In this document: piece after piece, positions 1-64,000 of the stretch | Layout of the letters: every line of letters begins with the position of its first letter | Position numbering within the stretch: the first letter of the stretch is position 1 | DNA from: Elusimicrobia bacterium GWB2_63_16 | GTDB lineage: Bacteria > Elusimicrobiota > Elusimicrobia > Elusimicrobiales > UBA9959 | Length of the DNA: 64,000 bases | Assembly: GCA_001799715.1 (NCBI GenBank) | Contig: MGTZ01000028.1 | Coordinates: 10,954 to 74,953, forward strand | Direction: 5' to 3' | The notes under the pieces: generated by a model | Database searches by the model: none | Told to the model about the DNA's origin: nothing | What the model saw: the letters and a program-made list of their open reading frames with translations, nothing else | Translations under genes and position numbers: made by a program

Positions 1-1
1 G

Positions 2-295
2 CTGCTCGAGCGGGTCTACGCCGACCACGGCGTAGAGTACCGCGCACCGGAAGGGGCGGAGCGGGCGCTTAAAATACTGGCCGCGCTGGGGCGCGCCCCG
101 CGCACCGTGTACCTGCGCGACAGCTGGGCCAAGGCGGCCTCCGTGCCGGAGACGCTGCGTGAGATCGCCGTCAGCATGCGCGTCAACGGCGCCAGGTTCG
201 ACGAGGAGCGCACCCGCGCCCTGCTGAAGCAGTTCACGCGGGGCGGCAAGGTGCGGCAGCTTACCCGCGCCCGCAAGGCCGTGATAATCTGGTGA
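2..295 (+). CDS. 3' end of a CDS starting upstream of the window; product not recognised
   Basis: Frame is open from the window edge to TGA at 293-295 (track shows only the part from 107). Followed by a hairpin terminator. Confidence 0.45.
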   Translation: MLERVYADHGVEYRAPEGAERALKILAALGRAPRTVYLRDSWAKAASVPETLREIAVSMRVNGARFDEERTRALLKQFTRGGKVRQLTRARKAVIIW

Positions 296-321
296 CCTCT
301 CAGGGGACCGCCCCGGAAATA

Positions 322-355
322 AAGAAGGCCGCGCTAGCGCGGCCTTCTTCTTTTA
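322..355. terminator. Bidirectional intrinsic terminator between convergent genes
   Basis: Perfect palindrome aagaaggccgcgc-ta-gcgcggccttctt (322-349) flanked by A-run and T-run. Lies between the stop at 295 (+) and the ackA stop at 367 (-). Confidence 0.6.
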
Positions 356-366
356 AGGGCTGGAGC

Positions 367-1719
367 CTAGACCTTGGCTTCCGACGGGGCCTTCACGGCC
401 ACCTTCGCCAGCGCGGGCTTCTTGACGCACTGCTTGGCGAACGCGTCGTCGCGCAGGTGGTTGCGGTAGCCCGGGTGCTGGAACGTGTAGTCGAAGCGGG
501 TATGGATGTCGTAAGTGCCGTTCATCAGGCCCACCACGTCCTCCACGAACACGCGCTCCTCGTCGGTGGGGATCACGAACACCTTCACCTTGGAGGTCTT
601 GCAGGAGATCTCGGTCTCCGAGTTGCGGGTCTTGGAGATGTCGTTCTTCTCCTTGTCGAGCTTGATGCCCATGAATTCCAGGCCGGTCAGCGCGGCTTCG
701 CGGGTGATGGGGCCCATCTCGCCGACGCCGGCGGTGAACACGACGGCGTCTATGCCGCCGACGGCCGCCGCGTAGGCGCCGATGTACTTGCGGATGCGGT
801 TGGACTCCATGTCCAGCGCCAGCTGCGCGCGGGCGTCGCCCTGCTCGGCGGCCACTTCCACGTCGCGGGCGTCGCTGAACTTGCCGGTGACGCCCAGTTT
901 GCCGGATTTCTTATTGAGAATACCGTCCATCTCGCCGGGGTTCATGCTCTCGCGGGCCATGACGTAGAGCGGGATGGCCGGGTCGTGGTCGCCGGCGCGG
1001 GTGCCCATCACGAGGCCCTCGAGGGGGGTGAAGCCCATGCTGGTGTCGTAGCTGACGCCGTTCTTGACGGCGTTGACCGACGCGCCGTTGCCGATATGGC
1101 AGATGACGAGGTTGGTCTGGAAGGGGTCCTTGCCCAGCAGCACCGCGGCGCGCTTGGCATTGTAGAGGAAGGAGGTGCCGTGGAAGCCGTAGCGGCGGAT
1201 AGCGTACTTCTCGTACCAGGCGCGGGGCAGCGCGTACATATACGAGGCCTCGGGCATGGTCTGGTGCCAGGCGGTGTCCATGATGGCCATGTGGGGGATC
1301 TTGGGCATCAGCAGGCGGGCGGCCTCTATGCCCTGGATGTTCGGGGGATTGTGAAGGGGGGCCAGGGAGCTCAGCTCGCGGAAGGTCTCCACCACCTTGT
1401 CGTCGATGATGACGGATTTCACGAACTTCTCGCCGCCGTGCACGACGCGGTGGCCCACGGCGGAGATGCCCTCGAGGCTGTCTATGACGCCGTGCTCCTT
1501 GTGGGTCAGCGTGGTGATGACCAGCTGGATGGCGTCCTTATGGGTGGGGCAGTCCTGGTTGACGGTGACCTTCTCGCGGCCGGGGGCTTCGATATTGATG
1601 AAGGAGGCGCCTATGCCGACGCGCTCGACGAGGCCGGAGGCGACGGTGGTCTTGGCCTGCCAGTCGAAAAGCAGGTACTTCACGGAAGAACTGCCGCAGT
1701 TAAGACAGAGTATTTTCAT
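367..1719 (-). CDS. ackA: Acetate kinase
   Basis: N-terminus MKILCLNCGSSSVKY and motifs HRVVHGG, FHGTS, CHIGNGASV, VIPTDEE typical of AckA. AGGGGA SD upstream. About 45-aa C-terminal tail beyond the usual end. Confidence 0.95.
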   Translation of the reverse strand: MKILCLNCGSSSVKYLLFDWQAKTTVASGLVERVGIGASFINIEAPGREKVTVNQDCPTHKDAIQLVITTLTHKEHGVIDSLEGISAVGHRVVHGGEKFVKSVIIDDKVVETFRELSSLAPLHNPPNIQGIEAARLLMPKIPHMAIMDTAWHQTMPEASYMYALPRAWYEKYAIRRYGFHGTSFLYNAKRAAVLLGKDPFQTNLVICHIGNGASVNAVKNGVSYDTSMGFTPLEGLVMGTRAGDHDPAIPLYVMARESMNPGEMDGILNKKSGKLGVTGKFSDARDVEVAAEQGDARAQLALDMESNRIRKYIGAYAAAVGGIDAVVFTAGVGEMGPITREAALTGLEFMGIKLDKEKNDISKTRNSETEISCKTSKVKVFVIPTDEERVFVEDVVGLMNGTYDIHTRFDYTFQHPGYRNHLRDDAFAKQCVKKPALAKVAVKAPSEAKV

Positions 1720-1824
1720 TGAGGTTCCCCTTTGTGCAGGCCTGAAAGGTTACGCCCGGTCCTGCCGTTTTTCTATAATCTTATTCTACTAAAATAAACG
1801 CGGTTTGGTTCCCGGAGGAGTTTT

Positions 1825-2217
1825 ATGAAGCGCAGGATCATCATGATAGTGCTGGCGGCCGCGGCGGTTGGCGGCGCGGGCTGGGGGCTGTTCTACCTGC
1901 GGAGCGGTATGGACGCCGCCGAGGTGGTAAGGAAGCTCTCAGGGATCCGTCTCTCCCTGGAGCTCTACCGTCAGGAGCATAAGAAATACCCGGCCTCTTT
2001 CGCCGAAACGCTGCGCGCCGGCACGCTGGAGGCCGCGCCAGAGCTCAAGCTGCCCGGCCATTTAAGAAACTCGCAAGTGCGCGACACGCCCGCCCTGGCG
2101 ATAAAAGACACCGGCGGCTGGGCCTATGTCAGCGATCCCCGCAGCCCCGACTTCGGCCTCCTCTACATCGACTGCTCCCACCGGGACGAAAAGTCCCGCT
2201 TCTGGAGCGAGTTCTAA
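1825..2217 (+). CDS. Hypothetical protein with N-terminal hydrophobic anchor or signal
   Basis: GGAGG SD 6 nt upstream of ATG. N-terminal TM IIMIVLAAAAVGGAGWGLFYL. No family recognised. Confidence 0.6.
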   Translation: MKRRIIMIVLAAAAVGGAGWGLFYLRSGMDAAEVVRKLSGIRLSLELYRQEHKKYPASFAETLRAGTLEAAPELKLPGHLRNSQVRDTPALAIKDTGGWAYVSDPRSPDFGLLYIDCSHRDEKSRFWSEF

Positions 2218-2231
2218 CCTCACCAACCTCC

Positions 2232-2445
2232 GCCCCTGCCGGACTCGCTGGGAGCGATTTTAGTGTGAGGCCCGGCAAAGAGCGCGGCATAATTATGCCG
2301 CGCTCCGGGCCGCAAGGCCGGAGGCGATTTTTCAGCGAAAATCGCCGAGGCGGGGCCGCGCAAAAGCGCTGTGCGGTTTATGCGTGGCCAGGGCACAACA
2401 CCATACGCGCACGCTCTATGAGCGAGCAGCGAGTCCGGCAGGGGC
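2232..2445. repeat. 214-bp structured element bounded by a 19-bp perfect inverted repeat (MITE-like or structured RNA)
   Basis: 2232-2250 gcccctgccggactcgctg is the exact reverse complement of 2427-2445. Interior holds a 26-nt perfect palindrome (2280-2305) and a 9-bp hairpin ggcgatttt/aaaatcgcc (2323-2346). Confidence 0.5.
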
Positions 2446-2522
2446 AGGCAAGCAGGTGCGCTAAATGTTGCGCACGTTATAATGGAGCGAGGGGCCAGAT
2501 CACGAACGGGCCCGATAGACTA

Positions 2523-3566
2523 TCAGGACGCGAGGGAGTCTTCGTAGAGGCGCAGCAGGATGTTGGCCACCACGGGGACGGACATGTTGTTGTTGACGTA
2601 GTCGAAAGCCATCTTGGACATGGCGTGGCAGGCGGCGGGGTTGCCGATGAGGCGGATCACGGCCCGCGCGCAGGCCAGCGGGTCCTCGGGCGTCACTATC
2701 ACGCCGTTGCGCTCGTTCACCGTAAAATCGCTCAGGCCCTTCAGGCGCGGGATCACGCAGGTCACGCCGGAGGCCTGCGCCTCTATGAGCGACATCGACA
2801 GCCCCGGGCGCCGCGCGGTCTTGGCGTAAATGTGCATCATCGCCATCACCTCGGGCATGTCGTTGCGGTCGGAGAGGATGTCCACCTTGTGGCTGATATC
2901 CATGGAGCGGGCGAAGGCCCGGATGCGCTCGTCCTTGAGCCCCACCAGCATAAAATTGGTCTCCGGCATGACGGCCAGCACTTCCTTGGCCATCATCAGG
3001 AACAGCTCCTGTTCCTTGAGCGTCGGGTCCATGCTCACCGTGCCCACCCGGTAGGGGCGCTTCTGGAACATCGCGGGCTTGATCAGCATCGCGCTCTCCC
3101 AGCGGCCTATGCTCAGGCAGGGCGGCACCATGAAGGTGCGGCGCGGCTCCAGTCCGGCGGAAATGAACTCCTCCTGCACGGAATTGCAGGCGCCCAGGAA
3201 GAGCTCGACGTAAGGCGCCGCCTGCGCCAGCCGCTCGAAAGCCCTGGGGCTGCCCAGCTTGAACTGGGTGACGAAGACGCGCGAACCGGCAGCCTTGATC
3301 TTTTTGAGCAGCAGCGGGCTAAGCGAGTCCGGGTTGTGGAAATTCACGATGTCCCAGCCCGCGGAGTCGAAGAAGCCCAGCTTGGTCTTGAGCGTCAGCG
3401 GCATCACCTGCACCTTGAGTTTGGCGCACTCGGCGGCCAGGCGGGAGCCGCCGGGGCAGAGCACGGCGGCGTTGTGGCCCAGCTTGGCGTAGCGGGCGGC
3501 AGTGTGCAGCGCCTGATAGCCCACCAGGTCCCAGACAGCGGAATCGCAGACGTTGAGGATGTTCAC
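2523..3566 (-). CDS. Glycosyltransferase, family 4 (GT-B, group 1)
   Basis: 347-aa ORF. C-terminal half has a GT4-like pattern (LIEAQASGVTCVIP...GVIV). GTG start overlaps the upstream stop (GTGA). Confidence 0.85.
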   Translation of the reverse strand: MNILNVCDSAVWDLVGYQALHTAARYAKLGHNAAVLCPGGSRLAAECAKLKVQVMPLTLKTKLGFFDSAGWDIVNFHNPDSLSPLLLKKIKAAGSRVFVTQFKLGSPRAFERLAQAAPYVELFLGACNSVQEEFISAGLEPRRTFMVPPCLSIGRWESAMLIKPAMFQKRPYRVGTVSMDPTLKEQELFLMMAKEVLAVMPETNFMLVGLKDERIRAFARSMDISHKVDILSDRNDMPEVMAMMHIYAKTARRPGLSMSLIEAQASGVTCVIPRLKGLSDFTVNERNGVIVTPEDPLACARAVIRLIGNPAACHAMSKMAFDYVNNNMSVPVVANILLRLYEDSLAS

Positions 3567-4321
3567 GGGCGGGCTCCCGGGCCGCGCGCGAGCTTCCGCA
3601 GCTCCCGCTCGGCGTTGCGCAGGTAGAATTCGTCGCGGGAGGTGGCCAGGATGTCTGCGTAAATGGCCGCCGCCGCCGCGTAATTGCCGGCCCGCTTATT
3701 GAGGAAGGCCGCCAGCTGTTTGAGCATCACCGGGCAATCCGGCTCGCGCAGCAGCGGCTTGATGGCCTCGGCCACGGCCGCCGGGTCCTGCGCCTTGCTG
3801 TAGCCGATGGCCGCCAGCACGGTCAGGTACTTCCATTCCTTAGGGGAATATTTAAGGCCGTAATTGAGCAGCTCCTCCGCCTCGGCGGGCCGCTCCATGT
3901 TGAAGGCCAGCGACCCCGCGCCGTACAGGCAGGCAGCGGTAAAGGACGGGTCCACCTCCAGCACATGGCGCGCCATGGGCAGGAACCTCGGGTAATCGCC
4001 CTTGCCGTAGTTGGCGCCGTGGTCGCAATGCACATGGCCGTGTTCGTCCACGCGGTGCCGGTGCGTCTCGTGACCGGGCTGGTCCGAGACCTCGCTCACC
4101 TCCCGCCTGCCGTAATACTGCAGCAGCCGCACGAACCAGAGGTCGGCGAAGGCCCGGCGGGCGCCCAGCGCGAGCGCGAGCATATCGCCGCCGGCGCCGT
4201 CGAGCGGCGCGCGCATTTCCGAAGGCGGAGGGAACGGGGCGCGGTAGGAGGCCCCGGCCCAGGCTCCGGCGGCCCAGCACAACAGGGCGGCGGCTGGCAG
4301 GCCGTAGCCCCGGCTGCGCAT
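3563..4321 (-). CDS. Secreted His-rich protein with TPR-like helical repeats
   Basis: Track ORF 3563-4639 trimmed to ATG at 4321, which overlaps the permease stop (ATGA). Signal-like LPAAALLCWAAGAWAGA. HETHRHRVDEHGHVHCDH has 7 His in 18 residues (nt 4019-4072). Confidence 0.6.
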   Translation of the reverse strand: MRSRGYGLPAAALLCWAAGAWAGASYRAPFPPPSEMRAPLDGAGGDMLALALGARRAFADLWFVRLLQYYGRREVSEVSDQPGHETHRHRVDEHGHVHCDHGANYGKGDYPRFLPMARHVLEVDPSFTAACLYGAGSLAFNMERPAEAEELLNYGLKYSPKEWKYLTVLAAIGYSKAQDPAAVAEAIKPLLREPDCPVMLKQLAAFLNKRAGNYAAAAAIYADILATSRDEFYLRNAERELRKLARGPGARP

Positions 4322-5085
4322 CAGAATTCCTTCCTCGACAGCAGCCAGAGGCCGGCGAGGTAGCAGGCCAGGGTCCAGGCCGCCGCGGGCAGCAGTACCG
4401 AGGCGGGCAGGGCGCCGGCCGCGCCGGCGGCGTCGCGCGCGTTGAACAGCTGCAGATTGGGCACCAGGTTGATCAGCAGGCCCAGCAGCAGGCCCTTGAA
4501 GCCTGCCGCTTCCTCGGCGAGGAAGCGGGCCTCGGCGGCGAAATGCCCCAGGGTCCACATGATGGCCGAGATGACCAGCGTGGACACCGCGGAGGTGGAG
4601 AAGAGCGAGACGAAGAAGGCGAACGAGACTATAACGCACAGTTTCAGGAAGATGCCGGCCAGGGCCCAGCCGTAGAACGGGGGCAGGCCGAAGCCGCGGA
4701 AGTAGAGCAGGCTCAGGTGTATGGCGCCCATGAGCAGCAGCATCATCGCGCCGGTCAGCAGCGCCCCGGCCAGTTTGCCGGCCAGGTAGGCCCAGCGCGG
4801 CACCGGGCGGGAGAAGACCAGGTAGATAGTCTTGGTCTCGGCTTCCCGCAGCAGCGAGGACGAGGCGTTGAACAGCAGGTAAGCCAGCGTGGTCAGCTCG
4901 GTCAGCAGCAGGCCGAAGTCGCCCAGCAGGCGCTCCTCCTGGTCCACGGCCATCACGCCGGCCAGCACCGAGGCGTAAACCGCGGTGAAGGCGAAAACGG
5001 CGAACATCGTGAAGAAGCGGCTGCGCGCACCCTCCAGGAAGGAGTTCAGCGCCACGGACCAGACCAGGGCGGCGTATTTCCTCAT
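4321..5085 (-). CDS. ABC-2 type transporter permease
   Basis: Multi-TM protein. Start trimmed to MRKYAALVW at 5085, overlapping the ATPase stop (ATGA). Confidence 0.75.
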   Translation of the reverse strand: MRKYAALVWSVALNSFLEGARSRFFTMFAVFAFTAVYASVLAGVMAVDQEERLLGDFGLLLTELTTLAYLLFNASSSLLREAETKTIYLVFSRPVPRWAYLAGKLAGALLTGAMMLLLMGAIHLSLLYFRGFGLPPFYGWALAGIFLKLCVIVSFAFFVSLFSTSAVSTLVISAIMWTLGHFAAEARFLAEEAAGFKGLLLGLLINLVPNLQLFNARDAAGAAGALPASVLLPAAAWTLACYLAGLWLLSRKEF

Positions 5086-5816
5086 CTGACGGCCTCCACG
5101 AAGATGCCTTCCAGCCCCGCGGGAGAGGCCTCCCATTCCTGGCGCTTGACCGTGCGCGCGAGGGTGCCCCGCACCATGATCAGCACGCGGGAGCAGAGCT
5201 TCTCCACCTCGGAGATGCTGTGGGAAGAAAGGAAGATGGCCCGGCCTTCGGAGTTCAGGCCGGCCAGCAGGCTCCGGATGTCGTGGATGGCCAGCGGGTC
5301 GAGGCCGCTGACGGGTTCGTCGAGCACGAGCAGGTCGGGGGAGTGCAGCAGGGCCTGCGCCAGGCCCAGACGCTGCAGCATGCCTTTGGAAAATTCGGAG
5401 ACCCGCTTGCCGGCGTGCGGCTCCAGGCCGGTCTTGCGCATGGCGTCCTCCACCGCGGCGGCCAGCGCCGCGCCGGAGAGGCCCGAGAGGCGGCCGTAGT
5501 AGGCCAGCGCGTCGGCGGGTTTTAGCTGCGGGGGGAAATAGGGGAGTTCCGGCAGGAAGCCGACCCTGGCCTTGGCCGCCTCGTCGGAAGGGGAGTGGCC
5601 GAAGACCCTGATCTTGCCGGCGTCGGGGAACAGCAGGCCGGTGATCAGCTTCATGATGGTGGTCTTGCCGGCGCCGTTGAGGCCCAGCAGGCCGGTGACC
5701 TCCCCGGCCGGGAGCTCGAAGGAGACGTCCGTCAGCGCGGTATGGTAGCGCGCGCCCAGCAGGCCGGGGCGCCTATAGGTCTTGCCCACGCCAGCGAAAG
5801 AGACGGCGTGCTTCAT
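5082..5816 (-). CDS. ABC transporter ATP-binding protein
   Basis: Walker A GLNGAGKTT, signature FSKGMLQRL, Walker B LLVLDEP. Start trimmed to MKHAVSF at 5816, overlapping the DUF885 stop. Confidence 0.9.
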   Translation of the reverse strand: MKHAVSFAGVGKTYRRPGLLGARYHTALTDVSFELPAGEVTGLLGLNGAGKTTIMKLITGLLFPDAGKIRVFGHSPSDEAAKARVGFLPELPYFPPQLKPADALAYYGRLSGLSGAALAAAVEDAMRKTGLEPHAGKRVSEFSKGMLQRLGLAQALLHSPDLLVLDEPVSGLDPLAIHDIRSLLAGLNSEGRAIFLSSHSISEVEKLCSRVLIMVRGTLARTVKRQEWEASPAGLEGIFVEAVR

Positions 5817-7615
5817 CTTATGATCTTCGCCTCCTCGCGCTTGACGCGGCGCATTTCCTCGGCGATCCGCTCTATCGGGATCTCGCCCATCCTCAGGAAG
5901 GCGGTGTGGAATTTGCGCAGGTCGAAATACTTGGCCTCGGTGCGCTCGTAGTAACGGCGCATCTGCAGGATGCGGTCCAGGCCGTAGATGTAGCTGAAGC
6001 CGTCCGTGGGCGCCAGCGAGAGCTTGAGCACCTCGGAGTCCGCCTGGGCCCTGGTCATGCCCAGGTTCTCCTGGAAGAAGGCTGACGCCTTTTCGGCCGT
6101 CCACTTGCGGGTGTGCAGCGCGGCGTCGGCGTAGGCGCGCGCGGCGCGCAGCGCCCTGACGTAGCAGCGCAGGAAGCGGGACCAGTAGGAGGAATAGTAA
6201 CCCATCTCCTCGCTGAGCAGCTCGGCGTAGCAGGCCCAGCCGTTGGCGACCACCGGCTGGCGCGAGACGCGGCGGATGCGGGAGCGGTTGGAGGAGGCCT
6301 CGAAGCTGCGCAGGTGCAGGCCCGGCATGATGGAGTAGGCCGTCAGCAGCTCCACCTGGGCGTAGTTGAAGCCGGCCGCCAGCACGCGCTCGCGCGCGGC
6401 CTCGGGCATGGCGTCGGGCGGCAGCTGCACGTACAGGTCCGAGATGCGGGTGTCGTCGAGAGCGAAGGACGGGGCGTAGTAGACGTAAGGCAGCACGGAG
6501 CCCATGAAGGCCGGCATGCGCTTGATAAGCAGCCGCTGGCGGGGGAACTCCACCACTTTATGCTCGTCGAAGTGCTGGTAGGCGCGGTCCATCTCGTCCT
6601 GGAAGACCTGCAGCACTTCGCCGGGGGCCGGGTGCTCCTTGGGCAGCTTCTCCAGCACGCCGCGCCAGCCCTTCTCCTTGGCCAGCATCGCGTCGACGTT
6701 GGAGGCTTCGCGGGCCAGGTCCTTCATGGCCGTCTTGAAGGCCTTTTTGGAGTAGCTCATCGCCGAGCCGGGCGTCATGTCCAGCGCGTGCAGGCGCTCG
6801 AGGTAAAAGCCGTAGGTATAGTCCCCGGCCCTGAAATCGGAATCGGAATTGGGCAGGACGTTCTTCTGCAGGAAATCGGCGTAGCGCGACAGCGCGGTCT
6901 TCACCTTGTCCATCGTCTCGTCCACCTGGCCCTTCAGCGTGGGGTCGTAGCGGGTATAGCCGCGGAAGACCTGCGCGGAGTCGGCGACGAAATTATTGAG
7001 GGCCTCGTTGGTCTGCCTGATGGCCTGGCGGGTCCAGATCTCCGGCGGGCGGGACAGGTTGCGCTCGGCCTGCTCCAGTACCGACGGGAACAGCTTCAGG
7101 CGCGAGATGGCGTTGGAGGCGCGGGTGTTGTAGTCCTCGTAGTCCTTGCTCATCATCTGGTAGACGAGGAAGAGGGGCTCCAGGTAGGTCTGGGGGCGGC
7201 GCGAGAGCAGCCCCTGAGTCTCCAGCTCGTAAATATCCACCTCGAGCATGTGGTCCAGCGCCTCGTAGTCCACCTTGAGGGCGGGGAACATCGTGGCCTT
7301 CTTGATCTCGAGGAGCTTGGCACGCAGGCGCTTTATCGCCTCCAGCTGGCGGGAGACCCGCTCCTGCGAGCGCGAGGTGAGCACGGCGTCGGCCCCGTGC
7401 AGGCCCAGGCGCGTGGCGCGCTCCGGGTCGTACATCTGTATGGTGGCGAGGTACTGGGAGAATACCTCGTTGAGCTTGGTGCTCTCCAGGGTGCCCTCTA
7501 TTTCCTCGGTGCTGAGCTTATCCTCGTAGGCGGGCAGGGCGGCGGGGGACAGCAGGAGCGCCAGCGCCGCGCAGGCGGCGAGGGCGGATCTTCGCGTGGA
7601 AAGCAGTTCTCTCAT
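5813..7615 (-). CDS. DUF885 family protein (secreted)
   Basis: Signal peptide. C-terminal pattern NGWACYAELLSEEMGYY...FDLRKFHTAFLRMGEIPIE matches the DUF885 layout as I remember it. Confidence 0.7.
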   Translation of the reverse strand: MRELLSTRRSALAACAALALLLSPAALPAYEDKLSTEEIEGTLESTKLNEVFSQYLATIQMYDPERATRLGLHGADAVLTSRSQERVSRQLEAIKRLRAKLLEIKKATMFPALKVDYEALDHMLEVDIYELETQGLLSRRPQTYLEPLFLVYQMMSKDYEDYNTRASNAISRLKLFPSVLEQAERNLSRPPEIWTRQAIRQTNEALNNFVADSAQVFRGYTRYDPTLKGQVDETMDKVKTALSRYADFLQKNVLPNSDSDFRAGDYTYGFYLERLHALDMTPGSAMSYSKKAFKTAMKDLAREASNVDAMLAKEKGWRGVLEKLPKEHPAPGEVLQVFQDEMDRAYQHFDEHKVVEFPRQRLLIKRMPAFMGSVLPYVYYAPSFALDDTRISDLYVQLPPDAMPEAARERVLAAGFNYAQVELLTAYSIMPGLHLRSFEASSNRSRIRRVSRQPVVANGWACYAELLSEEMGYYSSYWSRFLRCYVRALRAARAYADAALHTRKWTAEKASAFFQENLGMTRAQADSEVLKLSLAPTDGFSYIYGLDRILQMRRYYERTEAKYFDLRKFHTAFLRMGEIPIERIAEEMRRVKREEAKIIR

Positions 7616-7655
7616 CTCAATCCTCCGCTGCGGCCAGGCGCCGCCGTTGCCGGCG

Positions 7656-10031
<2,376 letters not shown>

Positions 10032-10061
10032 GTCGTATGGTCCTGCGGTGCGCTATCCCCC

Positions 10062-10106
10062 AAAAAACGGCCGCGCCCCCGCCCCGGGAGGGGCGGGCGG
10101 GCGCGG
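10062..10106 (-). terminator. Candidate intrinsic terminator between clpP and lon
   Basis: GC-rich imperfect hairpin (10071-10106), followed on the minus strand by a U6 run (aaaaaa at 10062-10067). Confidence 0.45.
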
Positions 10107-10113
10107 GAGCGGC

Positions 10114-10722
10114 TTACTTCTTGCGGTGCTCGAGGACCGAGTCGATAATGCCGTATTCCTTGGCCTCGGCCGCGGAGAGGTAGAAGTTCCTTTCCATGTC
10201 GGCGCGCACCTTCTCCGGGCTCCTGCCGGTATGCTTGGCCATGATATTGATGAGCCGGGTCTTGCTCTCCTGCATTTCCTTGCTCTCGATCTCGATGTCG
10301 GTGGCCTGGCCGGAGATGCCGCCGCCCCAGATGAGGGGCTGGTGGATCATGATGCGGGAGTTCGGCAGCGCGTAGCGCTTGCCGGGGGAACCCGCGGCCA
10401 GCAGCACGGCGCCGAAGCTCATGGCCATGCCCATGCAGATCGTGGAGATCGGGGCCTTGATGAACTGCATCGTGTCGTAGACCGCCAGGCCGGCCGTCAC
10501 CATGCCGCCGGGGGAATTGATGTAGAGGTTGATCTCCTTTTCGGGGTCCTCGGCGTCGAGGTACAGCAGCTGGGCGATGACGGTATTGGCGGAGGCGGTG
10601 GACACCGCGCCCTCCGGGTCGCCTATGAAGACGATGCGGTCGCGCAGCAGGCGGGAGTATATGTCATACCCCATAGCCGAGCCGGCGCCTTTCCAGGTTT
10701 CTATGATCGTTGGGATTATCAT
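10114..10722 (-). CDS. clpP: ATP-dependent Clp protease proteolytic subunit
   Basis: 202 aa. [15 protein letters not shown] (catalytic Ser context) and IMIHQP motifs. Confidence 0.95.
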
Positions 10723-10747
10723 TAGTTCTCCTTACGGTACGGTCCGC

Positions 10748-12013
10748 TTAGACGTTCTCTTCCTTGATCACGGCCTTGCCCTTCACGAGGTCCATGGTCT
10801 TGCTCTCCACCATGGAAGCCCGTATGTATTCCTTGCGCTTCTCGAAAAGCTCGCGGCCCTTGGTCTTCTCCTCCTCGGTGTTGAGGCGGGCCATCACTTT
10901 CTCCAGCTCGGCGTCCAGTTCGGCGTCGGTGGCCTCGATCTTCTCTTTCTTGGCGATGTGGTGCAGGATATAGGTAAGCGACAGGTTGCGCTCGGCCACC
11001 GGCTTGAGGCGCTCGAGCATGGCCTCGTCGGGCAGGCGCTGCTCCATAGGGGCGCGGCGCTTGAACAGCTCCAGCAGCTCCTGGGCCTCTTCGTGGACCA
11101 GGGTGGGGGGCAGCGAGAGGGGGTTGCTCTTGATAAGCGCGTCCTCGAGCTGGCTCAGGAACTCTTTCTCGGTCTTCTCGGAGGCGCCCTGCTCCAGCAT
11201 CTTGCGCACGTTGACCTTGAGCTCGTCCACGGTCTTCACGCCGGCTTCCTTGAGGAAGTTCTCGTCGAGTTCCGGCACCACCTTGGCCTTGATCTCGTTG
11301 ACGGTCACCTTGAAATGCATCTTCTTGTCGCCGAAGGGCGCGTCGAACTCGCGGCTCTCGCCCTTCTTGGCGCCGATGACCGCGTCGGCCAGGCCGGCGA
11401 TGGTCTGCGGGCTGGAGAGGTCAACGATCTCGCCCTTCACGGCCCCGTCCTTCACCGGGACGCCGTTCTCGAGCGTGTCGTAGTCCACTATCACGAAGTG
11501 GTCCTTGGCCGCGGCCTCGCCTTCGGCGGCGGGCTTGAGGTAGGCGTTGTACTCGCGCACCTGCGTGATGTACTTTTCCACGTCGGCGTCGCTGACCTTG
11601 TGCGTCTTGCGCGTGGCGGCGATCTTCTCGTAGCCCTTGGGCTCCAGGGTGGGGGCGCATTCGAACTGCAGCTCGAAGTAAAGGTTCTTCTCCGGCTCGT
11701 AGGTCACGTTGCGCAGCATCGGGGCCACTACGGGGTTGAGCTGGGAGGTCTTGAGGATCTCGGGCAGGGCCGACTTGGCGGCGATGTCGAGGACCTCGTC
11801 CTTGACCATGGAGGGGAACTGGCCCTTGATCATCGCGAGCGGCACCTTGCCGACGCGGAAACCGGGCAGGCTGACCACGCTCTGCAGGCGCACGAGGGCG
11901 GCCTCGGAGGCCTCGCCCAGCTGCTTGGAGTCCAGCGTGACGCCGAACAGGTGCACGCAGCCGTCCTGCTTTATCTTCTTTATCTTATCTCCGAAACCAA
12001 GAGCGATGTTCAT
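10748..12013 (-). CDS. tig: Trigger factor
   Basis: 421 aa. PGFRVGKVP ribosome-binding motif region, central PPIase-like part. GGAGG SD. Position upstream of clpP. Confidence 0.9.
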   Translation of the reverse strand: MNIALGFGDKIKKIKQDGCVHLFGVTLDSKQLGEASEAALVRLQSVVSLPGFRVGKVPLAMIKGQFPSMVKDEVLDIAAKSALPEILKTSQLNPVVAPMLRNVTYEPEKNLYFELQFECAPTLEPKGYEKIAATRKTHKVSDADVEKYITQVREYNAYLKPAAEGEAAAKDHFVIVDYDTLENGVPVKDGAVKGEIVDLSSPQTIAGLADAVIGAKKGESREFDAPFGDKKMHFKVTVNEIKAKVVPELDENFLKEAGVKTVDELKVNVRKMLEQGASEKTEKEFLSQLEDALIKSNPLSLPPTLVHEEAQELLELFKRRAPMEQRLPDEAMLERLKPVAERNLSLTYILHHIAKKEKIEATDAELDAELEKVMARLNTEEEKTKGRELFEKRKEYIRASMVESKTMDLVKGKAVIKEENV

Positions 12014-12044
12014 GTGTTCCTCCGGGAGTAATTTGTTTTCAGAG

Positions 12045-12128
12045 TGTCGGGACGGGGACTTGAACCCCGACGGGTGTTACCCCACATGGTCCTAAGCCAT
12101 GCGCGTCTGCCAATTCCGCCATCCCGAC
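12045..12128 (-). tRNA. tRNA-Leu (anticodon TAG)
   Basis: Reverse complement GTCGGGATGGCGGAATTGGCAGACGCGCATGGCTTAGGACCATG...GGTTCAAGTCCCCGTCCCGACA. Class II tRNA with long variable arm. Anticodon loop CTTAGGA. Confidence 0.9.
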
Positions 12129-12149
12129 CCGGAAAACGGTCCGCTGCAG

Positions 12150-12233
12150 CATACAAATAAAAAGGAGTAATGAGTTCTGAGTTCCGGGGTGGTCGCGCCT
12201 TCGCCCTTTTACTCGCCGACTACTCATTACTCC
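12150..12233 (-). terminator. Extended hairpin plus U-run in the tRNA-Lys/tRNA-Leu spacer (terminator or processing element)
   Basis: 12-bp perfect stem ggagtaatgagt (12164-12175) / actcattactcc (12222-12233). Followed on the minus strand by TTTTTATTT. Confidence 0.35.
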
Positions 12234-12252
12234 GCTTTGCGTTCAAATCTTT

Positions 12253-12324
12253 TGGGCCATACGGGATTCGAACCTGTAACCTTGCGCTTAAGAGGCGCCT
12301 GCTCTACCGTTGAGCTAATGGCCC
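12253..12324 (-). tRNA. tRNA-Lys (anticodon CTT)
   Basis: Reverse complement GGGCCATTAGCTCAACGGTAGAGCAGGCGCCTCTTAAGCGCAAGGTTACAGGTTCGAATCCCGTATGGCCCA. 72 nt cloverleaf with anticodon loop CTCTTAA. One A-C mismatch in the T stem. Confidence 0.85.
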
Positions 12325-12332
12325 GCACGAAT

Positions 12333-12360
12333 ATTATACATAAACGGAAAAAAACTTCAA
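12333..12360 (-). promoter_or_regulatory. Sigma70-like promoter of the tRNA unit
   Basis: On the minus strand: TTGAAG (12360-12355), 16 nt spacer, TGTATAAT (-10 at 12338-12333). The -10 lies 8 nt upstream of the tRNA-Lys 5' end. Confidence 0.5.
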
Positions 12361-12427
12361 AATATTTTTTTTCGCTACGGCGGGCGGAGGGCTTCCCTTG
12401 CGGGCGCATAATTGCTAAATTTGTGCT

Positions 12428-14467
12428 ATGCTGAAGCTGAAAACCGCACTGCTGTGCCTGGCCCTGCCGGCGTTCGCCGCGGCCTCGCGCGCGCAGGAAG
12501 ACCTCTCTAAATTATATTCCGACGCCGCCGCGCAGTGGCTGGACGGCAGGCCCGAGGACGCCGCCGGCGCGCTGAAGTACGTGGTCTACCGCTCCTCCGA
12601 CCAGGCGCTTAACGCCGCCGCGCTGCGCGACCTCGCCGCGCTGTTCGCCGAGGCCGGCAAGAACGGCGAGGCGCTGGCCTACCTCGCCAAGGGCGAGATG
12701 CTCAGCCCCGAGGATTTCCACATACACCTGGAGAAGGGCTGGAACCTGCTGAGCCTGGAGAAGCACCAGGACGCCAGGGCCTCCTTCTCCAAGGCGCTGA
12801 CGCTCACGGCCGACCAGGACCTGGCCAGCCAGGCGCGTTTCGGCCTGGCCCTCGCCGAGGAACAGCTGGGCGGGCCGGCCGCCGCCATCGAGGAGCTGCG
12901 CTCCGTCTACACCCGCTACCCGTACCTGCTCTCGCCGGCGGCGCAGCTCATCAGCGCCAACCTGGAGCGGCTCAAGAAGCGGCCGCACGCCGTCAACTTC
13001 ATTAAGGAAGCGCTGACCTACGACCAGCGCAACATCCAGGCCGAGCTGGACCTGGCCAGGCTCTACGAGGAATCCGATTTCCAGGTGCCCGCCTGGCAGA
13101 CCTACTACACGCTCTCCGACATGGACCCGGAGGAGCCCTTCTTTATAGAGAAGGAGAAGAAACTGCGCAAGTACGTAAAGGGCCGCCTTGACAACCTGCT
13201 GTACTGGGGACGCATGGCCTGGCCCGCCCACAAGGACCCGCTGCCGCAGGCGGGGGCGAAGGTGAAGGTCGGCCTCTACGCCGACAAACACGGCGTCCCG
13301 TCCCTGATCACGGCCTTCAGCTTTATCTGCGCCGGCGAGTTCACACTGATCGACACGCGCCTGGGCGAGATCGCTACCGGCAGGCCCGGCATGCAGTGGA
13401 GCGTCACCTACGACGAGATGAACCGGGTCTACCAGATCCGCGACAGCATGCAGTCGGCGGCCCATACTACCACCAACAGCCTGCGCATAGTCCCCAAGGT
13501 GCCCGGCACCGTCATCCTTATAAAGAACCCGGAGCTGCCGGGCGTGCACGGAGTTAACCGCGGCGACAGGGAGGTCTCGGGCGAGCTGACCGCGCTGGTG
13601 CGCGAGAAGGGCGTCTGGCTGATCAACGAGACCCGCCTGGAGAACTTAGTGGCGCCGGTCACCTCCCGACTGGCCGACAGCTCGCGGCTGCCGGAGCAGC
13701 TCAAGGCCATAGCCGTGACGGTGCGCACGCGCCTGGAACGGCTGTCCAAGCTGTTCGTCCACGAGAGCCGCGAGTACCAGCTGTGCGACTCCGTACACTG
13801 CCTGGCTTTCCCCGGCGTGCAGGCCCAGAGCGGGCCGGCCACCGCGGCCGCGCACGCCACGCGCGGCGAGACCCTGCAGGCGGCGGCCGGCGGCCTGGCG
13901 CCGGCACACATGCACAGGGCCTGCGGCGGCTTCACGGAGAGCGGCGTCAGCGACGGCGGCAGGCCCCTGCCGCGCCTGACCCCCTTCAGCCTTTACGCCC
14001 ACACCCTGAGCGGACCGCCGCCCGGGCTGCTATGCCTGTCGGAGGACAAGACCGTCAGTTCCGACGTTTACTGGACGCTGCTGCTGAACCCGAAGTGGAT
14101 CGAGAACCGGGTGAACCGCATAAAGAAAGTAGGCTACGTGACCGCCATCGTCCCGCTGGGCCGGGCCCATAACGGCAAGATCAAGGCCCTGCGCGTGGAC
14201 GGCACGGCCGGCTCGGCGGTGGTGGAAGGCGCCGACGCCATCGCCACGGTGCTCGGCGCGGGCGCGCTGCGGTCCACGCTGTTCAGCATCCGCCCGGTCT
14301 ACAAGGGCAAGTACCCGCGCTTCTTCCTGCTGCGCGGCATCGGCACCGGCGACGGCGGCGGCCTCTGCCTGCTGGGCGCCGGCGGCCTGGCCAAGACGCG
14401 CGGCGCCAAGTACCGCGACATACTCAAACACTACTTCCCCTTATATAAGGTAGGGAAGGCCCGCTAG
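12428..14467 (+). CDS. TPR repeat plus SpoIID/LytB domain protein
   Basis: Signal peptide, N-terminal TPR-like repeats. C-terminal part has EYQLCDSVHCLAFPG and a GETL context typical of the SpoIID/LytB amidase-enhancer domain. Confidence 0.8.
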   Translation: MLKLKTALLCLALPAFAAASRAQEDLSKLYSDAAAQWLDGRPEDAAGALKYVVYRSSDQALNAAALRDLAALFAEAGKNGEALAYLAKGEMLSPEDFHIHLEKGWNLLSLEKHQDARASFSKALTLTADQDLASQARFGLALAEEQLGGPAAAIEELRSVYTRYPYLLSPAAQLISANLERLKKRPHAVNFIKEALTYDQRNIQAELDLARLYEESDFQVPAWQTYYTLSDMDPEEPFFIEKEKKLRKYVKGRLDNLLYWGRMAWPAHKDPLPQAGAKVKVGLYADKHGVPSLITAFSFICAGEFTLIDTRLGEIATGRPGMQWSVTYDEMNRVYQIRDSMQSAAHTTTNSLRIVPKVPGTVILIKNPELPGVHGVNRGDREVSGELTALVREKGVWLINETRLENLVAPVTSRLADSSRLPEQLKAIAVTVRTRLERLSKLFVHESREYQLCDSVHCLAFPGVQAQSGPATAAAHATRGETLQAAAGGLAPAHMHRACGGFTESGVSDGGRPLPRLTPFSLYAHTLSGPPPGLLCLSEDKTVSSDVYWTLLLNPKWIENRVNRIKKVGYVTAIVPLGRAHNGKIKALRVDGTAGSAVVEGADAIATVLGAGALRSTLFSIRPVYKGKYPRFFLLRGIGTGDGGGLCLLGAGGLAKTRGAKYRDILKHYFPLYKVGKAR

Positions 14468-15613
14468 ATGCTCAAGGTTGCGCACATCATCACCCGCCTG
14501 GACTTCGGCGGCGCGCAGGGCAACACGCTGCACACGGCGCGCACGCTCGATAAGTCGCGCTTCGAGGCCAGCATCGTCTGCGGCCACTGGGGAGACCTGG
14601 AGCACAGGGTTTTCGACAAGCACATCCGCTACGCTGAGCACCTCGTCAGGCAGATATCGCCGCTGAAGGATATCCGGGCTTTCTTCGAGCTGCTCAAGAT
14701 CCTGAAAGAATTAAAGCCGGACATAGTCCACACGCATTCATCGAAAGCCGGCATACTGGGCCGGCTCGCTGCGGCCGCGGCGGGGGTACCGGTAATAGTC
14801 CACACCTTCCACGGCTTCGGCTTCCACCCGCTGCAGAGCGCGCCGGTGCGCGGGCTTTACGTCTTCCTGGAGAAGATCTGCGCCTGGTTCAGCGACGCGC
14901 TGATCTTCGTCTCGAAGTCAAACCTGGAGACGGCGCGGGCCCTCGGCATAGGAGCTCCCGCCCGCTACCACCTGATACGCAGCGGCGTCGCGCTGGCCGC
15001 GTACCCCGCGAAAGCGGACCGCGCAGTCAAACGGGCGGTTATCGGTCTGGACGACACCCACACCGTAGTGTTCAGCATCGGCAACACCAAACCGCAGAAG
15101 AACCCGGACCACTTCATCGAGGCCGCGCGGCGCCTGGCGCCCAAATTCCCGTCGGCACGCTTCGTCTTCGCCGGCGGCGGCGCCGAGCTGAAAAAATACC
15201 AGGACAAAGTTCGGGAGCTCGAGCTGGAAAAAGCATGCCTGTTCATCGGCTGGCGCGAGGACACGGCCGAGTTGCTGGCCGCCTCTGACATTTTCGCCAT
15301 GACCTCGCTGTGGGAGGGCCTGCCCCGCGCGCTGGTGGAGGCGCTGCGCACCGGCCTGCCCTCCGTCTGCTACGCCACCGACGGCGTCACGGACATACTG
15401 AAGAGCGGCGTGAACGGCTGCTGCGTGCCGCAGGGCGACCTGGCCGCTTTCTGCGATTCCCTGGCAGCCCTGCTCGGCGACGCCGCGCTGCGCGCCCGGC
15501 TGGCCGCCGGGGCGGCCGCCACGGACCTGGCCGAATTCGACATAGATTTCATGGTCAGGCAGCAGGAAGAGCTTTACGAAGAACTGGCCGGCGGCAAAGG
15601 ACCCTCACGATGA
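14468..15613 (+). CDS. Glycosyltransferase family 4
   Basis: MLKVAHIITRLDFGGAQ N-terminus and EGLPRALVEALRTGLP (E-x7-E type region). ATG directly follows the upstream stop. Confidence 0.85.
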   Translation: MLKVAHIITRLDFGGAQGNTLHTARTLDKSRFEASIVCGHWGDLEHRVFDKHIRYAEHLVRQISPLKDIRAFFELLKILKELKPDIVHTHSSKAGILGRLAAAAAGVPVIVHTFHGFGFHPLQSAPVRGLYVFLEKICAWFSDALIFVSKSNLETARALGIGAPARYHLIRSGVALAAYPAKADRAVKRAVIGLDDTHTVVFSIGNTKPQKNPDHFIEAARRLAPKFPSARFVFAGGGAELKKYQDKVRELELEKACLFIGWREDTAELLAASDIFAMTSLWEGLPRALVEALRTGLPSVCYATDGVTDILKSGVNGCCVPQGDLAAFCDSLAALLGDAALRARLAAGAAATDLAEFDIDFMVRQQEELYEELAGGKGPSR

Positions 15614-16563
15614 GCGTGATAATTTCGGCGGTGATCCCGGTATTCAACGAGGCGGAGAACCTCGAGGCGTTCGAGCGCGAGCTGTCGGCGGCCCTGGCCT
15701 CGTCGCGGCAGGCGCACGAGATCCTCTGGGTGGACGACGGCAGCACCGACGGCTCCTTCGCCCGCCTCAAGGCCTTCGCGGCCAAGCCCGGCCAGAGCGC
15801 GCTGCGCCTGGCCCGCAATTACGGCCAGACCTCGGCGCTGGCCGCCGGCATCGCCGCGGCCCGGGGGGAGTGGATAGTGACGCTCGACGCCGACGGACAG
15901 AACGACCCGGAAGACATCCCCCGCCTGCTGGCCGCCGCCGCCGGCGGGGCGGACGTGGTGAGCGGCTGGCGCCGCCGCCGGCAGGACGACTTTTTTACGC
16001 GCGTGCTGCCCTCGCGCGCCGCCAACGCCTTCATCGCCTGGACCACCGGCGTGCGCCTGCACGACTTCGGCTGCACGCTGAAGGTTTACCGGGCCTCGCT
16101 GCTCAAGGCCGTGGACCTCTACGGCGAGATGCACCGCTTCCTGCCGGCGATACTCGCCTACTCCGGCGCCGTAGTGACGGAGCTGGAGGTCAACCACCGG
16201 CCCCGCACTGCGGGGCGCTCCAAGTACGGCCTCTTCCGGACTTTTAAAGTGGTGCTGGACCTGCTCACCGTGAAGTTCATGGGGGATTTTATCACCAAGC
16301 CCATCTACCTCTTCGGCGGGCTCAGCCTGGGCCTGCTGGCGGCCGCGGGCCTGATGGCCGGCTATACGCTGTACAACAAGCTCTTCAACGGCATCTTCGT
16401 CAAGGACCAGCCGCTGTTCCTGCTGGCCATCTTCTTCGCGCTGGTCGCCGTACAGTTCGCCGTGCTGGGCCTGCTGGCCGAGGTGCTGATACGCACCTAC
16501 CATTCTTCCAGCCGCAGGCCGCCCTACAACGTGGCCGAAAAGGCCGGCGGCGGCGCCCGGTAG
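15610..16563 (+). CDS. GT2 polyprenyl-phosphate glycosyltransferase (GtrB/ArnC-like)
   Basis: Track ORF trimmed to MSVIISAVIPVFNEAENL at 15610 (ATGA overlap). VDDGSTDGS and LDADGQNDPEDI motifs. Two C-terminal TM helices. Confidence 0.85.
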   Translation: MSVIISAVIPVFNEAENLEAFERELSAALASSRQAHEILWVDDGSTDGSFARLKAFAAKPGQSALRLARNYGQTSALAAGIAAARGEWIVTLDADGQNDPEDIPRLLAAAAGGADVVSGWRRRRQDDFFTRVLPSRAANAFIAWTTGVRLHDFGCTLKVYRASLLKAVDLYGEMHRFLPAILAYSGAVVTELEVNHRPRTAGRSKYGLFRTFKVVLDLLTVKFMGDFITKPIYLFGGLSLGLLAAAGLMAGYTLYNKLFNGIFVKDQPLFLLAIFFALVAVQFAVLGLLAEVLIRTYHSSSRRPPYNVAEKAGGGAR

Positions 16564-16575
16564 CGCCCCCCGCGT

Positions 16576-16604
16576 TTGACTGGCCCCTCTATAGTTGATA
16601 TTGT
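16576..16604 (+). promoter_or_regulatory. Sigma70-like promoter directly abutting the yceD start
   Basis: TTGACT (16576-16581), 17 nt spacer, TATTGT (16599-16604). ATG at 16613 is only 8 nt downstream, with no well-spaced SD. Confidence 0.45.
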
Positions 16605-16612
16605 ATTAGGCT

Positions 16613-17113
16613 ATGGAGGACAATAACCCTCTCGTTTTTAAATACGACGACATCAGGGACCGCGGCGGCCTCAATGTAAAACTGTCCCTGCCGGCGGCCG
16701 ACTACGCCGACGCCTTCGAGCGCCCCGACATGCTCAAGAAGGTGGACGTAGAAATGGATTTTTCCGTCGGGGGGGACTCCGTGCTGCTGGAGGGCCGGGC
16801 GGCGGCGGTTCTGGCGCTGGACTGCTCGCGCTGCGGCGAGCCGGTGACGCGCTCCTTCGAGGACGCTTTTGACGAGGTATACCCCGATTCGCTAGAATAT
16901 ATAGATACGCGCGAAGTGGTCAGGGAAACGGTAGCCCTGCTGGCGCCTATAAAGATCTTGTGCTCGGACGGATGCAAGGGCCGGTGCCTGGTGTGCGGGG
17001 TCAACCGCAATCTCCAGGCCTGTACCTGCAAGGCTGAATATAACAGCTCCTTCCAAGCCCTGAAGGACCTGAAGTTGGACAAGCCGGAAAACCCCGGGAA
17101 GAAGAAGCTTTAG
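16613..17113 (+). CDS. yceD: DUF177 / YceD family protein
   Basis: 166 aa, CxxC...C..C..C cluster near the C-terminus. Conserved position immediately upstream of rpmF. Confidence 0.8.
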   Translation: MEDNNPLVFKYDDIRDRGGLNVKLSLPAADYADAFERPDMLKKVDVEMDFSVGGDSVLLEGRAAAVLALDCSRCGEPVTRSFEDAFDEVYPDSLEYIDTREVVRETVALLAPIKILCSDGCKGRCLVCGVNRNLQACTCKAEYNSSFQALKDLKLDKPENPGKKKL

Positions 17114-17135
17114 TAAATAACGAGGTACAACAACT

Positions 17136-17348
17136 ATGCCTAATCCCAAACGCAAACACACACCGATGCGCCGTGACAAGCGCCGCTCGCAGAACTGGAA
17201 GCTGGAAGTGAAGTCGCTGTCGCCCTGCGGCAACTGCGGCGCGCTCCGCCTGCCCCACCGCGTCTGCCCTTCCTGCGGTTCCTACAACGGCAAGATCGAA
17301 GTGGCGCAGAAAGTCGCCAAGAACGAAGAAGGCAACGAGCAGAAATAA
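17136..17348 (+). CDS. rpmF: 50S ribosomal protein L32
   Basis: MPNPKRKHTPMRRDKRRS N-terminus and CxxC...CxxC zinc ribbon. Confidence 0.9.
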   Translation: MPNPKRKHTPMRRDKRRSQNWKLEVKSLSPCGNCGALRLPHRVCPSCGSYNGKIEVAQKVAKNEEGNEQK

Positions 17349-17365
17349 CCTCCCGGGACGCTAAG

Positions 17366-18394
17366 ATGCGAATAGCTCTTGACGCTCACGGCGGTGATTT
17401 CGGCCTGAAGCCCAACGTAGAAGGGGCCCTGCTGGCCGTGAAAAAGCTGCCCCACGAGGTGATACTCGTGGGCAGGGACCCGGAAATACGGGAGGAACTC
17501 CGTCGCCTCGGCGCGGAGAACCCCGAGCGGATAACCATAGTCCACGCTCCCCAGGTGGTGGACATGGCCGGCGAGCCCGTGGGGGAATGCCGCGCCAAGC
17601 CCGACTCTTCGCTGATGGTCGGGGCGGCCCTCGTCAGCGAGGGCAAGGCGGACGCTTTCGTGTCCGCCGGCAATTCCGGGGCCATCATGGTGGCCTCCCT
17701 GCTGAACCTCAAGCGCATCCCCGGCGTGATCCGCCCCGCGATAGCGGCCCCGCTGCCGACGTTCAAAGGCACCTGCGTGCTGCTGGACGCCGGCGCCAAC
17801 ATGGACTGCAAGCCCTGGCACCTGGCGCAGTTCGCCGTGATGGGCTCGGTCTACATGAAGTCCCTGTTCAAAATAGAGAACCCTTCGGTGGGCCTGCTCT
17901 CGATAGGCGAGGAGGAGACCAAGGGCAACGCGCTCGTGCAGGAGTCGCTGCCGCTGATCAAGAACATGGGCGTCAATTTCTTCGGCCCGGTGGAAGGCCG
18001 AGACATCCCGGAGGGCCTTACCGACGTGGTGGTGGCCGACGGCTTCACCGGCAACGTGGCGCTGAAACTCTACGAGGGCAGCGCCAAAACAGTTTTCAAG
18101 ATGCTCAAAGAGCAGATCATGCGCAAGTTCACCTACAAGATAGGCGCGATGCTGATGCGCAAGCTCTTCGCCGACATGAAGGTCAAGATGAGCGTGGACA
18201 TTTACGGCGGGGCCCCGCTGCTGGGCGTCAACGGCGTAGTGCTGGTCTGCCACGGCAAGGTCACCTCGAACGCTATCTTCAACGCCGTGCGCGTCAGCGC
18301 CGAGCTGGCCGCCGCCGGCATGGTCACCCATATCAGGAAGCGGATGGAACAGGTGAAAGACAAGATCTCGGCCGCCAGGGAGCAGGACGCATGA
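17366..18394 (+). CDS. plsX: Phosphate acyltransferase PlsX
   Basis: MRIALDAHGGD..., SAGNSGA, and VVADGFTGNVALK motifs. Confidence 0.95.
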   Translation: MRIALDAHGGDFGLKPNVEGALLAVKKLPHEVILVGRDPEIREELRRLGAENPERITIVHAPQVVDMAGEPVGECRAKPDSSLMVGAALVSEGKADAFVSAGNSGAIMVASLLNLKRIPGVIRPAIAAPLPTFKGTCVLLDAGANMDCKPWHLAQFAVMGSVYMKSLFKIENPSVGLLSIGEEETKGNALVQESLPLIKNMGVNFFGPVEGRDIPEGLTDVVVADGFTGNVALKLYEGSAKTVFKMLKEQIMRKFTYKIGAMLMRKLFADMKVKMSVDIYGGAPLLGVNGVVLVCHGKVTSNAIFNAVRVSAELAAAGMVTHIRKRMEQVKDKISAAREQDA

Positions 18395-19137
18395 AGCGCC
18401 TCGAAGGCAAGACCGCCCTGGTGACCGGCGCCGCCCGCGGCATAGGCCTGGAGATCGCCCTGGCCTTCGCCGCCGAAGGCGCGGCCGTGGCCGTGGCAGA
18501 CCTGTCGCAGGAAGACTGCGCCGCCGCCGCCGCGGACATAGCGGCCAGGACGGGGGCGAAGACCGCCGGCATAGCCCTGAACGTGACCAGCGAGGCCGAC
18601 TGCGAGCGCGCCGTGGCCGAGACCGAGAAAGCCTTCGGCCGGCTCGACATCCTGGTCAACAACGCCGGCATCACCAAGGACGGCCTGGTGCTGCGCATGA
18701 AAGAGGCGGACTTCGACTCCGTGATCGCCGTGAACCTGAAGGGGTCTTTCCTGATGGCCAAAGCGGCCTCCAGGCCGATGCTCAAGGCCCGCGCCGGCCG
18801 CATCATAAACATTTCCTCGGTGGTGGGCCAGACCGGCCAGGCGGGCCAGGCCAACTACTCGGCCTCGAAGGCCGGCCTGATAGGCCTGACCAAGTCGCTC
18901 GCGCGCGAGTTCGCGCCGCGCCAGGTGCTGGTGAACGCGGTGGCGCCGGGGTTCATCCGCACGCGCATGACCGACGGCCTCAAGGACGAGGCCAAAGCTA
19001 AGATCTCTGAAATGATACCGCTGGGCCGCATGGGCGAGCCCGGCGAGGTGGCGAAAGCTGCCCTGTTCCTGGCGGGGGATGATTCCGCTTACATCACCGG
19101 CCAGGTGCTCGCCGTAAACGGCGGGCTCTACATGTAG
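18391..19137 (+). CDS. fabG: 3-oxoacyl-ACP reductase
   Basis: Track ORF trimmed to MKRLEGKTALVTGAARGIG at 18391 (ATGA overlap with plsX). NNAG and YSASKAG SDR motifs. Confidence 0.9.
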   Translation: MKRLEGKTALVTGAARGIGLEIALAFAAEGAAVAVADLSQEDCAAAAADIAARTGAKTAGIALNVTSEADCERAVAETEKAFGRLDILVNNAGITKDGLVLRMKEADFDSVIAVNLKGSFLMAKAASRPMLKARAGRIINISSVVGQTGQAGQANYSASKAGLIGLTKSLAREFAPRQVLVNAVAPGFIRTRMTDGLKDEAKAKISEMIPLGRMGEPGEVAKAALFLAGDDSAYITGQVLAVNGGLYM

Positions 19138-19185
19138 CAGGGAACGCGGATCCAAGCGGATTTATACTAAGCAGGAGGCAATACA

Positions 19186-19434
19186 ATGGCTGTTGAGAAC
19201 TTCGAAGAGAGAGTTAAGAAAATCATAACCGAGCAGCTCGCCGTCGACGCGGCCGAGGTCACCCCGCAGGCCCAGTTCGTACAGGACCTCGGCGCCGACT
19301 CGCTCGACACCGTCGAACTGGTCATGGCGCTCGAAGAGGAATTCGACATCGAGATCCCGGACGAGGACGCCGAGAAGATCAAGACCGTCGGCATGGCGAT
19401 CTCCTACATCAAGGAAAAGGCGAAGAAAGACTGA
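19186..19434 (+). CDS. acpP: Acyl carrier protein
   Basis: 82 aa with the [19 protein letters not shown] phosphopantetheine site. Confidence 0.95.
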
Positions 19435-19444
19435 GCCGCCTTTA

Positions 19445-20131
19445 ATGCCTTCCCTTGAAGAAGTAATAGCCTACAAGTTCAAGGACAGGGAACTGCTGGC
19501 CGAGGCCCTCACCCATAAGTCGCACGCGACTGAAAGGGGAGGGCCGCGCCATAACGAGCGCCTGGAGTTCCTGGGCGACAGCGTCCTTGGGATGGTGGCG
19601 GCCTATTACCTGTTCATAAAGAACCCCTCCGAAGACGAGGGGTTCCTTTCAAAGACCAAGTCCGCGATAGTCTCGCGAGCCAACCTGGCGCGCTGGGCCG
19701 AAGCGCTGGGCCTGGGGCATCATCTTTATTTCGGGGCCGGCGAACATCTCAGCGGCGGGGCCAAGCGCCAGAGCAACCTGGCCAACGCGCTGGAGGCGGT
19801 GCTGGGCGCCGTCTACCTCGACGGGGGGCTGGGCGAAGTGGAGAAGATCATCATCCCGTGGCTGGAAGGGCAGGGCCCGGACAAGCTCGACGCCGACTAC
19901 AAGAGCTCGCTGCAGGAGCTGATCCAGAAGCGCCACAAACGGCCGCCCGACTACGAGCTGATGAGCGAGGCCGGCCCTGAGCACGAGAAACTTTTCACGG
20001 TGCGGGTCTACCTGGGCCAGAAGACGCTGGGCCTGGGCTCGGGCAAGAACAAGAAGGAAGCGCAGCAGGCCGCCGCCAGGAACGCCCTGGACTACCTGGC
20101 CACCCACGAAATAACCAAGCGCGATATCTAG
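19445..20131 (+). CDS. rnc: Ribonuclease III
   Basis: NERLEFLGDSVL catalytic signature and a C-terminal dsRBD (GSGKNKKEAQQAAARNAL). Confidence 0.95.
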   Translation: MPSLEEVIAYKFKDRELLAEALTHKSHATERGGPRHNERLEFLGDSVLGMVAAYYLFIKNPSEDEGFLSKTKSAIVSRANLARWAEALGLGHHLYFGAGEHLSGGAKRQSNLANALEAVLGAVYLDGGLGEVEKIIIPWLEGQGPDKLDADYKSSLQELIQKRHKRPPDYELMSEAGPEHEKLFTVRVYLGQKTLGLGSGKNKKEAQQAAARNALDYLATHEITKRDI

Positions 20132-20157
20132 CCGGCCGCCCGGCGGGGGAGGATAGC

Positions 20158-20496
20158 GTGAAGACGATCAAGACCAAAAAAGAATTCGAGGCCGAGCTGG
20201 CCGCGCCCGGCGGGCGGCTGGCCCTGTTCTATTCGGACTGGTGTCCTTTCTGCACGGCCTTCCTGCCGGCCTTTGAAAAGCTGGCCCATGGCGCGCCGGA
20301 GGCGGCCTTCAAGGTCTGCGTGGACGACCTGGGCGAACTCGAGGACCTGTTCTCGGTGGAAGTTGTGCCGACCGTGCTCTATTTCGTGGAAGGCAAACTG
20401 GCCAAGCGCCTCGATGGCCGTCTGGGCAGGGGCCTCAGCGCCGAAGGCCTTAGCGCCTTCTGCGCCAGCTGCGCCCCCAAGGGGCACAAGAAGTGA
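20158..20496 (+). CDS. Thioredoxin-family protein
   Basis: 112 aa with a WCPFC redox motif. GTG start. Confidence 0.75.
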   Translation: MKTIKTKKEFEAELAAPGGRLALFYSDWCPFCTAFLPAFEKLAHGAPEAAFKVCVDDLGELEDLFSVEVVPTVLYFVEGKLAKRLDGRLGRGLSAEGLSAFCASCAPKGHKK

Positions 20497-21563
20497 CCGC
20501 CTTACGCCAGCTGCTGGCCGCGCTGCTGCTGGCGGCCCCGGCCGCGGCGGCCGGGCCCGCTGACGGGCGCGCTACGGCCGCCGCCGAGGCCGGACTCCGG
20601 CTGGGCGGGGCCGAGCTGGTGGAGATAGAGGGCTTCACCTCCCCCGACGGGAGCATCCCCTGTTCGGGCAGATCCTTCTCTAATTCCTGGCATTACAAAT
20701 TCTACGCGGGCGGCGAGTGGCTGATCGTCAACGCCTGCGGGGAGAATTTCATCAACGCGGCCAGGCACAACCCCTACCGCAGCCCCGAAGAACCCAGAAA
20801 GAAACTGCCCTACGCTTTCGCCGGGCCCGCCGAAGTGCTGCGAAAAATGGAGAAGGACGGGGTCTTCAAACCGCAGCCGAACCCGCTGAGCCGCGACGTC
20901 CTGATGCGCGTCAGGATGCTGCCGGCGAAGGACGGCCGCCCGGAGGGCTGCTACTGGTTCGCCTCGCAGGGCAAGGCCAAGGCCCTGGCAGACTGCGCCG
21001 GAGAGAAGACCTGGGCGCTGGGCGCCCCGGCCGCGACAGGAAAATTCAAGGCGCAGGACCCGACGGCGCCCAGGCTGAAGCCCAGGAAGGCCAAGAGCAG
21101 GCTGACCGCCGGCAGGTTCATCGCCGACGCGCTCGCCATGGCCCGCGCCAAAAGCCCCGGCGCCTACCTGATGAACATAGAAGGCATAGTGGCCGCCGAC
21201 GGCTCGCTGGACTGCGGCCCCAATATCCCGATGCAGTTCACCTTCGCCCTGCCGGAGATCAACAACTTCGGCCAGACGGGCGCGAGCTGCAGCGGCAGGC
21301 TATCGGCTTTCAGCCTCGGCGATTTCGACCGCGGCAATAATTTCGCCAGCCTGGCCAAGGCCCCCGACCAGTTCAGGGACAGCGACGAGGCCGCGAGCGT
21401 GGTGCCCGGGAAATGCCAGCACAAGCGCGTCGTCATGAAGCTGCGCAACTACAAGCCCGGCAAATCCCCGGTGCCGGGCCACACTTTCCTCTGGGAGCTG
21501 CACTGCGGCTCGCAGCACCATTACATCGACGCGGTCAAAGGCCTGTACCTTGGCAAGGACTAA
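20493..21563 (+). CDS. Secreted hypothetical protein with internal duplication
   Basis: GTG start overlapping the upstream stop. Ala-rich signal peptide. Two similar modules (LVEIEGFTSPDGSIPCSG / LMNIEGIVAADGSLDCG). No family recognised. Confidence 0.6.
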   Translation: MTALRQLLAALLLAAPAAAAGPADGRATAAAEAGLRLGGAELVEIEGFTSPDGSIPCSGRSFSNSWHYKFYAGGEWLIVNACGENFINAARHNPYRSPEEPRKKLPYAFAGPAEVLRKMEKDGVFKPQPNPLSRDVLMRVRMLPAKDGRPEGCYWFASQGKAKALADCAGEKTWALGAPAATGKFKAQDPTAPRLKPRKAKSRLTAGRFIADALAMARAKSPGAYLMNIEGIVAADGSLDCGPNIPMQFTFALPEINNFGQTGASCSGRLSAFSLGDFDRGNNFASLAKAPDQFRDSDEAASVVPGKCQHKRVVMKLRNYKPGKSPVPGHTFLWELHCGSQHHYIDAVKGLYLGKD

Positions 21564-21581
21564 CCGCTGGAGGCTATCTGA

Positions 21582-22343
21582 ATGAAAAAGACCTGTAAAA
21601 TAGCGGCAGCTGCGGCGACGCTCGACGGCGTGTTGGACCTCATCGCCCTGCGCACCGCGCAGCGGCGCTCCACGCTGGCGATCTTCGACCTGGACGGTAC
21701 GCTGTTCGACAACCGCACGCGCACCATGTTCATCCTGCGCGAGATCTCCGAGAAATTCGACAGCCGCGTGCCGCAGCTGGCCGCGGCCTTCTCCTCCTTC
21801 CAGGACCTGTCCGTGGTGGACTACAGCCTGGACGTGACGCTGCGGCGCCTGCGCGTCAGGAACGCGGCCGAGATAAAATTCATCCGGGAAGAATGGGCCC
21901 GCCGCTTCTTCTCCGACGAGTACCAGAAGTACGACATGCCCCTGCCCGGAGCCAAGGCCTACGTGGAAAAAGCTCACAGGGCCGGCGCCACCGTGATCTA
22001 CCTGACCGGCCGCGACGTGGGCCGCATGCTGGTGGGCACCACCGAGGTGCTGCGCCTCTACGGCTTCCCCGTCGGAGTGGCCGGCACGATGACGATAGTG
22101 AAGAAGGAGTTCGAGCAGGACGACGAGATCTTCAAGAAAGAGGTCAGCGAGTACATCGACCGCCTCGGCGAGGTGGTGGCCGTGTTCGAGAACGAGCCGG
22201 CCAACTCCAACATCCTGCAGGCCCGTTTTCCCGGGGCCGCCTCCTTCTTTATAGATACGCAGCACCGCCCCGGCGCGCCCAGGCTCAACGCGGGCATAGC
22301 GCGCGTCAAAGATTTCCGCCCGGCGGGCCGGCGCGCGCGCTGA
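21582..22343 (+). CDS. HAD-superfamily hydrolase
   Basis: Motif I LAIFDLDGTLFDN and LTGR (motif II-like). Confidence 0.7.
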   Translation: MKKTCKIAAAAATLDGVLDLIALRTAQRRSTLAIFDLDGTLFDNRTRTMFILREISEKFDSRVPQLAAAFSSFQDLSVVDYSLDVTLRRLRVRNAAEIKFIREEWARRFFSDEYQKYDMPLPGAKAYVEKAHRAGATVIYLTGRDVGRMLVGTTEVLRLYGFPVGVAGTMTIVKKEFEQDDEIFKKEVSEYIDRLGEVVAVFENEPANSNILQARFPGAASFFIDTQHRPGAPRLNAGIARVKDFRPAGRRAR

Positions 22344-23044
22344 TGGAGCTCCGGGTAATTCTGGTACGGCCCAGGAACCCCGACAATATCGGGGCTGCGG
22401 CCCGGGCGATGGCCAACTTCGGACTGAAGGACCTCGCGCTCGTCGGCGCTTTCGCCTCCGACCGGGGGGAAGCCGAAAAGACCTGGAAGGCCGAGGCGTC
22501 CGTCTCCGCCATAAAGGCCATGGACGTGATAGAATCCTCCCGGCTGCACGCCTCCATCCCCGAGGCCGCGGCGGGCTGCGACCTGCTGCTGGGCACCTCT
22601 TCCCTGCATTACCTCAACCCCGAGCGCGACGTGCTGCTGCTCAGGGACGCCGCGCGATACTGCGGAGAGCGAGGTGCGGCCAGGCTGGGCCTGCTGTTCG
22701 GCGGGGAAAAGACGGGCCTGACCCGCGAAGACCTTTCCTACTGCTCGGCCGTGGTCAACATTCCCACGCTGCCGTCCCAGCCGTCCATGAACCTGGGCCA
22801 GGCGGTGGCGGTGGCCTGCTACGAGCTGGCCGGCCGCGGCCGTGCCGAACCCCGCGCCGGACGCAAGCCGGCGCCGCCCGAGGAGATAGCCCGAGCGGCG
22901 GAACTGATAGCGGCGCGGCTGGCCGCCGGCGGGCAGGGGCACTGGACCGGCAGGGCCCAGCTGCGCGAGCTCAGGCAGGGCCTGCTGGACGCGCGCCTGA
23001 CCAAGGGCGCGATGACGGCGCTCAGACTGCTGCTAAAGACGTAA
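22343..23044 (+). CDS. SpoU/TrmH-family RNA 2'-O-methyltransferase (TrmJ-like)
   Basis: Track ORF trimmed to MELRVILVRPRNPDNIGAAARAMANFG at 22343. LLFGGEKTGL and SMNLGQAVAV motifs. Confidence 0.85.
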   Translation: MELRVILVRPRNPDNIGAAARAMANFGLKDLALVGAFASDRGEAEKTWKAEASVSAIKAMDVIESSRLHASIPEAAAGCDLLLGTSSLHYLNPERDVLLLRDAARYCGERGAARLGLLFGGEKTGLTREDLSYCSAVVNIPTLPSQPSMNLGQAVAVACYELAGRGRAEPRAGRKPAPPEEIARAAELIAARLAAGGQGHWTGRAQLRELRQGLLDARLTKGAMTALRLLLKT

Positions 23045-23110
23045 ATTTATATAATAGCCTAAGTTCCGCGGGCGGCGCGGGACGGGCGGGTTCCAGAATC
23101 AGGACTATTT

Positions 23111-23119
23111 TGGTAGAAT
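23111..23119 (+). promoter_or_regulatory. Extended -10 element (TGgTAGAAT) 7 nt upstream of the nuoA ATG
   Basis: tggtagaat at 23111-23119, then ttaaaca, then ATG at 23127. No SD. Confidence 0.4.
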
Positions 23120-23126
23120 TTAAACA

Positions 23127-23480
23127 ATGCGCCAGTACCTCGCCGTATTGATGACAGTCGGGTTCGCGTTCGCGGTAGCCGCGGGCATGGTGCTGCTTTC
23201 CGTCCTGTTCGGGCCCAGCAAGCGCACCGCGGTCAAGCAGGAGCCGTTCGAATGCGGCATGCCGCCGGCCACCGAGCCCAGGGGGCTCGCGCGCGTCAAT
23301 TTCTACCTGGTCGCCGTCCTGTTCGTCATGTTCGATATAGAGATAGTCTTCCTGTACCCCTGGGCGGTATCCCTGAAGGAGCTGGGGGCGGGGGCCTTCT
23401 GGGCCATGACCGCCTTCCTGGCGGTGCTGTTCGCCGCGCTGGTCTACGCCGTTAAGAAAGGAGCCCTCGAATGGGATTAG
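23127..23480 (+). CDS. nuoA: NADH-quinone oxidoreductase subunit A
   Basis: 117 aa, 3 TM, QEPFECG motif. First gene of the nuo cluster. Confidence 0.9.
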   Translation: MRQYLAVLMTVGFAFAVAAGMVLLSVLFGPSKRTAVKQEPFECGMPPATEPRGLARVNFYLVAVLFVMFDIEIVFLYPWAVSLKELGAGAFWAMTAFLAVLFAALVYAVKKGALEWD

Positions 23481-23956
23481 AGACCGCCTTCGGCCACTCC
23501 TACCTGACGACCCGCCTCGACGAGGCCGTCAACTGGGCGCGCAAATATTCGCTGTTCAACTACCCCTTCGTCACCGCCTGCTGCGGCATGGAGTTCATGT
23601 CCGCTTTCGCCTCCACCTACGACATCTCGCGCTTCGGCGCCGAGTACCCGCGCTTCTCGCCGCGCCAGGCGGACGTGCTGTTCGTGGTGGGGACCGTCAA
23701 CGAGAAGCTGGCCCCGGTACTGAAGCGCGTCTACGACCAGATGTGCGAACCCAAGTGGGTGGTCTCGTTCGGCGTCTGCGCCACCTCCGGCGGCTTCTAC
23801 GACAACTACGCCACCGTGCAGGGCATAGACAAGATCATCCCCGTGGACATCTACATCCCCGGCTGCCCGCCGCGCCCCGAGGCAGTGCTCGACGCCCTGG
23901 TGAAGCTGCAGCAGAAGGTTTCGCGCGAATCCGTACTGGACAAGAAATACAAATGA
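23471..23956 (+). CDS. nuoB: NADH-quinone oxidoreductase subunit B
   Basis: CCGMEFM and PGCPPRPE (N2 cluster ligands). Confidence 0.95.
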   Translation: MGLETAFGHSYLTTRLDEAVNWARKYSLFNYPFVTACCGMEFMSAFASTYDISRFGAEYPRFSPRQADVLFVVGTVNEKLAPVLKRVYDQMCEPKWVVSFGVCATSGGFYDNYATVQGIDKIIPVDIYIPGCPPRPEAVLDALVKLQQKVSRESVLDKKYK

Positions 23957-24426
23957 CCAGCTATCTGATAGAAAACGTGAGGTCAAAATTCCCGGACGCC
24001 GTGCTGGAGGCTCACTCTTTCCGCGGCGACGAGACCGTGGTGGTGAAGAAGGAGGCCCTGGCGGACGTCGCGGCCTTCCTGCGCGACAGCCTCGGCTTCG
24101 ACATGCTGATGGACCTGACCGCCGCCGACTACCTGCCGCGCGAGCCCCGCTTCGAGCTGGTCTGCCATTTTTATTCCACCAGGCACAATTACCGCCTGCG
24201 CCTGAAATGCCCGGTCGGGGGGGAACAGCCCTCCGCGGCCTCGCTGACGCCCCTCTGGCCAGGCGCCAACTGGTTCGAGCGCGAGGTGTGGGACATGTAC
24301 GGCATCAGGTTCGAAGGCCACCCCGACCTGCGCCGCGTACTGATGTACGACGGCTTCGAAGGCCACCCGCTGCGCAAGGACTACCCGCTCAAGAAACGGC
24401 AGCCGCGCATAGCGCACAGGGACTAG
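23953..24426 (+). CDS. nuoC: NADH-quinone oxidoreductase subunit C
   Basis: Trimmed to MTSYLIENV at 23953 (ATGA overlap). EREVWDMYGIRFEGHPDLRR motif. Confidence 0.9.
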   Translation: MTSYLIENVRSKFPDAVLEAHSFRGDETVVVKKEALADVAAFLRDSLGFDMLMDLTAADYLPREPRFELVCHFYSTRHNYRLRLKCPVGGEQPSAASLTPLWPGANWFEREVWDMYGIRFEGHPDLRRVLMYDGFEGHPLRKDYPLKKRQPRIAHRD

Positions 24427-24427
24427 C

Positions 24428-25648
24428 ATGACGGACCGCAAGCACCACGAACTGCCCAAGAACTGGGAACTGGAAAAGCTCGAGGACGGGCGCATGGTGC
24501 TCAACATGGGCCCGTCGCACCCGGCGATGCACGGCATCGTGCGCGTGCTGCTGACCGTGCAGGGCGAGCGCATCACGGACTCCGACGTGGAGATAGGCTA
24601 CCTGCACCGCGGCTTCGAGAAGACCTGCGAGAACGTCACGTACAACCAGTGCGTGCCCTACACCGACCGCCTCAACTACGTCTCGCCCTTCATCAACAAC
24701 GTCGGCTTCGCGCTGGCGGTGGAAAAGCTGATGGGCATAGAGACCCCGGCCCGCTGCCAGTACATCCGCGTCATCATGAGCGAGCTCTCCCGGCTGACCG
24801 ACCACCTGACCTGCATCGGCGCCAACGCGATGGAGCTCTCGGCCTTCACCGTCTACTTCTACCTCATCAACGCCCGCGAGGCGCTGTACCGCCTGACCGA
24901 CTCCGTGGCCGGCGGCCGGATCACCCCGGCCTATACCCGCGTGGGCGGCGTCACCCGCGACCTGCCCCACGATTTCAAGGCCTCCACGGCCGAGGTGTTC
25001 AGGACCGTGCGCAAGAACCTCGCCGACGCCGAGAGCATGCTCACCCGCAACCGCATCTTCTACGACCGGCTGCACAATACCGGCGTCATCGGCAAGGAGG
25101 AGGCCATAGCGCTCTCCTTCACCGGGCCCGTGCTGCGCTCCACCGGCGTGCCGCTGGACGTCAGGAAGGCGACGCCCTACCTGGTCTACGACCGCTTCGA
25201 TTTCGACATCCCCGTGGGCTCCAACGGCGACAACTACGACCGCTACCTGGTGCGCATCGAGGAGATGAAACAGAGCATGCGCATCGTGGAGCAGGCCCTG
25301 GCCCAGCTGCCCGGCGGCCCGGTGAACCACCCCGACTACGGCGTCACGCTGCCCCCCAAGGAAGAGGTGTACGGCAACATCGAGGCGCTGATGGCCCATT
25401 TCAAGCTGACCTTCGAGGGCGTGAAGCCGCCCAAGGGCGAGGTCTACCAGGCGGTGGAGGGCGGCAACGGCGAGGTGGGTTTCTACATCGTCAGCGACGG
25501 CACCGGCAGCCCGTGGCGGCTGCGCGTGCGCCCGCCCTGCTTCCCGCTGACCGCGGGCCTGTCGCGCATGATCAAGGGCGCCTATATCGCCGACATCATC
25601 TCCACCTTCGGACAGGTGAACATGATAGGCGGGGAGCTGGAGCGATAA
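24428..25648 (+). CDS. nuoD: NADH-quinone oxidoreductase subunit D
   Basis: MVLNMGPSHPAMHGIVR and a C-terminal GELER-type end. Confidence 0.95.
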   Translation: MTDRKHHELPKNWELEKLEDGRMVLNMGPSHPAMHGIVRVLLTVQGERITDSDVEIGYLHRGFEKTCENVTYNQCVPYTDRLNYVSPFINNVGFALAVEKLMGIETPARCQYIRVIMSELSRLTDHLTCIGANAMELSAFTVYFYLINAREALYRLTDSVAGGRITPAYTRVGGVTRDLPHDFKASTAEVFRTVRKNLADAESMLTRNRIFYDRLHNTGVIGKEEAIALSFTGPVLRSTGVPLDVRKATPYLVYDRFDFDIPVGSNGDNYDRYLVRIEEMKQSMRIVEQALAQLPGGPVNHPDYGVTLPPKEEVYGNIEALMAHFKLTFEGVKPPKGEVYQAVEGGNGEVGFYIVSDGTGSPWRLRVRPPCFPLTAGLSRMIKGAYIADIISTFGQVNMIGGELER

Positions 25649-26142
25649 TGGCTTTCGTGACCGAAGAATTCAGGGTGAAGGCGGAGAAGATCTGCGCGAA
25701 ATACCCTAAGCGCGACGCCGCGCTGATACCGCTGCTGCAGGAGCTGCAGAAGGAGAGCGGCTACGTGGCCGAGGAGGCCATGGACGAGCTGGCCAGATTC
25801 CTGGACCTGCCCTACTCCCGCGTGAAGGCCGTGGTCACTTTTTACACGATGTTCAACCGCGAGCCCGCCGGCAAATACCACCTGCAGGTCTGCCGCAACA
25901 TCTCCTGCCATATGGCGGGCGCGCCCGGCCTGCTGGCCCGCCTGCGCAGCAAGCTCGGCATAACCGAGGGGGAGACCACCCGGGACGGCCTGTTCACGCT
26001 GTCGGCCGTGGAATGCCTGGGCGCCTGCGGGGCGGCGCCGGTGATGCAGGTCAACGACGAATATTTCGAGAAGCTCGACGAGAGCAAACTGGACGCGCTG
26101 CTGGAAGACTTGAAACATGGAAAATATCCTCTTAAGGGATAA
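25648..26142 (+). CDS. nuoE: NADH-quinone oxidoreductase subunit E
   Basis: Trimmed to MAFVTEEF at 25648. 2Fe-2S ligands CRNISCH...ECLGACG. Confidence 0.9.
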
Positions 26143-27382
26143 GGTCGCGGAGCTGGAAGGCTATTTCGCCGCCGGGGGCTACAGGGCCCTCAAGAAGGCG
26201 CTGGCCATGACGCCCGCGGCCGTGATCGACGAGGTCAAGAAGTCCGGGCTGCGCGGCCGCGGCGGCGCGGGCTTCCCGGCCGGCCTCAAGTGGTCCTTCA
26301 TCCCCGGTGACGCGCCCGGCCCGCGCTACCTGGTCTGCAACGCCGACGAGGGAGAGCCCGGCACGTTCAAGGACCGCGAGCTGATCCTGAAAAACCCGCA
26401 CGCGCTGCTGGAGGGCATGGCGATAGCCGGCCACGCCATCGGCGCCGCCTCCGGCTACATCTATATACGCGGCGAGTTCGCCGCCGAGGCCGTCAAACTG
26501 GAAAAGGCCATAGCGGCGGCCCGCGCCAAGGGCTTCCTGGGCCGCAACATACTCGGCACCGGCACGGATTTCGAGCTGCACGTGCACCGCGGGGCCGGCG
26601 CCTATATCTGCGGCGAGGAGACGGCGCTGCTGGAATCGCTGGAAGGCTTCAAGGGCCAGCCGCGCCTGAAGCCGCCCTTCCCTGCGGTAAAAGGCCTGTT
26701 CGCCAGCCCCACGGTGATCAACAATGTGGAGACGCTGGCCGCCGTGCCCGCTATCATAGAGCGTGGCGGGGACTGGTACGCCGCCATAGGCAACGGCAAG
26801 AGCACGGGCACCAAGCTTTTCTGCGTCAGCGGCCCCGTCAACAAGCCCGGCGTCTACGAGCTGCCGCTGGGCGTCACTTTCAAGGAACTGCTGGAGAAGA
26901 GCTGCGGCGGCCTGCAGGAAGGCAAACGCCTGAAGGCCGTTATCCCCGGCGGCTCCTCCACCCCGGTACTGACGGCCGAAGAGGCCTGGCTGGTGAAGCT
27001 GGACTATGAGTCGCTGGCGGCGGCCGGTTCCATGCTGGGCTCGGGCGCGGTGATCGTCATCGACCACGGCCAGTGCATGGTGAAGCTGCTGCAAGTGCTG
27101 GCCCGCTTCTACCACCACGAGAGCTGCGGCCAGTGCACGCCGTGCCGCGAAGGCTGCGGCTGGCTGGAGAAGCTCCTGAACCGCCTTGAGAGCGGCCGCG
27201 GCACCAAGAAGGACATAGACACCATAGTGTCCGTGGCCGAGGCCATGATGGGCCGCACGATCTGCCCGCTGGCCGACGCGATGGCGATGCCCGCGATAAG
27301 CTTTGTGAAAAAATTCCGCTCCGAGTTCGAGGCGCACGCGGCCGGCCGGTGCTGCCCGCCGGACGCGCCGGTGAAACACTGA
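26117..27382 (+). CDS. nuoF: NADH-quinone oxidoreductase subunit F
   Basis: [13 protein letters not shown] (FMN/NADH site) and [12 protein letters not shown] (N3 cluster). Confidence 0.95.
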
Positions 27383-28848
27383 TGCCCAAGATCACGCTGG
27401 ACGGTAAAATTTTAGAAGTGGACAAGGGGACCACGGTGCTGGAGGCCGCGCAGGCCGCCGGCGTCTACATCCCGCGCTACTGCTACCACCCGAAGCTTTC
27501 CGTCTCCGGCAACTGCCGCATGTGCCTCGTGGAGGTGGAAAAGTCGCCCAAGCTGCTGACCGCCTGCTCCACCGAGTGCGCCGACGGCATGGTGGTGAAC
27601 ACCGCCAGCGACAAGGTGAAGGCGGCCCGCCGCGACGTGCTGGAATTCCTGCTCATCAACCATCCGCTCGACTGTCCCATCTGCGACCAGGCCGGCGAAT
27701 GCGGTCTGCAGGACTACTACATGGAGTACAGCCGGGCCAGGAGCCGCTTCCCGGCCGAGGACAAGGTGCTCCGCCAGAAGCGCCGGGCGCTGGGCCCGCA
27801 TCTGATGCTCGACAACGAGCGCTGCATCCTGTGCACCCGCTGCGTGCGCTTCTGCTCCGAGGTCACGAAGACCGCCGAGCTGGAAGTGATGGAGCGCGCC
27901 GATCATTCCTTCATAGACCTCAAGGCCGGCAAAACCCTCGACAACGACTATTCGCTCAATATCGCCGACCTCTGCCCGGTGGGAGCCTGGACCTCCCGAG
28001 ACTTCCGCTTTAAACAGCGGGTCTGGTTCCTCAAGAAAGCCCCGACCGTCTGCCTGGGCTGCGCCACCGGCTGCCTGACCGAGGCGCACCATAACGAGGG
28101 GGAAGTTTACCGTCTGATGCCCCGGCCCAACGCCGAGACCAACACCTGGCTCTGCGACCGGGGCCGCATGGCCTACAAGTCCCTGCGCGCCGGCGACCGT
28201 CTGGTGAAGGGCTTCATCAAGAACGGCCTGATAGACCTGGAGCCCGCCCTGCGCGAGGCCGCCACCCGCATAGACGAGGCCAAGGGGGCCGCCGCCGTGC
28301 TGGGCTCGCCCTGGCTGTCCGTGGAGGACAACGCCGCGCTGGCCCTGCTGGCCGCCGCGATGAAGACGGAGAACGTCTGCTTCGATTTCAAGTTCGAGAC
28401 CGGCATCAAGGACGGCATCCTGATAAACAAGGACCCGTCGCCCAACGCCGCCGGCGCCGCCCTGCTGAAAGCCGCCAGGGGGGGGCTGGGGCTCGACGAG
28501 TTCCGGGCCAGGCTCAACTCCGGCGCGATAAAGCTGGTAATAGCCGAGGCCCGCGCGGCCGCCCTGCTCAAGGACGAGCTCAAGGCCTCCGGCGCCAGGC
28601 TGATCGCCTTCGCCACCAACCGCGGCGACATCCCGGCCGGGGCCTACGCCACGCTGCCTTACGCCTCCTATTTCGAAGTCCCTGGCACTTTCATCAACTA
28701 CCAGGGCCGGCGGCGCGCCGTGGAACCGGTAGTGGCCGCCCCCGCGGGCGTGAAGCCGCTCTGGGAAGTGCTCAACAAGCTCGCGGCCTACAGCGGCGCC
28801 TCGCTGCGGCTGGATTCCGCCGCCGACGCGATGAAAGGCATGGAATGA
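27382..28848 (+). CDS. nuoG: NADH-quinone oxidoreductase subunit G (short form, 488 aa)
   Basis: Trimmed to MPKITLDGK at 27382. 2Fe-2S Cys pattern, HPLDCPICDQAGEC, CILCTRCVRFC. Confidence 0.85.
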   Translation: MPKITLDGKILEVDKGTTVLEAAQAAGVYIPRYCYHPKLSVSGNCRMCLVEVEKSPKLLTACSTECADGMVVNTASDKVKAARRDVLEFLLINHPLDCPICDQAGECGLQDYYMEYSRARSRFPAEDKVLRQKRRALGPHLMLDNERCILCTRCVRFCSEVTKTAELEVMERADHSFIDLKAGKTLDNDYSLNIADLCPVGAWTSRDFRFKQRVWFLKKAPTVCLGCATGCLTEAHHNEGEVYRLMPRPNAETNTWLCDRGRMAYKSLRAGDRLVKGFIKNGLIDLEPALREAATRIDEAKGAAAVLGSPWLSVEDNAALALLAAAMKTENVCFDFKFETGIKDGILINKDPSPNAAGAALLKAARGGLGLDEFRARLNSGAIKLVIAEARAAALLKDELKASGARLIAFATNRGDIPAGAYATLPYASYFEVPGTFINYQGRRRAVEPVVAAPAGVKPLWEVLNKLAAYSGASLRLDSAADAMKGME

Positions 28849-29966
28849 TAGAGTTCTACGAAGCCAACAAGGATATACTCCTGTTCTCCGGAGCGGCCGC
28901 CGTGAAGGTGCTGCTCTTCCTGGGCGGCGTGATGAGCTTCACCGCGCTGCTGACGCTGGCCGAGCGCAAGGTGAGCGCGCTGATGCAGGACCGCGTCGGG
29001 CCCAACCGCGCCTCGGTCTTCGGCCTGGCGCTCAACGGCCTCTTCCACCCTATAGCCGACGCCATAAAGATGATCCTGAAGGAGGACTTCGTGCCGGGCA
29101 AGGCCGAGAAGCTGCTCTTCACGCTGGCCCCCTTCTTCGCCCTCGTGCCGGTGCTGGCGCTGTTCGCCTTCATCCCTTTCGGCGACTACGTGATGGTCTT
29201 CGGCTACCAGCTGGAGTTGCAGATAGCCGAGGTGCCGCTGGCGCTGTTCTACGTGCTGGCCCTCTCGGGCCTGGCCATCTACGGCGTGTTCCTCGGCGGC
29301 TGGGCCTCCAAGAACAATTTCGCCCTGCTGGGCGCCCTGCGCGGCGCCGCCCAGATGGTCTCCTACGAGGTGGTGCTGGGCCTCACGCTCGTCGGTCTGA
29401 TGATGATCTACGGCACCGCAGGCCTGCAGGACCTGGTGCGCGCCCAGGGCGCGCTGCTGTTCGGCTTCGTGCCCGCCTGGGGCGTGGTGGTGCAGCCCGT
29501 AGCCTTCATCCTCTTCCTCATAGCGGCCATCGCCGAGAACAAGCGCACCCCTTTCGACCTGGTGGAAGGCGAGTCGGAGATCATAGGCTACTTCATGGAG
29601 TACAGTTCCATGCGCTTCGCGGCCTTCATGTTCTCCGAGTTCGTAGAGATCATCCTGGTGGCCATGCTGGCGGCCACGCTCTTCTTCGGCGGCTGGCAGG
29701 TGCCCTATCTCTACGACACCGGCTTCATCCTGCCGGGCGGCAAGGCCCTCGCGCTGAACCATTATATAGTCGCCGCGCTCCAGGTGGGCTCCTTCTCCGT
29801 TAAAACCGTCTTTTTCTCCTGGTTCCTGCTCGTAGTGCGCTGGACGCTGCCGCGCTTCCGCTTCGACCAGCTGATGGGGCTGTGCTGGAAGGCGCTGCTG
29901 CCGCTGGCGCTGCTCAATATCCTGGTCACCGGCGCGGTGCTGCTGGCCCTGGGGAAGATCCGATGA
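28845..29966 (+). CDS. nuoH: NADH-quinone oxidoreductase subunit H
   Basis: Polytopic membrane protein with AENKRTPFDLVEGESE. Confidence 0.95.
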   Translation: MIEFYEANKDILLFSGAAAVKVLLFLGGVMSFTALLTLAERKVSALMQDRVGPNRASVFGLALNGLFHPIADAIKMILKEDFVPGKAEKLLFTLAPFFALVPVLALFAFIPFGDYVMVFGYQLELQIAEVPLALFYVLALSGLAIYGVFLGGWASKNNFALLGALRGAAQMVSYEVVLGLTLVGLMMIYGTAGLQDLVRAQGALLFGFVPAWGVVVQPVAFILFLIAAIAENKRTPFDLVEGESEIIGYFMEYSSMRFAAFMFSEFVEIILVAMLAATLFFGGWQVPYLYDTGFILPGGKALALNHYIVAALQVGSFSVKTVFFSWFLLVVRWTLPRFRFDQLMGLCWKALLPLALLNILVTGAVLLALGKIR

Positions 29967-30517
29967 TAAGCGTAAAGAAAGTGAACAACCGCCCGTTGAA
30001 CTTCCTCGAGCGGATCTACCTCCCGGAGATAGCCCGCGGCCTGGCCGTCACCATGCGGCATTTCTTCGTCAACCTCTTCAACCCAGGTGGCATGCCCACG
30101 GTGCAGTACCCCGAGCAGACCCGCCCGCTGCCCGGCAACGCCAACCTGCGCACCCGCCACCGCCTCAAGGTGCGCGCCGACGGCAGCCCGAAGTGCGTGG
30201 CCTGCTTCATGTGCCAGACCGCCTGCCCGGCCTACTGCATCCATATCGAGGCCGCCGAGTACGCCGAGAATTCCGTGGAGAAGTATCCCGCCGTCTTCGA
30301 CATAGACCTGTCGCGGTGCGTGATGTGCGGTATGTGCGTGGAGGCCTGCCCCGAGGACGCGATAGCGATGGACACCCGCGAGATCCCCGGCGGCGCGCTG
30401 CACCGCGGCGAAATGCTGATGAACAAGGAAGGCCTGCTGCGCAACCTGCCCGGCGAGCCCTCCACGCTGGGCGCGTCCAACCGCCTGGCCAACGAATACC
30501 TGGAGGGCAAGAAATGA
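29963..30517 (+). CDS. nuoI: NADH-quinone oxidoreductase subunit I
   Basis: Trimmed to MISVKKVNN at 29963. Two 4Fe-4S motifs CVACFMCQTACP and CVMCGMCVEACP. Confidence 0.9.
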   Translation: MISVKKVNNRPLNFLERIYLPEIARGLAVTMRHFFVNLFNPGGMPTVQYPEQTRPLPGNANLRTRHRLKVRADGSPKCVACFMCQTACPAYCIHIEAAEYAENSVEKYPAVFDIDLSRCVMCGMCVEACPEDAIAMDTREIPGGALHRGEMLMNKEGLLRNLPGEPSTLGASNRLANEYLEGKK

Positions 30518-31008
30518 TAGCCGCCGCCGTCTACTTTTTCGGCGGCCTGGCCGCCCTGGCCACGCTGCTGATGATCTTCCAGCGCGACCCCGTAAAGGCC
30601 GCGATGCTGATGCTGGCCGCGCTGCTCTCCACCGCCGGCCTCTACCTGGCCCTCAGCGCGCAGCTGCTGGCCGCCCTGCAGGTCATCCTTTACGCCGGCG
30701 CCATCATGACGCTGTTCATCGTGGCGCTCACCGTAATGCCGCAGGCCTGGCGCGACCACCAGCCGAAGAACGTATTCACCCGCGTGCTGGGCCTGGCCGC
30801 CGCCGCCGTGCTGCTGACCGAGCTGGTCAAAGTCTCCGCCGTGCTCAGGACGGCCGTGCGCAACGTGGATTTCTCCGAGTCGGGCGTGCTGGGCCTGGCG
30901 CGTGAGCTGTTCGGCCGCTTCGCCTTCCAGTTCGAACTGCTGTCGCTGGTGATCCTGACCTCTATTGTCGCCGCCGTCACGCTGGCGGCCAAGAGGAGGG
31001 AAGCATGA
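30514..31008 (+). CDS. nuoJ: NADH-quinone oxidoreductase subunit J
   Basis: Trimmed to MIAAAVYFFGG at 30514 (ATGA overlap). Hydrophobic ND6-like protein in the nuoI-nuoK position. Confidence 0.85.
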   Translation: MIAAAVYFFGGLAALATLLMIFQRDPVKAAMLMLAALLSTAGLYLALSAQLLAALQVILYAGAIMTLFIVALTVMPQAWRDHQPKNVFTRVLGLAAAAVLLTELVKVSAVLRTAVRNVDFSESGVLGLARELFGRFAFQFELLSLVILTSIVAAVTLAAKRREA

Positions 31009-31294
31009 GCGCTTATACCCTCGCCGGCATCAGTTTCCTGCTCTTCGCGCTCGCCGCGGCCGGCTTCCTGACCTGCGGCAGCCTGGTGCGCATGCTGATG
31101 TTCCTGGAGCTGATGCTCAACGCCGCCAACGTGGCGCTGGTGGCCCTCGGGCCGCAGCCCGCCTCGCAGGCCTACGCCGTCATGCTTTTCGCCATAGCCG
31201 CGGCCGAGGCCGGCGTAGGCCTGGCCCTGATCATAACGCTGGCTTCGACCTTCAGGACGCTGGAAGCCGCCAATATAAAGGAACTTAAAGGCTG

Positions 31295-31295
<1 letters not shown>
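31005..31295 (+). CDS. nuoK: NADH-quinone oxidoreductase subunit K
   Basis: 96 aa, 3 TM, LELMLNAAN motif. Confidence 0.9.
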
Positions 31296-33190
<1,895 letters not shown>

Positions 33191-34735
33191 ATGGAACTGC
33201 TCATCAACCCGCTTTCCCTCACCGTGCTGCTGCCCGCCATCGCGGGCCTGGGCATCTTCGCCATCCCGCGCGACAGCGCCGCCGCGCTGAAGGGCTACGC
33301 CCTGGCGGCCTCGCTGGCCGTCTTCGCGGTCTCGCTGCGGCTGTGGACCGGTTTCGACGCGGCCGCCGCGGTCATGCAGTTCGGCCTGGACAAGCCGTGG
33401 CTCCCTTCCTACGGCATCCATTACGCCCTGGGCATCGACGGCATCAGCCTGCTGATGATACTGCTGACCACCTTCCTGGTGCCGCTCTCAGTGCTGGCGT
33501 CCTTCAATTACATAAAGGAAAGCCAGCGCGCCTACTACGCCTGCCTGCTGTTCCTCGAAGCCGGCATGGTGGGCGTGTTCGCCGCGCTGGACCTCTTCGT
33601 GTTCTACCTGTTCTGGGAAGCCATGCTGATACCGATGTACTTCCTCATCGGCATCTGGGGCGGCCCGCGCCGCGTTTACGCGGCCCTCAAGTTCTTCATC
33701 TACACGATGGCCGGCTCGGTGCTGATGCTGGCCGCCATCCTGTGGGTGGTCGCCGCCCACCACGCCGCCGCCGGCGCCTGGACCTTCTCCATCCCGGCGC
33801 TCTACGCCGGAGCGCTCACCGAGCAGGCGCAGTTCTGGCTGTTCGCCGCCTTCGCGCTGGCCTTCGCGGTGAAGGTGCCCCTGTTCCCTTTCCATACCTG
33901 GCTGCCCGACGCGCACGTGGAAGCCCCGACGGCCGGCTCCGTCATCCTGGCCGGCGTGCTGCTGAAGATGGGCGTGTACGGCTACCTGCGGCTGGCGGTG
34001 CCCCTGTTCCCGCAGGCGGCCGTGACTTTCGCCCCGTGGCTGGCGGGCCTGGGCGTGGTGGGCATCATCTATGGCTCGCTCGTGGCCTGGAGCCAGCGCG
34101 ACATGAAGAAGATGGTGGCCTATTCTTCGGTGGCGCATCTCGGCACCGTGATGCTGGGCGCGATGGCCTTCGAGCCCGCGGCCGTCTCCGGCGCGGTGCT
34201 GCAGATGGTCAACCACGGCCTCTCCACCGGCGCGCTGTTCCTTTTGGTCGGCGTGCTCTACGAGCGCCGCCATACGAGGCTGATAGAGGACTACGGCGGC
34301 CTGGCCAAGGTGATGCCCGGCTTCGCCGCGGTGTTCATGATAGTGACCCTTTCTTCCGTCGGCCTGCCCGGCCTCAACGGCTTCATCGGCGAGGCGCTGG
34401 TGCTGTTCGGTTCCTTCCGGGTCTACCCCTGGCTGGCCTCGGCGGCCGTGGCCGGCGTGATCCTATCGGCGGTCTACATGCTGGGCATGTACCAGCAGGT
34501 GGTCTTCGGCCCGCTGCGCCATACCGAGAACAAGATCTTGAAGGACCTGGACCTGCGCGAGTGGCTGTACCTGGCCCCGCTGCTGGTCTTCATCGTCCTC
34601 ATCGGCGTGTGGCCCAACCCCTTCCTGCGGCGCGTCCTGCCCGCCGTGGATAATTACATAACCCTGTCGCGCCAGCAGCCGGCCCCGCCGCCGGCGCTGG
34701 TCAAGCTGGCGCTGGACGGGGAGGAGGCGAGATGA
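33191..34735 (+). CDS. nuoM: NADH-quinone oxidoreductase subunit M
   Basis: 514 aa with FWEAMLIPMYFLIGIWG. Confidence 0.95.
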   Translation: MELLINPLSLTVLLPAIAGLGIFAIPRDSAAALKGYALAASLAVFAVSLRLWTGFDAAAAVMQFGLDKPWLPSYGIHYALGIDGISLLMILLTTFLVPLSVLASFNYIKESQRAYYACLLFLEAGMVGVFAALDLFVFYLFWEAMLIPMYFLIGIWGGPRRVYAALKFFIYTMAGSVLMLAAILWVVAAHHAAAGAWTFSIPALYAGALTEQAQFWLFAAFALAFAVKVPLFPFHTWLPDAHVEAPTAGSVILAGVLLKMGVYGYLRLAVPLFPQAAVTFAPWLAGLGVVGIIYGSLVAWSQRDMKKMVAYSSVAHLGTVMLGAMAFEPAAVSGAVLQMVNHGLSTGALFLLVGVLYERRHTRLIEDYGGLAKVMPGFAAVFMIVTLSSVGLPGLNGFIGEALVLFGSFRVYPWLASAAVAGVILSAVYMLGMYQQVVFGPLRHTENKILKDLDLREWLYLAPLLVFIVLIGVWPNPFLRRVLPAVDNYITLSRQQPAPPPALVKLALDGEEAR

Positions 34736-36150
34736 CTTTCGACCCCGTACCCTACGCCGCCTCCGCCCTGGCCGGCCCGCTGCTGCTGACCCTGGCCGCT
34801 TTCGCGGTGCTGCTGCTGCCGCTGTTCTTCAAAACCCTGCGCGGCACGCAGGGCCTGGTCTCGCTGGGCGCGGTGCTGGTGACGCTGGTCTTCTTCAGGG
34901 CCGCCCCGCCGGCGCAGCTGGCCTTCTTCAGCGGGGCGCTGAACCTCTCGCCCCTGTCGGCCTACCTGTGGGCCTTCGCCATGGGCGTGCTGGCCCTGTT
35001 CATAGCGCTGTCGCTGGCCCGCCCCGCCGCGCCGGCCGAGCACGAGGGGGAATACTATTTCCTCGCCTCTATGGCCACCATAGGCCTCATGGTCATGATG
35101 GCCGCCGGCGACCTGTTCACCGCCTTCATCGCGCTCGAACTGCTGAGCCTGCCGGTGTACGCGCTGGCCGGCATACGCCGCTCCAAGCCCGGCCTGGAGG
35201 CCGCCTACAAGTATTTCATGCTGGGCGCCTTCGGCTCGGGCATGACGGTGCTGGGCATAGCCGTGCTCAACGCCCTGTACCCGTCGCTGGACTTCGTCTC
35301 GCTCAAGGCCGCCCTGCCGGCGCAGCCGCTGGCGCTGGCCGGCTTCCTGCTGGTCATCTCCGGCTTCGCCTTCAAGACGGCCCTGGTGCCTTTCCACATG
35401 TGGGTGCCGGACGCCTACGAGGGCGCCCCCACGCAGGTCTCGGCCTTCATGGGCGCCGCGGTCAAGGCCGGCGGCGTGGTGCTGCTGTGGCGGCTGTTCT
35501 CACTTTTCGACGGCGGCCCGGTGCGGGAGATCTTCTGGTGGCTGACGGTAGTCACCGCCGTGTTCGCCAACCTGGCCGCGCTGGCCCAGAACGGCCTAAA
35601 GCGCCTGCTGGCCTATTCCAGCATAGCCCACGCCGGCTATATCGCGGTGGCTTTCTTCGGCGGTACCCGCGGCTGGGAAGCCGTGCTTTATTACCTGCCC
35701 GTCTACGCCATGGCTACCATAGGCGCCTTCGGAGTTACGCTTATCCTGGAGCGCGACGAGAAGGGCCCGAAGATAGACGACCTGGCCGGCCTGGGGCGCA
35801 CCCGCCCGTGGCTGGCCGCGGCCATGGCCGCCTTCATGTTCTCGCTGGCCGGCGTGCCGCCCCTGGCGGGCTTCTTCGCCAAGTTCTACGCTTTCGCCGG
35901 CGCGGTGGCCTCCGGCTATACCAGCCTCGTAGTCATCGCGGTGCTGATGAGCGCCGTCTCCATCTACTACTATCTGCGCGTCACCGTGGTGATGTATATG
36001 AAAGTCCCCGCCAACGGAGAGGACCACCCGGCCGGGGCTCCCGGCCTGGCCGAAGCGGTAGTCTTTCTCATGGCCGCCGGCGTGCTGCTGGCCGGCCTCT
36101 TCTCGCGGCCCCTGCTGGCCCTGGCCGCCGAAGCTGCCCGCTGGTTCTAG
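34732..36150 (+). CDS. nuoN: NADH-quinone oxidoreductase subunit N
   Basis: 472 aa antiporter-like subunit with LELLSLPVYAL. Last gene of the cluster. Confidence 0.9.
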   Translation: MTFDPVPYAASALAGPLLLTLAAFAVLLLPLFFKTLRGTQGLVSLGAVLVTLVFFRAAPPAQLAFFSGALNLSPLSAYLWAFAMGVLALFIALSLARPAAPAEHEGEYYFLASMATIGLMVMMAAGDLFTAFIALELLSLPVYALAGIRRSKPGLEAAYKYFMLGAFGSGMTVLGIAVLNALYPSLDFVSLKAALPAQPLALAGFLLVISGFAFKTALVPFHMWVPDAYEGAPTQVSAFMGAAVKAGGVVLLWRLFSLFDGGPVREIFWWLTVVTAVFANLAALAQNGLKRLLAYSSIAHAGYIAVAFFGGTRGWEAVLYYLPVYAMATIGAFGVTLILERDEKGPKIDDLAGLGRTRPWLAAAMAAFMFSLAGVPPLAGFFAKFYAFAGAVASGYTSLVVIAVLMSAVSIYYYLRVTVVMYMKVPANGEDHPAGAPGLAEAVVFLMAAGVLLAGLFSRPLLALAAEAARWF

Positions 36151-36168
36151 ACCCCGCCGACAAGTAAG

Positions 36169-36197
36169 ACGCCGGGCAGCCCCGGCGTTTTTCTTTT
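36169..36197 (+). terminator. Intrinsic terminator after nuoN
   Basis: Hairpin acgccggg-cagc-cccggcgt followed by ttttctttt. Confidence 0.7.
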
Positions 36198-36258
36198 GCC
36201 CGCGCGCTGCCGCTCCCTTATGATTAATGTGATTTTTGTTACATTTAACATTTGCCTG

Positions 36259-36288
36259 TTGACAATAGTCAGCCAATTTACATAAAGT
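36259..36288 (+). promoter_or_regulatory. Sigma70-like promoter in an AT-rich gap
   Basis: TTGACA (36259-36264), 17-18 nt spacer, ATAAAGT (36282-36288). Locally much lower GC than the flanks. Confidence 0.45.
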
Positions 36289-36399
36289 TATTACAAGCCG
36301 GTACCCTGGGGGGGCGCCGGCGGAATATACAAAGGGACTACTAACGCGCTGCCGGTACCGCCTTGCGGTGCCGGCCGAGGCGCCAACGGGGGAGGCAGG

Positions 36400-36564
36400 A
36401 TGAGATACGTCGCAAAAGCCGCGGCGGCGCCCAAACGGCGCCGCTCCAGGAAGCAGACCGGCAGGGCGGATAACCCGGCCGAATTCCTGCGGCGCACCTT
36501 CTATTACATCAAAGGCGAGCAGCTGCTCAAACTATCCAGCCGTCTTCTTTACGAAGCCGCTTAG
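36400..36564 (+). CDS. Small hypothetical protein (54 aa, basic N-terminus)
   Basis: Below the track length cut-off. GGAGG 5 nt upstream of ATG. 39 of 54 codons end in G/C by hand count. MRYVAKAAAAPKRRRSRKQTGR... Confidence 0.35.
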   Translation: MRYVAKAAAAPKRRRSRKQTGRADNPAEFLRRTFYYIKGEQLLKLSSRLLYEAA

Positions 36565-36592
36565 AGACCCGCCGGGGGGCGGAGGGGGAGAT

Positions 36593-36841
36593 ATGCTCAG
36601 GGAAAATACCGTTTTCGCTCAGAAAATACTGGATTTCTACTCCATGAAGGGAGTCGACTGCTCGGTAGTGGACGAGCACCAGACGCTGCTGGTCTCGCTG
36701 GCGGCCGAAGGCCGGACGCGCGAGTTCCGCTACGGCAAGAGGGCCTTCGCAGGGCTGCACCATTCCAGGAAGTTCTACGCCACGCTGGAGAGGGAATTCT
36801 GCAATCTCTGGACGGCGCCGGAACCGGCCGCCCGCAATTAG
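36593..36841 (+). CDS. Small hypothetical protein (82 aa)
   Basis: GGAGGGGGAG upstream of ATG. 66 of 82 codons end in G/C by hand count. No family recognised. Confidence 0.45.
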   Translation: MLRENTVFAQKILDFYSMKGVDCSVVDEHQTLLVSLAAEGRTREFRYGKRAFAGLHHSRKFYATLEREFCNLWTAPEPAARN

Positions 36842-36850
36842 GGGGGCGCC

Positions 36851-37000
36851 ATGAACGATAAATATCTGCGCCTGGCCAACGCCATACTCAGGCTGATACA
36901 GCGCGGCAAACAGGCCGGGCCTGACGCGGACGGAAAATCGCCGAAACGGCATTTCCGCGTCCTGTATCACCGCCTGGCGGCGGCCAGACCGGGGAAGTAG
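36851..37000 (+). CDS. Small hypothetical protein (49 aa)
   Basis: Below the track cut-off. AGGGGGG upstream. Starts 10 nt after the previous stop. MNDKYLRLANAILRLIQRGK... Confidence 0.3.
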   Translation: MNDKYLRLANAILRLIQRGKQAGPDADGKSPKRHFRVLYHRLAAARPGK

Positions 37001-37053
37001 GACGTAAACAGCGGACCGCCGGAGATTACCGGCGGTTCATCGTTCACGGCGTT

Positions 37054-37656
37054 TCAAATAAAACCGTTCTCTTTAAGGAAGTCCCTGGTGATGCCGGGGG
37101 TTTTGGCCGTTGCGTACTTGCCCAGTATGTCGTACTCGATATTAAGCAGCCCGCCGGGCTTCAGGTCTTTCAGGACGCTATTGGCCCAGGTGTGCGGAAT
37201 GACGGCGGCCTTGAACGAGGACGGGGAAATGTCGTAAACCGTAAGGCTGACGCCGTCGAGGGCCACCGAGCCCTTCTCCACTATCACCGCGTCCGGCCCT
37301 TTCTCCACCTCTATGATACGGCTGTTGCCGTCGCTCCGCACGCCGAGCAGCCGCGCCGTGCCGTCTATGTGCCCCGTCACGAAATGGCCGCCCAGCCGCG
37401 CGCCCACCGCCAGGGCCCGCTCCAGGTTGACCGCGCAGCCAGGCTTCAGCCGGCCCAGGGTGGTGCGGGAGAAACTCTCGGGGCTGACCGCGAAGGCCGC
37501 CAGGCCCGGCCTGTGGGCCGTGACCGTAAGGCAGGCCCCGTTCACGGCCACGCTCTCCCCGTCGGCCAGCGACCAGGCCGCCGGCACGGAGACTTCCAGT
37601 TTCCCGGAGGAAACCGATTTTACCTTTTCCACCGCTTCTATGATCCCGGTGAACAT
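37054..37656 (-). CDS. ribE: Riboflavin synthase
   Basis: MFTGIIE N-terminus and duplicated GESVAVNGACLTV / GSVALDGVSLTV barrels. Confidence 0.9.
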   Translation of the reverse strand: MFTGIIEAVEKVKSVSSGKLEVSVPAAWSLADGESVAVNGACLTVTAHRPGLAAFAVSPESFSRTTLGRLKPGCAVNLERALAVGARLGGHFVTGHIDGTARLLGVRSDGNSRIIEVEKGPDAVIVEKGSVALDGVSLTVYDISPSSFKAAVIPHTWANSVLKDLKPGGLLNIEYDILGKYATAKTPGITRDFLKENGFI

Positions 37657-38747
37657 CAGTCGAACCTCAGGTCCAGCATCAGGTCGGGACCGGCTGCAGT
37701 AATGGAAGCCAGCCGCGGCCTGAGGCCCAGCTCCGGCCTGGCCGCGTTGAGATCGTCGGGCCAGACCATGGAATTTTTTGAATCCGTGCCGCCTATCAGC
37801 ATAGGGGCAACGAAACAGATAAAGCGGTCGGCCAGGCCCTCGCTGATAAAGGAGCCGGCCACCCGGCCGCCGCCTTCCACCAGCACGTGGGCTATGCCGA
37901 GTTTGCCCAGCTCGCCCAGCAGCGCCCGAAGCGAGACGCGGCCCTTCTCCGACGGCAGCACCAGTATCCTGGCGTTGTGGGGGAATTTCTTCATGGCCGT
38001 GACCGAGGCCTTGCGCGTGGTGGCTATCAGCACCCGCTCGTTCTTAAGTATCTGCGCCTTGCGCGGCACGCGGAAGGACGAATCCAGCGCCACTATCCAC
38101 GGCTGCTGGCGCACCTTCACGCCGCGCACGTTGAGCAGAGGGTCGTCGGCCAGCACCGTGCCGATGCCGGCGAGCACGGCGTCGGCCTCGGCGCGCAGTT
38201 TGTGCGCCTCCAGCCGGGACTGCGGCGAGGAGATCCAGCGCGAGCGGCCGGCCGCGTCGGCTATGCGGCCGTCGAGGCTCTGCGCTATCTTTACCGTCAC
38301 GTAGGGCAGGCCGGTACGCATGAACTTGTTGAAGGCGGGGTTAAGCGCCTCGCATTCCCGCCCCAGCACGCCGGCCCTGACCTTGATGCCCGCGCGGCGC
38401 AGTATGCCCGCGCCCCGGCCGCTATGGGCCGGGTTCACGTCTTTGGCCCCGTAATAAACTTCCTTAATTCCGGACTTTATCAGCAGGTCGGTGCAGGGCG
38501 GCGTCTTGCCGCGGGTGGAGCAGGGCTCGAGGGTTACATAGATGGCCGCGCCCGCGGGACTGACCTTGCACGAGCGCAGGGCATTCACCTCGGCGTGCGG
38601 CCCGCCGTAGGCCAGGTGGGCCCCTTCGCCGATGATCCTGCCGCCCTTTACCAGCACGGCGCCGACCATGGGGTTGGGATGGGTGGTATAGCGCCCGCGC
38701 CGGGCCAGTTCCAGGGCGCGGGCCATGTAGCCCTCGTGCCGGTCCAT
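37656..38747 (-). CDS. ribD: Bifunctional diaminohydroxyphosphoribosylaminopyrimidine deaminase / 5-amino-6-(5-phosphoribosylamino)uracil reductase
   Basis: NPMVGAVLV, HAEVNAL, and TLEPCSTRGKTPPC deaminase zinc motifs, plus a C-terminal reductase domain. Confidence 0.9.
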   Translation of the reverse strand: MDRHEGYMARALELARRGRYTTHPNPMVGAVLVKGGRIIGEGAHLAYGGPHAEVNALRSCKVSPAGAAIYVTLEPCSTRGKTPPCTDLLIKSGIKEVYYGAKDVNPAHSGRGAGILRRAGIKVRAGVLGRECEALNPAFNKFMRTGLPYVTVKIAQSLDGRIADAAGRSRWISSPQSRLEAHKLRAEADAVLAGIGTVLADDPLLNVRGVKVRQQPWIVALDSSFRVPRKAQILKNERVLIATTRKASVTAMKKFPHNARILVLPSEKGRVSLRALLGELGKLGIAHVLVEGGGRVAGSFISEGLADRFICFVAPMLIGGTDSKNSMVWPDDLNAARPELGLRPRLASITAAGPDLMLDLRFD

Positions 38748-39205
38748 TACAGGTGCTTGAAGAGGTTGGCCATCTCTATGGCGCTCACCGCGGCCTCGGC
38801 GCCCTTGTTGCCGAGCTTCACGCCGGCACGCTCTATGGCCTGCTCCAGGTTGTCGGCGGTAATGACGCCGAAGGCCACCGGCACCTTGTGCTTCATCGAG
38901 ACGGCCGCTATGCCCTTGGCGGTCTCCTGGGCGACGAAGTCGAAGTGGGGAGTGTCGCCCTTGATGACCGCGCCCAGGCAGATGATGGCGTCGTAGGGGC
39001 CGGAGGCCAGTTTTTCGCAGACCACCGGGATCTCGTAGGCGCCGGGGGTCTTAACCACGGTGATATCCTTCTCGTCGGCGCCGTGGCGCTTCAGGGAATC
39101 CACCGCCCCGTCGAGCAGGCGCCCGGTGATGAAATCGTTGAACCGGGAGACTATGATCGCGAACTTCAGCTTGTCGGCCTTAAAGCCGCCTTCTATGGTT
39201 TTCAT
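38747..39205 (-). CDS. ribH: 6,7-dimethyl-8-ribityllumazine synthase
   Basis: 152 aa. [20 protein letters not shown], and GDTPHFDFV motifs. Confidence 0.95.
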
Positions 39206-39215
39206 TTTATTCTCC

Positions 39216-40439
<1,224 letters not shown>

Positions 40440-40620
40440 AGAAAAAGCCCCGAAGCTGTCTTCAGGGCTTTAACCGCGCGGCAAGGCGTAGCCGTCCGCG
40501 CGGGGTCGTTCTTCTATCATCCGGACTTTACCGTCGGCCCCGGAGTTACACCGGATCTGCTCGTAAGAGCTTGCGGGCTTTACCGCCGGTGGGGAAATGC
40601 TCCCCGCCCTGAAGAACTAC
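40440..40620 (-). promoter_or_regulatory. FMN riboswitch (RFN element) with terminator/SD-sequestering hairpin
   Basis: Minus strand reads GTTCTTCAGGGCGGGGAGCATTTCCCCACCGGCGGTAAAGCCCGCAAGC...GATCCGGTGTAACTCCGGGGCCGACGGTAAAGTCCGGATGATAGAAGAAC, with P1 at 40611-40617 / 40508-40514. Then a 9-bp hairpin (40447-40468) plus U5, ending 2 nt before the ribBA AUG. Confidence 0.85.
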
Positions 40621-40626
40621 AGGGAT

Positions 40627-40632
40627 ATTATA
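40627..40632 (-). promoter_or_regulatory. TATAAT -10 box for the rib leader
   Basis: Reverse complement of attata at 40627-40632. Sits 4 nt after the stop of the upstream fibre gene and about 7-10 nt before the riboswitch P1. Confidence 0.4.
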
Positions 40633-40636
40633 GCAC

Positions 40637-43600
40637 TTACTCCACGGTCGAACATATAGCGTACGCGGTTATATCCACGTTTGAGGCGAATTCGCAGGTC
40701 CAGACGGTATCGCTGGACGGGTAGGACTTCAGCAGGTTCACGGTCCCGGTCTGCGTGCAGCCGCCGCCCATCAGCACTTTGCCCGCCGTACAGCCGGCGG
40801 CGCAGATCGTATTAGCGGGACAGGGGGCGCTCACGCGCTCGCGCGAGGCGGCGAAACCGGTGGCCTTCACCTTGCCGGCCACGTCCAGCCGCTCGGCCGG
40901 GGAGGCGACGCCTATGCCCACGGTGCCGTTGGCCCTGACCACCAGGGTCGAACCTACTACCTCCAGCACGCTCTGCGTACCGGCGAGGCCGCCGCCGAGG
41001 ACGGAGGCCGAGGCGGAGAACAGCGAGTAGCCGTCCACGTGCAGCCTGGCCTGCGGCGCGCCGGTGTTGACGCCCAAGGACCTGGACGCCGTAGAGACGT
41101 ACAGCGCGGGGGTGGAGCCCGCGCCCGAGACGCTGACGGTCAGGTCGGTGGCCACGTGCAGGCGCGAGGCCGGGAGGAAATTCTTGTCGACCTCGCCGAC
41201 GATGAACGGTCCGGTATCCTTGATCCTGAAGGCCTGCACGCCGTTGCCCAGCGTGGTGGCGCCGCCGCGGTAGACGAGGTCGCGCTCCGAAGAGACCATC
41301 CCCAGCACGCCCTTCTGCGGGGTGGCGCCCTCGTTCCAGACTATATACGAGTTGCCGCCCAGGTTGGGGTACAGAGACAGGACCACTTCTTCGCCCGCCT
41401 TCTGGTCCAGGCGCAGCTGGCCCTTAAGATGGAGGTCCGACTGCGGGTTGAACAGGCCGCCAACGGCCAGCTTATTCTGCACGTAGACGCTGGTGCTGAA
41501 CAGCACGGCGTCGTAGAGGCCGCCGGTGCGGGCGGTGATGGTGGAGATCTGTATCAGGCCGGGCAGAGAATCCGTCACCAGGTTCGTCAGGCCCGAACCG
41601 TCGCCGAAGAAGCCGCCCTGCGCCGTTACGGAGGAGACGGCGTTGATGCCGCCGTTGACGGTGAGCAGGTGGGTCTGCGCCGTAGTGCCGATGGAGACCT
41701 TGCCGGCCGTTGTGCTGACGTAAAGTAAGGGCATGGCGTTGGCCGTGGCGCTGCTCACGAGCAGGTTCGCCATCACGTGGAATTTCTCGCGCGGCTGGTC
41801 CGCCGGGCTCGGCGAGCTGCCTATGCCGAACAGCCAGTTGCCGTACTGGTCGGCCTTTACGCGGAAGACTTCCTGGCCGCCGTTCCACGGGTCGCTGCCG
41901 ACCGCCCTGTAGATAAGGTCGCGCTCGAGGCCGCCGGGATAGCCCAGCACGCCAAGGTTCACGCCGCCGGAAGCCACCAGAGAGGAGTTGGTCCAATGTA
42001 TGTAGCTGTAATCGTTATAAGACTTGATGCTCAGTTTGGCCGCGCCGGTGACGGTGTTGGCGTAGGAGACCATGGCCTCGCCGGCCACGTCCAGCGGGGC
42101 GGCGGGGGCAGGCACCAGGACGCCCACCCTGCCGGCCGTGGTGACCGCCAGCGTATACGCGTTGGAGGTGGCCGAGCTGGACACCGTGAGGGCGTATTTA
42201 TGAGCGCCGAAGGAGGCCAGCGTGGCGCTGGCGGGTGAGACTATAAAGTTGCCGGTCATCGTATCCCCGGCCTTGAGCAGCTTGGTGGAGTCGGTGCCGG
42301 TCACGCTGGTGAGCAGCGAGCCGTTGCCGACGAAATACGGCGCGTTGACCACGCCGGCGCGCACCAGCACGCCGCTGGCCGTATCCAGGCTGTAAGTGGT
42401 CCCGGGGTCCCAGCCCCATATGGTGCCGGTGGTGGCCGTCACGTTGTAGAAGTTGCCGATGCCGGAGGGGGCGTGCACGGAGGCCGCGTGCATGGAGCCC
42501 TGGGCCGTAATGCTGGAGGTGGCGATGATGCCGCCGCCCACGGTCAGGCGGGCCAGGTAGGAGGCGCTGCCGATAGCGGTATTGCCGCCGAGCACCGAGA
42601 GGCTGGAGCCGCCCACGGAGAAGGCGCTGCCGGTCACGGTCAGCGTGGAGCCGGCGAGGGTCAACTGGCCGGTCATCGTGTCGCCGGCCTTGAGCACCTT
42701 GCTGGTGTCGGAGGAGATAAGGTTGATCAGGCCCGACCCGTCGCCGTAGAAAGTGGCCCCGGGCATCAGGTAAACGTGGGAGCTTATGAATATACCTCCG
42801 CGCTGCGCGGCGGCGGCCGAAGAGAGTTCTATCCCGCCGGCGAATTTGATCTTGGGGGACAGCAGGCCCTCGGCCGAAGCCACGGTCAGGGTGGAGCCGG
42901 AGAGGGTCAGTTGGCCCGTCATCGTGTCGCCCGCCTTGCGCAGCACGCCGGTGAGCGTGGTGCCGTCGCCGTAAAAAGAGCCCCCGTGCACCTGGCCCAG
43001 GCCGTTAACGAGGAACAGCTGGGAGGTGCCGGTGGAGACCAGCAGCAGGTCGCCGGTGTCGCCGGCGGCGGAGGAAATGTGCAGCCTGGCCTGCGGGTTG
43101 GTATTGTTCTGGCCGATGGACACGTTGCCGGGATTGATGGAGTAGACATGGGGGCCGGCCACTTCCCACATGGTCAGGGCGGCGGCCCTGGTCTGCACGG
43201 ACCCGTCGGGGAACTTGAAGCCGCAGGAGAGATCGTCGGCGCAGGCCGGCAGGGAGCCTTTGCTCTCCACCATGCCGGCCACGGCCAGGGTCTGGCCGGG
43301 GGAAATGGAGCCTACCGAGATGCCGCCCAGCACGAACAGGTTGGTGGAGATGGTGATCGCCCCGTTGGCGGTGGTGGGGTGCGCGCCGATGGTGTCGGCC
43401 AGGAACATGGAGGTGGCCACGGAAGAGGTGGTGGCGTAGACGGAGCTGAAAGAATACGGGGAAGCCTGCAGCTTGACGCGGGGGGACATGGCCTCGAAAG
43501 CGCCGGCGCAATCGTTGTCGCCGTCCACCTGGATCTCCAGCCACAGGCCGTCGCGCTCGGCGAAGATACTGGCGGGGATGCCGCCGGCTACCGCGGAACC

Positions 43601-43858
43601 TATCTCCACGTCATAGCGGCCCTTGGTCACCCTGACGTCGCAGCGGGTCTCGGAGAACAGCGGGCTGGTGATGCCGGTGGGAGTATCGTAGATATAGAAC
43701 TTCAGGTCCTGCGGCGTTTCCACCGGCAGGTTGGTGATCTTGCTGATCAGGTAGCCCTGGTAGTTTATCGTCGGGGTTATCACGGCGGCGGCTGGCGCCG
43801 CGAGCAGCAGCGCGCCCAGCGCGCCTGCGAGCAGATTTTTAACGTGAGTAGAATTCAT
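40637..43858 (-). CDS. Large secreted tail-fibre-like repeat protein with Cys-rich C-terminal knob
   Basis: 1073 aa with signal peptide and an N-terminal INYQGYL module. Repeated F(Y/F)GDGSGL..(L/V) and LKAGDTMTGQLTL(A/S)GSTLTV motifs (aa 295-326, 369-408, 508-540, 749-762). Duplicated ARLHV modules. Last ~70 aa contain 6 Cys. GGAGG SD. Confidence 0.8.
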   Translation of the reverse strand: MNSTHVKNLLAGALGALLLAAPAAAVITPTINYQGYLISKITNLPVETPQDLKFYIYDTPTGITSPLFSETRCDVRVTKGRYDVEIGSAVAGGIPASIFAERDGLWLEIQVDGDNDCAGAFEAMSPRVKLQASPYSFSSVYATTSSVATSMFLADTIGAHPTTANGAITISTNLFVLGGISVGSISPGQTLAVAGMVESKGSLPACADDLSCGFKFPDGSVQTRAAALTMWEVAGPHVYSINPGNVSIGQNNTNPQARLHISSAAGDTGDLLLVSTGTSQLFLVNGLGQVHGGSFYGDGTTLTGVLRKAGDTMTGQLTLSGSTLTVASAEGLLSPKIKFAGGIELSSAAAAQRGGIFISSHVYLMPGATFYGDGSGLINLISSDTSKVLKAGDTMTGQLTLAGSTLTVTGSAFSVGGSSLSVLGGNTAIGSASYLARLTVGGGIIATSSITAQGSMHAASVHAPSGIGNFYNVTATTGTIWGWDPGTTYSLDTASGVLVRAGVVNAPYFVGNGSLLTSVTGTDSTKLLKAGDTMTGNFIVSPASATLASFGAHKYALTVSSSATSNAYTLAVTTAGRVGVLVPAPAAPLDVAGEAMVSYANTVTGAAKLSIKSYNDYSYIHWTNSSLVASGGVNLGVLGYPGGLERDLIYRAVGSDPWNGGQEVFRVKADQYGNWLFGIGSSPSPADQPREKFHVMANLLVSSATANAMPLLYVSTTAGKVSIGTTAQTHLLTVNGGINAVSSVTAQGGFFGDGSGLTNLVTDSLPGLIQISTITARTGGLYDAVLFSTSVYVQNKLAVGGLFNPQSDLHLKGQLRLDQKAGEEVVLSLYPNLGGNSYIVWNEGATPQKGVLGMVSSERDLVYRGGATTLGNGVQAFRIKDTGPFIVGEVDKNFLPASRLHVATDLTVSVSGAGSTPALYVSTASRSLGVNTGAPQARLHVDGYSLFSASASVLGGGLAGTQSVLEVVGSTLVVRANGTVGIGVASPAERLDVAGKVKATGFAASRERVSAPCPANTICAAGCTAGKVLMGGGCTQTGTVNLLKSYPSSDTVWTCEFASNVDITAYAICSTVE

Positions 43859-43873
43859 AAGTCCTCCGCCGCC

Positions 43874-45490
43874 TTACCTGACCACGACCACGGTGCCGTT
43901 ATAGACGGTGCCGTCGGCCTCCAGCTGGTAGATGTAGACCCCGCCCGGCACCGCCTGGCCGCCGGCCTTGGCGTCCCAGACGAGGGAATTGGACACGGGA
44001 CCGCCCGTCATGCTGCCCACCAGGGCGCCGCGCAGGTCGTAGATCTTGCCTTTCACGCTCTTCTCCTGCGGGTTGTCGAAAATAAAGACCATCGTATCAT
44101 TTTTGCCGTCCCCGTTTGGAGTGATCAGGCGGTTGGTCAGGCCGGCTTTGTCCGCCGAGAAACCGCCGCTGCGCTCGGTGGTCCGCAGCTGGTAGCGCCC
44201 CAGCAGCCTGGTGTCCAGGCGCACGCTGCGCTCGTCCTCGTCGACTATGCCGTACATCTGCAGCCAGCGCGCGCCGTTGAAGTAGTACATGCTCAGCGCC
44301 TTGGCGTCCGCTCCGGCGGAGGGAACTATCGCGCCGCCGGCTTTGGCGTAATAGAGTTTCAGCGTGCCCTTGCTGGCCAGCTGGAAGAGCGGGTCAGCCT
44401 GCAGACCGCCGCGGTAGGCGGAGAACTCCACCGATTTGACCACGCGCCCGCTCAGGTCCTCGATATGCGTGGAGATGTCGAGAGTGTAGACGTCCATCGG
44501 ATCGGCCGAGGGGGAGAAGAAGCTGCCGGTGCCCTCCTGCGGCACCTCGAAGACGCTCTGGTTGTCGGGGGCCAGGAAGTAGAGGCCGCCCGACTCGCTG
44601 GAACGCACGTACGAAGGCAGCGAGACGCCGGCCTGGTTCACCGCGCGGGCGTGGTAGTAGTAGGGATCGGCGGTGGGAACGATGTCCGTCCAGTTCAGCG
44701 TGCTGGAGGAGGTTTCGGCGATCTGCACCCACTCCGCGTCGGCGGGAGCCGTGGCGCGGTAGACCTCGTATCTCTTTACCTCATAGGGGTACGACGGGCT
44801 GAAGCGGTTGTCGAAAGGGATGCGGTTCATGTACCCGGCCGGCGGGATCCAGGTCATGGTGACGGCGTTGCCGGTGCGCGCGAGCTGGAAGTTCATCGGG
44901 GCCAGCGGGGTCAGGGCCAGCGCCGCGGCGGCGTTGGAGATCTCCGAGCGCAGGTAATGGCTGTTGAGCGTCTCCATGGCGAAGTAATAGGTGGTGCCGG
45001 CCTGGAACCCCTCTACGATCCGGCTCTCGCGCGTGCCGGGCTCCAGCGGGACCCAGTCCTGGCCGTAGACCTGCGCCGCCGCGAAGCCCTCGTCGGTGGA
45101 GACCGGGGCGACGGAGCTGTAGCGCAGTATATAATAGCCGGCGGCCTCGGCGTTCCGGCTGGCGTCGGCGGAGGGGGCCGTCCAGGTGAGCCGGATGGAA
45201 TAACTGGAGACTATCACCGGCGTCAGGTCGAAGACCGGGGCGGGGAAAGGGTAATAAGCCAGCTTGCCGCTGCGGTGGATCAGACCGGAGGCCTCCTGCG
45301 TGGAGACGGCCAGGTCCTGCACGTTGCCGTTCATCTCGAAACTCGGCGAGACCATGTAGGAGGAGCCGTTGCCGGTGGCGCCGGTGATGTCTATGAAATT
45401 CGCGGAGGTGAGCCGGGAGGCGCGCGCCTGCCCGGCCGGCAGCAGGGCCGACAGGGCGAGCAGGGAAAAGAAACAGCGCCTGAAGTTCAC
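43874..45490 (-). CDS. Secreted protein with two FN3-like domains and a CHU_C / T9SS-type-B-like C-terminal domain
   Basis: C-terminus ITPNGDGKNDTMVF...KIYDLRGALV...WDAKAGGQAVPGGVYIYQLEADGTVYNGTVVVVR. FN3-like LTWTAPS / MTWIPPAG modules. I prefer the GTG at 45490, directly before the signal peptide FRRCFFSLLALSALLPAGQARA and 6 nt after a TATAAT. The track start is the ATG at 45562. Confidence 0.75.
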   Translation of the reverse strand: MNFRRCFFSLLALSALLPAGQARASRLTSANFIDITGATGNGSSYMVSPSFEMNGNVQDLAVSTQEASGLIHRSGKLAYYPFPAPVFDLTPVIVSSYSIRLTWTAPSADASRNAEAAGYYILRYSSVAPVSTDEGFAAAQVYGQDWVPLEPGTRESRIVEGFQAGTTYYFAMETLNSHYLRSEISNAAAALALTPLAPMNFQLARTGNAVTMTWIPPAGYMNRIPFDNRFSPSYPYEVKRYEVYRATAPADAEWVQIAETSSSTLNWTDIVPTADPYYYHARAVNQAGVSLPSYVRSSESGGLYFLAPDNQSVFEVPQEGTGSFFSPSADPMDVYTLDISTHIEDLSGRVVKSVEFSAYRGGLQADPLFQLASKGTLKLYYAKAGGAIVPSAGADAKALSMYYFNGARWLQMYGIVDEDERSVRLDTRLLGRYQLRTTERSGGFSADKAGLTNRLITPNGDGKNDTMVFIFDNPQEKSVKGKIYDLRGALVGSMTGGPVSNSLVWDAKAGGQAVPGGVYIYQLEADGTVYNGTVVVVR

Positions 45491-45496
45491 AATGTA

Positions 45497-45502
45497 ATTA
45501 TA
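45497..45502 (-). promoter_or_regulatory. TATAAT -10 box 6 nt upstream of the GTG at 45490
   Basis: Reverse complement of attata at 45497-45502, within the AT-rich divergent intergenic region. Confidence 0.4.
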
Positions 45503-45594
45503 TACCGGCCGTGCGACCAAAATATTACAAAGAGATTTCGGCTTACGCCGGGCAGAATCCATAAATATGAAACAAAACAGTCACAAATGAAAAG

Positions 45595-45600
45595 TAGAAT
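45595..45600 (+). promoter_or_regulatory. TAGAAT -10 box 8 nt upstream of the ATG at 45609
   Basis: tagaat at 45595-45600, then tagtctgt, then ATG. No SD. Confidence 0.4.
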
Positions 45601-45608
45601 TAGTCTGT

Positions 45609-46010
45609 ATGAAGCCCTGCAAAGCCGTTCTCAGCCTCCTCGCCGCGCTGGCGCTCGCCCCCGCGGCGGCGTTCTGCTCCGCGTCGGCGCTCGGCCGCTC
45701 CGTGGCGCTCAACCGCCTGGTGACGCCCAACAACGACAAGAAGAACGACACTTTTATTTTCCGCTGCTATAACCCGCGCGACGCGGCCGTGGACGCGAAG
45801 ATCTACGACCTCGCCGGCCGCGAGGTGGCCCAGATGCGCCTCAAGCAGCGCTCCAACGGCACGCCGCCCGTACAGGACAACAGCTCGGGAGAATTCTACG
45901 ATCTGGAGTGGGACCCGAACCGGGGGGAGAAGTACCCCGGCGGCGTCTACGTCTACCAGGTCCGGACGGAAGAGCAGGTGTATAAGGGTACTGTAGTCAT
46001 TATAAGGTAA
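45609..46010 (+). CDS. Stand-alone CHU_C / T9SS-type-B-like sorting-domain protein (signal peptide plus domain only)
   Basis: 133 aa. Signal peptide, then LVTPNNDKKNDTFIF...KIYDLAGREV...WDPNRGEKYPGGVYVYQVRTEEQVYKGTVVIIR, collinear with the C-terminus of the 43874 gene. Confidence 0.75.
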   Translation: MKPCKAVLSLLAALALAPAAAFCSASALGRSVALNRLVTPNNDKKNDTFIFRCYNPRDAAVDAKIYDLAGREVAQMRLKQRSNGTPPVQDNSSGEFYDLEWDPNRGEKYPGGVYVYQVRTEEQVYKGTVVIIR

Positions 46011-46017
46011 GCGACAT

Positions 46018-47988
46018 ATGAACCGCGCCACCGCCACGAAGACCGCTCTGACCGCAGCCCTGCTGCTGGCGCCGCTTTGCGTACGGGCGGCCTTCGAGGA
46101 CCTGGGCTTCGGGGCCAGGGGCCCCGGCATGGGCGACGCCGTCACCGGCGTGGCCGACGACGTTTCCTCGGTCTACTACAACCCCGCCGGCCTCGGCGGC
46201 CTGGAGCGCCCGAAGGCGCTGGCCTCCCATTCCCTTTTCCACGGGGGGCTCAGCGACGGCTCCAGTCTGGGCCTCAGCGTGGCCGCGCTGGCCATGCCCA
46301 TAGGCAACGGCCGCCACGGCACCATCGGCGCGGCCTGGCAGGATTTCTCGCTCTCCGGCGTCTATTACGAGAAGACCGGCACCGTGGCCTGGGGCTACCG
46401 CTTCGACCGCGGCAGCCGCTACGAGAAACTTTCGGTGGGCGCGTCGCTGAAATACCTGTCGCACGGCTTCTCGCGCCTCGACGAGGCTTACAACGCCGTG
46501 ATGGAAAACCTCTCCCAGACCGGCGCCACGGACCCGGTGCTGGCCGGCGCCAACTCCCGCGGCGCCCTGGACGCCGATCTGGGCGCGCTGTACCGCCTCA
46601 CCAACCGGTGGACGCTCGGCGCGGCCATACTCAACGCCATGCAGGCCAACGTGGCTTTCAGCGAGTCCGACAAGGACCCCGTGCCCATGAAGGCCCGGCT
46701 GGGCGCCTCGTTCAAGAGCCTCTGGCTGCTCCTGTCCGCCGACGCCAGGCTGCAGAAGGGCCCCGACGGCAGCCTGGACAAGCAGTTCGTGGTGGCGGCC
46801 GAGAAGGTGTTCCCCAGCCTCGACCGCGGCGAGTTCGGCGTGCGGGGCTCGCTCGGCGCCGGCGACAGGGAATTCAAGCAGGCCACGCTGGGTCTCTCCT
46901 ACAAGATACAGCGCATACAGTTCGACTACGGCTTCATGCTGCCCATCGGAACGGTCAAAGAGACCTCCGGCAACCACCGCATGGCCCTGTCCTACCATTT
47001 CGGCACGCCTACCCAGTCCGAGATCGCCGAGAGCGAGCTGCTGGACCAGTACAAGCGCCTGCGCGAGACGCAGAACTACAAGGGCGCCCGCGATACCGCC
47101 AGCCTCAACGACCCCCGCCTGGCCGAAGTGAAAGAGCAGGTGCTGCGCGAGAATTATTACGCGGCCAACAAGCTGCTGGTGGCCAAGGCGGGCGAGCTGC
47201 TGCCCGATTCCTCCGTGGTCAACCTCACGCGCCGGCTCTCGGCCGTCGCGGCCTACTACCCGTCGCTGGCCCCCGAGCCGGGCCGCGGCCGCCAGCGCTG
47301 GGAGGACCTGCTCGCCAGCGGCGTAAGGGATTTCGTGAACGGCGCCGACAACCGCGCCATGAAGAAGCTGGCCTACGCCCAGAGCCTCAACCAGCAGGAC
47401 GGCGGGCTGGCCAACTTCCTGGACAAGGCCGGCGAGATCTCCCGCATTACGCCGGACAAGGTGCCGGCCGATTTCAGCCGCGGCTGGCCCGAGTACAAGC
47501 TGGACCAGTCCGACGAGTTCTACGCCAAGAAGCGCTATTCCGAGGCGCTGCGCAAGCTCGAGGAACTGCTGGACATAGAGCCGGCCTACCTGATGGCCCT
47601 TAAGAAGAGCGGCTCCTGCAACTATATGCTGGGCGCCTACTCCCGCGCCGCCCGCGACTGGGAGAAGGCCTCGCGCGCCGAGCCGGACCCGGTGGAGAAG
47701 GCCAAGCTGGCCAAGATGACCGCGGAGGCCCGCAAGAAGCAGGGCACGGAATCTTCCTGGGAGCCCGAGACCGGCTCCTACCGCGACGAAGCGGCGGGCG
47801 AGCCCGTGCTAACCGGCGCGGCGGCCAACGCCAGGGAGATCGAGAAGCTCTACCAGGCCGGGGCCGACGCCTACGCGAAGGGCGAATACGGCAAAGCGGC
47901 CGACGCCTTCCGCAAGATCCTGACGCTGGACCCGCAGAACACGCAGGCCAAGAAGGCCCTGGAGCGCATCATCAGGCTCTCCAGGTAA
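46018..47988 (+). CDS. Outer-membrane beta-barrel (PorV/PorQ/FadL-like) fused to a C-terminal TPR/helical domain
   Basis: Signal peptide. GARGPGMGDAVTGVADDVSSVYYNPAGLGG motif near the N-terminus, as in the PorV/PorQ/TraF/FadL-type barrels I recall. Alternating-strand pattern to about aa 330 (ends HRMALSYHF). Then TPR-like repeats to aa 656. Confidence 0.65.
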   Translation: MNRATATKTALTAALLLAPLCVRAAFEDLGFGARGPGMGDAVTGVADDVSSVYYNPAGLGGLERPKALASHSLFHGGLSDGSSLGLSVAALAMPIGNGRHGTIGAAWQDFSLSGVYYEKTGTVAWGYRFDRGSRYEKLSVGASLKYLSHGFSRLDEAYNAVMENLSQTGATDPVLAGANSRGALDADLGALYRLTNRWTLGAAILNAMQANVAFSESDKDPVPMKARLGASFKSLWLLLSADARLQKGPDGSLDKQFVVAAEKVFPSLDRGEFGVRGSLGAGDREFKQATLGLSYKIQRIQFDYGFMLPIGTVKETSGNHRMALSYHFGTPTQSEIAESELLDQYKRLRETQNYKGARDTASLNDPRLAEVKEQVLRENYYAANKLLVAKAGELLPDSSVVNLTRRLSAVAAYYPSLAPEPGRGRQRWEDLLASGVRDFVNGADNRAMKKLAYAQSLNQQDGGLANFLDKAGEISRITPDKVPADFSRGWPEYKLDQSDEFYAKKRYSEALRKLEELLDIEPAYLMALKKSGSCNYMLGAYSRAARDWEKASRAEPDPVEKAKLAKMTAEARKKQGTESSWEPETGSYRDEAAGEPVLTGAAANAREIEKLYQAGADAYAKGEYGKAADAFRKILTLDPQNTQAKKALERIIRLSR

Positions 47989-48015
47989 GGGGGGACGGAC
48001 CGCAGGCGCAGCCGT

Positions 48016-49347
48016 ATGAAATTATTCCACAAATTCAGCGCGGCCCTTATGGCCGCCGCTCTGGCGGCGGCCCTGCTGCTTTCCGGCATCTTCTTCAGCT
48101 TCCAGAACCGCACCGTGCGCCAGGCGCAGGAGGACCGCCTGCAGGCCCTGGCGCAGTCCGCGGCGGCCATGCTCGGCGAGGCAGAGCTGGCCGGCGACCC
48201 GCTGATGGCGGTGGATTACCTGTCCGGCTTGTGCTCGTCGCGGGCGGAGATAGCCGCCTGCCGCCTGGACATCGGCCGCGGCCTGCGGCCGGTGAAGACC
48301 CGCGGCAAGGCCCCGGCCCCGAAGGGGGACGTTCCCGTGCCGCGCGAGCTGCGCGGCGGCAAATATTCCGCGCAGCTGCTGTTCTCGTCGGCGGCGCTGG
48401 AGCGCGAGCGGCGCGAGGCCCTGGCCGGCGTCTGGCATGACCTGGCCGCCGCCTTCCTGGGCGCCATGGCCGCGGCGGCCCTGCTGGGCGTGCTGGTGGC
48501 CCGCCGGCTGACGCGGCGCCTGCGGCGGCTGGCCGAGGAGGCCGCGCTGGTGGGCGAGGGGCGCTTCGGCGCCAAGACCGACGCCTCCGGCTCCGATGAG
48601 GTGGCCGAGCTGGCCGGCGCTCTGAACGCGATGAGCGACCGCCTGCTCGAGCTGGAGACGATGAAGAAGAACTTCACCGCCTCCGTCACGCACGAGCTGC
48701 GCTCGCCGCTGGGGGTAATAGAGACCTACGCCGCGCTGCTCCTCAAGGAGAAGGAAAAATTCAGACCCGAGGACCTGGAGGTCTTCACGCGCATCAAGGA
48801 GAACGCCGGACGGCTGGCCAACTTCGTGACCGCCATGCTGGACCTGGCCAGGATCGAGCGGGGCCGGATGGACCTGCGCCCGGCCGCCGAGGACCCGCTG
48901 GCGCTCGCGCGAGATGCGGCCGACTTCCTCCGGCCTAAGGCGGAGGAGAAGGGGATAACCCTGGCGGTGGAAGGCGGCCCGCCCGGCGGCACCGCGCGGC
49001 TGGACCGCGAACTGGTCACGCATGTCCTCACCAATCTGCTCTCCAACGCCCTCAAGTTCACCCCGGCGGGCGGGAGCGTCACGCTGCGCGCCGCGCTTGC
49101 CGGCGGCAGGTGCCGGTTCGAAGTAGCCGACACCGGGCCCGGCCTGCGCGAAGGGGAAGCGCAAAAGCTGTTCGCCCCTTTCACGCAGGGCTCGGCGGCG
49201 CCCGGCCACGGCGGTACCGGCCTGGGCCTGGCCCTGGTGAAAGCCATCGCCGAGCTGCACGGCGGCAAGGCGGGCTGCGGCCCGGCCCCCGGCGGCGGCG
49301 CGGCGTTCTGGGTAGACCTGCCGGACGGCGGGGAAACCCCGAAATAA
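48016..49347 (+). CDS. Sensor histidine kinase (2 TM, HAMP, HisKA, HATPase_c)
   Basis: H-box FTASVTHELRSPLGVIE, N-box LTNLLSNALKF, and G-boxes DTGPGL / GGTGLGLA. Confidence 0.9.
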   Translation: MKLFHKFSAALMAAALAAALLLSGIFFSFQNRTVRQAQEDRLQALAQSAAAMLGEAELAGDPLMAVDYLSGLCSSRAEIAACRLDIGRGLRPVKTRGKAPAPKGDVPVPRELRGGKYSAQLLFSSAALERERREALAGVWHDLAAAFLGAMAAAALLGVLVARRLTRRLRRLAEEAALVGEGRFGAKTDASGSDEVAELAGALNAMSDRLLELETMKKNFTASVTHELRSPLGVIETYAALLLKEKEKFRPEDLEVFTRIKENAGRLANFVTAMLDLARIERGRMDLRPAAEDPLALARDAADFLRPKAEEKGITLAVEGGPPGGTARLDRELVTHVLTNLLSNALKFTPAGGSVTLRAALAGGRCRFEVADTGPGLREGEAQKLFAPFTQGSAAPGHGGTGLGLALVKAIAELHGGKAGCGPAPGGGAAFWVDLPDGGETPK

Positions 49348-49366
49348 CTTTGTAACCTGCTTTATA

Positions 49367-49372
49367 TACAAT
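49367..49372 (+). promoter_or_regulatory. TACAAT -10-like hexamer 6 nt upstream of the GTG at 49379
   Basis: AT-rich 30-nt gap after the kinase stop: tttatatacaatatagct GTG att ATG. Confidence 0.3.
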
Positions 49373-49378
49373 ATAGCT

Positions 49379-50830
49379 GTGATTATGACCGCACCCCTAC
49401 GCCTTTTAGCCGTCCTGTCCCTCTGCCTGACCCTTAACGCGGGCGCGCAGGAGGCCGACCCGGCCCTTTCGCCCACCGCCCAGGGCTCCGAGATCTCGGC
49501 CCGCATGCAGGAGGACGTGTCGAAGCTGCTCGAGGAACTGCTCGGCCGCGGCCGGGCCCGCGCTTTCGTCACGGTGGAGGGGGAGATAGTGCTCAAGAGC
49601 AAGAGCGAGTCCGGCTCCCCGCCCGAAGAGAACCTGACCCTGCCCGGCTACTCGGCCGTCAACATCCTCGAGAAGACCGGCGAGTACCTCAAGCAGCAGC
49701 GCGCCGAGAGCCAGCGCACCAGCGAGTTCCGCGTCAAGCGGCTCGCGGTTTCACTCGTTTTCGACCGCGCCGTCCCCGACGCCCGCGTGAACGCCATCAA
49801 GCTGATGATCGCCGAAGTGCTGCGCGTCAGCGAGCAGCGCGGCGACACCATCATCACCGCCAAGGCCGAAATGCTGCCCTGGTGGAAGAGCGCCCTCGAG
49901 GCGCCCGAGATCCGCCCGGTGCTGGTGGCCTCCGCCTTCGGCGCGCTGGCGCTCGGCGTGTTGCTGATCTTCGGCTACATCCTGGCCTCCAAGCTGCTCA
50001 GCGGCTTCGTGGACTACGCCCGCATCAACGGCCCCGCCGCGGCCGCCGCCGGCCCCGCGGGCGGCGCCCTGGGCGGCCCCGGAGAAAGCGAGGGCGGCGA
50101 GGTGGGCGAGTTCGGCGAGATCATAGACGTGGAGTCCAAGGCCGCCTCGGGCGGCGCCATGCTGACGGCCGGCTCCGCCTTCGATTTCATCGAAAAGCTG
50201 CCTCCGTCGGACTCCGCCGAGCTTATCGCGGACCTGCCCGACGAGGACGCCGCCATCATCATAGCCAACCTGGCCGACCGCAGGCCCCATATTTCCTCCA
50301 AGGTGCTGCTGGCGCTGCCGCCCGCCAAGCGCCAGTCCGTCTCCGCCTTCCTGCTGGGCCTCAAGCAGGCCGAGCCCGAGCGCGTCTACGAGATCGAGAA
50401 CGACCTGCGCCTGAAGCTCGAGAAAAGCCTCAAGGGCGCCGAGAAGCTGGGCCGCCTGCTGTCGCTGGTGGACGAGGGCGCCCGCAGCGAGATCATGGAC
50501 AATCTCAACCGCGCCGACCCGAAGGCCTCCGAGGAACTGCGCAGCAGGATGGTGACGTTCGACGACCTGTGCCGCCTCGAAGAGAAGAACCTCAAGCCGC
50601 TCGTGGTGTCGCTGCCGTACGCCGACTGGGCCACCGCGCTGGCCGGCGCCGGCGAGGTGGCCACGGGCAACGTGACCCGGCTGCTGCCCGAGGACGTGCG
50701 CCTGGTGGTCAAGGACCTGATGATGACCCGCCCCGAGGACGAGCGGGTGATCGGCGCCAGGGCCAAGATAATTTCCGCCGCGATGGACCTCAACGCGAAG
50801 GGCCGCATAGTCCTGAAGGGGGGCGCGTGA
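49379..50830 (+). CDS. FliF-like (ring-building motifs plus TM) / FliG-like fusion protein
   Basis: Signal peptide. Periplasmic part has LEELLGRGRARAFVTVEGEI and RLAVSLVFDR...IAEVLRVSEQRGDTIIT (FliF/YscJ RBM-like). TM at aa ~179-207 and a Gly/Ala linker. aa ~265-483 is collinear with FliG N/M/C (ADPKASEELRSRMVTFDDLCRLEEKNLKPLV...ATALAGAG...KGRIVL). Start is the GTG at 49379 or the ATG at 49385. Confidence 0.7.
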   Translation: MIMTAPLRLLAVLSLCLTLNAGAQEADPALSPTAQGSEISARMQEDVSKLLEELLGRGRARAFVTVEGEIVLKSKSESGSPPEENLTLPGYSAVNILEKTGEYLKQQRAESQRTSEFRVKRLAVSLVFDRAVPDARVNAIKLMIAEVLRVSEQRGDTIITAKAEMLPWWKSALEAPEIRPVLVASAFGALALGVLLIFGYILASKLLSGFVDYARINGPAAAAAGPAGGALGGPGESEGGEVGEFGEIIDVESKAASGGAMLTAGSAFDFIEKLPPSDSAELIADLPDEDAAIIIANLADRRPHISSKVLLALPPAKRQSVSAFLLGLKQAEPERVYEIENDLRLKLEKSLKGAEKLGRLLSLVDEGARSEIMDNLNRADPKASEELRSRMVTFDDLCRLEEKNLKPLVVSLPYADWATALAGAGEVATGNVTRLLPEDVRLVVKDLMMTRPEDERVIGARAKIISAAMDLNAKGRIVLKGGA

Positions 50831-52812
50831 GCCGCCCCGCCGACGCCTTCGACTCCGACCTGGACTACCTGTGGCGCGCCGTGGGCGAGGCCCAGGACGC
50901 CTCGTCCCGCTCCGAGGCAGAACGCGCCGAGGCCCGCAAAAGCCTCGCGCTCTATGCCTCCAGGGCCGCGCTGCTTGAGAAACAACTGGCCGAGAGCCAC
51001 GCCCGCGAGAGGCATTTGAAGGCCGAAGCCGAGAAGCTGCGCTCCGCCGCCGGGCTCGGCTCGGAACGGCTGGCCGCCGCCGCCGCGGCCGCGCGCGAAG
51101 CCGAAGAGCTGCGCAGCGCCCTGCTGCGCAAGGAGGGTGAGCTCGCCGCCGCCGCGCCCGAACTCGAGGACCTGCGCGCCAGATCGAAAAATCTGCGGGA
51201 GGCCCTGGCCGCCCGCGACGAGGCTATCGCCGCGTTCAGGGGCAAGCTCACGGCCATAATGGAACTGCCCGAGATAGACCGGTTGCTGCGCGCCGACGAG
51301 GCCGCCACCGGCAAGCCCCGCCCGCTTTACGAGGAACTGCTGGAACGCCTGGAAGCCTCCAGGCGCGCCGCCGCCGGCTCGGCCGCCGCGCTGGCCGCCG
51401 CCGCCGAAGGGGAGGCCGCAGCCCGCCTGACCCTGGAAGCCGCCGAAAAGGAACTGGCCGAACAGCGCGACGCGCTGCGGCAGAAGAATTTGGATCTGGA
51501 AGGGCTGAAGAAGGCTGTCAGCGAGGCCGCCTATCAGGCGAGGATCTCCGGGGAGGAGAAGCAGGCGCTGGAAAGCCGCGCCGCCGCCCTCAAGGCCGCC
51601 ATAGCAGAGAAAGAAGCCGCCCTGGCCGCGGCCGCCGACGAGTCCGCCTCGCTGCGCGCCCGCCTGGACGCCTCCCGGGAGGAGGCCGAGCGCCTGCGCC
51701 AGTCAGCCGACGAGCATTCGGTAAAGGCGCAGGAGCAGCGCAGCAATTTTTCGGGAGCGGTGAGCCAGGTCTTCGACCTGCAGAACCGCGCCGCCGCGCT
51801 CAAAACGGCGCTGGGCGAGGCGCAGGAGCGCAGCGCGGCCGCCGCCTCCATGCTCAAGGCCCGCGAGGCCGACCTGGAAAAGGTCAACGGCCTGCTGCGC
51901 GACGCCAAGGGCGCCCTGACGCAGGAGAAGGAAGTTTCCCGCCGGGAAATGGTGAAGATAAAGGCGCTGGAGGCCGAGATAGACGCCCTCAAGACCAAGC
52001 TGGGCGCCGCCGCCGATTATTCGGCGCGGCTGCTCAAGGCCGTGGAGGAGCGCGACCTGGCCCTGGGCGCCGGCAAGGCCGCGCAGGCGCAGGACGGCAA
52101 GAAGCTGGCCGACCTCGAGATCGAGAACGAGGACCTGCGCCGAAAGAACATAAAATTTACCGGCCTCCTCAAGCGCGAACAGGCCGATTTCTCGGCCAGG
52201 ATGCTGGTCTCGCTGGAGCGCTCCGCCAGGGAGCTCAAGAATTTCAACCTGCGCATCCCCGCCGCCGAGCGCAAGGCGCTCGAGCCCGCGCTGAAGACGC
52301 TTTTCGCCTCCGTGAACCTGCTCAAGGGCTGGCAGGAGTACCTGGACCCCGAGACCCCCGACATGGAAGACACCGACCTCGCCTCCCTGGTTTCCGTCGA
52401 GACCGGCAAGTGGGAACGCGCCTTCAAGCAGCGCAAGATCTCCATCACCGCCGCCATCCTCAACCCGCGGCTGCGCGCGCGGCTGGCGCCCGAGCGCGTG
52501 AAGATGCTGTTCTACAACCTCATCAAGAACGCCTACGAGCGCCTGCAGCAGGGCGGCAGCCTGCGCGTGACCATGAAGAGTTCCGACGACGCGCGCCTGG
52601 CCGTCTTCACCTTCGAGGACACCGGCCCCGGCTTCGCCCGCGAGGCGCTGGACAAGCTTTTCGCCCCGTTCAACACCACCGACAAGGGCAAGGCCGGCAT
52701 AGGCCTGGCCGTGGCGCGGCGCATAGCCGAGAAGCACGGCGGCACGCTGGAAGTCACCAACAAGAAAGAACGCGGGGCCATAGTGGAAGTGCGCCTGCCC
52801 CTGGGCGTATAA
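50827..52812 (+). CDS. Cytoplasmic long coiled-coil protein with C-terminal HATPase_c domain (kinase-like, H-box apparently degenerate)
   Basis: Track ORF 49882-52812 trimmed to the GTG at 50827 (GTGA overlap with the upstream stop). About 450 aa of Ala/Glu/Leu/Arg heptad-like sequence. C-terminus has N-box FYNLIKNAYERL and G-boxes EDTGPGF / GKAGIGLAVA. The H-box position reads VSLERSARELKN. Confidence 0.65.
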   Translation: MSRPADAFDSDLDYLWRAVGEAQDASSRSEAERAEARKSLALYASRAALLEKQLAESHARERHLKAEAEKLRSAAGLGSERLAAAAAAAREAEELRSALLRKEGELAAAAPELEDLRARSKNLREALAARDEAIAAFRGKLTAIMELPEIDRLLRADEAATGKPRPLYEELLERLEASRRAAAGSAAALAAAAEGEAAARLTLEAAEKELAEQRDALRQKNLDLEGLKKAVSEAAYQARISGEEKQALESRAAALKAAIAEKEAALAAAADESASLRARLDASREEAERLRQSADEHSVKAQEQRSNFSGAVSQVFDLQNRAAALKTALGEAQERSAAAASMLKAREADLEKVNGLLRDAKGALTQEKEVSRREMVKIKALEAEIDALKTKLGAAADYSARLLKAVEERDLALGAGKAAQAQDGKKLADLEIENEDLRRKNIKFTGLLKREQADFSARMLVSLERSARELKNFNLRIPAAERKALEPALKTLFASVNLLKGWQEYLDPETPDMEDTDLASLVSVETGKWERAFKQRKISITAAILNPRLRARLAPERVKMLFYNLIKNAYERLQQGGSLRVTMKSSDDARLAVFTFEDTGPGFAREALDKLFAPFNTTDKGKAGIGLAVARRIAEKHGGTLEVTNKKERGAIVEVRLPLGV

Positions 52813-52839
52813 AGAAAAAGGGCGGGAAAGCTCCCGCCC
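52811..52839. terminator. Bidirectional terminator between convergent operons
   Basis: Hairpin gggcggga-aagc-tcccgccc (52820-52839) preceded by aaagaaaaa. This gives a U-run on the minus strand. Confidence 0.6.
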
Positions 52840-52860
52840 GTGCCGCCGGTACAGCCAGCC

Positions 52861-53541
52861 TTACAGCCTGAAAATGTAGCCCAGCCTGAAGATAGTCCCT
52901 ATCTTGCTCCCGAAGCGCCCCAGCTTGCGGCGCAGGGCCTCTATGCGCTTGTCCACGGCGCGGGGGCCGGCTTCGGCCGCGTCCTTCCACACCTGTTCCA
53001 GCAGGACGTAGCGCGAGACCACGCGCCCCTGGTTGCGGAGGAAATAGAGAAGGATGTCGAATTCCAGGGCCGTGAGCCTCACCTTTTTGCCGCCAACGCT
53101 GGCAGCGCGGGCCTCCGGCGAGATGAGCAGGTCGCCGAACTCGTACTCGGCGGGTTTCTCCGGCCGCGGCCGGCCGGCGGGGCCGCGCCCCAGCAGGTTC
53201 AGCAGCCGCGCCCGGAACAGCAGCGGGTCGGGGGGGAAGGCGAAATACTCGTCGGCGCCGCTATCGAAAGAGGCGGCGGCCGCGGCCGGGGAATAGGGGG
53301 CGGCGCCGGTCAGCACCAGCAGCAGGCCGGCGGTCCCGGGGGACCCGCGCAGCGCGGCCACCAGGTCTCCGCCGCCCATGTCCGGCAGCGCGGCGTCTAT
53401 CACGGCCAGCCCGGCGGCCGGGGGGGCTTTCAGAAAAGCGGCGGCGGTGGGGTAGAACTTCAGCGCGAAGCCCGCCAGCGCGGCGCGGTAAAAGGCCCGG
53501 GCGGCGGGATCGGAGGTAAGACAGAAGGCGGCAGGCTTCAT
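52861..53541 (-). CDS. OmpR-type winged-helix regulator with atypical receiver domain
   Basis: C-terminal LTALEFDILLYFLRNQGRVVSRYVLLEQVW...VDKRIEALRRKL trans_reg_C pattern. The receiver keeps the D in VIDAALPDM, lacks the N-terminal DD pair, and has YFAFP where Y-x-x-KP is expected. Confidence 0.8.
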   Translation of the reverse strand: MKPAAFCLTSDPAARAFYRAALAGFALKFYPTAAAFLKAPPAAGLAVIDAALPDMGGGDLVAALRGSPGTAGLLLVLTGAAPYSPAAAAASFDSGADEYFAFPPDPLLFRARLLNLLGRGPAGRPRPEKPAEYEFGDLLISPEARAASVGGKKVRLTALEFDILLYFLRNQGRVVSRYVLLEQVWKDAAEAGPRAVDKRIEALRRKLGRFGSKIGTIFRLGYIFRL

Positions 53542-53915
53542 GCGGGCAGCACGGCGGCTTTAATGCGGCGCAGGAGCTCGTCGGGGTCGAACGGCTTGAG
53601 CACGTAGCCGGCCGCGCCGAGCGCGAGGCCCTGCGAGACCATGTCCAGCTCGGAACGCACGGTAAAGAAAATGATGGGGGTTTTGGCCAGGGCCGGGACC
53701 TTGCGGATACGGCGGGCGGCCTCGAACCCGCTGACGTCGGGCAGACCCACGTCGAGCAGGATCAGGTCGGGGAGTTCCCTGGCGGCCAGCTCCACCCCCG
53801 GCAGGGCGGCGGCGGCGGTGAGCACGGCGCAGCCGGCCTTGGCCGCTATGCGCGAGGCGATGCGCAGGTAATCGGGTTCGTCGTCCACCACCAGGATCAC
53901 GGGGCGGGGGGTCAT
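53538..53915 (-). CDS. Single-domain response regulator (CheY-like)
   Basis: ILVVDDEPD, LILLDVGLPDVSG, FFTV, and YVLKPF. Confidence 0.9.
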   Translation of the reverse strand: MTPRPVILVVDDEPDYLRIASRIAAKAGCAVLTAAAALPGVELAARELPDLILLDVGLPDVSGFEAARRIRKVPALAKTPIIFFTVRSELDMVSQGLALGAAGYVLKPFDPDELLRRIKAAVLPA

Positions 53916-54298
53916 TTCTTCCTGGTCAGGTCCTCTACTTTCTTCTGCAGGTAGGAGAGTTCCACGGTCTTGCTCATGAACTCGCGGCAGTTGGACTCCT
54001 GCCGGAACAGCTCGCTCATGTTCTTGTCGAAGAACGTGCCGGTGATGACCAGCACCGGGATGGAGCGGGTCTCGTCGTCGGCCTGCAGGCCGCGGATGAC
54101 CTCTATGCCGCCGATGTCGGGCATCATCACGTCGCAGAGGATGATGTCCGGGCGTATGGCCTTGGCCTTCAGCAGGCCCTCGCGCCCGTTCTCTGCGATC
54201 TCCACCGTGAAACCGAGGTCGGTGAAATAATCGCAGACCATAGTCCGGAATTCCACGTTGTCGTCAACGATAAGCATCAGTCCCATATTCTGTCCCAT
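53912..54298 (-). CDS. Single-domain response regulator (CheY-like)
   Basis: LIVDDN, IILCDVMMPDIGG, and VLVITG. Confidence 0.9.
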   Translation of the reverse strand: MGQNMGLMLIVDDNVEFRTMVCDYFTDLGFTVEIAENGREGLLKAKAIRPDIILCDVMMPDIGGIEVIRGLQADDETRSIPVLVITGTFFDKNMSELFRQESNCREFMSKTVELSYLQKKVEDLTRKK

Positions 54299-54330
54299 GC
54301 GGTCTAGTATATTTCAAATGCGCCCGGTTT

Positions 54331-56451
54331 TCAAGAGGGCGAGGGGATGGGCGGGGGCGGGGCCGCCAGCGACTTGGCCACGGTGAAGATGAACTTGCTG
54401 CCTTTGCCCACCTCGGACTCCACCCAGATGTCGCCCTTGTGCAGCTGCACCGTCATCTGGCACATGGCCAGGCCCAGGCCGAAGCCCTGGCTCTTGTGCT
54501 CCTCCATCTGGCCGTATTTCTCGAAGATCTCCTTGCGCTTGGCCTCCGGAATGCCGGGGCCGGTGTCCTGCACGGCGAAGAACACCTGCTTATCGTCCTC
54601 CCAGGCGGAAAGCGTGATGGTGCCGCCGCCGGGGGTGAACTTGAGCGAGTTGCCCATCAGGTTGGTGATGACGCGCTCGAGCAGGGTCGGGTCGGCGGTG
54701 AAACTGATCTTCGCCGGCGGGGGGACCACCACGAGCTTGATGTTCTTGGGCCCGGCGACCGGCTCGTGGTTGTCCTTGATGCGCGCGATCACGGTCTCGG
54801 CGTCCACCGTGTCGAGCTGCAGCGTCATCGTGCCGCGCTCGAGCTTGGTGACGTTGAGGATGTCGTCGATCATGCCGCGCAGGCGGCGCGACGAATAGAG
54901 CATGCTCTGGAGATACTTGTCGGTGGCGGGGGAGGGGCCGATCTTCTTCATCAGCAGCTCCGTATAGCCCTGCAGGGTCGACAGCGGGGCGCGCATGTCG
55001 TGCGTGATCATGTGGAAGAAATCTTCCTTGGCCTTTTCGATCTCCTTCTCGCTCGTGATATCGCGGATGATGATGACGCGGCCCGGGCGCTTGAGCGTGG
55101 CCAGCAGGAACTGGTTGGAGATGACGCGGAAGCTCTTGGTCACCGTGGAAGTCTCGTTGACGAGCGGGGCGTCCAACTCGGTCTTAAGGTACTTCTCCTT
55201 GTGCGCCAGCATCTCGGTCAGGGCGTTGAAGAAAGCTTCGTTCTTGACGGAGCGGGGGACGGCCACCTCGGGGGAGATCTTGGGGATGCCGAGGAGCTTG
55301 AGCGCGGTGTTGTTGCAGTAGATCAGCGAGCCGCGGTCGTCTATCAGCAGCACGCCGTCGGAGATGGTGTCGATGAGCGCCTGGGCCTTGCCCTTCTCCT
55401 CCACGATCTGGTTGAGCTGGAAGGCGCGGTAGGCCTGCAGCTCCAGCATCAGTCGGTTGAGCACGCCCACGAGCGACTTGATCTCGGGCCAGCCCTCGGC
55501 GGGGATCACATTGTCCAGGTGCTGGGTGCGCAGAAAGCCTTTGACGCCGCCCACCATGTTGTTGATGGGGCGGATGATGCGGTTGGAGACCAGGAACACC
55601 ACGACCATGGCGATGGCGAAAATGACGACGGCCAGCGCCGCGAACACGATGATGGATTTGCGCTGCTTGCCGTAGAGTTCCTCTTCGGACTGCACCGAGA
55701 CGGCGGCCCAGTCCAGGTCCTCGATGGCGGCGTAGGCGCCGGCGAACTCCTCGCCGGAGAAAAGGAACTGGGACAGCGTGCCGGTGCGGCCGCCGCTGCG
55801 GAAGACCTTGCGCAGGTCCTCCGGCTTGAAGTCCAGGCCTTTCATGTCCTGGCAGGGGAGGGGCTTGCCCTGGCGGTCGGAGATGAAGACGCGGCCGCTG
55901 GCGCCGGTCTTCTGGGAATTGATCTTGCCCAGCAGTTTGTCCATCGAGAAATGGAACACGACCACGCGGCCGTCCACCAGCGGGTAGGCCAGCGGGAAGT
56001 AGGTCTGCGCGCGCAGGCAGATGGGGTCCCCGGTGGAGACCACGCCGCTGTCGGCGGCCTTGGCCACCAGCGCGGCCTGGAAGGAGGCGAGGGACTTCTT
56101 TTCGCGCACGGTCTCGCTCTGCAGGAAGAACAGCTCCTTCCCGTCGGCGGCGACCAGCGCCAGCGACATGATATCGGAATTGATGCGCGCCGCCTGCTGT
56201 ATCACCTGCGTCTCGTCCACCTTCCTGCCGCGCAGGGGGTTCTCGAACTCGTAGAGAAAGGCGAGGTTGCGGTTGGTGTTCTTGAGCCACTCGTCCACGT
56301 TGGCGGCCGACAGCCGGGACAGGCCCTTGTGCAGTTCGAAATAGCTGGCCACCGAGGAGTTGTACTGATAGACGTTCCAGCCGACGGCCAGCACGAGCGG
56401 GAGCACCGCTATGCCCAGCAGGATCAGCAGGAACCTCGTGGTCAGTTTCAT
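54331..56451 (-). CDS. Sensor histidine kinase (periplasmic Cache-like domain, HAMP, PAS, HisKA, HATPase_c)
   Basis: Two TM helices flank a ~240-aa periplasmic domain. H-box FFHMITHDMRAPLSTLQGY. NLMGNSLKF, QDTGPGI, and GFGLGLA motifs. Confidence 0.9.
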   Translation of the reverse strand: MKLTTRFLLILLGIAVLPLVLAVGWNVYQYNSSVASYFELHKGLSRLSAANVDEWLKNTNRNLAFLYEFENPLRGRKVDETQVIQQAARINSDIMSLALVAADGKELFFLQSETVREKKSLASFQAALVAKAADSGVVSTGDPICLRAQTYFPLAYPLVDGRVVVFHFSMDKLLGKINSQKTGASGRVFISDRQGKPLPCQDMKGLDFKPEDLRKVFRSGGRTGTLSQFLFSGEEFAGAYAAIEDLDWAAVSVQSEEELYGKQRKSIIVFAALAVVIFAIAMVVVFLVSNRIIRPINNMVGGVKGFLRTQHLDNVIPAEGWPEIKSLVGVLNRLMLELQAYRAFQLNQIVEEKGKAQALIDTISDGVLLIDDRGSLIYCNNTALKLLGIPKISPEVAVPRSVKNEAFFNALTEMLAHKEKYLKTELDAPLVNETSTVTKSFRVISNQFLLATLKRPGRVIIIRDITSEKEIEKAKEDFFHMITHDMRAPLSTLQGYTELLMKKIGPSPATDKYLQSMLYSSRRLRGMIDDILNVTKLERGTMTLQLDTVDAETVIARIKDNHEPVAGPKNIKLVVVPPPAKISFTADPTLLERVITNLMGNSLKFTPGGGTITLSAWEDDKQVFFAVQDTGPGIPEAKRKEIFEKYGQMEEHKSQGFGLGLAMCQMTVQLHKGDIWVESEVGKGSKFIFTVAKSLAAPPPPIPSPS

Positions 56452-56457
56452 ACGTAC

Positions 56458-57084
56458 TTAGATCTCGTGCCTTATGATGTTGATCTCTATGCGCCGGTTC
56501 TTGGAGCGCCCTTCGGGGGACTCGTTGGTCTGTATCGGCTTGAACTCGCCGTAACCCACGGCGGAGAGCTTCTCGGGGGCCACGCCTTCCTTAATGAAGA
56601 ACTGCAGCACCGAGAAGGCGCGGGCGCTGGAGAGTTCCCAGTTGGAGCGGAAGCGGGTGCCGCGGCCCAGCGGGCGGTTGTCGGTGTGGCCCTCTATCTG
56701 GATGGGGTTGGGCAGGTCCTGGAAAACGGCGGTCAGGCGGCGCAGGTGGGGGTAGGAGGAGGGCTTGAGCACATCGCTGCCCGGCGTGAACAGGATAGGG
56801 TCGGAGAAATTGATGCTGATCTTGTTGGCCGAGATCTCCACCTGGGCTATCTGCTGTATGCCGTGCTTGGAGAACAGGGTGCTGGCCACCTCGGTGTCCT
56901 TGCCGAAGGTCTCCTCGATGGCCTTGGCGGAGAACTGGGAGGTGATGTTCTTGGAGCTGTAGAAAGCGAAGAGGATCATGAAGAAGATCATCAGGTAGCT
57001 CATCATGTCGCCGTAGGTGATGGCCCACAGCGCGCCCCGGTTGAGCTCGTTCTCCAGTTCGTCCTCGCGTTCGTAGAAGCGCAT
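56458..57084 (-). CDS. motB: MotB-type stator subunit (OmpA-like peptidoglycan-binding domain)
   Basis: WAITYGDMMSYLMIFFMILF with the conserved channel Asp. C-terminal IEGHTDNRP...NWELSSARA...NRRIEI OmpA-like motif. Confidence 0.85.
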   Translation of the reverse strand: MRFYEREDELENELNRGALWAITYGDMMSYLMIFFMILFAFYSSKNITSQFSAKAIEETFGKDTEVASTLFSKHGIQQIAQVEISANKISINFSDPILFTPGSDVLKPSSYPHLRRLTAVFQDLPNPIQIEGHTDNRPLGRGTRFRSNWELSSARAFSVLQFFIKEGVAPEKLSAVGYGEFKPIQTNESPEGRSKNRRIEINIIRHEI

Positions 57085-57088
57085 AGTT

Positions 57089-57862
57089 TTATTTACCCTT
57101 GGCCGCGGAGCCGCCGTCGAGCGTCAGGTAGCCGCGCAGGTGCATGTCTATGAGGTGGGGGGTCTTGCCGCTCATGATATCGATCACGCCCTCGAGGATG
57201 AGCTGCAGCACCAGCGTCTCCTCCATGGCGCGCAGGCGGATCTTGTTGGCCACCGGCACGCAGAACATGTTGGAGAAGCCGATACCGAACAGGGCCGAAG
57301 TGATGGCCACGGCCATGGAGCGGCCGATGGCGGTGGGGTCGGAGATGTTGGAGAGCGTCTGGATGATGCCGAACAGGGTGCCGATCAGGCCGAACATGGG
57401 GGAGAGCACGCCGGCGGTGCGGTACAGGTTGGAGTCCTCGGAGATGTCCAGGCGGCGCAGGCGGATCTCCTCTTCCAGTATGGCGCGGGTCTCGCGCGAC
57501 TCCGCGCTGACCATGGCCACGCCCACCGCGCGCTTCAGGAAGCCGTTGGCGAAGGAGGCGTCCACGCTGGTCAGGGCCATGATGCCGCCCTGCTTCTGCG
57601 CGGTCTCGGCCATGCCCACGAGCATGCGCACCGCCTCGTGCACGGAGGGCATCTTGGGGGAGGAGAAAATGGCCGCGAGGGCCTTGAGGCCGGTCACGAA
57701 GCGCCTGTAGGAGGTGTTGATGATGGTGGCGGCCAGGGTGCCGCCCAGCACTATCACGATGCCGTGGGAGTTGAAGATGTTGCCGGCCACGCCCGAGGAA
57801 TAGGCGCCCCAGGCCACCACGGCCCCGCCCAGCACGAAACCCACGATCGTCATCATATCCAT
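57089..57862 (-). CDS. motA: MotA-type stator subunit (MotA/TolQ/ExbB proton-channel family)
   Basis: 257 aa, 4 TM. Collinear by eye with MotA/PomA (MDMMTIVGFVLGGAVV..., GVLSPMFGLIGTLFGII, AITSALFGIGFSNMFCVPVANKI, ILEGVIDIMSGKTP). GGAG SD. Confidence 0.85.
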   Translation of the reverse strand: MDMMTIVGFVLGGAVVAWGAYSSGVAGNIFNSHGIVIVLGGTLAATIINTSYRRFVTGLKALAAIFSSPKMPSVHEAVRMLVGMAETAQKQGGIMALTSVDASFANGFLKRAVGVAMVSAESRETRAILEEEIRLRRLDISEDSNLYRTAGVLSPMFGLIGTLFGIIQTLSNISDPTAIGRSMAVAITSALFGIGFSNMFCVPVANKIRLRAMEETLVLQLILEGVIDIMSGKTPHLIDMHLRGYLTLDGGSAAKGK

Positions 57863-58049
57863 AGTTGAGTCTCCAAAAACGGTTATCCTTACGGAGTAAT
57901 TGTACAGGAACCATGTTACCGAATTTTTACATATATATAATATAAAATTGCGCGGTGATTTTAGATTTTGATACCATTTATACCTGAAACGGCCGGACCG
58001 GCCCCGGAAAGGGCCAGGCCGCGGATTTTCGCCGAAACAGGAGCCAACT
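57863..58049. promoter_or_regulatory. AT-rich divergent promoter region (motA operon / acyl-CoA dehydrogenase operon)
   Basis: Markedly AT-rich, with tatataatataaaatt on the plus strand and TACAAT on the minus strand (57899-57904). Both flanking genes have SDs. Confidence 0.45.
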
Positions 58050-59204
58050 ATGGATTACTTACTCACCGAATCCCAGATCATGATACGGGACCTGGCGCGC
58101 AAGATCGCCCAGGAGAAGATAAAGCCCGTGGCGGCCCAGTACGATGAGAGCGAAGAATTCGCCTGGCCGATCATGAAGGTCCTGGCCGAGAGCGACCTGT
58201 TCGGCGTCTACCTGCCCGAGCAGTACGGCGGCCTGGGCGGCGGCATCCTGGATATGTGCCTGGTGACCGAGGAACTCTCCCGCGCCTGCGGCGGCATAGC
58301 CCTGGGCTACGCCGGCACCGGCCTGGGCACCCTGCCCATCCTGCTGCACGGCTCCGAGGAGCAGAAGAAAAAGTATCTGCCCGACATCGCCAGCGGCAAA
58401 CGGCTGGCCGCTTTCTGCATCACCGAGGCGGAAGCCGGTTCCGACGCGGGCTCCATAAAGACCACCGCCCGCAAAGAGGGGAACAAGTACATCCTCAACG
58501 GCACCAAGCAATGGATCACCAACGCCGGAGAGGCGGAGATCTACACCGTGATAGCCCTGACCGACAAGGCCAAGGGCGTGCGCGGCGCCAGCGCCTTTAT
58601 CGTGGAGAAGGGCACCAAGGGCATGGAGTTCGGCAAGAAAGAGAAGAAGATGGGCATCCGCGCCAGCGCCACCCGCGAGGTCATCTTCACCGACTGCGAA
58701 GTCCCGGCCGAGAACCTGATCTCCCGCGAGGGCATGGGCTTCATCGTGGCCATGAAGACCCTCGACACCTCCCGCCCCGGCGTGGCCGCCCAGGCCGTCG
58801 GTATCGCCCAGGGCGCCCTCGACTGCGCCCTCGACTATTCCCGCACCCGCGTGCAGTTCGGCGCGCCCATCTCCAGCTTCCAGGCGATACAGCATATGCT
58901 GGCCGACATGGGCACCCAGGTGGAGGCCGCCCGCGCGCTGGCCTATTCGGTCGCCCGCCTGGTGGACTCAGGCGCCAAGAGCGTGTCCAAGGAAAGCGCC
59001 ATGGCCAAGCTCTTCGCCAGCGACGTGGCGATGAAAGTCGCCGTCGACGCGGTGCAGATCATGGGCGGCTACGGCTATATGCGCGACTACCCGGCGGAGA
59101 AGTTCATGCGCGACGCCAAGATCACGCAGATCTACGAAGGCACCAACCAGATCCAGCGCAACGTCATCGCCGCCAACATGATCAAGGAAACCCTCAAGAA
59201 ATAG
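58050..59204 (+). CDS. Short-chain acyl-CoA dehydrogenase (Bcd-like)
   Basis: 384 aa. TEAEAGSD, WITNAG, and IYEGTNQIQR motifs. AGGAG SD. Confidence 0.95.
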   Translation: MDYLLTESQIMIRDLARKIAQEKIKPVAAQYDESEEFAWPIMKVLAESDLFGVYLPEQYGGLGGGILDMCLVTEELSRACGGIALGYAGTGLGTLPILLHGSEEQKKKYLPDIASGKRLAAFCITEAEAGSDAGSIKTTARKEGNKYILNGTKQWITNAGEAEIYTVIALTDKAKGVRGASAFIVEKGTKGMEFGKKEKKMGIRASATREVIFTDCEVPAENLISREGMGFIVAMKTLDTSRPGVAAQAVGIAQGALDCALDYSRTRVQFGAPISSFQAIQHMLADMGTQVEAARALAYSVARLVDSGAKSVSKESAMAKLFASDVAMKVAVDAVQIMGGYGYMRDYPAEKFMRDAKITQIYEGTNQIQRNVIAANMIKETLKK

Positions 59205-59205
59205 C

Positions 59206-59988
59206 ATGAACATAATCGTCTGCATCAAGCAGGTCCCCAACACCACCGACGTACGCATAGACCCGGTCACGAATACGCTGATACGCGACGGGGTGGAGAG
59301 CGTGATCAACCCGTTCGACGCCTACGCCATAGAAGAGGCCGTGCGCCTCAAGGAGCGCTGCGGCGGCAAGGTGACGGCCGTCACCATGGGGCCGCCCCAG
59401 GCGGAGACCGCCCTCAAGGAGGCCATAGGCCTCGGCTGCGACGAGGCCGTGCTGGTCAGCGACCGCAAGTTCGCCGGCTCCGACACCTGGGCCACCTCTT
59501 ACACCCTGGCCTGCGCCATAGAGAAGCTGGAAGCCTACGACGTGATAATCTGCGGCAAGCAGGCCTCCGACGGCGATACCGCCCAGGTGGGCCCCGGCAT
59601 TTCCACGCACCTCGACATTCCGCAGGTCACCTACGTCAAGAAGATCGTGGAGATCAACGATAAGAGCGCCCGGGTGGAGCGCATGACCGAGGAGGGTTAC
59701 GACGTGGTGGAAGTGCCGCTGCCCTGCCTCTTCACCGTGGTCAAGGAGATCAACACGCCCCGCATGCCGTCGCTCAAGGGCATGATGCGCGCCAAGTCCG
59801 CCAAGATAGCCAAATGGACCGCCGCCGACCTGGACGCCGATCCGGCCGCCCTCGGCCTGGACGGCTCGCCCACGCGCGTGGTGAAGATCTTCACCCCCGA
59901 GGCCCGCAAGGGCGGGGAGATGATCTCCGGCTCCACCGACGAGGTGGCCAAAGAGCTCGTAGAGCTGCTCAAAGGGGAGGTGGTGTAA
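59206..59988 (+). CDS. etfB: Electron transfer flavoprotein beta subunit
   Basis: MNIIVCIKQVPN N-terminus and ICGKQASDGDTAQVGP motif. Confidence 0.95.
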   Translation: MNIIVCIKQVPNTTDVRIDPVTNTLIRDGVESVINPFDAYAIEEAVRLKERCGGKVTAVTMGPPQAETALKEAIGLGCDEAVLVSDRKFAGSDTWATSYTLACAIEKLEAYDVIICGKQASDGDTAQVGPGISTHLDIPQVTYVKKIVEINDKSARVERMTEEGYDVVEVPLPCLFTVVKEINTPRMPSLKGMMRAKSAKIAKWTAADLDADPAALGLDGSPTRVVKIFTPEARKGGEMISGSTDEVAKELVELLKGEVV

Positions 59989-61187
59989 TGGCCTCCATCA
60001 AGATCCTGCTGGATAAATGCACCGGCTGCACCCTGTGCGTAAAGACCTGCCCCTTCGGCGCCATCCACATGGCCGACCGCAAGGCCGTCATAGACATGGC
60101 CAAGTGCACCCTCTGCGGCTCCTGCGTGGCCGCCTGCAAATTCTCGGCGATAGAGCTGGAGAAGTCCGGAGGCCCCAGGAAGGACCTGTCCGGCTATAAG
60201 GACGTCTGGGTATTCTGCGAGCAGAAGAAGGGCGTCATCCAGAGCATCTCTTTCGAACTGCTGGGCGAAGGCCGCAAGCTGGCCGACAAACTGGGCGTGA
60301 AACTGTGCGCCGTGCTGCTCGGCCACGACATGGAGACCGCCGCCGGCAAGCTGGGCGAGCGCGGCGCCGACAAGGTCTATCTGGTGGACCACCCGGCCCT
60401 GGCGGCCTACCAGGACGATCCCTATACCGCCGTGCTGGTTAAGCTCGTCGAGGAATACAAACCGGAGGCGCTGCTCTGCGGCGCCACCACCATAGGCCGC
60501 AGCCTCATCTCGCGCGTCGCCATAAAGACCAGCGCCGGCCTGACGGCCGACTGCACCGGCCTCGACGTGGACACCAAGGAGCGGCTGCTGCTGCAGACCC
60601 GCCCCGCCTTCGGCGGCAATATCATGGCCACCATCATAGCGCCCAACCACAGGCCGCAGATGGCCACCGTGCGCCACAAGGTCATGCAGGAGGCCCCGGT
60701 GAAGCCGGGCCGCGGCGTGGAGATAGTCAGCAATGTCTATCCCGAGGAGACCTTCGCCTCCAGAAGCAAGCTGCTCGAAGTGGTGGAAGAAATAGCCAAT
60801 ACGGTCAATATCTCCGAGGCCGACATCATAGTGGCCGGCGGCCGCGGCATGGGCGGCAAGGAGAATTTCGCGCGGCTCGAGGAGCTGGCGAAGGTGCTGG
60901 GCGGCGCCGTGGGCGCCAGCCGCAGCGCGGTGGACGCCGACTGGATCGGCTACTCGCACCAGGTGGGCCAGACCGGCAAGACCGTGGTGCCCAAGCTGTA
61001 CTTCGCCTGCGGCATCTCCGGCCAGATCCAGCACCTGATCGGCATGCAGTCGTCCAAGGTCATCGTGGCCATAAACAAGGACCCCGACGCGCCCATCTTC
61101 AAGGTGGCCACCTACGGCATCGTGGGCGACGTCAATGAACTGGTGCCCGCGCTCACCCGCGAATTCAAGCGCGCGCTGAACAAATAA
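59988..61187 (+). CDS. etfA: Electron transfer flavoprotein alpha subunit with N-terminal 2x[4Fe-4S] ferredoxin domain
   Basis: Trimmed to [10 protein letters not shown] at 59988. [12 protein letters not shown] and [13 protein letters not shown]-terminal [18 protein letters not shown]-binding motif. Confidence 0.9.
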
Positions 61188-61197
61188 GGAAAATACC

Positions 61198-62826
61198 ATG
61201 GCTGACATCACCCCGCTGAAGAGCCTGCCCGAATGGAAGGCCCTCGAGGGCCATTATCAAAAAATAAGCCGCGTACACCTGCGCGACCTGTTCGCCGCCG
61301 ACCCGAAGCGCGGCGAGAAACTTGCGCTGGAGGCCGCCGGGATCTACTTCGACTATTCCAAGCACCGCGTCACCGAAGAGACCATGGGGCTGCTCGCCGA
61401 CCTCGCGGAGGCATCGGGCCTGCGGGAGAAGATAGAGGACATGTACACCGGCGAGAAGATAAATCTCACCGAGGGCCGCGCCGTACTGCACACGGCCCTG
61501 CGCGCCCCGAAGAACGCCACAGTAGTAGTGGACGGGGAAAATGTAGTGCCGCATGTGCACGCCGTGCTGGAGAAGATGGAGCAGTTCGCCGAGAAAGTGC
61601 GCGGGGGACATTGGAAGGGCCATACCGGCAAGGCTATAAAGAACATCGTCAACATCGGCATAGGCGGCTCGGACCTGGGGCCGGTCATGGCCTACGAGGC
61701 CCTGAAGCACTATTCCCGGCGCGGCCTGGTCTTCCGCTTCGTCTCCAATGTGGACGGCGCCGACTTCGCCGAGGCCGTCATAGACCTGGACCCGGCCGAA
61801 ACACTTTTCATCGTGGCCTCCAAGACCTTCACCACTCAGGAGACCATGGCCAACGCCGAGACCGCGCGCGACTGGGCACTCGAGACCCTCAAGGACAAGG
61901 CCGCGATAGCGAAGCATTTCGTGGCCGTCTCTACGAACGCCGCCAAGGTTTCGGCCTTCGGCATAGACACCGCCAATATGTTCGGCTTCTGGGACTGGGT
62001 GGGCGGGCGCTACTCCATGTTCTCCGCCATCGGCCTGTCTACGATGCTGGCCATTGGCCCGAAACATTTCAGGGAGATGCTCGCCGGGGCGCACGAGATG
62101 GACGAGCATTACCGCAACGCGCCCTTCGAGCGGAACCTGCCGGCGCTGATGGGCCTGCTCGGCATCTGGTACAACAACTTCTTCGGCGCGCAGAGCATAG
62201 CCGTGCTGCCCTACGAGCAGTACCTCAAGCGCTTCCCAGCCTACCTGCAGCAGATGACCATGGAGAGCAACGGCAAGCGCGTCACGCTCGACGGGCGCGC
62301 CGTGGATTACCAGACCAGCCAGATCTACTGGGGCGAGCCCGGCACCAACGGCCAGCACTCCTTCTACCAGCTGATACACCAGGGCACCAAGCTCATCCCC
62401 TGCGACTTCATCGCCTTCTCGAAGACGCACCATAAGCTGGGCCGCCACCACGACCTGCTCATGGCCAATGTCTTCGCGCAGGCCGAGGCCCTCGCCTTCG
62501 GCAAGACGGTGGAGGAACTAAAGGCCGAAGGCGTTAAGGACTGGCTGGTGCCGCACAAGACCTTCGAGGGCAACCGCCCGTCCACCACCATGCTGCTAGA
62601 TGAACTGACCCCAGCCGCGCTGGGCCGCCTGGTGGCGCTCTACGAGCATTCCGTCTTCACGCAGGGCATGATCTGGCAGGTGGGCCCCTTCGACCAGTGG
62701 GGGGTGGAACTGGGCAAGGCCCTGGCCGGGCGCATAGCCCCCGAGCTGGAAGCCAAGTCCGAGCCGGAACTCAAACACGACTCCTCCACCAACGCCCTGA
62801 TACGCCGGTACCGGAAAGCCAGGTAG
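61198..62826 (+). CDS. pgi: Glucose-6-phosphate isomerase
   Basis: 542 aa. [37 protein letters not shown] motifs. Confidence 0.95.
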
Positions 62827-62828
62827 CC

Positions 62829-64000
62829 GTGAACATAGCCCCCGGGACAGCGCGCAGGCTGGCGGCCGCCAGGGACATAGCGGCCGTGCTGCTGTTCTGC
62901 GCGCTGGTCTGGCTGGGCGGCAGCGCCGTCCTGGGCTCGCCCTACCTGCAGAAAGAGCGCCTCACCCGCCGGGAGGCCGCCGCAGACATAGACGCCTTCT
63001 TCTCCAGAATTGATAAAACACACCCCCTGCCGCGCGCCGGCCTGACGCCGGAGAGCTGGGACGGGCTCCGGCGGGCCGCGCAAGAGGAGGCGGACCTGCG
63101 CCTCGACGAGTTCGGCCGCATAACGGTCAGGGACCTGGCCTACTTGCTCTACAAGGCGGGCGCCGGGCTGGGGGACGCCAACACCCGGCCGCTCTGGCGG
63201 CCCCGCCGCAAATGGAAGGACCAGGAGCTGAAATACCCGCCCTTCACCGTGGATTACAGGCTGGGCAAGTTCGTGATAGACGCCGCCGCTGACGGGGAGC
63301 TGGCAGGCGAGGAACTGACGGCCATAGACGGAGTGCCGTTCGAAACTTATATCGCGCCGCTGCTGGGGAGAATCTCCGCCGCCGACGCCCGCTACCGTCG
63401 GGCGGCTTTCTGCGCCGAGCAGGGTTTCTGGTGGGACATTTCGGGACTCCTGGAGGGGAAACAGGCCGTGCGGCTGAACTTCAGGCTGCCCGACGGCAAA
63501 GTACGGGTAAAAGAAGCGCCCCTGGTTTCTGCCTGGGAATTCCGCCGACTGGCCGGTACACCGGAACACGTCAGGCCCAAGTTGCTGGTATCGCGCGGCG
63601 TGGCCTGGGTGGATTTGCCGACGGCCGCCTATAACAGGTCCTGGCGGAAGGCCTGCGACGCCGTCTTCGCCCAGCTTCGCCGCCAGCGCGTGAGCGCCCT
63701 GGTGCTGGACCTGCGCCGCAACGCCGGCACAGATGCCCGCGCCGCTTCCTATCTGCTCTCCTACCTCGCCGCCGGCGCCGGCTCGCCGGCCAGGGGGCAG
63801 GACGAGATCTATAGCGGCCGTACCAAGCTGCTGATAGGCCCGGGCACCGCCAACGCCGCCGCGCTGCTGGCCGCGCGCCTGCGCGCGCTGGGCGCCGCCG
63901 AGCTGCTCGGCGAGGAGAGCGGCGGCCCGCGGGACGCCTACAGCCCGCCCGTGACCTTCAAACTGCCGCACAGCGCCATGAGCTTCAGCGTGTCCTCGCG
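62829..64000 (+). CDS. S41-peptidase-like protein, 5' part (runs off the window)
   Basis: Not in the track because it has no stop. I translated the frame from the GTG at 62829 and it stays open to 64000. N-terminal TM. LVLDLRRNAG and LLIGPGTANAAALLA resemble S41 motifs. Confidence 0.55.
   Translation, partial: MNIAPGTARRLAAARDIAAVLLFCALVWLGGSAVLGSPYLQKERLTRREAAADIDAFFSRIDKTHPLPRAGLTPESWDGLRRAAQEEADLRLDEFGRITVRDLAYLLYKAGAGLGDANTRPLWRPRRKWKDQELKYPPFTVDYRLGKFVIDAAADGELAGEELTAIDGVPFETYIAPLLGRISAADARYRRAAFCAEQGFWWDISGLLEGKQAVRLNFRLPDGKVRVKEAPLVSAWEFRRLAGTPEHVRPKLLVSRGVAWVDLPTAAYNRSWRKACDAVFAQLRRQRVSALVLDLRRNAGTDARAASYLLSYLAAGAGSPARGQDEIYSGRTKLLIGPGTANAAALLAARLRALGAAELLGEESGGPRDAYSPPVTFKLPHSAMSFSVSS

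Follow-up and report, generated by a model that had tools for sequence, protein, structure and literature searches.

In the flagellar motor, MotA5B2 stator units turn and push on the C-terminal domain of FliG (FliG-C). Fusions of FliF to FliG also support motor function in Salmonella. Engineered FliF-FliG fusions assemble into rings (PMC10941966, PMC11481574). The T9SS is powered by a MotAB-related 5:2 motor (PMC8986121, PMC9127263). Movement of the SprB adhesin is driven by GldLM motors (PMC8986121), and proteins with type B C-terminal domains (CTDs) are held by PorP-like barrels (PMC9143113). A MotAB-like 5:2 motor is also found in Zorya (PMC11946911). In most free-living Elusimicrobiota, structural flagellar genes are lacking but homologues of motAB and fliG are present; a few genomes of the phylum carry full flagellar sets (10.1101/2022.07.08.499144).

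The locus described here belongs to an uncultured groundwater bacterium of the Elusimicrobiota. A block of 13 genes (g1-g13) occupies positions 40637-57862 of a 64-kb stretch of DNA, called the window. With roughly even confidence, the block is read as one functional module, in which a flagellum-free, ion-driven rotor-stator would be coupled to an outer-membrane surface-protein complex.

Organization and conservation of the block

The genes form three units: g1 and g2 on the minus strand (i), g3 to g7 on the plus strand (ii) and g8 to g13 on the minus strand (iii). The original prediction of 13 genes with particular positions and domains was borne out by the ORF list and by Pfam and NCBIfam profiles. 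So was the tight packing of unit (ii), predicted at 7-31 nt plus a GTGA overlap: its ORF coordinates give gaps of 7, 27 and 31 nt and one 4-nt overlap. Units (i) and (ii) diverge from an AT-rich region between g1 and g3 (45563..45608). Promoters are only presumed here, because the region has no consensus sigma-70 match. Units (ii) and (iii) converge on a GC-rich hairpin, GGGCGGGAAAGCTCCCGCCC (52820-52839), which had been proposed as a terminator shared by both. The hairpin does lie between the units, but it has a T-tail for the minus-strand unit only. It is an intrinsic terminator there and a bare hairpin for the plus-strand unit. The block is flanked, as predicted, by a rib leader, an FMN riboswitch on the minus strand (40505-40620), and by bcd-etf from 58050. 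Housekeeping genes (ackA, lon, clpP, tig, plsX, rnc, nuo, rib, bcd-etf and pgi) make up its surroundings in the window. The ORFs scanned within these 64 kb include no flagellar, T9SS-core or pilus gene, in agreement with the claimed lack of flagellar and T9SS core genes there.

The 13 genes form a real module. Among 21 species loci of Elusimicrobiales whose flanks are complete, 20 contain all of them. A distant cassette (L005) retains 11 of the 13 by tblastn, at ~30% identity and among other neighbours. The cassette also has different neighbours at P0123, compared by gene table, and L090 shows the same gene order. Remote variants retain the order giant surface protein, barrel-TPR protein, kinase, FliF/FliG fusion and MotAB, the kinase sometimes being fused to the rotor protein. 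L011 encodes, on one strand, a 2773-aa surface protein, barrel plus TPR, a kinase-FliF/FliG fusion, a 252-aa protein, MotA and MotB. L006 has a 2152-aa protein, a PorV_fam barrel plus TPR and a kinase-FliF/FliG fusion. L009 (Endomicrobiales) has a surface protein of at least 2988 aa, a FecR-like protein, a FliF/FliG fusion, MotA, two MotB and a TPR protein. In one species (UBA11697, L039), no motAB lies next to the cassette. Co-location in relatives, which had been posed as a test, therefore holds in related and distant genomes and also with other neighbours.

Stator and rotor components

The stator pair is encoded on the minus strand. g8 (57089..57862) is a MotA/PomA-type A subunit (MotA_ExbB, 1.3e-18). 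It matches PomA/MotA equivalog models at 1e-46, below their cut-off, and solved MotA/PomA structures over its full length at 1e-36. g9 (56458..57084) is a MotB-type B subunit (MotB_plug 1e-9, OmpA 2.2e-20). It has a transmembrane (TM) helix with the conserved Asp (YGDMMS, read from the sequence), a plug and an OmpA-like peptidoglycan-binding domain, and matches MotD/MotB equivalog models at 4e-45, again below cut-off. It is the best-conserved protein of the cassette, with 73-99% identity across species. Profile matches and structure comparison agree on motA and motB as first assigned.

g6 (49379..50830, plus strand; 483 aa) is the rotor candidate, a FliF-like/FliG-like fusion. From the N-terminus, it comprises a signal/TM segment, a periplasmic domain resembling the FliF RBM3/collar (~30-165) and a TM helix (~180-205). 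A Gly-rich linker follows, and then the middle and C-terminal domains of FliG (~260-480). The FliG N-domain is missing; a covalent link stands in its place. Pfam matches are FliG_C at 6.8e-14, FliG_M at 3.9e-5 and YscJ_FliF_C at 9.5e-4, the last below its curated cut-off and supported by fold comparison and homologue matches. Against the PDB, the g6 profile finds Thermotoga maritima FliG-MC (1lkv) at 2.6e-23. An AF2 model (mean pLDDT 68.6) retrieves FliG in Foldseek at 1e-7, and FliF RBM3/collar rings at 2e-3 to 1e-2 with a TM-score of ~0.5 on the target. The FliF-like identity is weakly indicated by sequence and moderately by the modelled fold (E ~2e-3). HMMs and fold comparison agree on the predicted fusion.

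Of the top 150 cluster representatives, nearly all share this architecture. With few exceptions, family members have an acidic residue at the position of Escherichia coli FliG D288, in the torque helix, and this includes the flagellar member from Margulisbacteria. Other interface residues depart from the canonical stator-rotor charges: Q/H stands in place of PomA R88, T/S/Q/N in place of E96/E97, and a residue other than Arg at the FliG R281 position. Cassette proteins have lost the FliM-binding EHPQR motif, which fits the absence of fliM/fliN from the block. The same fusion adjoins flbD-motA elsewhere. In Margulisbacteria it lies inside a genuine flagellar cluster, so the rotor protein is a member of a wider family that extends beyond the cassette.

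Outer-membrane barrel and surface proteins

g4 (46018..47988, plus strand; 656 aa) is an outer-membrane barrel-TPR fusion of the PorV/PorQ family. A 14-strand PorV/PorP/FadL-type barrel (~25-330) is joined to a periplasmic TPR/helical-repeat domain of ~320 aa. The profiles matched are NF033709 PorV_fam (2e-14), TIGR03519 PorP (5e-4) and TPR_2 (2e-9). The PorV_fam score is below the curated cut-off and is supported by structure comparison and homologue matches. Homologues match PF11751 PorP_SprF and carry the PGAP name T9SS PorP/SprF. The AF2 model (pLDDT 80) has 14 strands plus helical repeats, and Foldseek pairs it with FadL/TodX/OmpG and with the T9SS chain 8gl6_F at ~1e-7. The proposed PorV/PorQ/FadL-like barrel with TPR is thus upheld by profiles and Foldseek alike.

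Two proteins carry the sorting domains claimed for them, each with a CHU_C match. g1 (43874..45562, minus strand; 562 aa) is a secreted fn3 protein with a T9SS-type (CHU_C) CTD. Its fn3 (3.1e-7) and CHU_C (1.8e-7) Pfam matches both exceed the gathering score; TIGR04131 (type B CTD) is matched at 1.5e-6, below cut-off, and here too structure comparison and homologue matches lend support. The start had been placed at 45490, where a GTG gives a cleaner signal peptide and is probably the true start; the ORF itself extends to 45562. An orthologue of g1 occurs in every complete cassette, L005 included. g3 (45609..46010, plus strand; 133 aa) consists of a signal peptide and a stand-alone CHU_C/T9SS-type CTD (CHU_C 1.2e-7; TIGR04183 type A 3.7e-5, at cut-off). 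Judged by sequence, g3 is a paralogue of the g1 C-terminus: tblastn cross-matches give 41-43% identity with the C-termini of g1 orthologues. It is kept in L005, where the counterpart matches the type A CTD model at 4e-7. The CTD scores of g1 and g3 are marginal and do not separate type A from type B.

g2 (40637..43858, minus strand; 1073 aa) is a secreted protein, called from its ORF and signal peptide. It is rich in Gly, Ala, Ser and Thr and has a Cys-rich C-terminus. No Pfam family exceeds the cut-off, and a PHROG minor-tail match is weak (3e-4). The label 'tail-fibre-like' is weakly based, drawing on three KAGDTMTG motifs and sub-threshold matches. Orthologues are 40-88% identical in Elusimicrobiales loci and none occurs in L005, so that g2, once counted as part of the machine, falls outside the conserved core. 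It is a candidate surface fibre and a lineage-specific accessory. No SprA/Sov-like translocon for outer-membrane crossing by g1 or g2 is encoded in the block.

Signalling components

Of the 13 genes, three code for kinase-like proteins and another three for response regulators. g5 (48016..49347, plus strand) is a membrane sensor histidine kinase with two TM helices, HAMP, HisKA and HATPase (Pfam). In other lineages (P0171, P0192), a HisKA-HATPase kinase is fused N-terminal to the rotor protein. g7 (50827..52812, plus strand; 661 aa) is a cytoplasmic ATP-binding protein with ~500 aa of predicted coiled coil, judged by eye from the sequence. It lies directly 3' of g6 or overlaps it in all cassettes; here the stop of g6 and the start of g7 share GTGA. 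The predicted HATPase was confirmed (HATPase_c 5.9e-21), with an intact GHKL ATP-binding domain and N, G1 and G2 boxes; Pfam finds no HisKA, and the orthologue alignment contains no conserved phospho-acceptor His. g10 (54331..56451, minus strand) is a dCache-PAS-HisKA-HATPase membrane sensor kinase (Pfam), whose orthologue in L005 is 31% identical over its full length. g11 (53912..54298, minus strand; Response_reg 1.9e-18) and g12 (53538..53915, minus strand; 1.1e-26) are receiver-only, CheY-like regulators. The former is 61-98% identical across Elusimicrobiales loci; the latter is kept in L005. g13 (52861..53541, minus strand; Trans_reg_C 4.2e-17) is an OmpR/PhoB-type DNA-binding regulator, correctly foreseen as atypical. 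It has no Pfam Response_reg match and NCBIfam alignments start at ~residue 43; its receiver domain is degenerate. Orthologues at other loci retain a recognizable receiver.

Proposed mechanism and alternatives

A working model can be outlined. (i) g6 would oligomerize via its RBM3-like domain, forming a ring in the membrane with its FliG-C domains on display. (ii) Wall-anchored MotA5B2 units would drive this ring by ion flow. (iii) The periplasmic collar of g6 would engage the TPR arm of g4. (iv) The g4 barrel would hold the CTDs of g1 (and g3), as PorP/SprF and PorV do with T9SS cargo. (v) Torque or force would thereby be passed on to the adhesins at the surface, to which this lineage adds the g2 fibre. 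(vi) Their movement or deployment would produce gliding-type surface motility or regulated adhesion. The kinases, the His-less g7 and the CheY-like regulators would set or report motor state, with expression controlled by the OmpR-type regulator. Rotation, ring formation, contact of the rotor with the barrel-TPR protein and any part played in export or movement are inferences. Several observations speak against the model: the weak FliF match of g6, the altered stator-rotor charges, the lack of a SprA/Sov-like translocon in the block and the L039 cassette with no motAB beside it.

The wealth of signalling genes, the two lineages in which a HisKA-HATPase kinase is fused to the rotor protein and the position of g7, an ATP-binding, His-less kinase relative overlapping the g6 stop, would suit a mainly sensory complex. 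Kinases would then read assembly, load or ion flux of MotAB/FliF-FliG, and a sensor of envelope state, surface contact or ion-motive force would control surface-protein expression without mechanical work on those proteins. Such a sensor is unlikely, since it would have no need of a complete stator, plug and wall anchor included, conserved at 73-99% identity, nor of a regular association with a barrel-TPR protein and surface proteins of very large size. Sensory and mechanical roles are mutually compatible. It is distinctly doubtful that the motor energizes outer-membrane export of the CTD proteins, and of the fibre, with the translocon elsewhere and the PorV/PorP-like barrel as a shuttle, in the way that PorLM/GldLM energizes the T9SS. 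The T9SS-type CTDs of g1 and g3, the barrel and the MotAB-related motor of the T9SS favour this. So does the small, CTD-only PorA of Porphyromonas gingivalis, which signals to the PorXY two-component system (PMC12152298, PMC7712824) and resembles g3 beside a kinase. However, SprA/Sov, PorK/N and PorL/M genes are absent from the block and from all variant loci examined, the CTD scores are marginal, and T9SSs are described only in Bacteroidota and the FCB group (PMC10202324, PMC12398890).

In a further alternative, fliF/fliG/motAB would be remnants of a lost flagellum or would serve a flagellar regulon elsewhere in the genome, with surface genes adjacent by chance. This would explain the flagellar setting of the fusion in Margulisbacteria and beside flbD-motA. 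The full flagellar sets of a few Elusimicrobiota would fit, and the flagellar gene search was confined to the window. This is nonetheless very improbable. The block is intact in nearly all full-flank loci and recurs at ~30% identity with other neighbours, MotB is strongly constrained, the cassette proteins lack the FliM-binding motif and the genes are translationally coupled to non-flagellar ones; the free-living members of the phylum mostly have motAB/fliG without structural flagellar genes. Anti-phage defence built, as in Zorya, around a MotAB-type motor is disfavoured and scarcely credible. g9 does match ZorB models at 1e-23, but flagellar MotB/MotD models fit it far better. g8 has no ZorA match, the remaining proteins match no PADLOC model, a ZorC/D-like nuclease or helicase is absent, and the stable chromosomal site among housekeeping genes across species is unlike a defence island.

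Comparison with known systems

HMMs and folds support MotA, MotB, FliG-MC, an RBM3-like FliF domain, a PorV/PorP-type barrel and CHU_C-type domains. The original prediction of a rotor-stator envelope machine is partly supported: the parts and their co-location stand; the fibre as a core part does not. The prediction also knew of no described system of this kind. No published description of the cassette itself was found, but the combination has not gone wholly unnoticed, because orphan motAB/fliG in the phylum were mentioned in passing (10.1101/2022.07.08.499144). The torque-generating part of a flagellar motor, kept in a conserved block that contains no further flagellar genes but does encode surface proteins and an outer-membrane barrel, suggests an ion-powered envelope machine not described before.

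The gene block in the window

All 13 ORFs of the original prediction lie at the coordinates it gave them, and essentially all of the domains it claimed are recovered with Pfam and NCBIfam. They form a cassette of three units: g1–g2 on the minus strand, g3–g7 on the plus strand and g8–g13 on the minus strand. The plus-strand unit is as closely spaced as claimed: its genes are separated by 7, 27 and 31 nt, apart from one GTGA overlap. The three regulator genes of the minus-strand unit (g11, g12 and g13) have mutual 4-nt overlaps. Pfam identifies fn3 and CHU_C in g1, and CHU_C alone in g3. With Pfam and NCBIfam, g4 has a PorV/PorQ-family N-terminal region followed by TPR, and the other signalling proteins are a HAMP kinase (g5), an HATPase_c protein (g7), a dCache-PAS kinase (g10) and two receiver-only regulators (g11 and g12). 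The convergent units had been predicted to share a terminator. The hairpin, GGGCGGGAAAGCTCCCGCCC, is present between them at 52820-52839, but it has a T-tail for the minus-strand unit only.

The block is flanked on one side by an FMN riboswitch (40505-40620, minus strand) with the rib operon behind it, and on the other by bcd-etfBA. The riboswitch (rib operon, 40505-40637 region) begins only 16 nt past the g2 stop codon and shares the strand of g2. As no terminator was detected in this gap, g1–g2 transcripts may run on into the riboswitch and the rib genes. The G+C content of the window is 62-70%, and its remaining genes are housekeeping genes (ackA, lon, clpP, tig, plsX, rnc, nuo and pgi). 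The minus strand encodes tRNA-Leu(tag) and tRNA-Lys(ctt) at window positions 12044-12324, with tig on one side and a SpoIID/TPR gene on the other. No Pfam match at 1e-5 was obtained for three ORFs (window positions 3563-4639, 20493-21563 and 22058-22942), which are 294-358 aa long and have a high G+C content at third positions.

Rotor candidate

The rotor candidate is g6. Pfam recognizes FliG_C (6.8e-14) and FliG_M (3.9e-5) in this protein, and a profile built from 14 members of the family matches the sequence of the Thermotoga maritima FliG-MC structure at 2.6e-23 (residues 261-476). The match to YscJ_FliF_C (PF08345) is weak, 9.5e-4, and under the cut-off of that model; several g6 homologues match PF08345 independently. 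The AlphaFold model (mean pLDDT 68.6) starts with a hydrophobic helix at the N-terminus and continues into a periplasmic alpha/beta domain that has two long strands. Next come a long membrane helix (approx. 179-217), a disordered Gly-rich linker and an all-helical FliG-like part. Foldseek matches the model to FliG structures at about 1e-7. The matches for the N-terminal domain are FliF RBM3/collar structures of the MS ring, at 2e-3 to 1e-2 with a TM-score of about 0.5 on the target, and PrgK/EscJ rank after these. RBM1 and RBM2 are absent from g6, and its periplasmic part comprises only about 140 residues. The FliG N-domain, usually the FliF-binding part, is also absent; only the M and C domains occur, and direct fusion to the membrane helix stands in its place. 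On account of the profile matches, the model, the Foldseek results and the PF08345 matches of homologues, g6 is identified as a putative 'mini-FliF' (membrane segment, RBM3-like domain and membrane helix) fused to FliG-MC.

In the multiple alignment, the FliM-binding EHPQ(R) motif is not kept in cassette proteins, which carry E-P-x-E-D instead. The acidic residue of the torque helix at the position of E. coli D288 is retained, as K-D or K-E. The R281 position holds a residue other than Arg, and the family member from a flagellar cluster is no exception.

Stator

The stator subunit g8 is a four-TM A subunit with full-length similarity to MotA/PomA. In phmmer searches it matches PDB chains of MotA/PomA at 1e-36 to 3e-35 across residues 1-247. 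It matches PF01618 (MotA_ExbB) at 1.3e-18 and the NCBIfam PomA/MotA equivalogs at 1e-46, yet under their curated cut-offs; matches to TolQ/ExbB models reach only 4e-4 to 2e-3. The B subunit, g9, combines a transmembrane Asp, a plug and an OmpA-like domain. MotB_plug is matched at 1e-9 and the OmpA-like peptidoglycan-binding domain at 2.2e-20, and the channel Asp can be read off the sequence in the segment ITYGDMMSYL. Cassette MotAs keep K89 of PomA; R88 is replaced by Q/H with a one-residue insertion, and the E96/E97 positions are T/S/Q/N. The cytoplasmic charged residues by which the cassette stator would pair with FliG thus appear only partly canonical.

Outer-membrane and surface proteins

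The g4 protein is an OM barrel of the PorV or PorP/SprF family. Its 151 homologues are each about 650-690 aa long, and every named case is from Elusimicrobiota. Their frequent PGAP name is 'T9SS membrane protein PorP/SprF', and PF11751 matches occur among them; g4 itself matches NCBIfam PorV_fam at 2e-14, under the NCBIfam cut-off. In the model (pLDDT 80), residues 66-328 form 14 beta-strands, and from there helical repeats extend to the C-terminus. Foldseek matches are to FadL/TodX/OmpG barrels and to chain 8gl6_F of the T9SS RemA-CTD complex, at about 1e-7. Because the number of strands is even, the repeat arm is predicted to face the periplasm.

In g1 and g3, CHU_C exceeds the Pfam gathering score. 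The type B model TIGR04131 is under its cut-off for both, and the type A model TIGR04183 is at its cut-off for g3, which is a paralogue of the g1 C-terminus. The 1073-aa protein g2 is secreted and rich in Gly/Ala/Ser/Thr; a KAGDTMTG motif occurs in it three times, and its end is Cys-rich. Its similarity to tail proteins is sub-threshold. As a phage tail-fibre origin has only a PHROG match of 3e-4 in its favour, g2 is called 'fibre-like' and no family is assigned.

Signalling proteins

The kinases g5 and g10 are ordinary membrane kinases, and g11 and g12 are generic receiver-only regulators. The OmpR-type regulator g13 has a degenerate receiver. About 500 residues of g7 are predicted to be coiled coil, and its N, G1 and G2 boxes are intact. 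Alignment reveals no conserved histidine among g7 orthologues, and g7 is therefore ruled out as a canonical histidine kinase.

Conservation of the cassette

Homologues of g6 at 45-100% identity all come, where named, from Elusimicrobia/Elusimicrobiota metagenome bins. The nearest species representatives are Elusimicrobiales CA_2019_TPIn_50 (97%) and HGW-Elusimicrobia-3 (96%; o_Elusimicrobiales, f_UBA9959, g_UBA9959; 2.9 Mb, 63.8% G+C). A scan of one genome per species yielded 45 Elusimicrobiota loci; beyond this phylum it gave only ordinary FliG genes (Desulfobulbus and others). All 13 genes are present in 20 of the 21 loci with full 10-kb flanks, and absences elsewhere fall at contig ends. 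This co-location, which extends to distant relatives, upholds the treatment of the genes as one locus in the original prediction. Conservation is highest for MotB (73-99%) and lowest for the g2 fibre (40-88%). The sole full-length locus without motAB belongs to Elusimicrobia bacterium UBA11697 (L039, 14858-21338), where bcd-etf genes directly follow the Cache kinase. The stator genes have either moved elsewhere in that genome or been lost.

Since the rib and bcd/purB flanks are likewise conserved in near relatives, distant relatives provide the stronger test of a module. The loci of rotor protein P0123 (33-35% identity; from the gene table alone) and L005 (28-29%) have unrelated neighbours and the same run of domains. 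By tblastn, orthologues of g1, g3, g4, g5, g6, g7, g10, g12, g13, motB and motA are found in L005 with some rearrangement, and only g2 and g11 are missing. A further distant example of the arrangement is L090. Loci more distant again follow the same logic. In L011, genes for a 2773-aa surface protein, a barrel-TPR protein, a kinase-FliF/FliG fusion, a 252-aa protein, MotA and MotB occupy one strand. L006 encodes a 2152-aa protein, a PorV_fam barrel-TPR protein and a kinase-rotor fusion. The fusions of L006 (8821-11349) and L011 (10001-12511) are proteins of 836-842 aa with an HisKA-HATPase kinase N-terminal to the rotor part, and each of their genes adjoins a barrel-TPR gene and the gene for a surface protein of 2152-2773 aa. 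Such kinase-rotor fusions are an argument for joint action of g5 and g6. An Endomicrobiales bin (L009, GCA_016930715.1) has genes for a surface protein of 2988 aa or more and for a FecR-like protein, together with those for the fusion, MotA, two MotB proteins and a TPR protein; its two motB genes stand in tandem behind the single motA (12426-13849). Two divergent rotor paralogues, P0126 and P0266, occur in one bin, Elusimicrobia HY554, which suggests that some lineages carry more than one cassette per genome.

The fused-rotor family

A profile search of 1.84 billion representatives returned 4447 matches, 67 of them below 1e-30. In nearly all of the best 150 of the 4447 the architecture is the same: a hydrophobic segment at the N-terminus and, near residue 190, a membrane helix. 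A search with a 46-sequence profile recovered the same close relatives and one new protein. In Candidatus Margulisiibacteriota (GCA_041650635.1; locus L007, 3096-14538) a true flagellar cluster is headed by a 480-aa protein, a natural FliF(RBM3-like)-FliG(MC) fusion that stands in for a separate fliF and fliG. Next in the cluster come motA, a motB that includes a LysM domain, fliK-like and flgE-like genes, fliM, fliN, fliPQR, flhB and flhA. Because the fusion heads this cluster, the fused rotor is a natural flagellar design in some lineages, and the Elusimicrobiota cassette employs a related protein in a non-flagellar context. An MS-ring protein without RBM1/2, as in this flagellum, would itself be unusual. 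Another family member has flbD and then motA downstream. The 705-aa member P0272 is filed under 'Thermoprotei archaeon' on a 4.9-kb contig, which is probably a mis-binned bacterial contig.

A proposed envelope machine and its alternatives

The analysis shows what the parts are and that their genes are linked. Their joint function is proposed tentatively, as a reading somewhat short of probable: the cassette would be an unrecognised envelope machine, in which MotAB turns a FliF(RBM3)-FliG ring and torque passes via the TPR arm to an adhesin-carrying PorV/PorP-type barrel. (i) The g6 ring would be built via the RBM3-like domain and would be self-contained, without export apparatus, rod or filament. 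(ii) MotA5B2 units acting on the FliG-C domains would turn it. (iii) The periplasmic collar would touch the TPR arm of the g4 barrel. (iv) This barrel would hold the C-terminal domains of g1 and g3, as PorP/SprF and PorV hold T9SS cargo (PMC9143113, PMC12618676). (v) Surface proteins would thus be moved or deployed, by analogy with the GldLM-driven movement of SprB (PMC8986121). (vi) The state of the motor may be regulated or reported by the kinases, g7 and the CheY-like proteins.

Other readings give different weight to the same genes. That the cassette is mainly a sensory device is unlikely: it accords with the number of signalling genes and with the kinase-rotor fusions of other loci; the barrel and surface proteins, conserved beside them, fit the envelope machine more readily. 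Doubtful, and ranked after it, is a secretion energiser. The PorV/PorP-type barrel and the sorting domains would agree with this role, and the T9SS core genes sought are missing from the loci. That the genes are flagellar remnants is improbable: rotor and stator have flagellar relatives, and the cassette keeps its gene order across species. A defence system is scarcely credible. The similarity of g9 to ZorB is generic only in PADLOC, which gives no match for g8, g6, g7, g4, g2 or g1 and no ZorA match.

If the envelope machine is real, it would equip Elusimicrobiota with a novel type of surface motility or of adhesin deployment, and would be a candidate mechanism of motility or adhesion for a poorly known phylum that includes magnetotactic members without flagella. 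FliG and flagellar-type MotAB count as hallmark components of the flagellum, and one recent phylogeny goes so far as to define a 'flagellar ion transporter' clade for these stators (PMC12505986). If both served in a conserved module under selection without a flagellum, the motor would gain a new use beside the flagellum, T9SS/gliding, Ton/Tol, Agl-Glt and Zorya. The fused-rotor family could reveal a rotor-stator pair working before or outside the flagellum, or exapted afterwards; it could be informative on either order because the same fused rotor also serves a true Margulisbacteria flagellum. Whether the pair can work independently of the type III export core is an old question that becomes testable, and a phylogeny of the fused FliF-FliG family across flagellar and non-flagellar contexts offers a route to it. 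A role outside the canonical T9SS is likewise suggested by the cassette for PorV/PorP barrels and for C-terminal domains of T9SS type.

Comparison with known systems

The cassette shares with the flagellar motor core its MotA/PomA and MotB types, with plug, channel Asp and OmpA-like anchor, and the FliG-MC and putative FliF RBM3/collar-like periplasmic domain of g6. The covalent link in g6 resembles engineered FliF-FliG fusions, which form rings (PMC10941966, PMC11481574). It differs from that core in having no FliG-N, RBM1/RBM2 or EHPQR motif and in the alteration of part of the charge pairs. In place of the flagellar partners, the cassette has a barrel-TPR protein of the OM, surface proteins that bear CTDs, and two-component proteins. 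No flagellar genes occur in the 64-kb window or in any cassette locus; FliM/FliN are missing from both, and fliPQR, flhAB, fliI, rod, hook and filament genes from the window. Having no FliG-N, FliM/N or FliM-binding motif, and no export or axial genes nearby, the cassette lacks features that define a flagellum.

The predicted independence from a flagellum agrees with a phylum survey. Uzun et al. (10.1101/2022.07.08.499144) report a complete flagellar set in only a few Elusimicrobiota genomes. Most free-living species there have 'numerous homologues' of motAB, flbD and fliG without structural flagellar proteins, and the authors guess that the orphan motAB/fliG are linked to gliding. The bare observation was therefore already published, and orphan motAB/fliG in Elusimicrobiota, one part of what is described here, were known beforehand. 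Their remark concerns the same phylum and the same genes, but at KEGG level only; the fusion, the barrel-TPR protein, the CTD proteins, the kinases and the conserved gene order lie outside it. No account of this gene set was found in the literature beyond that passing remark.

The likeness to T9SS/gliding lies in the genetic linkage of a 5:2 ion-motor family to a PorV/PorP-family 14-strand barrel, in surface proteins with CHU_C/Por_Secre_tail-type C-terminal domains, and in the very large adhesin genes of variant loci. Just as sprB and sprF adjoin each other, a CTD protein stands beside the barrel. The stand-alone CTD protein g3 beside a sensor kinase recalls PorA-PorY. The motor is MotAB with a FliG-type rotor, whereas T9SS/gliding uses GldL/GldM. 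The barrel of the cassette carries a long fused TPR arm, the CTD matches are marginal, and Elusimicrobiota lie outside the group for which T9SS is described. SprA/Sov, PorK/N (GldK/N) and PorL/M (GldL/M) are absent from the window and the cassette loci examined. With no SprA, PorK/N or PorL/M nearby, the cassette lacks components that define a T9SS.

In the Agl-Glt system of Myxococcus, an inner-membrane ion motor is tied to TPR proteins, OM barrels and surface adhesion, and drives flagellum-independent movement. The cassette would have a comparable combination of ion motor, TPR, OM barrel and surface adhesion. The Agl motor is of the TolQR/ExbBD type, and Agl-Glt is not known to include a FliG-type rotor; the cassette stator, in contrast, fits flagellar models (1e-46) over TolQ/ExbB (4e-4 to 2e-3). 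No Glt homologues were detected in the cassette, which is neither Zorya nor Agl-Glt. It joins the flagellar torque pair to outer-membrane sorting parts of T9SS type, and, judged by gene content, is rated a new kind of system, with a putative function.

What the first reader, a model, noticed from the sequence alone, without database searches (positions are those of the whole stretch)
40637..43858. 1073-aa tail-fibre-like surface protein with repeated GDTMTG modules and a six-Cys C-terminal knob
Seen.
- A signal peptide, then an INYQGYL...LWLEIQV module.
- Four copies of an F-(Y/F/V)-G-(D/N)-G-S-x-L motif. Three are followed by LKAGDTMTG(Q/N) (nt 42881-42976, 42635-42754, 42239-42337).
- Two larger duplicated modules: YSYIHWTN...ERDLIYR...FRVK..., and NSYIVWNE...ERDLVYR...FRIK..., each ending near ARLHV or HV.
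- The last ~70 aa (nt 40640-40846) read CPANTICAAGCTAGKVLMGGGC...WTCEF...AYAIC.

Established. GDTMTG-type and FxGDGSxL repeats are common in phage tail fibres and tail-fibre-domain proteins of bacteria.

Inference. This is a long fibrous adhesin with a disulfide-stabilised binding tip. It is co-transcribed with the FN3/CTD protein and diverges from the motor genes, so it may be the payload or working end of the locus. No other phage genes are nearby.
Basis: partly seen in the sequence, partly recalled or inferred. Interest (0 to 1): 0.55.

Follow-up and report, generated by a model that had tools for sequence, protein, structure and literature searches.

The report
Swappable-tip surface fibre of Elusimicrobia
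This gene encodes a long, probably three-stranded surface fibre of an uncultured groundwater bacterium (Elusimicrobia), related to the prey-grabbing fibres of Bdellovibrio and not a phage gene; its small binding tip has been exchanged repeatedly between close relatives.

Summary
The window matches Elusimicrobia bacterium GWA2_64_40.

About 100 full-length orthologues (37-91% identity) exist, and every one that carries an organism name is from Elusimicrobia. In 6 of 6 genomes checked, the gene follows an fn3 + type-B-CTD-like gene and lies opposite a conserved block. That block holds a PorP/SprF-like barrel with TPRs, a small CHU_C protein, a HAMP kinase, a FliG-like protein, a GHKL ATPase and a response regulator. 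No phage genes are nearby.

Sequence and fold place it with the Bdellovibrio mosaic adhesive trimer (MAT) fibres:
- a signal peptide;
- the widespread N-terminal "YQG" beta-domain;
- a shaft of FxGDGSxL/GDTMTG repeats;
- two tandem beta-helix domains with capping loops (Bd2133: profile E 3.9e-9, Foldseek E 3.6e-9);
- an exchangeable tip.

The six-Cys knob folds confidently (pLDDT about 96) into a resistin/PCSK9-C-terminal-like beta-sandwich. Cysteine covariation supports disulfides. Sister orthologues with 84-90% identical bodies carry unrelated tips, and the break falls exactly at a conserved P..RLDVxG junction.

Verdict: a new member of a known kind. The new points are its conserved locus and its tip. 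Interest is moderate.

The parts
40637..43858 (-). Fibre gene, 1073 aa plus stop codon
   Evidence: ORF list and translation. 100% identical to a hypothetical protein of Elusimicrobia bacterium GWA2_64_40.
43784..43858 (-). Signal peptide (aa 1-25)
   Evidence: By inspection of the translation. An AxA site is conserved in the orthologue consensus. No predictor was run.
43451..43780 (-). N-terminal beta-rich 'xxYQG...LWLEIQV' domain (aa 27-136); proposed cell-proximal anchor
   Evidence: pLDDT 84-92. Among the best-conserved parts of the protein, together with the adjoining shaft base at aa 161-200. A profile of it finds 15,462 representative proteins, nearly always at aa ~25-140. It matches the N-domain of a Bdellovibrio MAT at E 1.8e-9 after one profile iteration.
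42179..43450 (-). Shaft (aa 137-560): GxKFPDGSVQ motif, three FxGDGSxL + KAGDTMTG repeats, capping-loop-like motifs at aa 244 and 425
   Evidence: Motif positions. Low monomer pLDDT, as expected for intertwined chains. Sub-threshold Chlorovi_GP_rpt hit and weak PHROG tail hits. The KAGDTMTGNL motif is shared with the tail fibre in PDB 8JOV.
41624..42178 (-). Beta-helix domain 1 (aa 561-745; the YSYIHWTN...ERDLIYR...FRVK module)
   Evidence: pLDDT 74-91. Family-profile positions 575-706 align to Bd2133 (8OND) residues 15-145. Duplicate of domain 2 at E 2e-11.
41474..41623 (-). Linker (aa 746-795) with the fourth FxGDGSxL motif
   Evidence: Motif at aa 750. Low pLDDT. Orthologues carry insertions here.
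40874..41473 (-). Beta-helix domain 2 (aa 796-995; the NSYIVWNE...ERDLVYR...FRIK module), ending in the conserved GxVGIGxxSPxxRLDVxG junction
   Evidence: pLDDT 77-93. Family-profile positions 943-1030 align to 8OND residues 121-229. The junction is the breakpoint of tip exchange.
40640..40873 (-). Six-Cys C-terminal knob (aa 996-1073), resistin/PCSK9-CRD-like beta-sandwich
   Evidence: Knob model pLDDT 95-98. Foldseek matches to PCSK9 C-terminal modules (TMq 0.62-0.65, rmsd 2.0-2.7 A), resistin, RELM-beta and the R2 pyocin fibre. Cys covariation. PCSK9_C3 hits in 6 of 37 relatives.
43874..45562 (-). Upstream co-oriented gene: fn3 + CHU_C (T9SS type-B-CTD-like) protein, 562 aa; candidate partner or anchor (inferred)
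   Evidence: Pfam fn3 and CHU_C, and below-cutoff NCBIfam TIGR04131. 15-nt gap with GGAGG before the fibre ATG. Adjacent in 6 of 6 genomes.
45609..46010 (+). Small secreted CHU_C-only protein, 133 aa, divergently transcribed
   Evidence: Pfam CHU_C E 1.2e-7. Homologous to the CTD of the fn3 protein at E 1e-17. A small gene sits at this position in 6 of 6 genomes; Pfam recognises CHU_C in three of them (the window, L001, L010).
46018..47988 (+). PorP/SprF/PorV-family outer-membrane barrel with C-terminal TPRs, 656 aa; candidate outer-membrane anchor for the CHU_C proteins (inferred)
   Evidence: NCBIfam PorV_fam E 2e-14, below the curated cutoff. The L011 orthologue passes the Pfam PorP_SprF gathering score. 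Conserved position in 6 of 6 genomes.
48016..52812 (+). Rest of the conserved divergent block: HAMP histidine kinase (48016-49347), FliF/YscJ-like + FliG-like membrane protein (49379-50830), GHKL ATPase (50827-52812)
   Evidence: Pfam. Same order in 6 of 6 genomes. A functional link to the fibre is inferred from synteny only.

Best explanation
The gene encodes a Sec-exported, cell-surface, most likely homotrimeric fibre of the same kind as the Bdellovibrio mosaic adhesive trimer (MAT) fibres.

Proposed anatomy and mechanism:
- The conserved N-terminal beta-domain (aa 27-136) holds the base at the cell surface.
- Three chains intertwine through the FxGDGSxL/GDTMTG shaft (aa ~137-560).
- They then pass through two tandem triangular beta-helix domains with GxVGIGxxxPxxxLxV capping loops (aa ~561-995).
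- The fibre ends in a small, independently folding head (aa 996-1073). This is a resistin/PCSK9-CRD-like beta-sandwich held by disulfides. From covariation the likely pairs are C1023-C1069 and C1034-C1055, plus an accessory C1013-C1019.
- The head is the ligand-binding module. It is exchanged by recombination at the conserved P..RLDVxG junction, so close relatives display different tips on nearly identical shafts.

The ligand is unknown; it could be a glycan or a surface component of another cell or particle.

Shown here: the architecture, the homology to MAT fibres, tip exchange, the non-phage conserved locus and the fold of the knob.

Inferred: the trimer state, surface exposure, binding function, and anchoring of the N-domain to the adjacent fn3+CHU_C protein and PorP/SprF-like barrel.
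For: - Family and taxon: about 100 full-length orthologues; every hit with an organism name is from Elusimicrobia, apart from one partial fragment labelled Actinomycetota.
- MAT homology by sequence: the family profile against the PDB gives Bd2133 (8OND) at E 3.9e-9 across both beta-helix domains and the GxKFPDGSVQ motif. A single-sequence search also picks up Bd1334 (8ON4) weakly.
- MAT homology by fold: the top 12 Foldseek PDB hits are all MAT fibres (8OND E 3.6e-9; 8ONC TMt 0.64).
- N-domain: it matches a full-length Bdellovibrio MAT directly after the signal peptide at 24.3 bits, E 1.8e-9, after one profile iteration. This mirrors the MAT definition of a signal peptide followed by a conserved ~130-aa beta-rich domain (PMC10769870).
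- Capping loops: six or more capping-loop-like motifs, compared with the MAT consensus.
- Tip exchange: at least two unrelated tip types. Four sister pairs are 84-90% identical in the body but only 10-17% identical after the junction.
- Knob: pLDDT 95-98. It resembles PCSK9 modules, resistin and the R2 pyocin fibre knob. C3/C6 are invariant in 37 of 37 relatives; C4/C5 are both present (22) or both absent (15) and never alone.
- The same knob sits on collagen-repeat or short stalks in small proteins, several with signal-peptide-like N-termini. This is consistent with a trimeric head.
- Conservation falls from the N-terminus towards the C-terminus, as expected for a fixed anchor and a variable tip.
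- Synteny is conserved in 6 of 6 genomes.
Against: - No direct evidence for trimerisation, surface location or binding. Only a monomer model could be made, and its shaft segments have pLDDT below 50.
- The direct N-domain comparison with the Bdellovibrio MAT is weak (hhalign E 0.003 and probability 11%; 8.5 bits with the narrow profile). It becomes convincing only through intermediate sequences.
- Foldseek E-values for the knob are modest (0.016). Sequence profiles of the knob find nothing in the PDB.
- The fibre has no recognisable outer-membrane translocation signal (no CTD, no autotransporter barrel). How it crosses the outer membrane is unexplained.
- A paralogous fibre (P0101) lies in a different context without CHU_C or PorP genes. 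The proposed anchor therefore cannot be general for this N-domain.
Confidence: 0.72

Rival explanations
1. The fibre is the externally displayed working part of a dedicated envelope machine encoded by the conserved locus. In this reading the PorP/SprF-like barrel with TPRs and the two CHU_C proteins hold it. The FliF/FliG-like membrane protein (with MotAB nearby in this genome), the GHKL ATPase and the two-component proteins move, deploy or sense through it. This would be a SprB/SprF-like motor-coupled adhesin in a phylum outside Bacteroidota.
For: - The eight-gene order is identical in 6 of 6 genomes at 40-50% fibre identity, and it persists where the rib operon is not adjacent.
- The block contains CHU_C/type-B-CTD-like domains and a PorP/SprF-family barrel.
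- The FliG-like protein has a signal peptide, a YscJ/FliF-like part, a transmembrane segment and FliG_M/C domains.
- MotB and MotA lie 4-5 kb away.
Against: - Synteny is the only link.
- The fibre itself has no CTD.
- No T9SS core gene was seen in the parts of the window that were annotated, and no paper in the library links Elusimicrobia with a T9SS.
- Conservation of MotAB next to the block could not be checked in other genomes.
- The regulators may simply control expression of a passive adhesin.
Confidence: 0.15
2. The fibre is a structural surface-coat or spacer fibre (S-layer-like or glycocalyx scaffold) rather than a specific adhesin. Tip replacement would then reflect escape from phages or predators that use the fibre as a receptor, not a change of ligand.
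For: - It appears to be a single-copy orthologue: one copy at a fixed chromosomal position next to housekeeping operons in every genome checked.
- The N-terminal half is highly conserved.
- Composition is Gly/Ala/Ser/Thr-rich.
- Mosaic identity dips also occur inside the beta-helix domains, not only at the tip.
Against: - The closest characterised relatives are adhesive fibres whose tips bind ligands (PMC10769870).
- The knob fold family (resistin, PCSK9 CRD, pyocin fibre knob) consists of binding modules.
- No lattice-forming domain was found.
Confidence: 0.1
3. It is a domesticated or remnant phage or tailocin tail fibre.
For: - GDTMTG and FxGDGSxL motifs, and weak PHROG tail hits (phrog_3639 E 3e-4).
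- 132 viral structure matches at E<=1e-3.
- Weak Foldseek matches to T4 gp34, lambda gpJ, T7 gp17 and R2 pyocin fibres.
Against: - It has a Sec signal peptide.
- No phage genes in 6 of 6 loci.
- No tblastn match in 50,697 phage genomes and no relative in IMG/VR.
- The N-domain is a cellular module placed after a signal peptide.
Confidence: 0.03

Closest known systems
Bdellovibrio bacteriovorus mosaic adhesive trimer (MAT) fibres: Bd2133, Bd1334, Bd3182, Bd2439 and others (Caulton et al. 2024, PMC10769870)
   Same: - About 1000 aa long.
- A signal peptide followed by a conserved beta-rich N-domain.
- A long shaft, then tandem beta-helix domains with capping loops. Sequence-profile E 3.9e-9 and Foldseek E 3.6e-9 to Bd2133.
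- An independently folding, evolutionarily swapped non-S74 tip.
- Many paralogues with other tips in the same phylum.
   Different: - The host is a non-predatory-lineage groundwater Elusimicrobia MAG.
- This member is a single conserved orthologue in a fixed locus with fn3+CHU_C, PorP/SprF-like+TPR and FliG-like genes. The one Bdellovibrio MAT locus examined here (L005) has no such neighbours, and the cell-surface anchor of MATs is not identified in the MAT paper.
- The tip is a resistin/PCSK9-like six-Cys sandwich, a fold not among the six MAT tips solved.
- Overall sequence identity is very low: only motif-level BLASTP matches.
Phage tail fibres and S74-chaperone fibres (T4 gp34/37, T5 pb1, K1F endosialidase, cyanophage tail-fibre-like proteins); Chlorovirus glycoprotein repeat (PF06598)
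   Same: - Repeat motifs (KAGDTMTG, FxGDGSxL).
- Intertwined fibre and beta-helix architecture.
- Modular receptor-binding tips.
   Different: - It has a signal peptide.
- There is no S74 domain.
- There is no tail module nearby, and no detectable sequence match to any deposited phage genome.
Resistin/RELM head domain, the three modules of the PCSK9 C-terminal Cys-rich domain, and the R2 pyocin fibre knob
   Same: - A small beta-sandwich of about 65 residues with several disulfides.
- It sits at the end of a trimeric stalk in resistin, and forms a pseudo-trimer in PCSK9 (PMC9238481).
- Foldseek TMq 0.62-0.65, rmsd 2.0-2.7 A and 22-24% identity to PCSK9.
- 6 of 37 bacterial relatives hit Pfam PCSK9_C3, best E 6.4e-5.
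- Relatives sit on collagen stalks.
   Different: - It is bacterial.
- The query itself does not reach any Pfam or PDB sequence threshold.
- The inferred Cys pairing (3-6, 4-5, plus a local 1-2) is not obviously the 1-6/2-5/3-4 pattern of PCSK9.
- Many relatives keep only one disulfide.
SprB/SprF and PG1035/PorP: type-B CTD proteins anchored by adjacent PorP-like barrels in Bacteroidota (PMC9143113)
   Same: The neighbours of the fibre are two CHU_C/type-B-CTD-like proteins and a PorP/SprF-family barrel encoded side by side. This is the same genetic logic as SprB-SprF.
   Different: - The phylum lies outside the FCB group.
- The barrel carries a C-terminal TPR domain.
- The fibre itself has no CTD.
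- No T9SS core genes were seen in the annotated parts of the window, and the rest of the genome could not be examined.

Membership tests
MAT-type chimeric trimeric fibres (Caulton et al. 2024) | Sec signal peptide | tested here: met
   By inspection of the N-terminus and the conserved AxA site in 80 orthologues. No predictor was run.
MAT-type chimeric trimeric fibres (Caulton et al. 2024) | [quoted passage not shown] | tested here: met
   aa 27-136 has pLDDT 84-92. After one profile iteration, hmmsearch against a full-length Bdellovibrio MAT (L005:1998-5360) gives 24.3 bits, E 1.8e-9, at aa 24-87 plus 119-148. The direct comparison is only weak.
MAT-type chimeric trimeric fibres (Caulton et al. 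2024) | Beta-helix fibre domains with capping loops (V-G-G/N-pi-x-x-P-x-x-x-L) | tested here: met
   Family profile against 8OND at E 3.9e-9. Foldseek 8OND E 3.6e-9 and 8ONC TMt 0.64. Six or more GxVGIGxxxPxxxLxV-like motifs. Consensus taken from the paper.
MAT-type chimeric trimeric fibres (Caulton et al. 2024) | Variable, exchangeable C-terminal tip (S74 or non-S74) | tested here: met
   Tip counts among 80 orthologues: six-Cys 27, two-Cys 49, other 4. Identity drops from 0.8-0.97 to 0.1-0.17 at the junction in four sister pairs. No S74 domain.
MAT-type chimeric trimeric fibres (Caulton et al. 2024) | Homotrimeric, surface-exposed, adhesive | not testable with these tools
   Only monomer prediction was available. 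The low pLDDT of shaft segments is compatible with a trimer but is not proof.
Phage or tailocin tail fibre (as part of a prophage) | Encoded within a tail or baseplate gene module | tested here: not met
   Neighbours are fn3/CHU_C, PorP-like, kinase, FliG-like, rib and nuo genes in 6 of 6 genomes.
Phage or tailocin tail fibre (as part of a prophage) | Sequence relatives in phage genomes | tested here: not met
   tblastn against 50,697 phage records gave none. IMG/VR gave none. Only weak PHROG hits and fold-level matches.
Peptidase S74 (intramolecular chaperone) fibres | C-terminal S74 domain with an SDxxxK motif | tested here: not met
   No Peptidase_S74 hit in Pfam. The C-terminus is the six-Cys knob.
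T9SS cargo (type A or type B CTD) | C-terminal sorting domain on the protein itself | tested here: not met
   No CHU_C, Por_Secre_tail or TIGR04131 hit on the fibre. The small CHU_C protein used as a phmmer query matches only itself and the fn3 neighbour in the window.
Resistin / PCSK9 C-terminal Cys-rich module (knob only) | Six-stranded two-sheet beta-sandwith of ~65 aa superposable on PCSK9 and resistin modules | tested here: met
   Knob model pLDDT 95-98. PCSK9: TMq 0.62-0.65, rmsd 2.0-2.7 A over 68 columns, probability 1.0, E 0.016. Resistin 1RFX/1RGX and RELM-beta 1RH7 also match.
Resistin / PCSK9 C-terminal Cys-rich module (knob only) | Three intramodule disulfides in a 1-6, 2-5, 3-4 pattern (PMC9238481) | tested here: inconclusive
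   There are six invariant Cys. Covariation supports pairs C3-C6 and C4-C5, with C1-C2 left over.
Resistin / PCSK9 C-terminal Cys-rich module (knob only) | Sequence membership (Pfam PCSK9_C1/2/3) | tested here: inconclusive
   The query knob gives no hit. 6 of 37 relatives hit PCSK9_C3, best E 6.4e-5. The single per-protein score seen, P0263 at 14.5 bits, is below the 26.7-bit gathering score. PDB profile searches were negative.
Trimeric autotransporter adhesins (YadA type) | C-terminal membrane-anchor beta-barrel | tested here: not met
   No YadA anchor in Pfam. The only trace is a YadA_head repeat in an insertion of one orthologue (P0083).

The most novel reading that the evidence does not exclude
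The conserved locus encodes a previously undescribed Elusimicrobia envelope apparatus. In it, a MAT-type fibre is docked through its N-domain onto an fn3 + type-B-CTD-like protein, which is held by a PorP/SprF-like TPR barrel. The assembly is coupled to a FliF/FliG-like membrane rotor protein (with MotAB stators nearby), a GHKL ATPase and two-component sensors. That would make it a motor- or signal-coupled adhesin outside Bacteroidota. It would also name the long-sought cell-surface anchor of MAT-type N-domains.
Probability: 0.13. Interest if true: 0.8.

Novelty: new member of a known kind. Interest (0 to 1): 0.45.

Why it matters
MAT-type fibres were described only in 2024, in a predator, and their cell-surface anchor and export route are unknown. 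This finding bears on that in three ways.

1. The same architecture is a conserved, apparently single-copy feature of a whole clade of uncultured Elusimicrobia. It always sits next to a PorP/SprF-like barrel and two type-B-CTD-like proteins, which gives a concrete and testable candidate for the anchor.

2. It gives a clean natural example of tip swapping at a defined junction. That is useful for engineering fibres and for reading strain-level ecology from metagenomes.

3. The resistin/PCSK9 Cys-rich module, described in a review as seen in only those two molecules, has bacterial look-alikes and probable homologues on trimeric stalks.

None of this overturns current views. The value is in annotating a large hypothetical-protein family and in the hypotheses it opens.

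Tried and rejected
1. Prophage or tailocin origin. Rejected: no phage genes in six loci, and no matches in phage genomes or IMG/VR.

2. Fibre as T9SS cargo. Rejected: it has no CTD.

3. Functional link to the riboflavin operon. Rejected. An FMN riboswitch (111.5 bits) with its own TGcTATAAT promoter-like box starts 17 nt after the fibre stop codon, and the rib operon is absent next to the fibre in L012.

4. Fetching Bd1334 with the search for homologous proteins, using the fragment read from the 8ON4 alignment. No hit, so the search was wasted. It was solved instead with the genome-contig scan.

5. Direct pairwise or hhalign comparison of the N-domain with the Bdellovibrio MAT. Too weak to decide; it needed one profile iteration.

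6. Sequence-profile searches of the six-Cys knob (A3, A6) and of the two-Cys tip (A5) against the PDB. Nothing was found. Pfam on the two-Cys tips gave only an insignificant ALTTAQ_rpt hint.

7. Supplementary files of the MAT paper. No mention of Elusimicrobia, resistin or PCSK9.

8. Names for distant N-domain hits. Mostly unnamed metagenome proteins.

9. Paralogues in the window. None for the N-domain or the knob.

10. Anchoring as a general rule for this N-domain. Not supported: the paralogue P0101 has a different context.

Full report
**1. The observation**

ORF 40637-43858 on the minus strand starts with ATG and encodes 1073 aa.

The N-terminus (MNSTHVKNLLAGALGALLLAAPAAA|VITPT) has the form of a Sec signal peptide. 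It has no lipobox cysteine. This is my reading of the sequence; no predictor was run.

- F-x-G-[DN]-G-[ST]-x-L at aa 295, 370, 509 and 750;
- KAGDTMTG following the first three of these (aa 310, 392, 531);
- ERDL[IV]YR at aa 645 and 858;
- six cysteines in the last 61 residues (1013, 1019, 1023, 1034, 1055, 1069);
- four further cysteines at 73, 117, 206 and 212.

The two large modules are a real duplication: aa 618-736 against 837-943 gives 33% identity, E 2e-11.

**2. Origin and family**

The protein is 100% identical to a hypothetical protein of Elusimicrobia bacterium GWA2_64_40.

- About 100 full-length relatives of 990-1300 aa and 37-91% identity were found.
- Every one that carries an organism name is from Elusimicrobia, apart from one partial fragment labelled Actinomycetota.
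- An alignment of 80 of them (A1) shows that the N-terminal half is best conserved (up to 80% mean identity at aa 161-200).
- Conservation declines towards the C-terminus, where repeat-sized insertions and deletions occur.

**3. Genomic context**

In the window the gene is preceded, 15 nt upstream, by a 562-aa protein with an fn3 domain and a CHU_C / type-B-CTD-like C-terminus. A GGAGG lies before the fibre ATG.

Divergently transcribed genes, in order:
- a 133-aa protein that is little more than a signal peptide plus a CHU_C domain;
- a 656-aa PorV/PorP/SprF-family barrel with C-terminal TPRs;
- a HAMP histidine kinase;
- a 483-aa protein with a signal peptide, a YscJ/FliF-like part, one transmembrane segment and FliG_M/FliG_C domains;
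- a 661-aa GHKL ATPase.

An OmpR-type regulator converges on this block.

This order is identical in all six genomes examined: the window, L001, L003, L010, L011 and L012. Their fibres are only 40-50% identical to the query. The L011 barrel passes the Pfam PorP_SprF gathering score.

Downstream lies the riboflavin operon, but it is a separate unit:
- An FMN riboswitch (111.5 bits) begins 17 nt after the fibre stop codon.
- It is preceded by a TGcTATAAT box and followed by a terminator-like hairpin.
- In L012 the rib operon is not adjacent.

No phage gene is present in any of the six loci. The protein has no tblastn match in 50,697 phage genomes, and family-specific patterns found no relative in IMG/VR.

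**4. What the protein is**

Curated libraries say little:
- a sub-threshold Chlorovirus glycoprotein repeat;
- weak PHROG tail hits;
- nothing in NCBIfam.

A single-sequence PDB search gave a marginal hit to 8ON4. The source paper identifies 8ON4 as Bd1334, a mosaic adhesive trimer (MAT) fibre of Bdellovibrio bacteriovorus (PMC10769870).

Three stronger tests followed.

(a) The profile of the 80 orthologues hits Bd2133 (8OND) at E 3.9e-9. It aligns both beta-helix domains and the GxKFPDGSVQ motif.

(b) An AlphaFold2 monomer model built with this alignment has confident domains at aa 30-130, 550-730, 800-1000 and 1005-1070. The repeat-bearing shaft segments have pLDDT below 50. Foldseek against the PDB returns only MAT fibres as its top 12 hits (8OND E 3.6e-9; 8ONC TMt 0.64), followed by weak matches to lambda, T4, T7 and pyocin fibres. 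Against viral models there are 132 hits at E<=1e-3, led by tail-fibre-like proteins and including S74 fibres.

(c) MATs are defined by a conserved ~130-aa beta-rich domain right after the signal peptide. A profile of aa 27-136 found 15,462 representative proteins at E<=1e-3 in a library of 1.84 billion. The match almost always falls at residues ~25-140, in proteins of 112-3240 aa.

To test the N-domain directly, I recovered a full-length Bd1334-like MAT from B. bacteriovorus YOA24 (L005:1998-5360):
- The narrow Elusimicrobia profile matches it only weakly.
- After one iteration with the domains, it scores 24.3 bits, E 1.8e-9, at aa 24-87 and 119-148. This is directly after the Bdellovibrio protein's signal peptide.

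The query also carries six or more copies of a GxVGIGxxxPxxxLxV motif. This corresponds to the MAT capping-loop consensus.

The second refutation criterion, no fibre-like architecture, is therefore also not met. The protein meets every sequence-testable criterion of the MAT kind. Trimerisation and surface exposure could not be tested.

**5. The tip**

After the conserved junction P..RLDVxG (aa ~987-995), the 80 orthologues carry different C-termini:
- 27 have the six-Cys type;
- 49 have an unrelated two-Cys type (AQFGSG..KSTFTAEGFWQPR...DLCVSTGT..W..G..NC);
- 4 have a third form, which may be a divergent version of the second.

On a tree built from the body alone, tip types alternate between sisters. 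In four sister pairs, identity is 0.8-0.97 up to the junction and 0.10-0.17 after it. The query's closest differing relative, P0006 (84% overall), is one of these pairs. This is repeated tip exchange at a fixed breakpoint, as inferred for Bd2133 and Bd1334.

A knob-only model is confident (pLDDT 95-98). Its best structural matches are:
- the modules of the PCSK9 C-terminal Cys-rich domain (TMq 0.62-0.65, rmsd 2.0-2.7 A over 68 columns, 22-24% identity, probability 1.0, E 0.016);
- resistin and RELM-beta;
- the R2 pyocin fibre knob.

According to a review, each PCSK9 module is a six-stranded sandwich with three disulfides, and the three modules mimic the resistin homotrimer (PMC9238481).

A profile of the knob found 37 mostly small proteins (44-145 aa). 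Several have a signal-peptide-like N-terminus and a short stalk before the knob, and three have collagen repeats before it. The knob is therefore an independent module that sits on stalks, and on trimer-forming collagen stalks in at least three cases.

Among these 37 sequences:
- Cys3 and Cys6 are invariant.
- Cys4 and Cys5 are both present in 22, both absent in 15, and never present alone.
- This is direct covariation evidence for disulfides C1023-C1069 and C1034-C1055, which leaves C1013-C1019 as a local accessory pair.

Six of the 37 hit Pfam PCSK9_C3 (best E 6.4e-5), and it is the most frequent family among them. The query knob itself, and the knob profiles, reach nothing in Pfam or the PDB by sequence. 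Homology to PCSK9 and resistin is therefore likely but not proven.

**6. Mechanism**

Shown:
- the architecture;
- homology to MAT fibres;
- the exchangeable tip;
- the disulfide-type knob;
- the conserved non-phage locus.

Inferred:
- The protein is exported by Sec and trimerises.
- It is held at the cell surface by its N-domain.
- It presents three knobs as a ligand-binding head.
- Recombination at the junction changes specificity without touching the shaft.

The best candidate for the anchor is the co-transcribed fn3+CHU_C protein, held by the PorP/SprF-like barrel. The analogy is SprB-SprF and PG1035-PorP (PMC9143113). Three points count against this:
- The evidence is synteny only.
- A paralogous Elusimicrobia fibre with the same N-domain lies in an unrelated context.
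- No route across the outer membrane is evident, because the fibre has no CTD.

**7. Rivals**

- A motor- or signal-coupled apparatus encoded by the whole locus remains possible, at about 0.15.
- A passive coat fibre whose tips change under phage or predator pressure is possible, at about 0.1.
- A phage remnant is essentially excluded.

**8. Novelty and score**

This is a new member of a known kind, the MAT-type chimeric fibres. The source paper already anticipated these in other bacteria with other tips.

The new elements are:
- the conserved, apparently single-copy locus with PorP/SprF-like, CHU_C and FliG-like genes in a phylum not linked to a T9SS in the searched literature;
- the cleanly resolved tip exchange;
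- a bacterial resistin/PCSK9-like head.

Interest is 0.45.

Noticed in passing
window 49379-50830 (+); also 56458-57084 (-) and 57089-57862 (-): A 483-aa protein combines a signal peptide, a YscJ/FliF-C-like periplasmic part, one transmembrane segment and cytoplasmic MgtE_N/FliG_M/FliG_C domains. That makes it a FliF-FliG-like fusion in a locus where no other flagellar genes were seen. It is conserved in 6 of 6 loci. MotB and MotA genes lie 4-5 kb away in this genome, behind a dCache-PAS kinase and two CheY-like receivers. Whether MotAB is conserved next to the block elsewhere could not be checked.
   Followed up: partly
window 46018-47988 (+), 45609-46010 (+), 43874-45562 (-): A PorP/SprF/PorV-family barrel fused to C-terminal TPRs lies next to two proteins with CHU_C (T9SS type-B-CTD-like) domains, in Elusimicrobia. 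This phylum is outside the Bacteroidota/FCB group, to which the T9SS is usually ascribed. No paper in the library links the two.
   Followed up: partly
window 40505-40620 (-), and 40440-40636: An FMN riboswitch (111.5 bits) sits 17 nt after the fibre stop codon. It is preceded by a TGcTATAAT box that starts 3 nt after the stop codon, and followed by a terminator-like hairpin before ribBA. No separate terminator for the fibre operon is visible, so read-through from the fibre gene would meet the riboswitch terminator.
   Followed up: partly
proteins P0260-P0296 (metagenomes): A family of small proteins (44-145 aa) made of a short stalk or collagen repeats plus the same knob; several have signal-peptide-like N-termini. 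The architecture resembles resistin. Many keep only the C3-C6 disulfide. The full-length fibre orthologues themselves were not returned by this search, so 37 is a lower bound.
   Followed up: partly
fibre aa 571-630 and 809-929 (window ~41970-42147 and ~41072-41434): Between the query and P0006, identity falls to 53-63% in the N-terminal parts of both beta-helix domains while the flanks stay at 90% or more. A similar dip is seen in P0037 against P0024. This suggests recombination tracts or diversifying selection inside the shaft as well as at the tip.
   Followed up: no
proteins P0101-P0120: Elusimicrobia and other metagenomic genomes carry many paralogous fibres. They share the same N-domain and GDTMTG-type repeats but have unrelated C-termini, including an FGE-sulfatase domain (P0114). 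Two genomes each hold the orthologue plus at least one paralogue: locus-tag prefixes DCS63 and A2049.
   Followed up: partly
orthologues P0067 and P0083: Some orthologues carry insertions near the second beta-helix that hit the grass-antifreeze beta-roll (LbR_Ice_bind, below gathering score) or YadA_head repeats. Extra repeat modules are therefore gained and lost in the distal shaft.
   Followed up: no
window 12045-12128 (-) and 12253-12324 (-): Two tRNA genes were found by the Rfam scan. They are unrelated to the finding.
   Followed up: no
loci L006-L008: The Bd1334 tip-proximal fragment has 34-41% identical relatives in a Saccharibacteria MAG, an Akkermansia MAG and a Planctomycetota MAG. 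MAT-like fibre segments are therefore spread widely across phyla.
   Followed up: no

Follow-up and report, generated by a model that had tools for sequence, protein, structure and literature searches.

A FliF-FliG fusion protein encoded with MotAB in a conserved non-flagellar gene cluster of Elusimicrobiota: a candidate rotor of an envelope machine

Introduction

In flagella, FliF forms a ring of ~33–34 subunits. To our knowledge, every known use of the FliG rotor is flagellar, and the non-flagellar relatives of MotAB that we know of (ExbBD, TolQR, GldLM, AglRQS and ZorAB) work through quite different partners. A natural FliF-FliG fusion has already been described in the Chlamydiaceae, bacteria that are not known as flagellated (Bergeron 2016, PMC4768692), and this protein is the closest precedent for the one presented here. 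In addition, engineered FliF-FliG fusions of Salmonella and Vibrio have demonstrated that the covalent chain forms rings (PMC4768692; PMC10941966; PDB 8z4d/8z4g), and the Salmonella fusion supports rotation (cited in PMC4768692). These artificial constructs combine full-length FliF with full-length or near full-length FliG in a complete flagellum.

The phylum Elusimicrobiota has been reported to be without flagellar machinery (PMC11257099). Its free-living members contain motAB, flbD and fliG homologues without flagellar structural genes, and these orphan motAB/fliG genes have previously been mentioned only in passing (bioRxiv 10.1101/2022.07.08.499144); according to a preprint, a few Elusimicrobiota carry full flagellar gene sets.

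In this study, a 64,000-nucleotide stretch of the genome of Elusimicrobia bacterium GWB2_63_16 (hereafter, the window) was analysed, in which an ORF was originally predicted to encode a truncated FliF joined to FliG and to act with a nearby MotAB. The protein family to which it belongs resembles the Chlamydiaceae fusion (PMC4768692) in its natural single chain, shortened periplasmic region, cytoplasmic FliG-like domain and two hydrophobic segments. However, the Chlamydia protein (~330 aa) contains RBM2 and one unassigned RBM, no SpoIIIAG-like RBM3 and only an FliG_M-like region, whereas the present family keeps the RBM3/collar and both FliG_M and FliG_C. Moreover, the Chlamydia fusion has been discussed in connection with the injectisome, with no MotAB partner described, whereas the present family is MotAB-linked.

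The fusion gene and its product

The fusion ORF occupies positions 49379–50830 of the forward strand, on which all of the domains described below are also encoded, and specifies 483 aa when counted from GTG. Its GC3 (0.93) is that of genuine genes in this 65% GC window. Since database proteins identical to the fusion are 481 aa long, the true start is probably the ATG at 49385, giving a 481-aa product. Profile searches, an AF2 model and Foldseek confirmed that this is a natural FliF-FliG fusion in one ORF: a signal peptide, a FliF RBM3/beta-collar, a TM2-like helix, a flexible linker, a FliG M-like region and the FliG C domain follow one another in a single chain.

As read from the sequence, the predicted signal peptide (aa 1–23; 49379–49447) has an n-region Arg, a 13-residue hydrophobic core and an A-x-A motif, with the cut after AGA and before QE. 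The region is a helix (5–19) in the AF2 model, and A-x-A is found at the predicted cleavage site in most family members. The equivalent of FliF TM2 (aa 179–207; 49913–49999) lies where a single TM helix had been expected, on the evidence of a hydropathy peak at 181–199, a modelled helix at 179–217 and an alignment with Salmonella FliF through residue 475. It is followed by a disordered, Gly/Ala/Glu-rich cytoplasmic linker (aa ~208–264; 50000–50170), with pLDDT <50 over 217–264 in the AF2 model, which varies in length and sequence across the fusion family and takes the place of the FliF C-terminal peptide and FliG_N. The topology can be deduced from kinase-fused relatives, in which the order TM, HisKA, HATPase_c, TM, FliF_C, TM, FliG_M, FliG_C puts the FliG part in the cytoplasm and the FliF part on the other side of the membrane. 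Together with the signal peptide and the single TM helix, these relatives predict a cytoplasmic FliG part for the fusion as well.

The periplasmic FliF-like domain

The periplasmic part (aa ~24–178; 49448–49912) matches Pfam YscJ_FliF_C (PF08345) weakly (E 9.5e-4, 20.1 bits; cutoff 23.8). When 40 diverse members of the family were compared, 38 gave the same match (best 3.7e-10), and in relatives the whole profile is matched with scores exceeding the cutoff. The family profile built from this region matched solved FliF structures at 2.7e-10 and residues 240–475 of Salmonella FliF at 1.2e-9, and Foldseek aligned the AF2 model with FliF RBM3/collar structures over ~155 columns (E 4e-4 to 1e-3). 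The domain contains a nearly invariant LPG(Y) motif and an RGD motif with an invariant Asp, and its modelled secondary structure is alpha-beta-beta ... beta-beta-alpha-beta. The original prediction had recognized two ring-building motifs in these ~155 residues; the likeness to FliF stands, but the two are the halves of one split RBM3 that carries a short beta-collar insert.

Only these ~155 periplasmic residues follow the signal peptide, and no match to the SctJ-homology region (PF01514; RBM1/RBM2) was detected in the fusion. FliF TM1 is likewise absent, the periplasmic part being preceded by the short, cleavable-looking signal peptide. The N-terminal half of FliF (TM1, RBM1 and RBM2) is therefore missing, as had been supposed. 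A split RBM with a beta-strand insert is also a feature of the sporulation protein SpoIIIAG, which forms a large collared ring. Comparisons with the SpoIIIAG and EscJ/PrgK fold class, however, gave values of 0.09–0.19 in Foldseek and 0.19 in the profile search, so that the similarity to SpoIIIAG stands at E 0.1–0.2 versus 1e-9 to 1e-10 for FliF; furthermore, SpoIIIAG lacks both a FliG domain and a MotAB partner, and its context differs.

The FliG part and its torque helix

The remainder of the protein consists of a FliG middle-domain-like region (50171–50434) and a FliG C-terminal domain (50435–50827). FliG_C (PF01706) was matched over positions 2–108 of the 108-position profile (E 6.8e-14, 52.5 bits; cutoff 23.3) and was present in all 40 family members. 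FliG_M (PF14841) scored just under its 25-bit cutoff in the fusion (E 3.9e-5, 24.2 bits) and was matched in 39 of the 40 members (best 1.6e-20). T. maritima FliG-MC (1lkv) was matched at 1.3e-12 in an alignment spanning the middle domain, and a Foldseek comparison of the fusion model with FliG-MC structures gave 8e-9 over ~216–224 columns. FliG_N (PF14842) was not matched in the fusion, and the alignment to TIGR00207 begins at profile position 108, with an equivalog score (44.9 bits) below the cutoff (226.7). Weak FliG_N matches were obtained in 6 of the 40 members, overlying the M domain in both members whose coordinates were checked (n = 2). Thus, of the FliG N, M and C domains once read into these ~220 residues, C holds, M probably does, and N does not. 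Assignment of this part to an MgtE_N-type domain was not supported, as MgtE_N scored far below FliG_C (3.2e-5 versus 6.8e-14).

In the alignment to FliG, the FliM-binding EHPQR motif is degenerate (E289-D290-A-A ... F, with F at the Arg position) and, as judged from these residues, is lost in the fusion. The hinge residue Gly353 is invariant over the 40 diverse family members, and the MFXF-like motif in FliG_C reads M-V-T-F. The charged 'torque' helix corresponds to aa 437–449 (50687–50725; PEDVRLVVKDLMM). Four of the five torque charges of E. coli FliG are altered in the family (K264 to A/Q, R281 to D, D289 to L/M and R297 to D/E), the fusion itself having A, D439, L and D/E at these positions; the only classic charge kept is the D288 equivalent, D446, in agreement with an earlier eye alignment that found the charges partially retained. 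D439, R441, K445 and D446 are conserved in ≥90% of 62 close Elusimicrobiota members and are variable in distant ones.

Conservation and distribution of the fusion family

Full-length orthologues were found in about 45 Elusimicrobiota species genomes, with an intact ORF kept down to 45% identity and 40 invariant columns. The dN/dS values of about 0.07–0.11 (fusion versus L005/L006) indicate that the gene is under strong purifying selection. More distant fusions (20–35% identity) were also collected, and 117 of the best 150 cluster representatives share the layout, which was scored as RGD followed by a TM helix and a tail of ≥230 aa. The protein belongs to a large family of the same layout reaching 20% identity; all family data derive from MAGs.

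The neighbourhoods of these homologues are similar in several respects, most of them having TPR upstream and MotAB near. In almost every non-flagellar context, the gene immediately preceding the fusion codes for a TPR or barrel-TPR protein, and genes for CTD-bearing or giant surface proteins occur nearby in related loci; in distant clusters, very large surface proteins (2773, 2885 and 16,931 aa) adjoin the fusion. A Margulisiibacteriota relative (P0191, locus L086) heads a flagellar operon containing motAB, fliK, flgE, fliMN, fliPQR and flhBA, indicating that this architecture originated in a flagellar motor and is able to coexist with one.

The MotAB genes

MotA (57089–57862, reverse strand) gave full-length matches to PomA/MotA structures (1e-37 to 1e-36) and matched NCBIfam models NF006583 (1.7e-46) and NF006527 (~1e-46), versus ~1e-3 for TolQ/ExbB. 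By these sequence comparisons (PomA/MotC E ~1e-46), it is a flagellar-type stator A subunit over its full length. MotB (56458–57084, reverse strand), identified by Pfam, NCBIfam MotD/MotB and sequence, consists of a plug, a TM helix with a conserved Asp (YGDMMS) and an OmpA-like peptidoglycan-binding domain, and is the most conserved protein of the cluster. The channel prolines are retained in MotA and, together with the plug and channel Asp of MotB, point to a working ion-driven stator. At the positions equivalent to MotA R90/E98 (PomA R88/E96), Q/H and T/S/Q are found in 33 orthologues, R88/E96 being replaced by the lineage signature A-Q/H-K/R-Q-G-G...T/S/Q-N, and a K/R beside the R90 position and a downstream D are retained. 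Because charges are changed both in the torque helix and in MotA, the canonical electrostatic FliG-MotA interface is not preserved, and we assume that it has been remodelled. The anti-phage system Zorya (ZorAB, with ZorC/D/E) was not supported as an identity for these genes: no PADLOC match was obtained for MotA or the fusion, MotA having no ZorA match, and only generic MotB/ZorB similarity was seen.

In the window, MotAB is located 6 kb from the fusion on the opposite strand. MotAB is always within 10 kb of the fusion in the close orthologue group, and in 8 of 10 sampled contexts outside this group; no MotAB lies that close at L082 and L084, and none was found at L031. In six distant relatives (L004, L083, L085, L086, L087 and L089; 20–28% identity), MotA-MotB follows the fusion directly or one gene downstream, and in the minimal clusters L085 and L087 MotAB is directly adjacent, with no kinase gene within 10 kb. 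The partnership with MotAB, first proposed from proximity, is thus also supported by the conserved cluster, by this adjacency and by the flagellar type of MotA, and MotAB is presumably the partner of the fusion.

A conserved 13-gene cluster

The fusion and MotA/MotB belong to a cluster of 13 genes that also encodes surface, barrel and two-component proteins. In ~30 Elusimicrobiota loci, every contig of sufficient length carries all 13, with one exception (L031). The system is far larger than first noted: besides a barrel-TPR protein and putative T9SS-type CTD proteins, it has a fibre protein and two-component genes of its own. At one end are genes for a 1073-aa secreted fibre-like protein (40637–43858, reverse strand), which has K-A-G-D-T-M-T-G repeats, a Cys-rich C-terminus and, in Pfam, only a weak Chlorovirus glycoprotein-repeat match, and for a surface protein that combines an fn3 domain with a type-B-like CTD (CHU_C; 43874–45562, reverse strand; Pfam and NCBIfam), which is present in all long Elusimicrobiota loci. 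A small secreted protein (45609–46010, forward strand) consists of little beyond a T9SS-type CTD (CHU_C 1.2e-7) and also matches Por_Secre_tail and type B CTD; CHU_C scored 31–32 bits, above the Pfam cutoff of 27. This gene ends 7 nt before the start of a gene (46018–47988, forward strand) for a putative PorP/PorV-family outer-membrane barrel (aa ~26–330) with a C-terminal TPR domain, which is presumably periplasmic. The barrel matched the NCBIfam models PorV_fam (2e-14, below its cutoff) and T9SS_PorP_fam (5e-4), and its orthologues match PorP_SprF, UPF0164 or PorV.

A HAMP histidine kinase (48016–49347, forward strand; Pfam) is encoded directly upstream of the fusion, and in some lineages (P0268 and P0187) the fusion protein itself carries a kinase domain at its N-terminus. 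Downstream, the start codon of a gene (50827–52812, forward strand) for a coiled-coil protein of ~500 aa with a C-terminal HATPase_c (a pseudo-kinase) overlaps the stop codon of the fusion (GTGA). HisKA was not detected in this protein by Pfam, NCBIfam or sequence reading; its orthologues hold the position, though the ATPase domain is missing from some of them. The genes on the reverse strand encode an OmpR/PhoB-type regulator (52861–53541; Pfam Trans_reg_C only, NCBIfam PhoB-like), whose degenerate receiver is without the acidic pair and Lys, a CheY-like single-domain response regulator (53538–53915; Response_reg 1.1e-26) with DD, D, T and K present, a second such regulator (53912–54298; Response_reg 1.9e-18), which shows 67–97% identity across orthologous loci, and, in the MotAB operon, a conserved dCache-PAS histidine kinase (54331–56451; Pfam). 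The many kinases and kinase-fused relatives are as compatible with signalling as with a motor.

As originally noted, the fusion lies outside a flagellar locus. Flagellar rod, hook, export and switch genes were not found by Pfam among the ~46 predicted genes of the window, and no flagellar gene besides MotAB occurs within 10 kb in any of the ~30 Elusimicrobiota loci. The cluster contains no gene for FliM/FliN; PorK/L/M/N and Sov/SprA were not found among the cluster genes scanned, and Pfam and NCBIfam revealed no candidate axle or shaft in the cluster.

Comparison with the flagellar motor and the type IX system

The fusion shares with flagellar FliF and FliG (working with MotAB/PomAB) a homologous RBM3/beta-collar, TM2, FliG_M-like region and FliG_C, as well as the RGD before TM2, the hinge Gly and the MFXF-like motif, and flagellar-type MotA and MotB (plug, Asp and OmpA domain) are encoded in the same cluster. 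The 1:1 FliF:FliG stoichiometry of the flagellum has become covalent. In contrast to the flagellar proteins, it is a single chain without TM1/RBM1/RBM2, the FliF C-terminal peptide, FliG_N and EHPQR, four of the five torque charges and MotA R90/E98 are altered, and the cluster, which is without FliM/FliN and rod, hook, filament and export genes, has outer-membrane, surface and two-component neighbours instead.

The cluster also resembles the T9SS/gliding core (PorLM/GldLM, PorKN, PorP-PorE-type B CTD and PorXY) in several ways: an ion-driven motor of the 5:2-type family, a putative PorP/PorV-family barrel gene adjoining a gene for a putative CTD protein, TPR and OmpA-like peptidoglycan-binding modules, a two-component system of its own and large adhesin-like surface proteins. 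In the T9SS, PorP-like barrels anchor type B CTD proteins (PMC9143113). Unlike that system, however, the cluster has MotAB and a FliF/FliG ring candidate instead of GldLM and PorKN, its TPR is fused to the barrel, no PorK/L/M/N/Sov homologues were found among its scanned genes, and its CTD matches score low, around or under the curated cutoffs. In gene content, the resemblance amounts to a functional analogy rather than membership.

Proposed role and alternative explanations

We consider it probable that the fusion serves as the rotor ring in an envelope machine that is driven by MotAB and is not a flagellum, and infer for it ring formation, rotation and an output. The RBM3 part would assemble, like FliF, into a ring of many subunits on the periplasmic side of the inner membrane. 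Covalent joining would substitute for the contact between the FliF tail and FliG_N, so that a FliG-MC ring would hang beneath the membrane. MotAB, held to the peptidoglycan via MotB, would use ion flow to push the charged helix of FliG_C and turn the ring, which would then be a combined MS-ring/C-ring rotor. Because FliM/FliN are absent and the FliM-binding motif is lost, control is proposed to be exerted by the cluster kinases and the two CheY-like regulators, which would act directly on the ring or the stators. More speculatively, the periplasmic collar might couple to the TPR of the PorP/PorV-like outer-membrane protein, which might retain the fibre protein and the CTD-bearing proteins on the cell surface; the motor might then move, deploy or secrete these surface proteins, and the whole might be a functional analogue, made from flagellar motor parts, of the type IX/gliding apparatus driven by GldLM/PorLM. 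The complete picture, in which a FliF(RBM3)-FliG ring turned by MotAB drives CTD, fibre and giant surface proteins through the barrel-TPR protein, is controlled by CheY-like proteins without FliM/FliN, occurs widely among free-living Elusimicrobiota and in uncultured lineages related to them, and constitutes the first non-flagellar machine with a FliG rotor, is put forward tentatively, being judged somewhat less probable than not.

The two-component parts, which account for 6 of the 13 cluster genes, could alternatively reflect a signalling platform, i.e. a static membrane ring scaffold that gathers kinases and response regulators, with MotAB serving either to anchor it or to sense the envelope or ion flow, and that detects surface contact or the state of the envelope and controls the genes for nearby surface proteins. 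The kinase fused to the protein in some lineages, the OmpR-type regulator always present in the cluster, the altered classic torque charges on both FliG and MotA, and the occurrence of FliG and MgtE_N folds as regulatory domains (MgtE_N being matched here) are all consistent with such a scaffold. However, the FliG_C fold, hinge Gly, MFXF-like motif and conserved charged helix have all been kept, as have the MotB plug and channel Asp and the MotA channel prolines, and MotAB directly adjoins the fusion in the two kinase-free minimal clusters; we therefore regard a purely signalling function as unlikely. More doubtful still is a secretion conduit, in which the RBM3/collar ring would be a periplasmic channel comparable to SpoIIIAG or an injectisome basal ring, energized or gated by MotAB and FliG, and the CTD, fibre and giant proteins would be exported or assembled through it. 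The fold class common to SpoIIIAG and EscJ/PrgK and the very large surface proteins adjoining the fusion in distant clusters would fit this explanation, but the similarity to FliF is far stronger than that to SpoIIIAG, and no export gate, ATPase or translocon gene is present in any cluster examined. In addition, the fibre protein and the small CTD protein begin with typical signal peptides, so these candidate cargoes should cross the inner membrane independently.

The fusion might also be an ordinary flagellar component, a divergent MS-ring/FliG paralogue of a flagellum encoded elsewhere in the genome, of which the window covers 64 kb; the Margulisiibacteriota relative may be of this kind. The relative heading a flagellar operon and the few Elusimicrobiota with full flagellar gene sets in the preprint are in line with this, whereas the absence of flagellar genes besides MotAB from the window and the ~30 loci, of RBM1 and RBM2, which hold the export gate, and of the FliM-binding motif, the outer-membrane and surface proteins as cluster partners, and a phylum reported to be without flagellar machinery, with free-living members having motAB and fliG and no structural genes, make it very improbable. 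Finally, a decaying remnant of a lost flagellum, without current function, could be imagined in a phylum without flagella, given that several hallmark FliG and MotA residues are altered. This explanation is hardly credible and is effectively refuted by the conservation data, namely the low dN/dS, the ORF intact in ~45 species with its invariant columns, the strict 13-gene synteny and the layout shared across the family to 20% identity.

Implications

These data suggest that a flagellar-type motor has been reused for a non-flagellar envelope machine. If the rotor model is true, the fusion would represent a minimal one-protein rotor, without switch complex or export apparatus, in a phylum reported to be flagella-free, and it bears on whether a ring and stator can work, and be selected, without a type III secretion core. 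The compact rotor-stator complex is a target for structural work, and the fusion in the Margulisiibacteriota flagellar operon suggests that some flagella may use a truncated, fused MS/C-ring protein. Such a machine may also explain movement or surface-protein handling in free-living Elusimicrobiota, including magnetotactic members without flagella.

Domain architecture of the FliF-FliG fusion

The ORF at 49379..50830 (+) is a real gene, encoding 483 aa when counted from the first GTG. Because the database proteins identical to its product are 481 aa in length, the ATG at 49385 is the probable translation start. The GC3 of this ORF is 0.93, in line with that of other coding genes in the window (~65% GC), and dN/dS values of 0.07 and 0.11 against the two closest orthologues show that the gene is under selection. 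In the sequence GTGA, the stop codon of the ORF and the GTG with which the following gene begins overlap.

The product is a FliF-FliG rotor fusion, a variant within an already known type, and the fusion layout proposed in the original prediction was borne out by profile searches and by structural comparison. In Pfam, FliG_C matched aa 375-479 over the full profile (E 6.8e-14), FliG_M gave 3.9e-5 (24.2 bits, cutoff 25), and YscJ_FliF_C matched aa 99-158 (9.5e-4). MgtE_N was matched at 3.2e-5, far more weakly than FliG_C, the opposite of the outcome considered in the original prediction, and assignment of the C-terminal half to MgtE_N only was rejected on these scores. The fliG model TIGR00207 aligned aa 264-482 with profile positions 108-331 of 338, i.e. 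with the M and C span only, at a score far under the equivalog cutoff. With the alignment beginning at profile position 108, the FliG N domain that had been read from the sequence is missing. Among 40 diverse family members, FliG_C was identified in all 40, FliG_M in 39, and YscJ_FliF_C in 38. Weak FliG_N matches in six of these 40 overlie the M domain in the two members with coordinates checked; they were taken as ARM-repeat cross-matches, and the presence of FliG_N in the family was rejected.

At the sequence level, FliG-MC of T. maritima was matched at 1.3e-12, and a profile of the periplasmic part built from 17 diverse members matched solved FliF (2.7e-10) and residues 240-475 of Salmonella FliF, comprising ring-building motif (RBM) 3, the collar, and TM2 (1.2e-9). 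An AF2 model based on 62 homologues (mean pLDDT 72.7) predicts a helix at the N-terminus, a periplasmic domain of alpha/beta type (H32-55, E60-75, low-confidence loop 76-89, H94-110, E112-128, H134-147, and E157-162), a long TM helix (aa 179-217), a disordered stretch (aa 217-264), and an entirely helical C-terminal half. In Foldseek searches against the PDB, this model matched structures of the middle and C-terminal domains of FliG (8wiw, 1lkv, 3usy, and others; E 8e-9 to 1e-6, ~216-224 columns) and, separately, the FliF RBM3/beta-collar (7cg7, 6sd1, 8z4g, and others; E 4e-4 to 3e-3, ~155 columns), with far weaker scores for SpoIIIAG and EscJ than for FliF. The periplasmic region, previously described as two ring-building motifs, is instead a single RBM3 that is split and carries a short collar insert.

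Membrane topology

By eye, the N-terminus (MIMTAPLRLLAVLSLCLTLNAGA followed by QE) resembles a cleavable signal peptide. The FliF part is periplasmic and the FliG part cytoplasmic, for which kinase-fused relatives provide independent support: their order is TM, HisKA (88-153), HATPase_c (200-313), TM, FliF_C (375-505; full profile, above cutoff), TM, FliG_M, and FliG_C, and the fused kinase is necessarily cytoplasmic, which places the two parts on these sides of the membrane. In two such proteins, P0268 (L004:10001-12529) and P0187 (L083:10001-12511), a complete histidine kinase (HisKA and HATPase_c) is joined N-terminally to FliF-FliG via an extra TM helix. This arrangement would supply one kinase per ring subunit, if a ring forms.

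FliG motifs and the MotAB stator

Only two alignment columns are invariant among the 40 diverse members, namely the hinge glycine G353 (40/40) and, in the FliF-type RGD motif, the Asp. The MFXF motif is retained as M-V-T-F, and EHPQR reads E-D-A-A ... F in alignment to FliG; the FliM site is lost by this replacement. The torque helix reads P-E-D-V-R-L-V-V-K-D-L-M-M. D288 alone of the five classic torque charges is kept (as D446), the others being changed (K264 to A, R281 to D439, D289 to L, and R297 to D/E). D439, R441, K445, and D446 are each conserved in at least 90% of 62 close Elusimicrobiota members, and the helix is closer to the canonical form in more distant members, e.g. MSEGAAALLKEEMG.

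The nearby stator is of flagellar type. MotA (57089-57862, -) aligns end to end with PomA/MotA structures (~1e-37 to 1e-36) and matches flagellar stator models at 1e-46, compared with 1e-3 for TolQ/ExbB. In MotB (56458-57084, -), an OmpA-like domain accompanies the plug and the channel Asp (YGDMMS). A Zorya-like defence system was rejected, given that the window MotA is flagellar-type and has no ZorA match. MotA and its 33 orthologues share the lineage signature A-Q/H-K/R-Q/E-G-G-I-M-A-L-T/S/Q-N/S-x-D, with a one-residue insertion, whereas PomA reads A-R-K-G-G-F-L-A-L-E-E-M-E. The equivalents of PomA R88 and E96 (R90 and E98 in E. coli) are Q/H and T/S/Q in the orthologues, so that neither the classic R nor the classic E is kept, and the neighbouring K/R and a downstream Asp are retained. 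Since the torque charges of the fusion are changed as well, the classic rotor-stator charge interface is altered on both sides in this lineage, in keeping with remodelling of the interface or with a role other than torque.

The 13-gene cluster

The fusion lies in a 13-gene block (40637-57862) flanked by a riboflavin operon on one side and acyl-CoA dehydrogenase/ETF genes on the other. The block begins with a secreted fibre-like protein of 1073 aa (40637-43858, -), for which no curated family was found and which is conserved in every orthologous cluster. It contains several K-A-G-D-T-M-T-G-(Q/N)-L repeats, recalling those of phage tail fibres or chlorovirus glycoproteins, and a Cys-rich C-terminal region of ~70 aa. 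An fn3 and CHU_C protein follows, and then a protein of 133 aa consisting only of a T9SS-type C-terminal sorting domain (CTD) and, after a 7-nt gap, a PorP/PorV-like barrel gene (together 45609-47988, +), in the order of the type B CTD gene and porP-like gene pairs of Bacteroidota. The barrel ends in ...MALSYHF, resembling an outer-membrane beta-signal, and continues into ~320 aa of TPR. A HAMP kinase gene separates the barrel-TPR gene from the fusion. Downstream of the fusion, the gene at 50827-52812 (+) encodes a coiled-coil protein with ~500 Ala/Glu/Arg/Leu-rich residues and a C-terminal HATPase_c domain lacking HisKA; as its phospho-acceptor His site reads FSARMLVSLERS, it is a pseudo-kinase. 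Its orthologues in distant clusters occupy the same position, often with the ATPase domain missing. An OmpR/PhoB-type regulator (52861-53541, -) has a degenerate receiver in which the conserved Lys and the N-terminal pair of acidic residues are missing, and only its DNA-binding domain is detected by Pfam. Two CheY-like regulators, a dCache-PAS kinase, MotB, and MotA complete the block.

A scan of about 30 other predicted genes, most of the remainder of the window, turned up housekeeping functions (acetate kinase, Lon, ClpP, trigger factor, PlsX, RNase III, and complex I) and no flagellar gene. Beside the block, a gene at 59814-61187 (+), adjoining EtfB and acyl-CoA dehydrogenase genes, encodes an Etf alpha subunit that carries a 2x[4Fe-4S] ferredoxin domain at its N-terminus, in what looks like a bifurcating-type arrangement.

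Distribution and genomic contexts of relatives

Close homologues number 117, all from Elusimicrobia MAGs, and remain full length at identities as low as 45%; a second, word-indexed protein search recovered essentially this set again. One genome for each species was scanned with the close alignment A1, which covers the Elusimicrobiota group and unrelated canonical FliG (Desulfobulbus and others) and not the distant fusions; the gene was found in ~45 Elusimicrobiota/Elusimicrobiales genomes, the closest copies being 97 and 96% identical. All 13 cluster proteins were found by tblastn wherever the contig was long enough, the exception being one locus (L031) with MotAB not in range; conservation is highest for MotB and one CheY-like regulator. 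The fusion is strictly syntenic with the flagellar-type stator, and other flagellar genes are locally absent.

Searching 1.84 billion representatives with a profile yielded 4425 matches, canonical FliG included. RGD/KGD followed by a TM helix and a tail of 230 aa or more is present in 117 of the best 150 of these matches. Ten contexts were sampled outside the close orthologue group, at about 20-32% identity. Two contain Elusimicrobiota-type clusters, with MotAB in L003 and with MotAB absent within 10 kb in L084. In L004, a 2885-aa protein, a TPR protein, the kinase-fused form, an unknown gene, MotA, and MotB occur in succession, and L083 has the same layout with a large protein of 2773 aa. L085 encodes a 16,931-aa protein, a UPF0164-TPR barrel, the fusion, MotA, and MotB; L087 a CHU_C protein, TPR, the fusion, MotA, and two MotB; and L089 OmpR, TPR, the fusion, MotA, MotB, and an FlgD_ig protein. 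TPR and a fusion with a TPR tail are found in L088, with FlbD-MotA-MotB 6 kb off; an alignment-based protein search returned the TPR-tailed clade of P0206. L082 contains PorV-like barrels, a CTD-bearing protease, TPR, the fusion, and a Roadblock/LC7 protein, with MotAB absent within 10 kb. What recurs is a core in which the fusion and MotAB are joined by a TPR or barrel-TPR protein, and large surface proteins are encoded close by.

The tenth context, L086 (3096-14538), from a Candidatus Margulisiibacteriota MAG (GCA_041650635.1), has a 480-aa fusion heading a true flagellar operon of motA, motB, fliK, flgE, fliM, fliN, fliP, fliQ, fliR, flhB, and flhA. This member shows the origin of the fusion architecture. 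Given its position, a truncated fused MS/C-ring protein may serve some flagella, or it may be a paralogue.

Several further features were observed in these contexts. The end of the predicted 16,931-aa protein (L085:1-8090) is immediately upstream of the genes for the barrel-TPR protein, the fusion, and MotAB, and giant surface proteins, in the equivalent place in L004 and L083, seem to be regular partners of the module; giant-gene papers on Omnitrophota make no mention of FliG or MotAB. Near the fusion are a Roadblock/LC7 (MglB-like) protein (L082:15798-16145) and a PilZ-domain protein (L085:18684-19481), families that are tied elsewhere to motility-machine control. An FlbD-family gene (L088:19288-19488) precedes motA-motB in a context with flagellar structural genes absent, in agreement with a preprint remark on orphan flbD in Elusimicrobiota (10.1101/2022.07.08.499144). 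For the distant clades, taxonomy is based on a small number of labels, namely Elusimicrobiota, Margulisiibacteriota, and a single 'Thermoprotei archaeon' MAG. The last is the NCBI label of P0273 (in the cluster of P0198), on a 4.9-kb contig, and is most likely a binning error and not an archaeal FliF-FliG.

Functional interpretation

Elusimicrobiota have been reported to lack flagellar machinery, and isolates are non-motile (PMC11257099); full flagellar gene sets are reported for a few genomes, and free-living members were mentioned in passing as having homologues of motAB, flbD, and fliG but lacking flagellar structural genes (10.1101/2022.07.08.499144). Engineered FliF-FliG fusions of Salmonella and Vibrio form rings, with rotation possible in Salmonella (PMC4768692; PMC10941966). 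In T9SS, proteins carrying a type B CTD have as their anchors PorP-like barrels, which bind PorE (TPR/OmpA-domain) near the PorKN ring and PorLM motor (PMC9143113). The system around the fusion corresponds to no described machine.

The synteny with a flagellar-type stator and the local absence of other flagellar genes support the proposal of an MS-ring/C-ring hybrid partnering MotAB, which is the best reading at hand. The RBM3 part would build a FliF-like ring, the covalent link would take the place of the contact between the FliF tail and FliG_N, and MotAB would act upon the FliG_C ring. The FliM site being lost, control would fall to the cluster kinases and CheY-like regulators. More speculatively, the periplasmic collar might act through the TPR of the PorP/PorV-like protein on CTD-bearing or fibre surface proteins, with an output resembling gliding or T9SS. 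The main rival is that the fusion forms a static signalling scaffold instead of a motor. The kinase fusions in relatives and the changed torque and MotA charges favour such a scaffold, but the stator channel features are intact and minimal clusters exist in which MotAB is adjacent and no kinase is present, both of which argue against it.

A natural FliF-FliG fusion as such is already known from Chlamydiaceae, in which, by difference, RBM2 is kept, RBM3 is missing, and there is a FliG_M-like domain only (PMC4768692). No description of the present fusion, its FliF part, or its cluster was found in the literature searched. If the motor reading is true, the system around the fusion would be a new class of machine.
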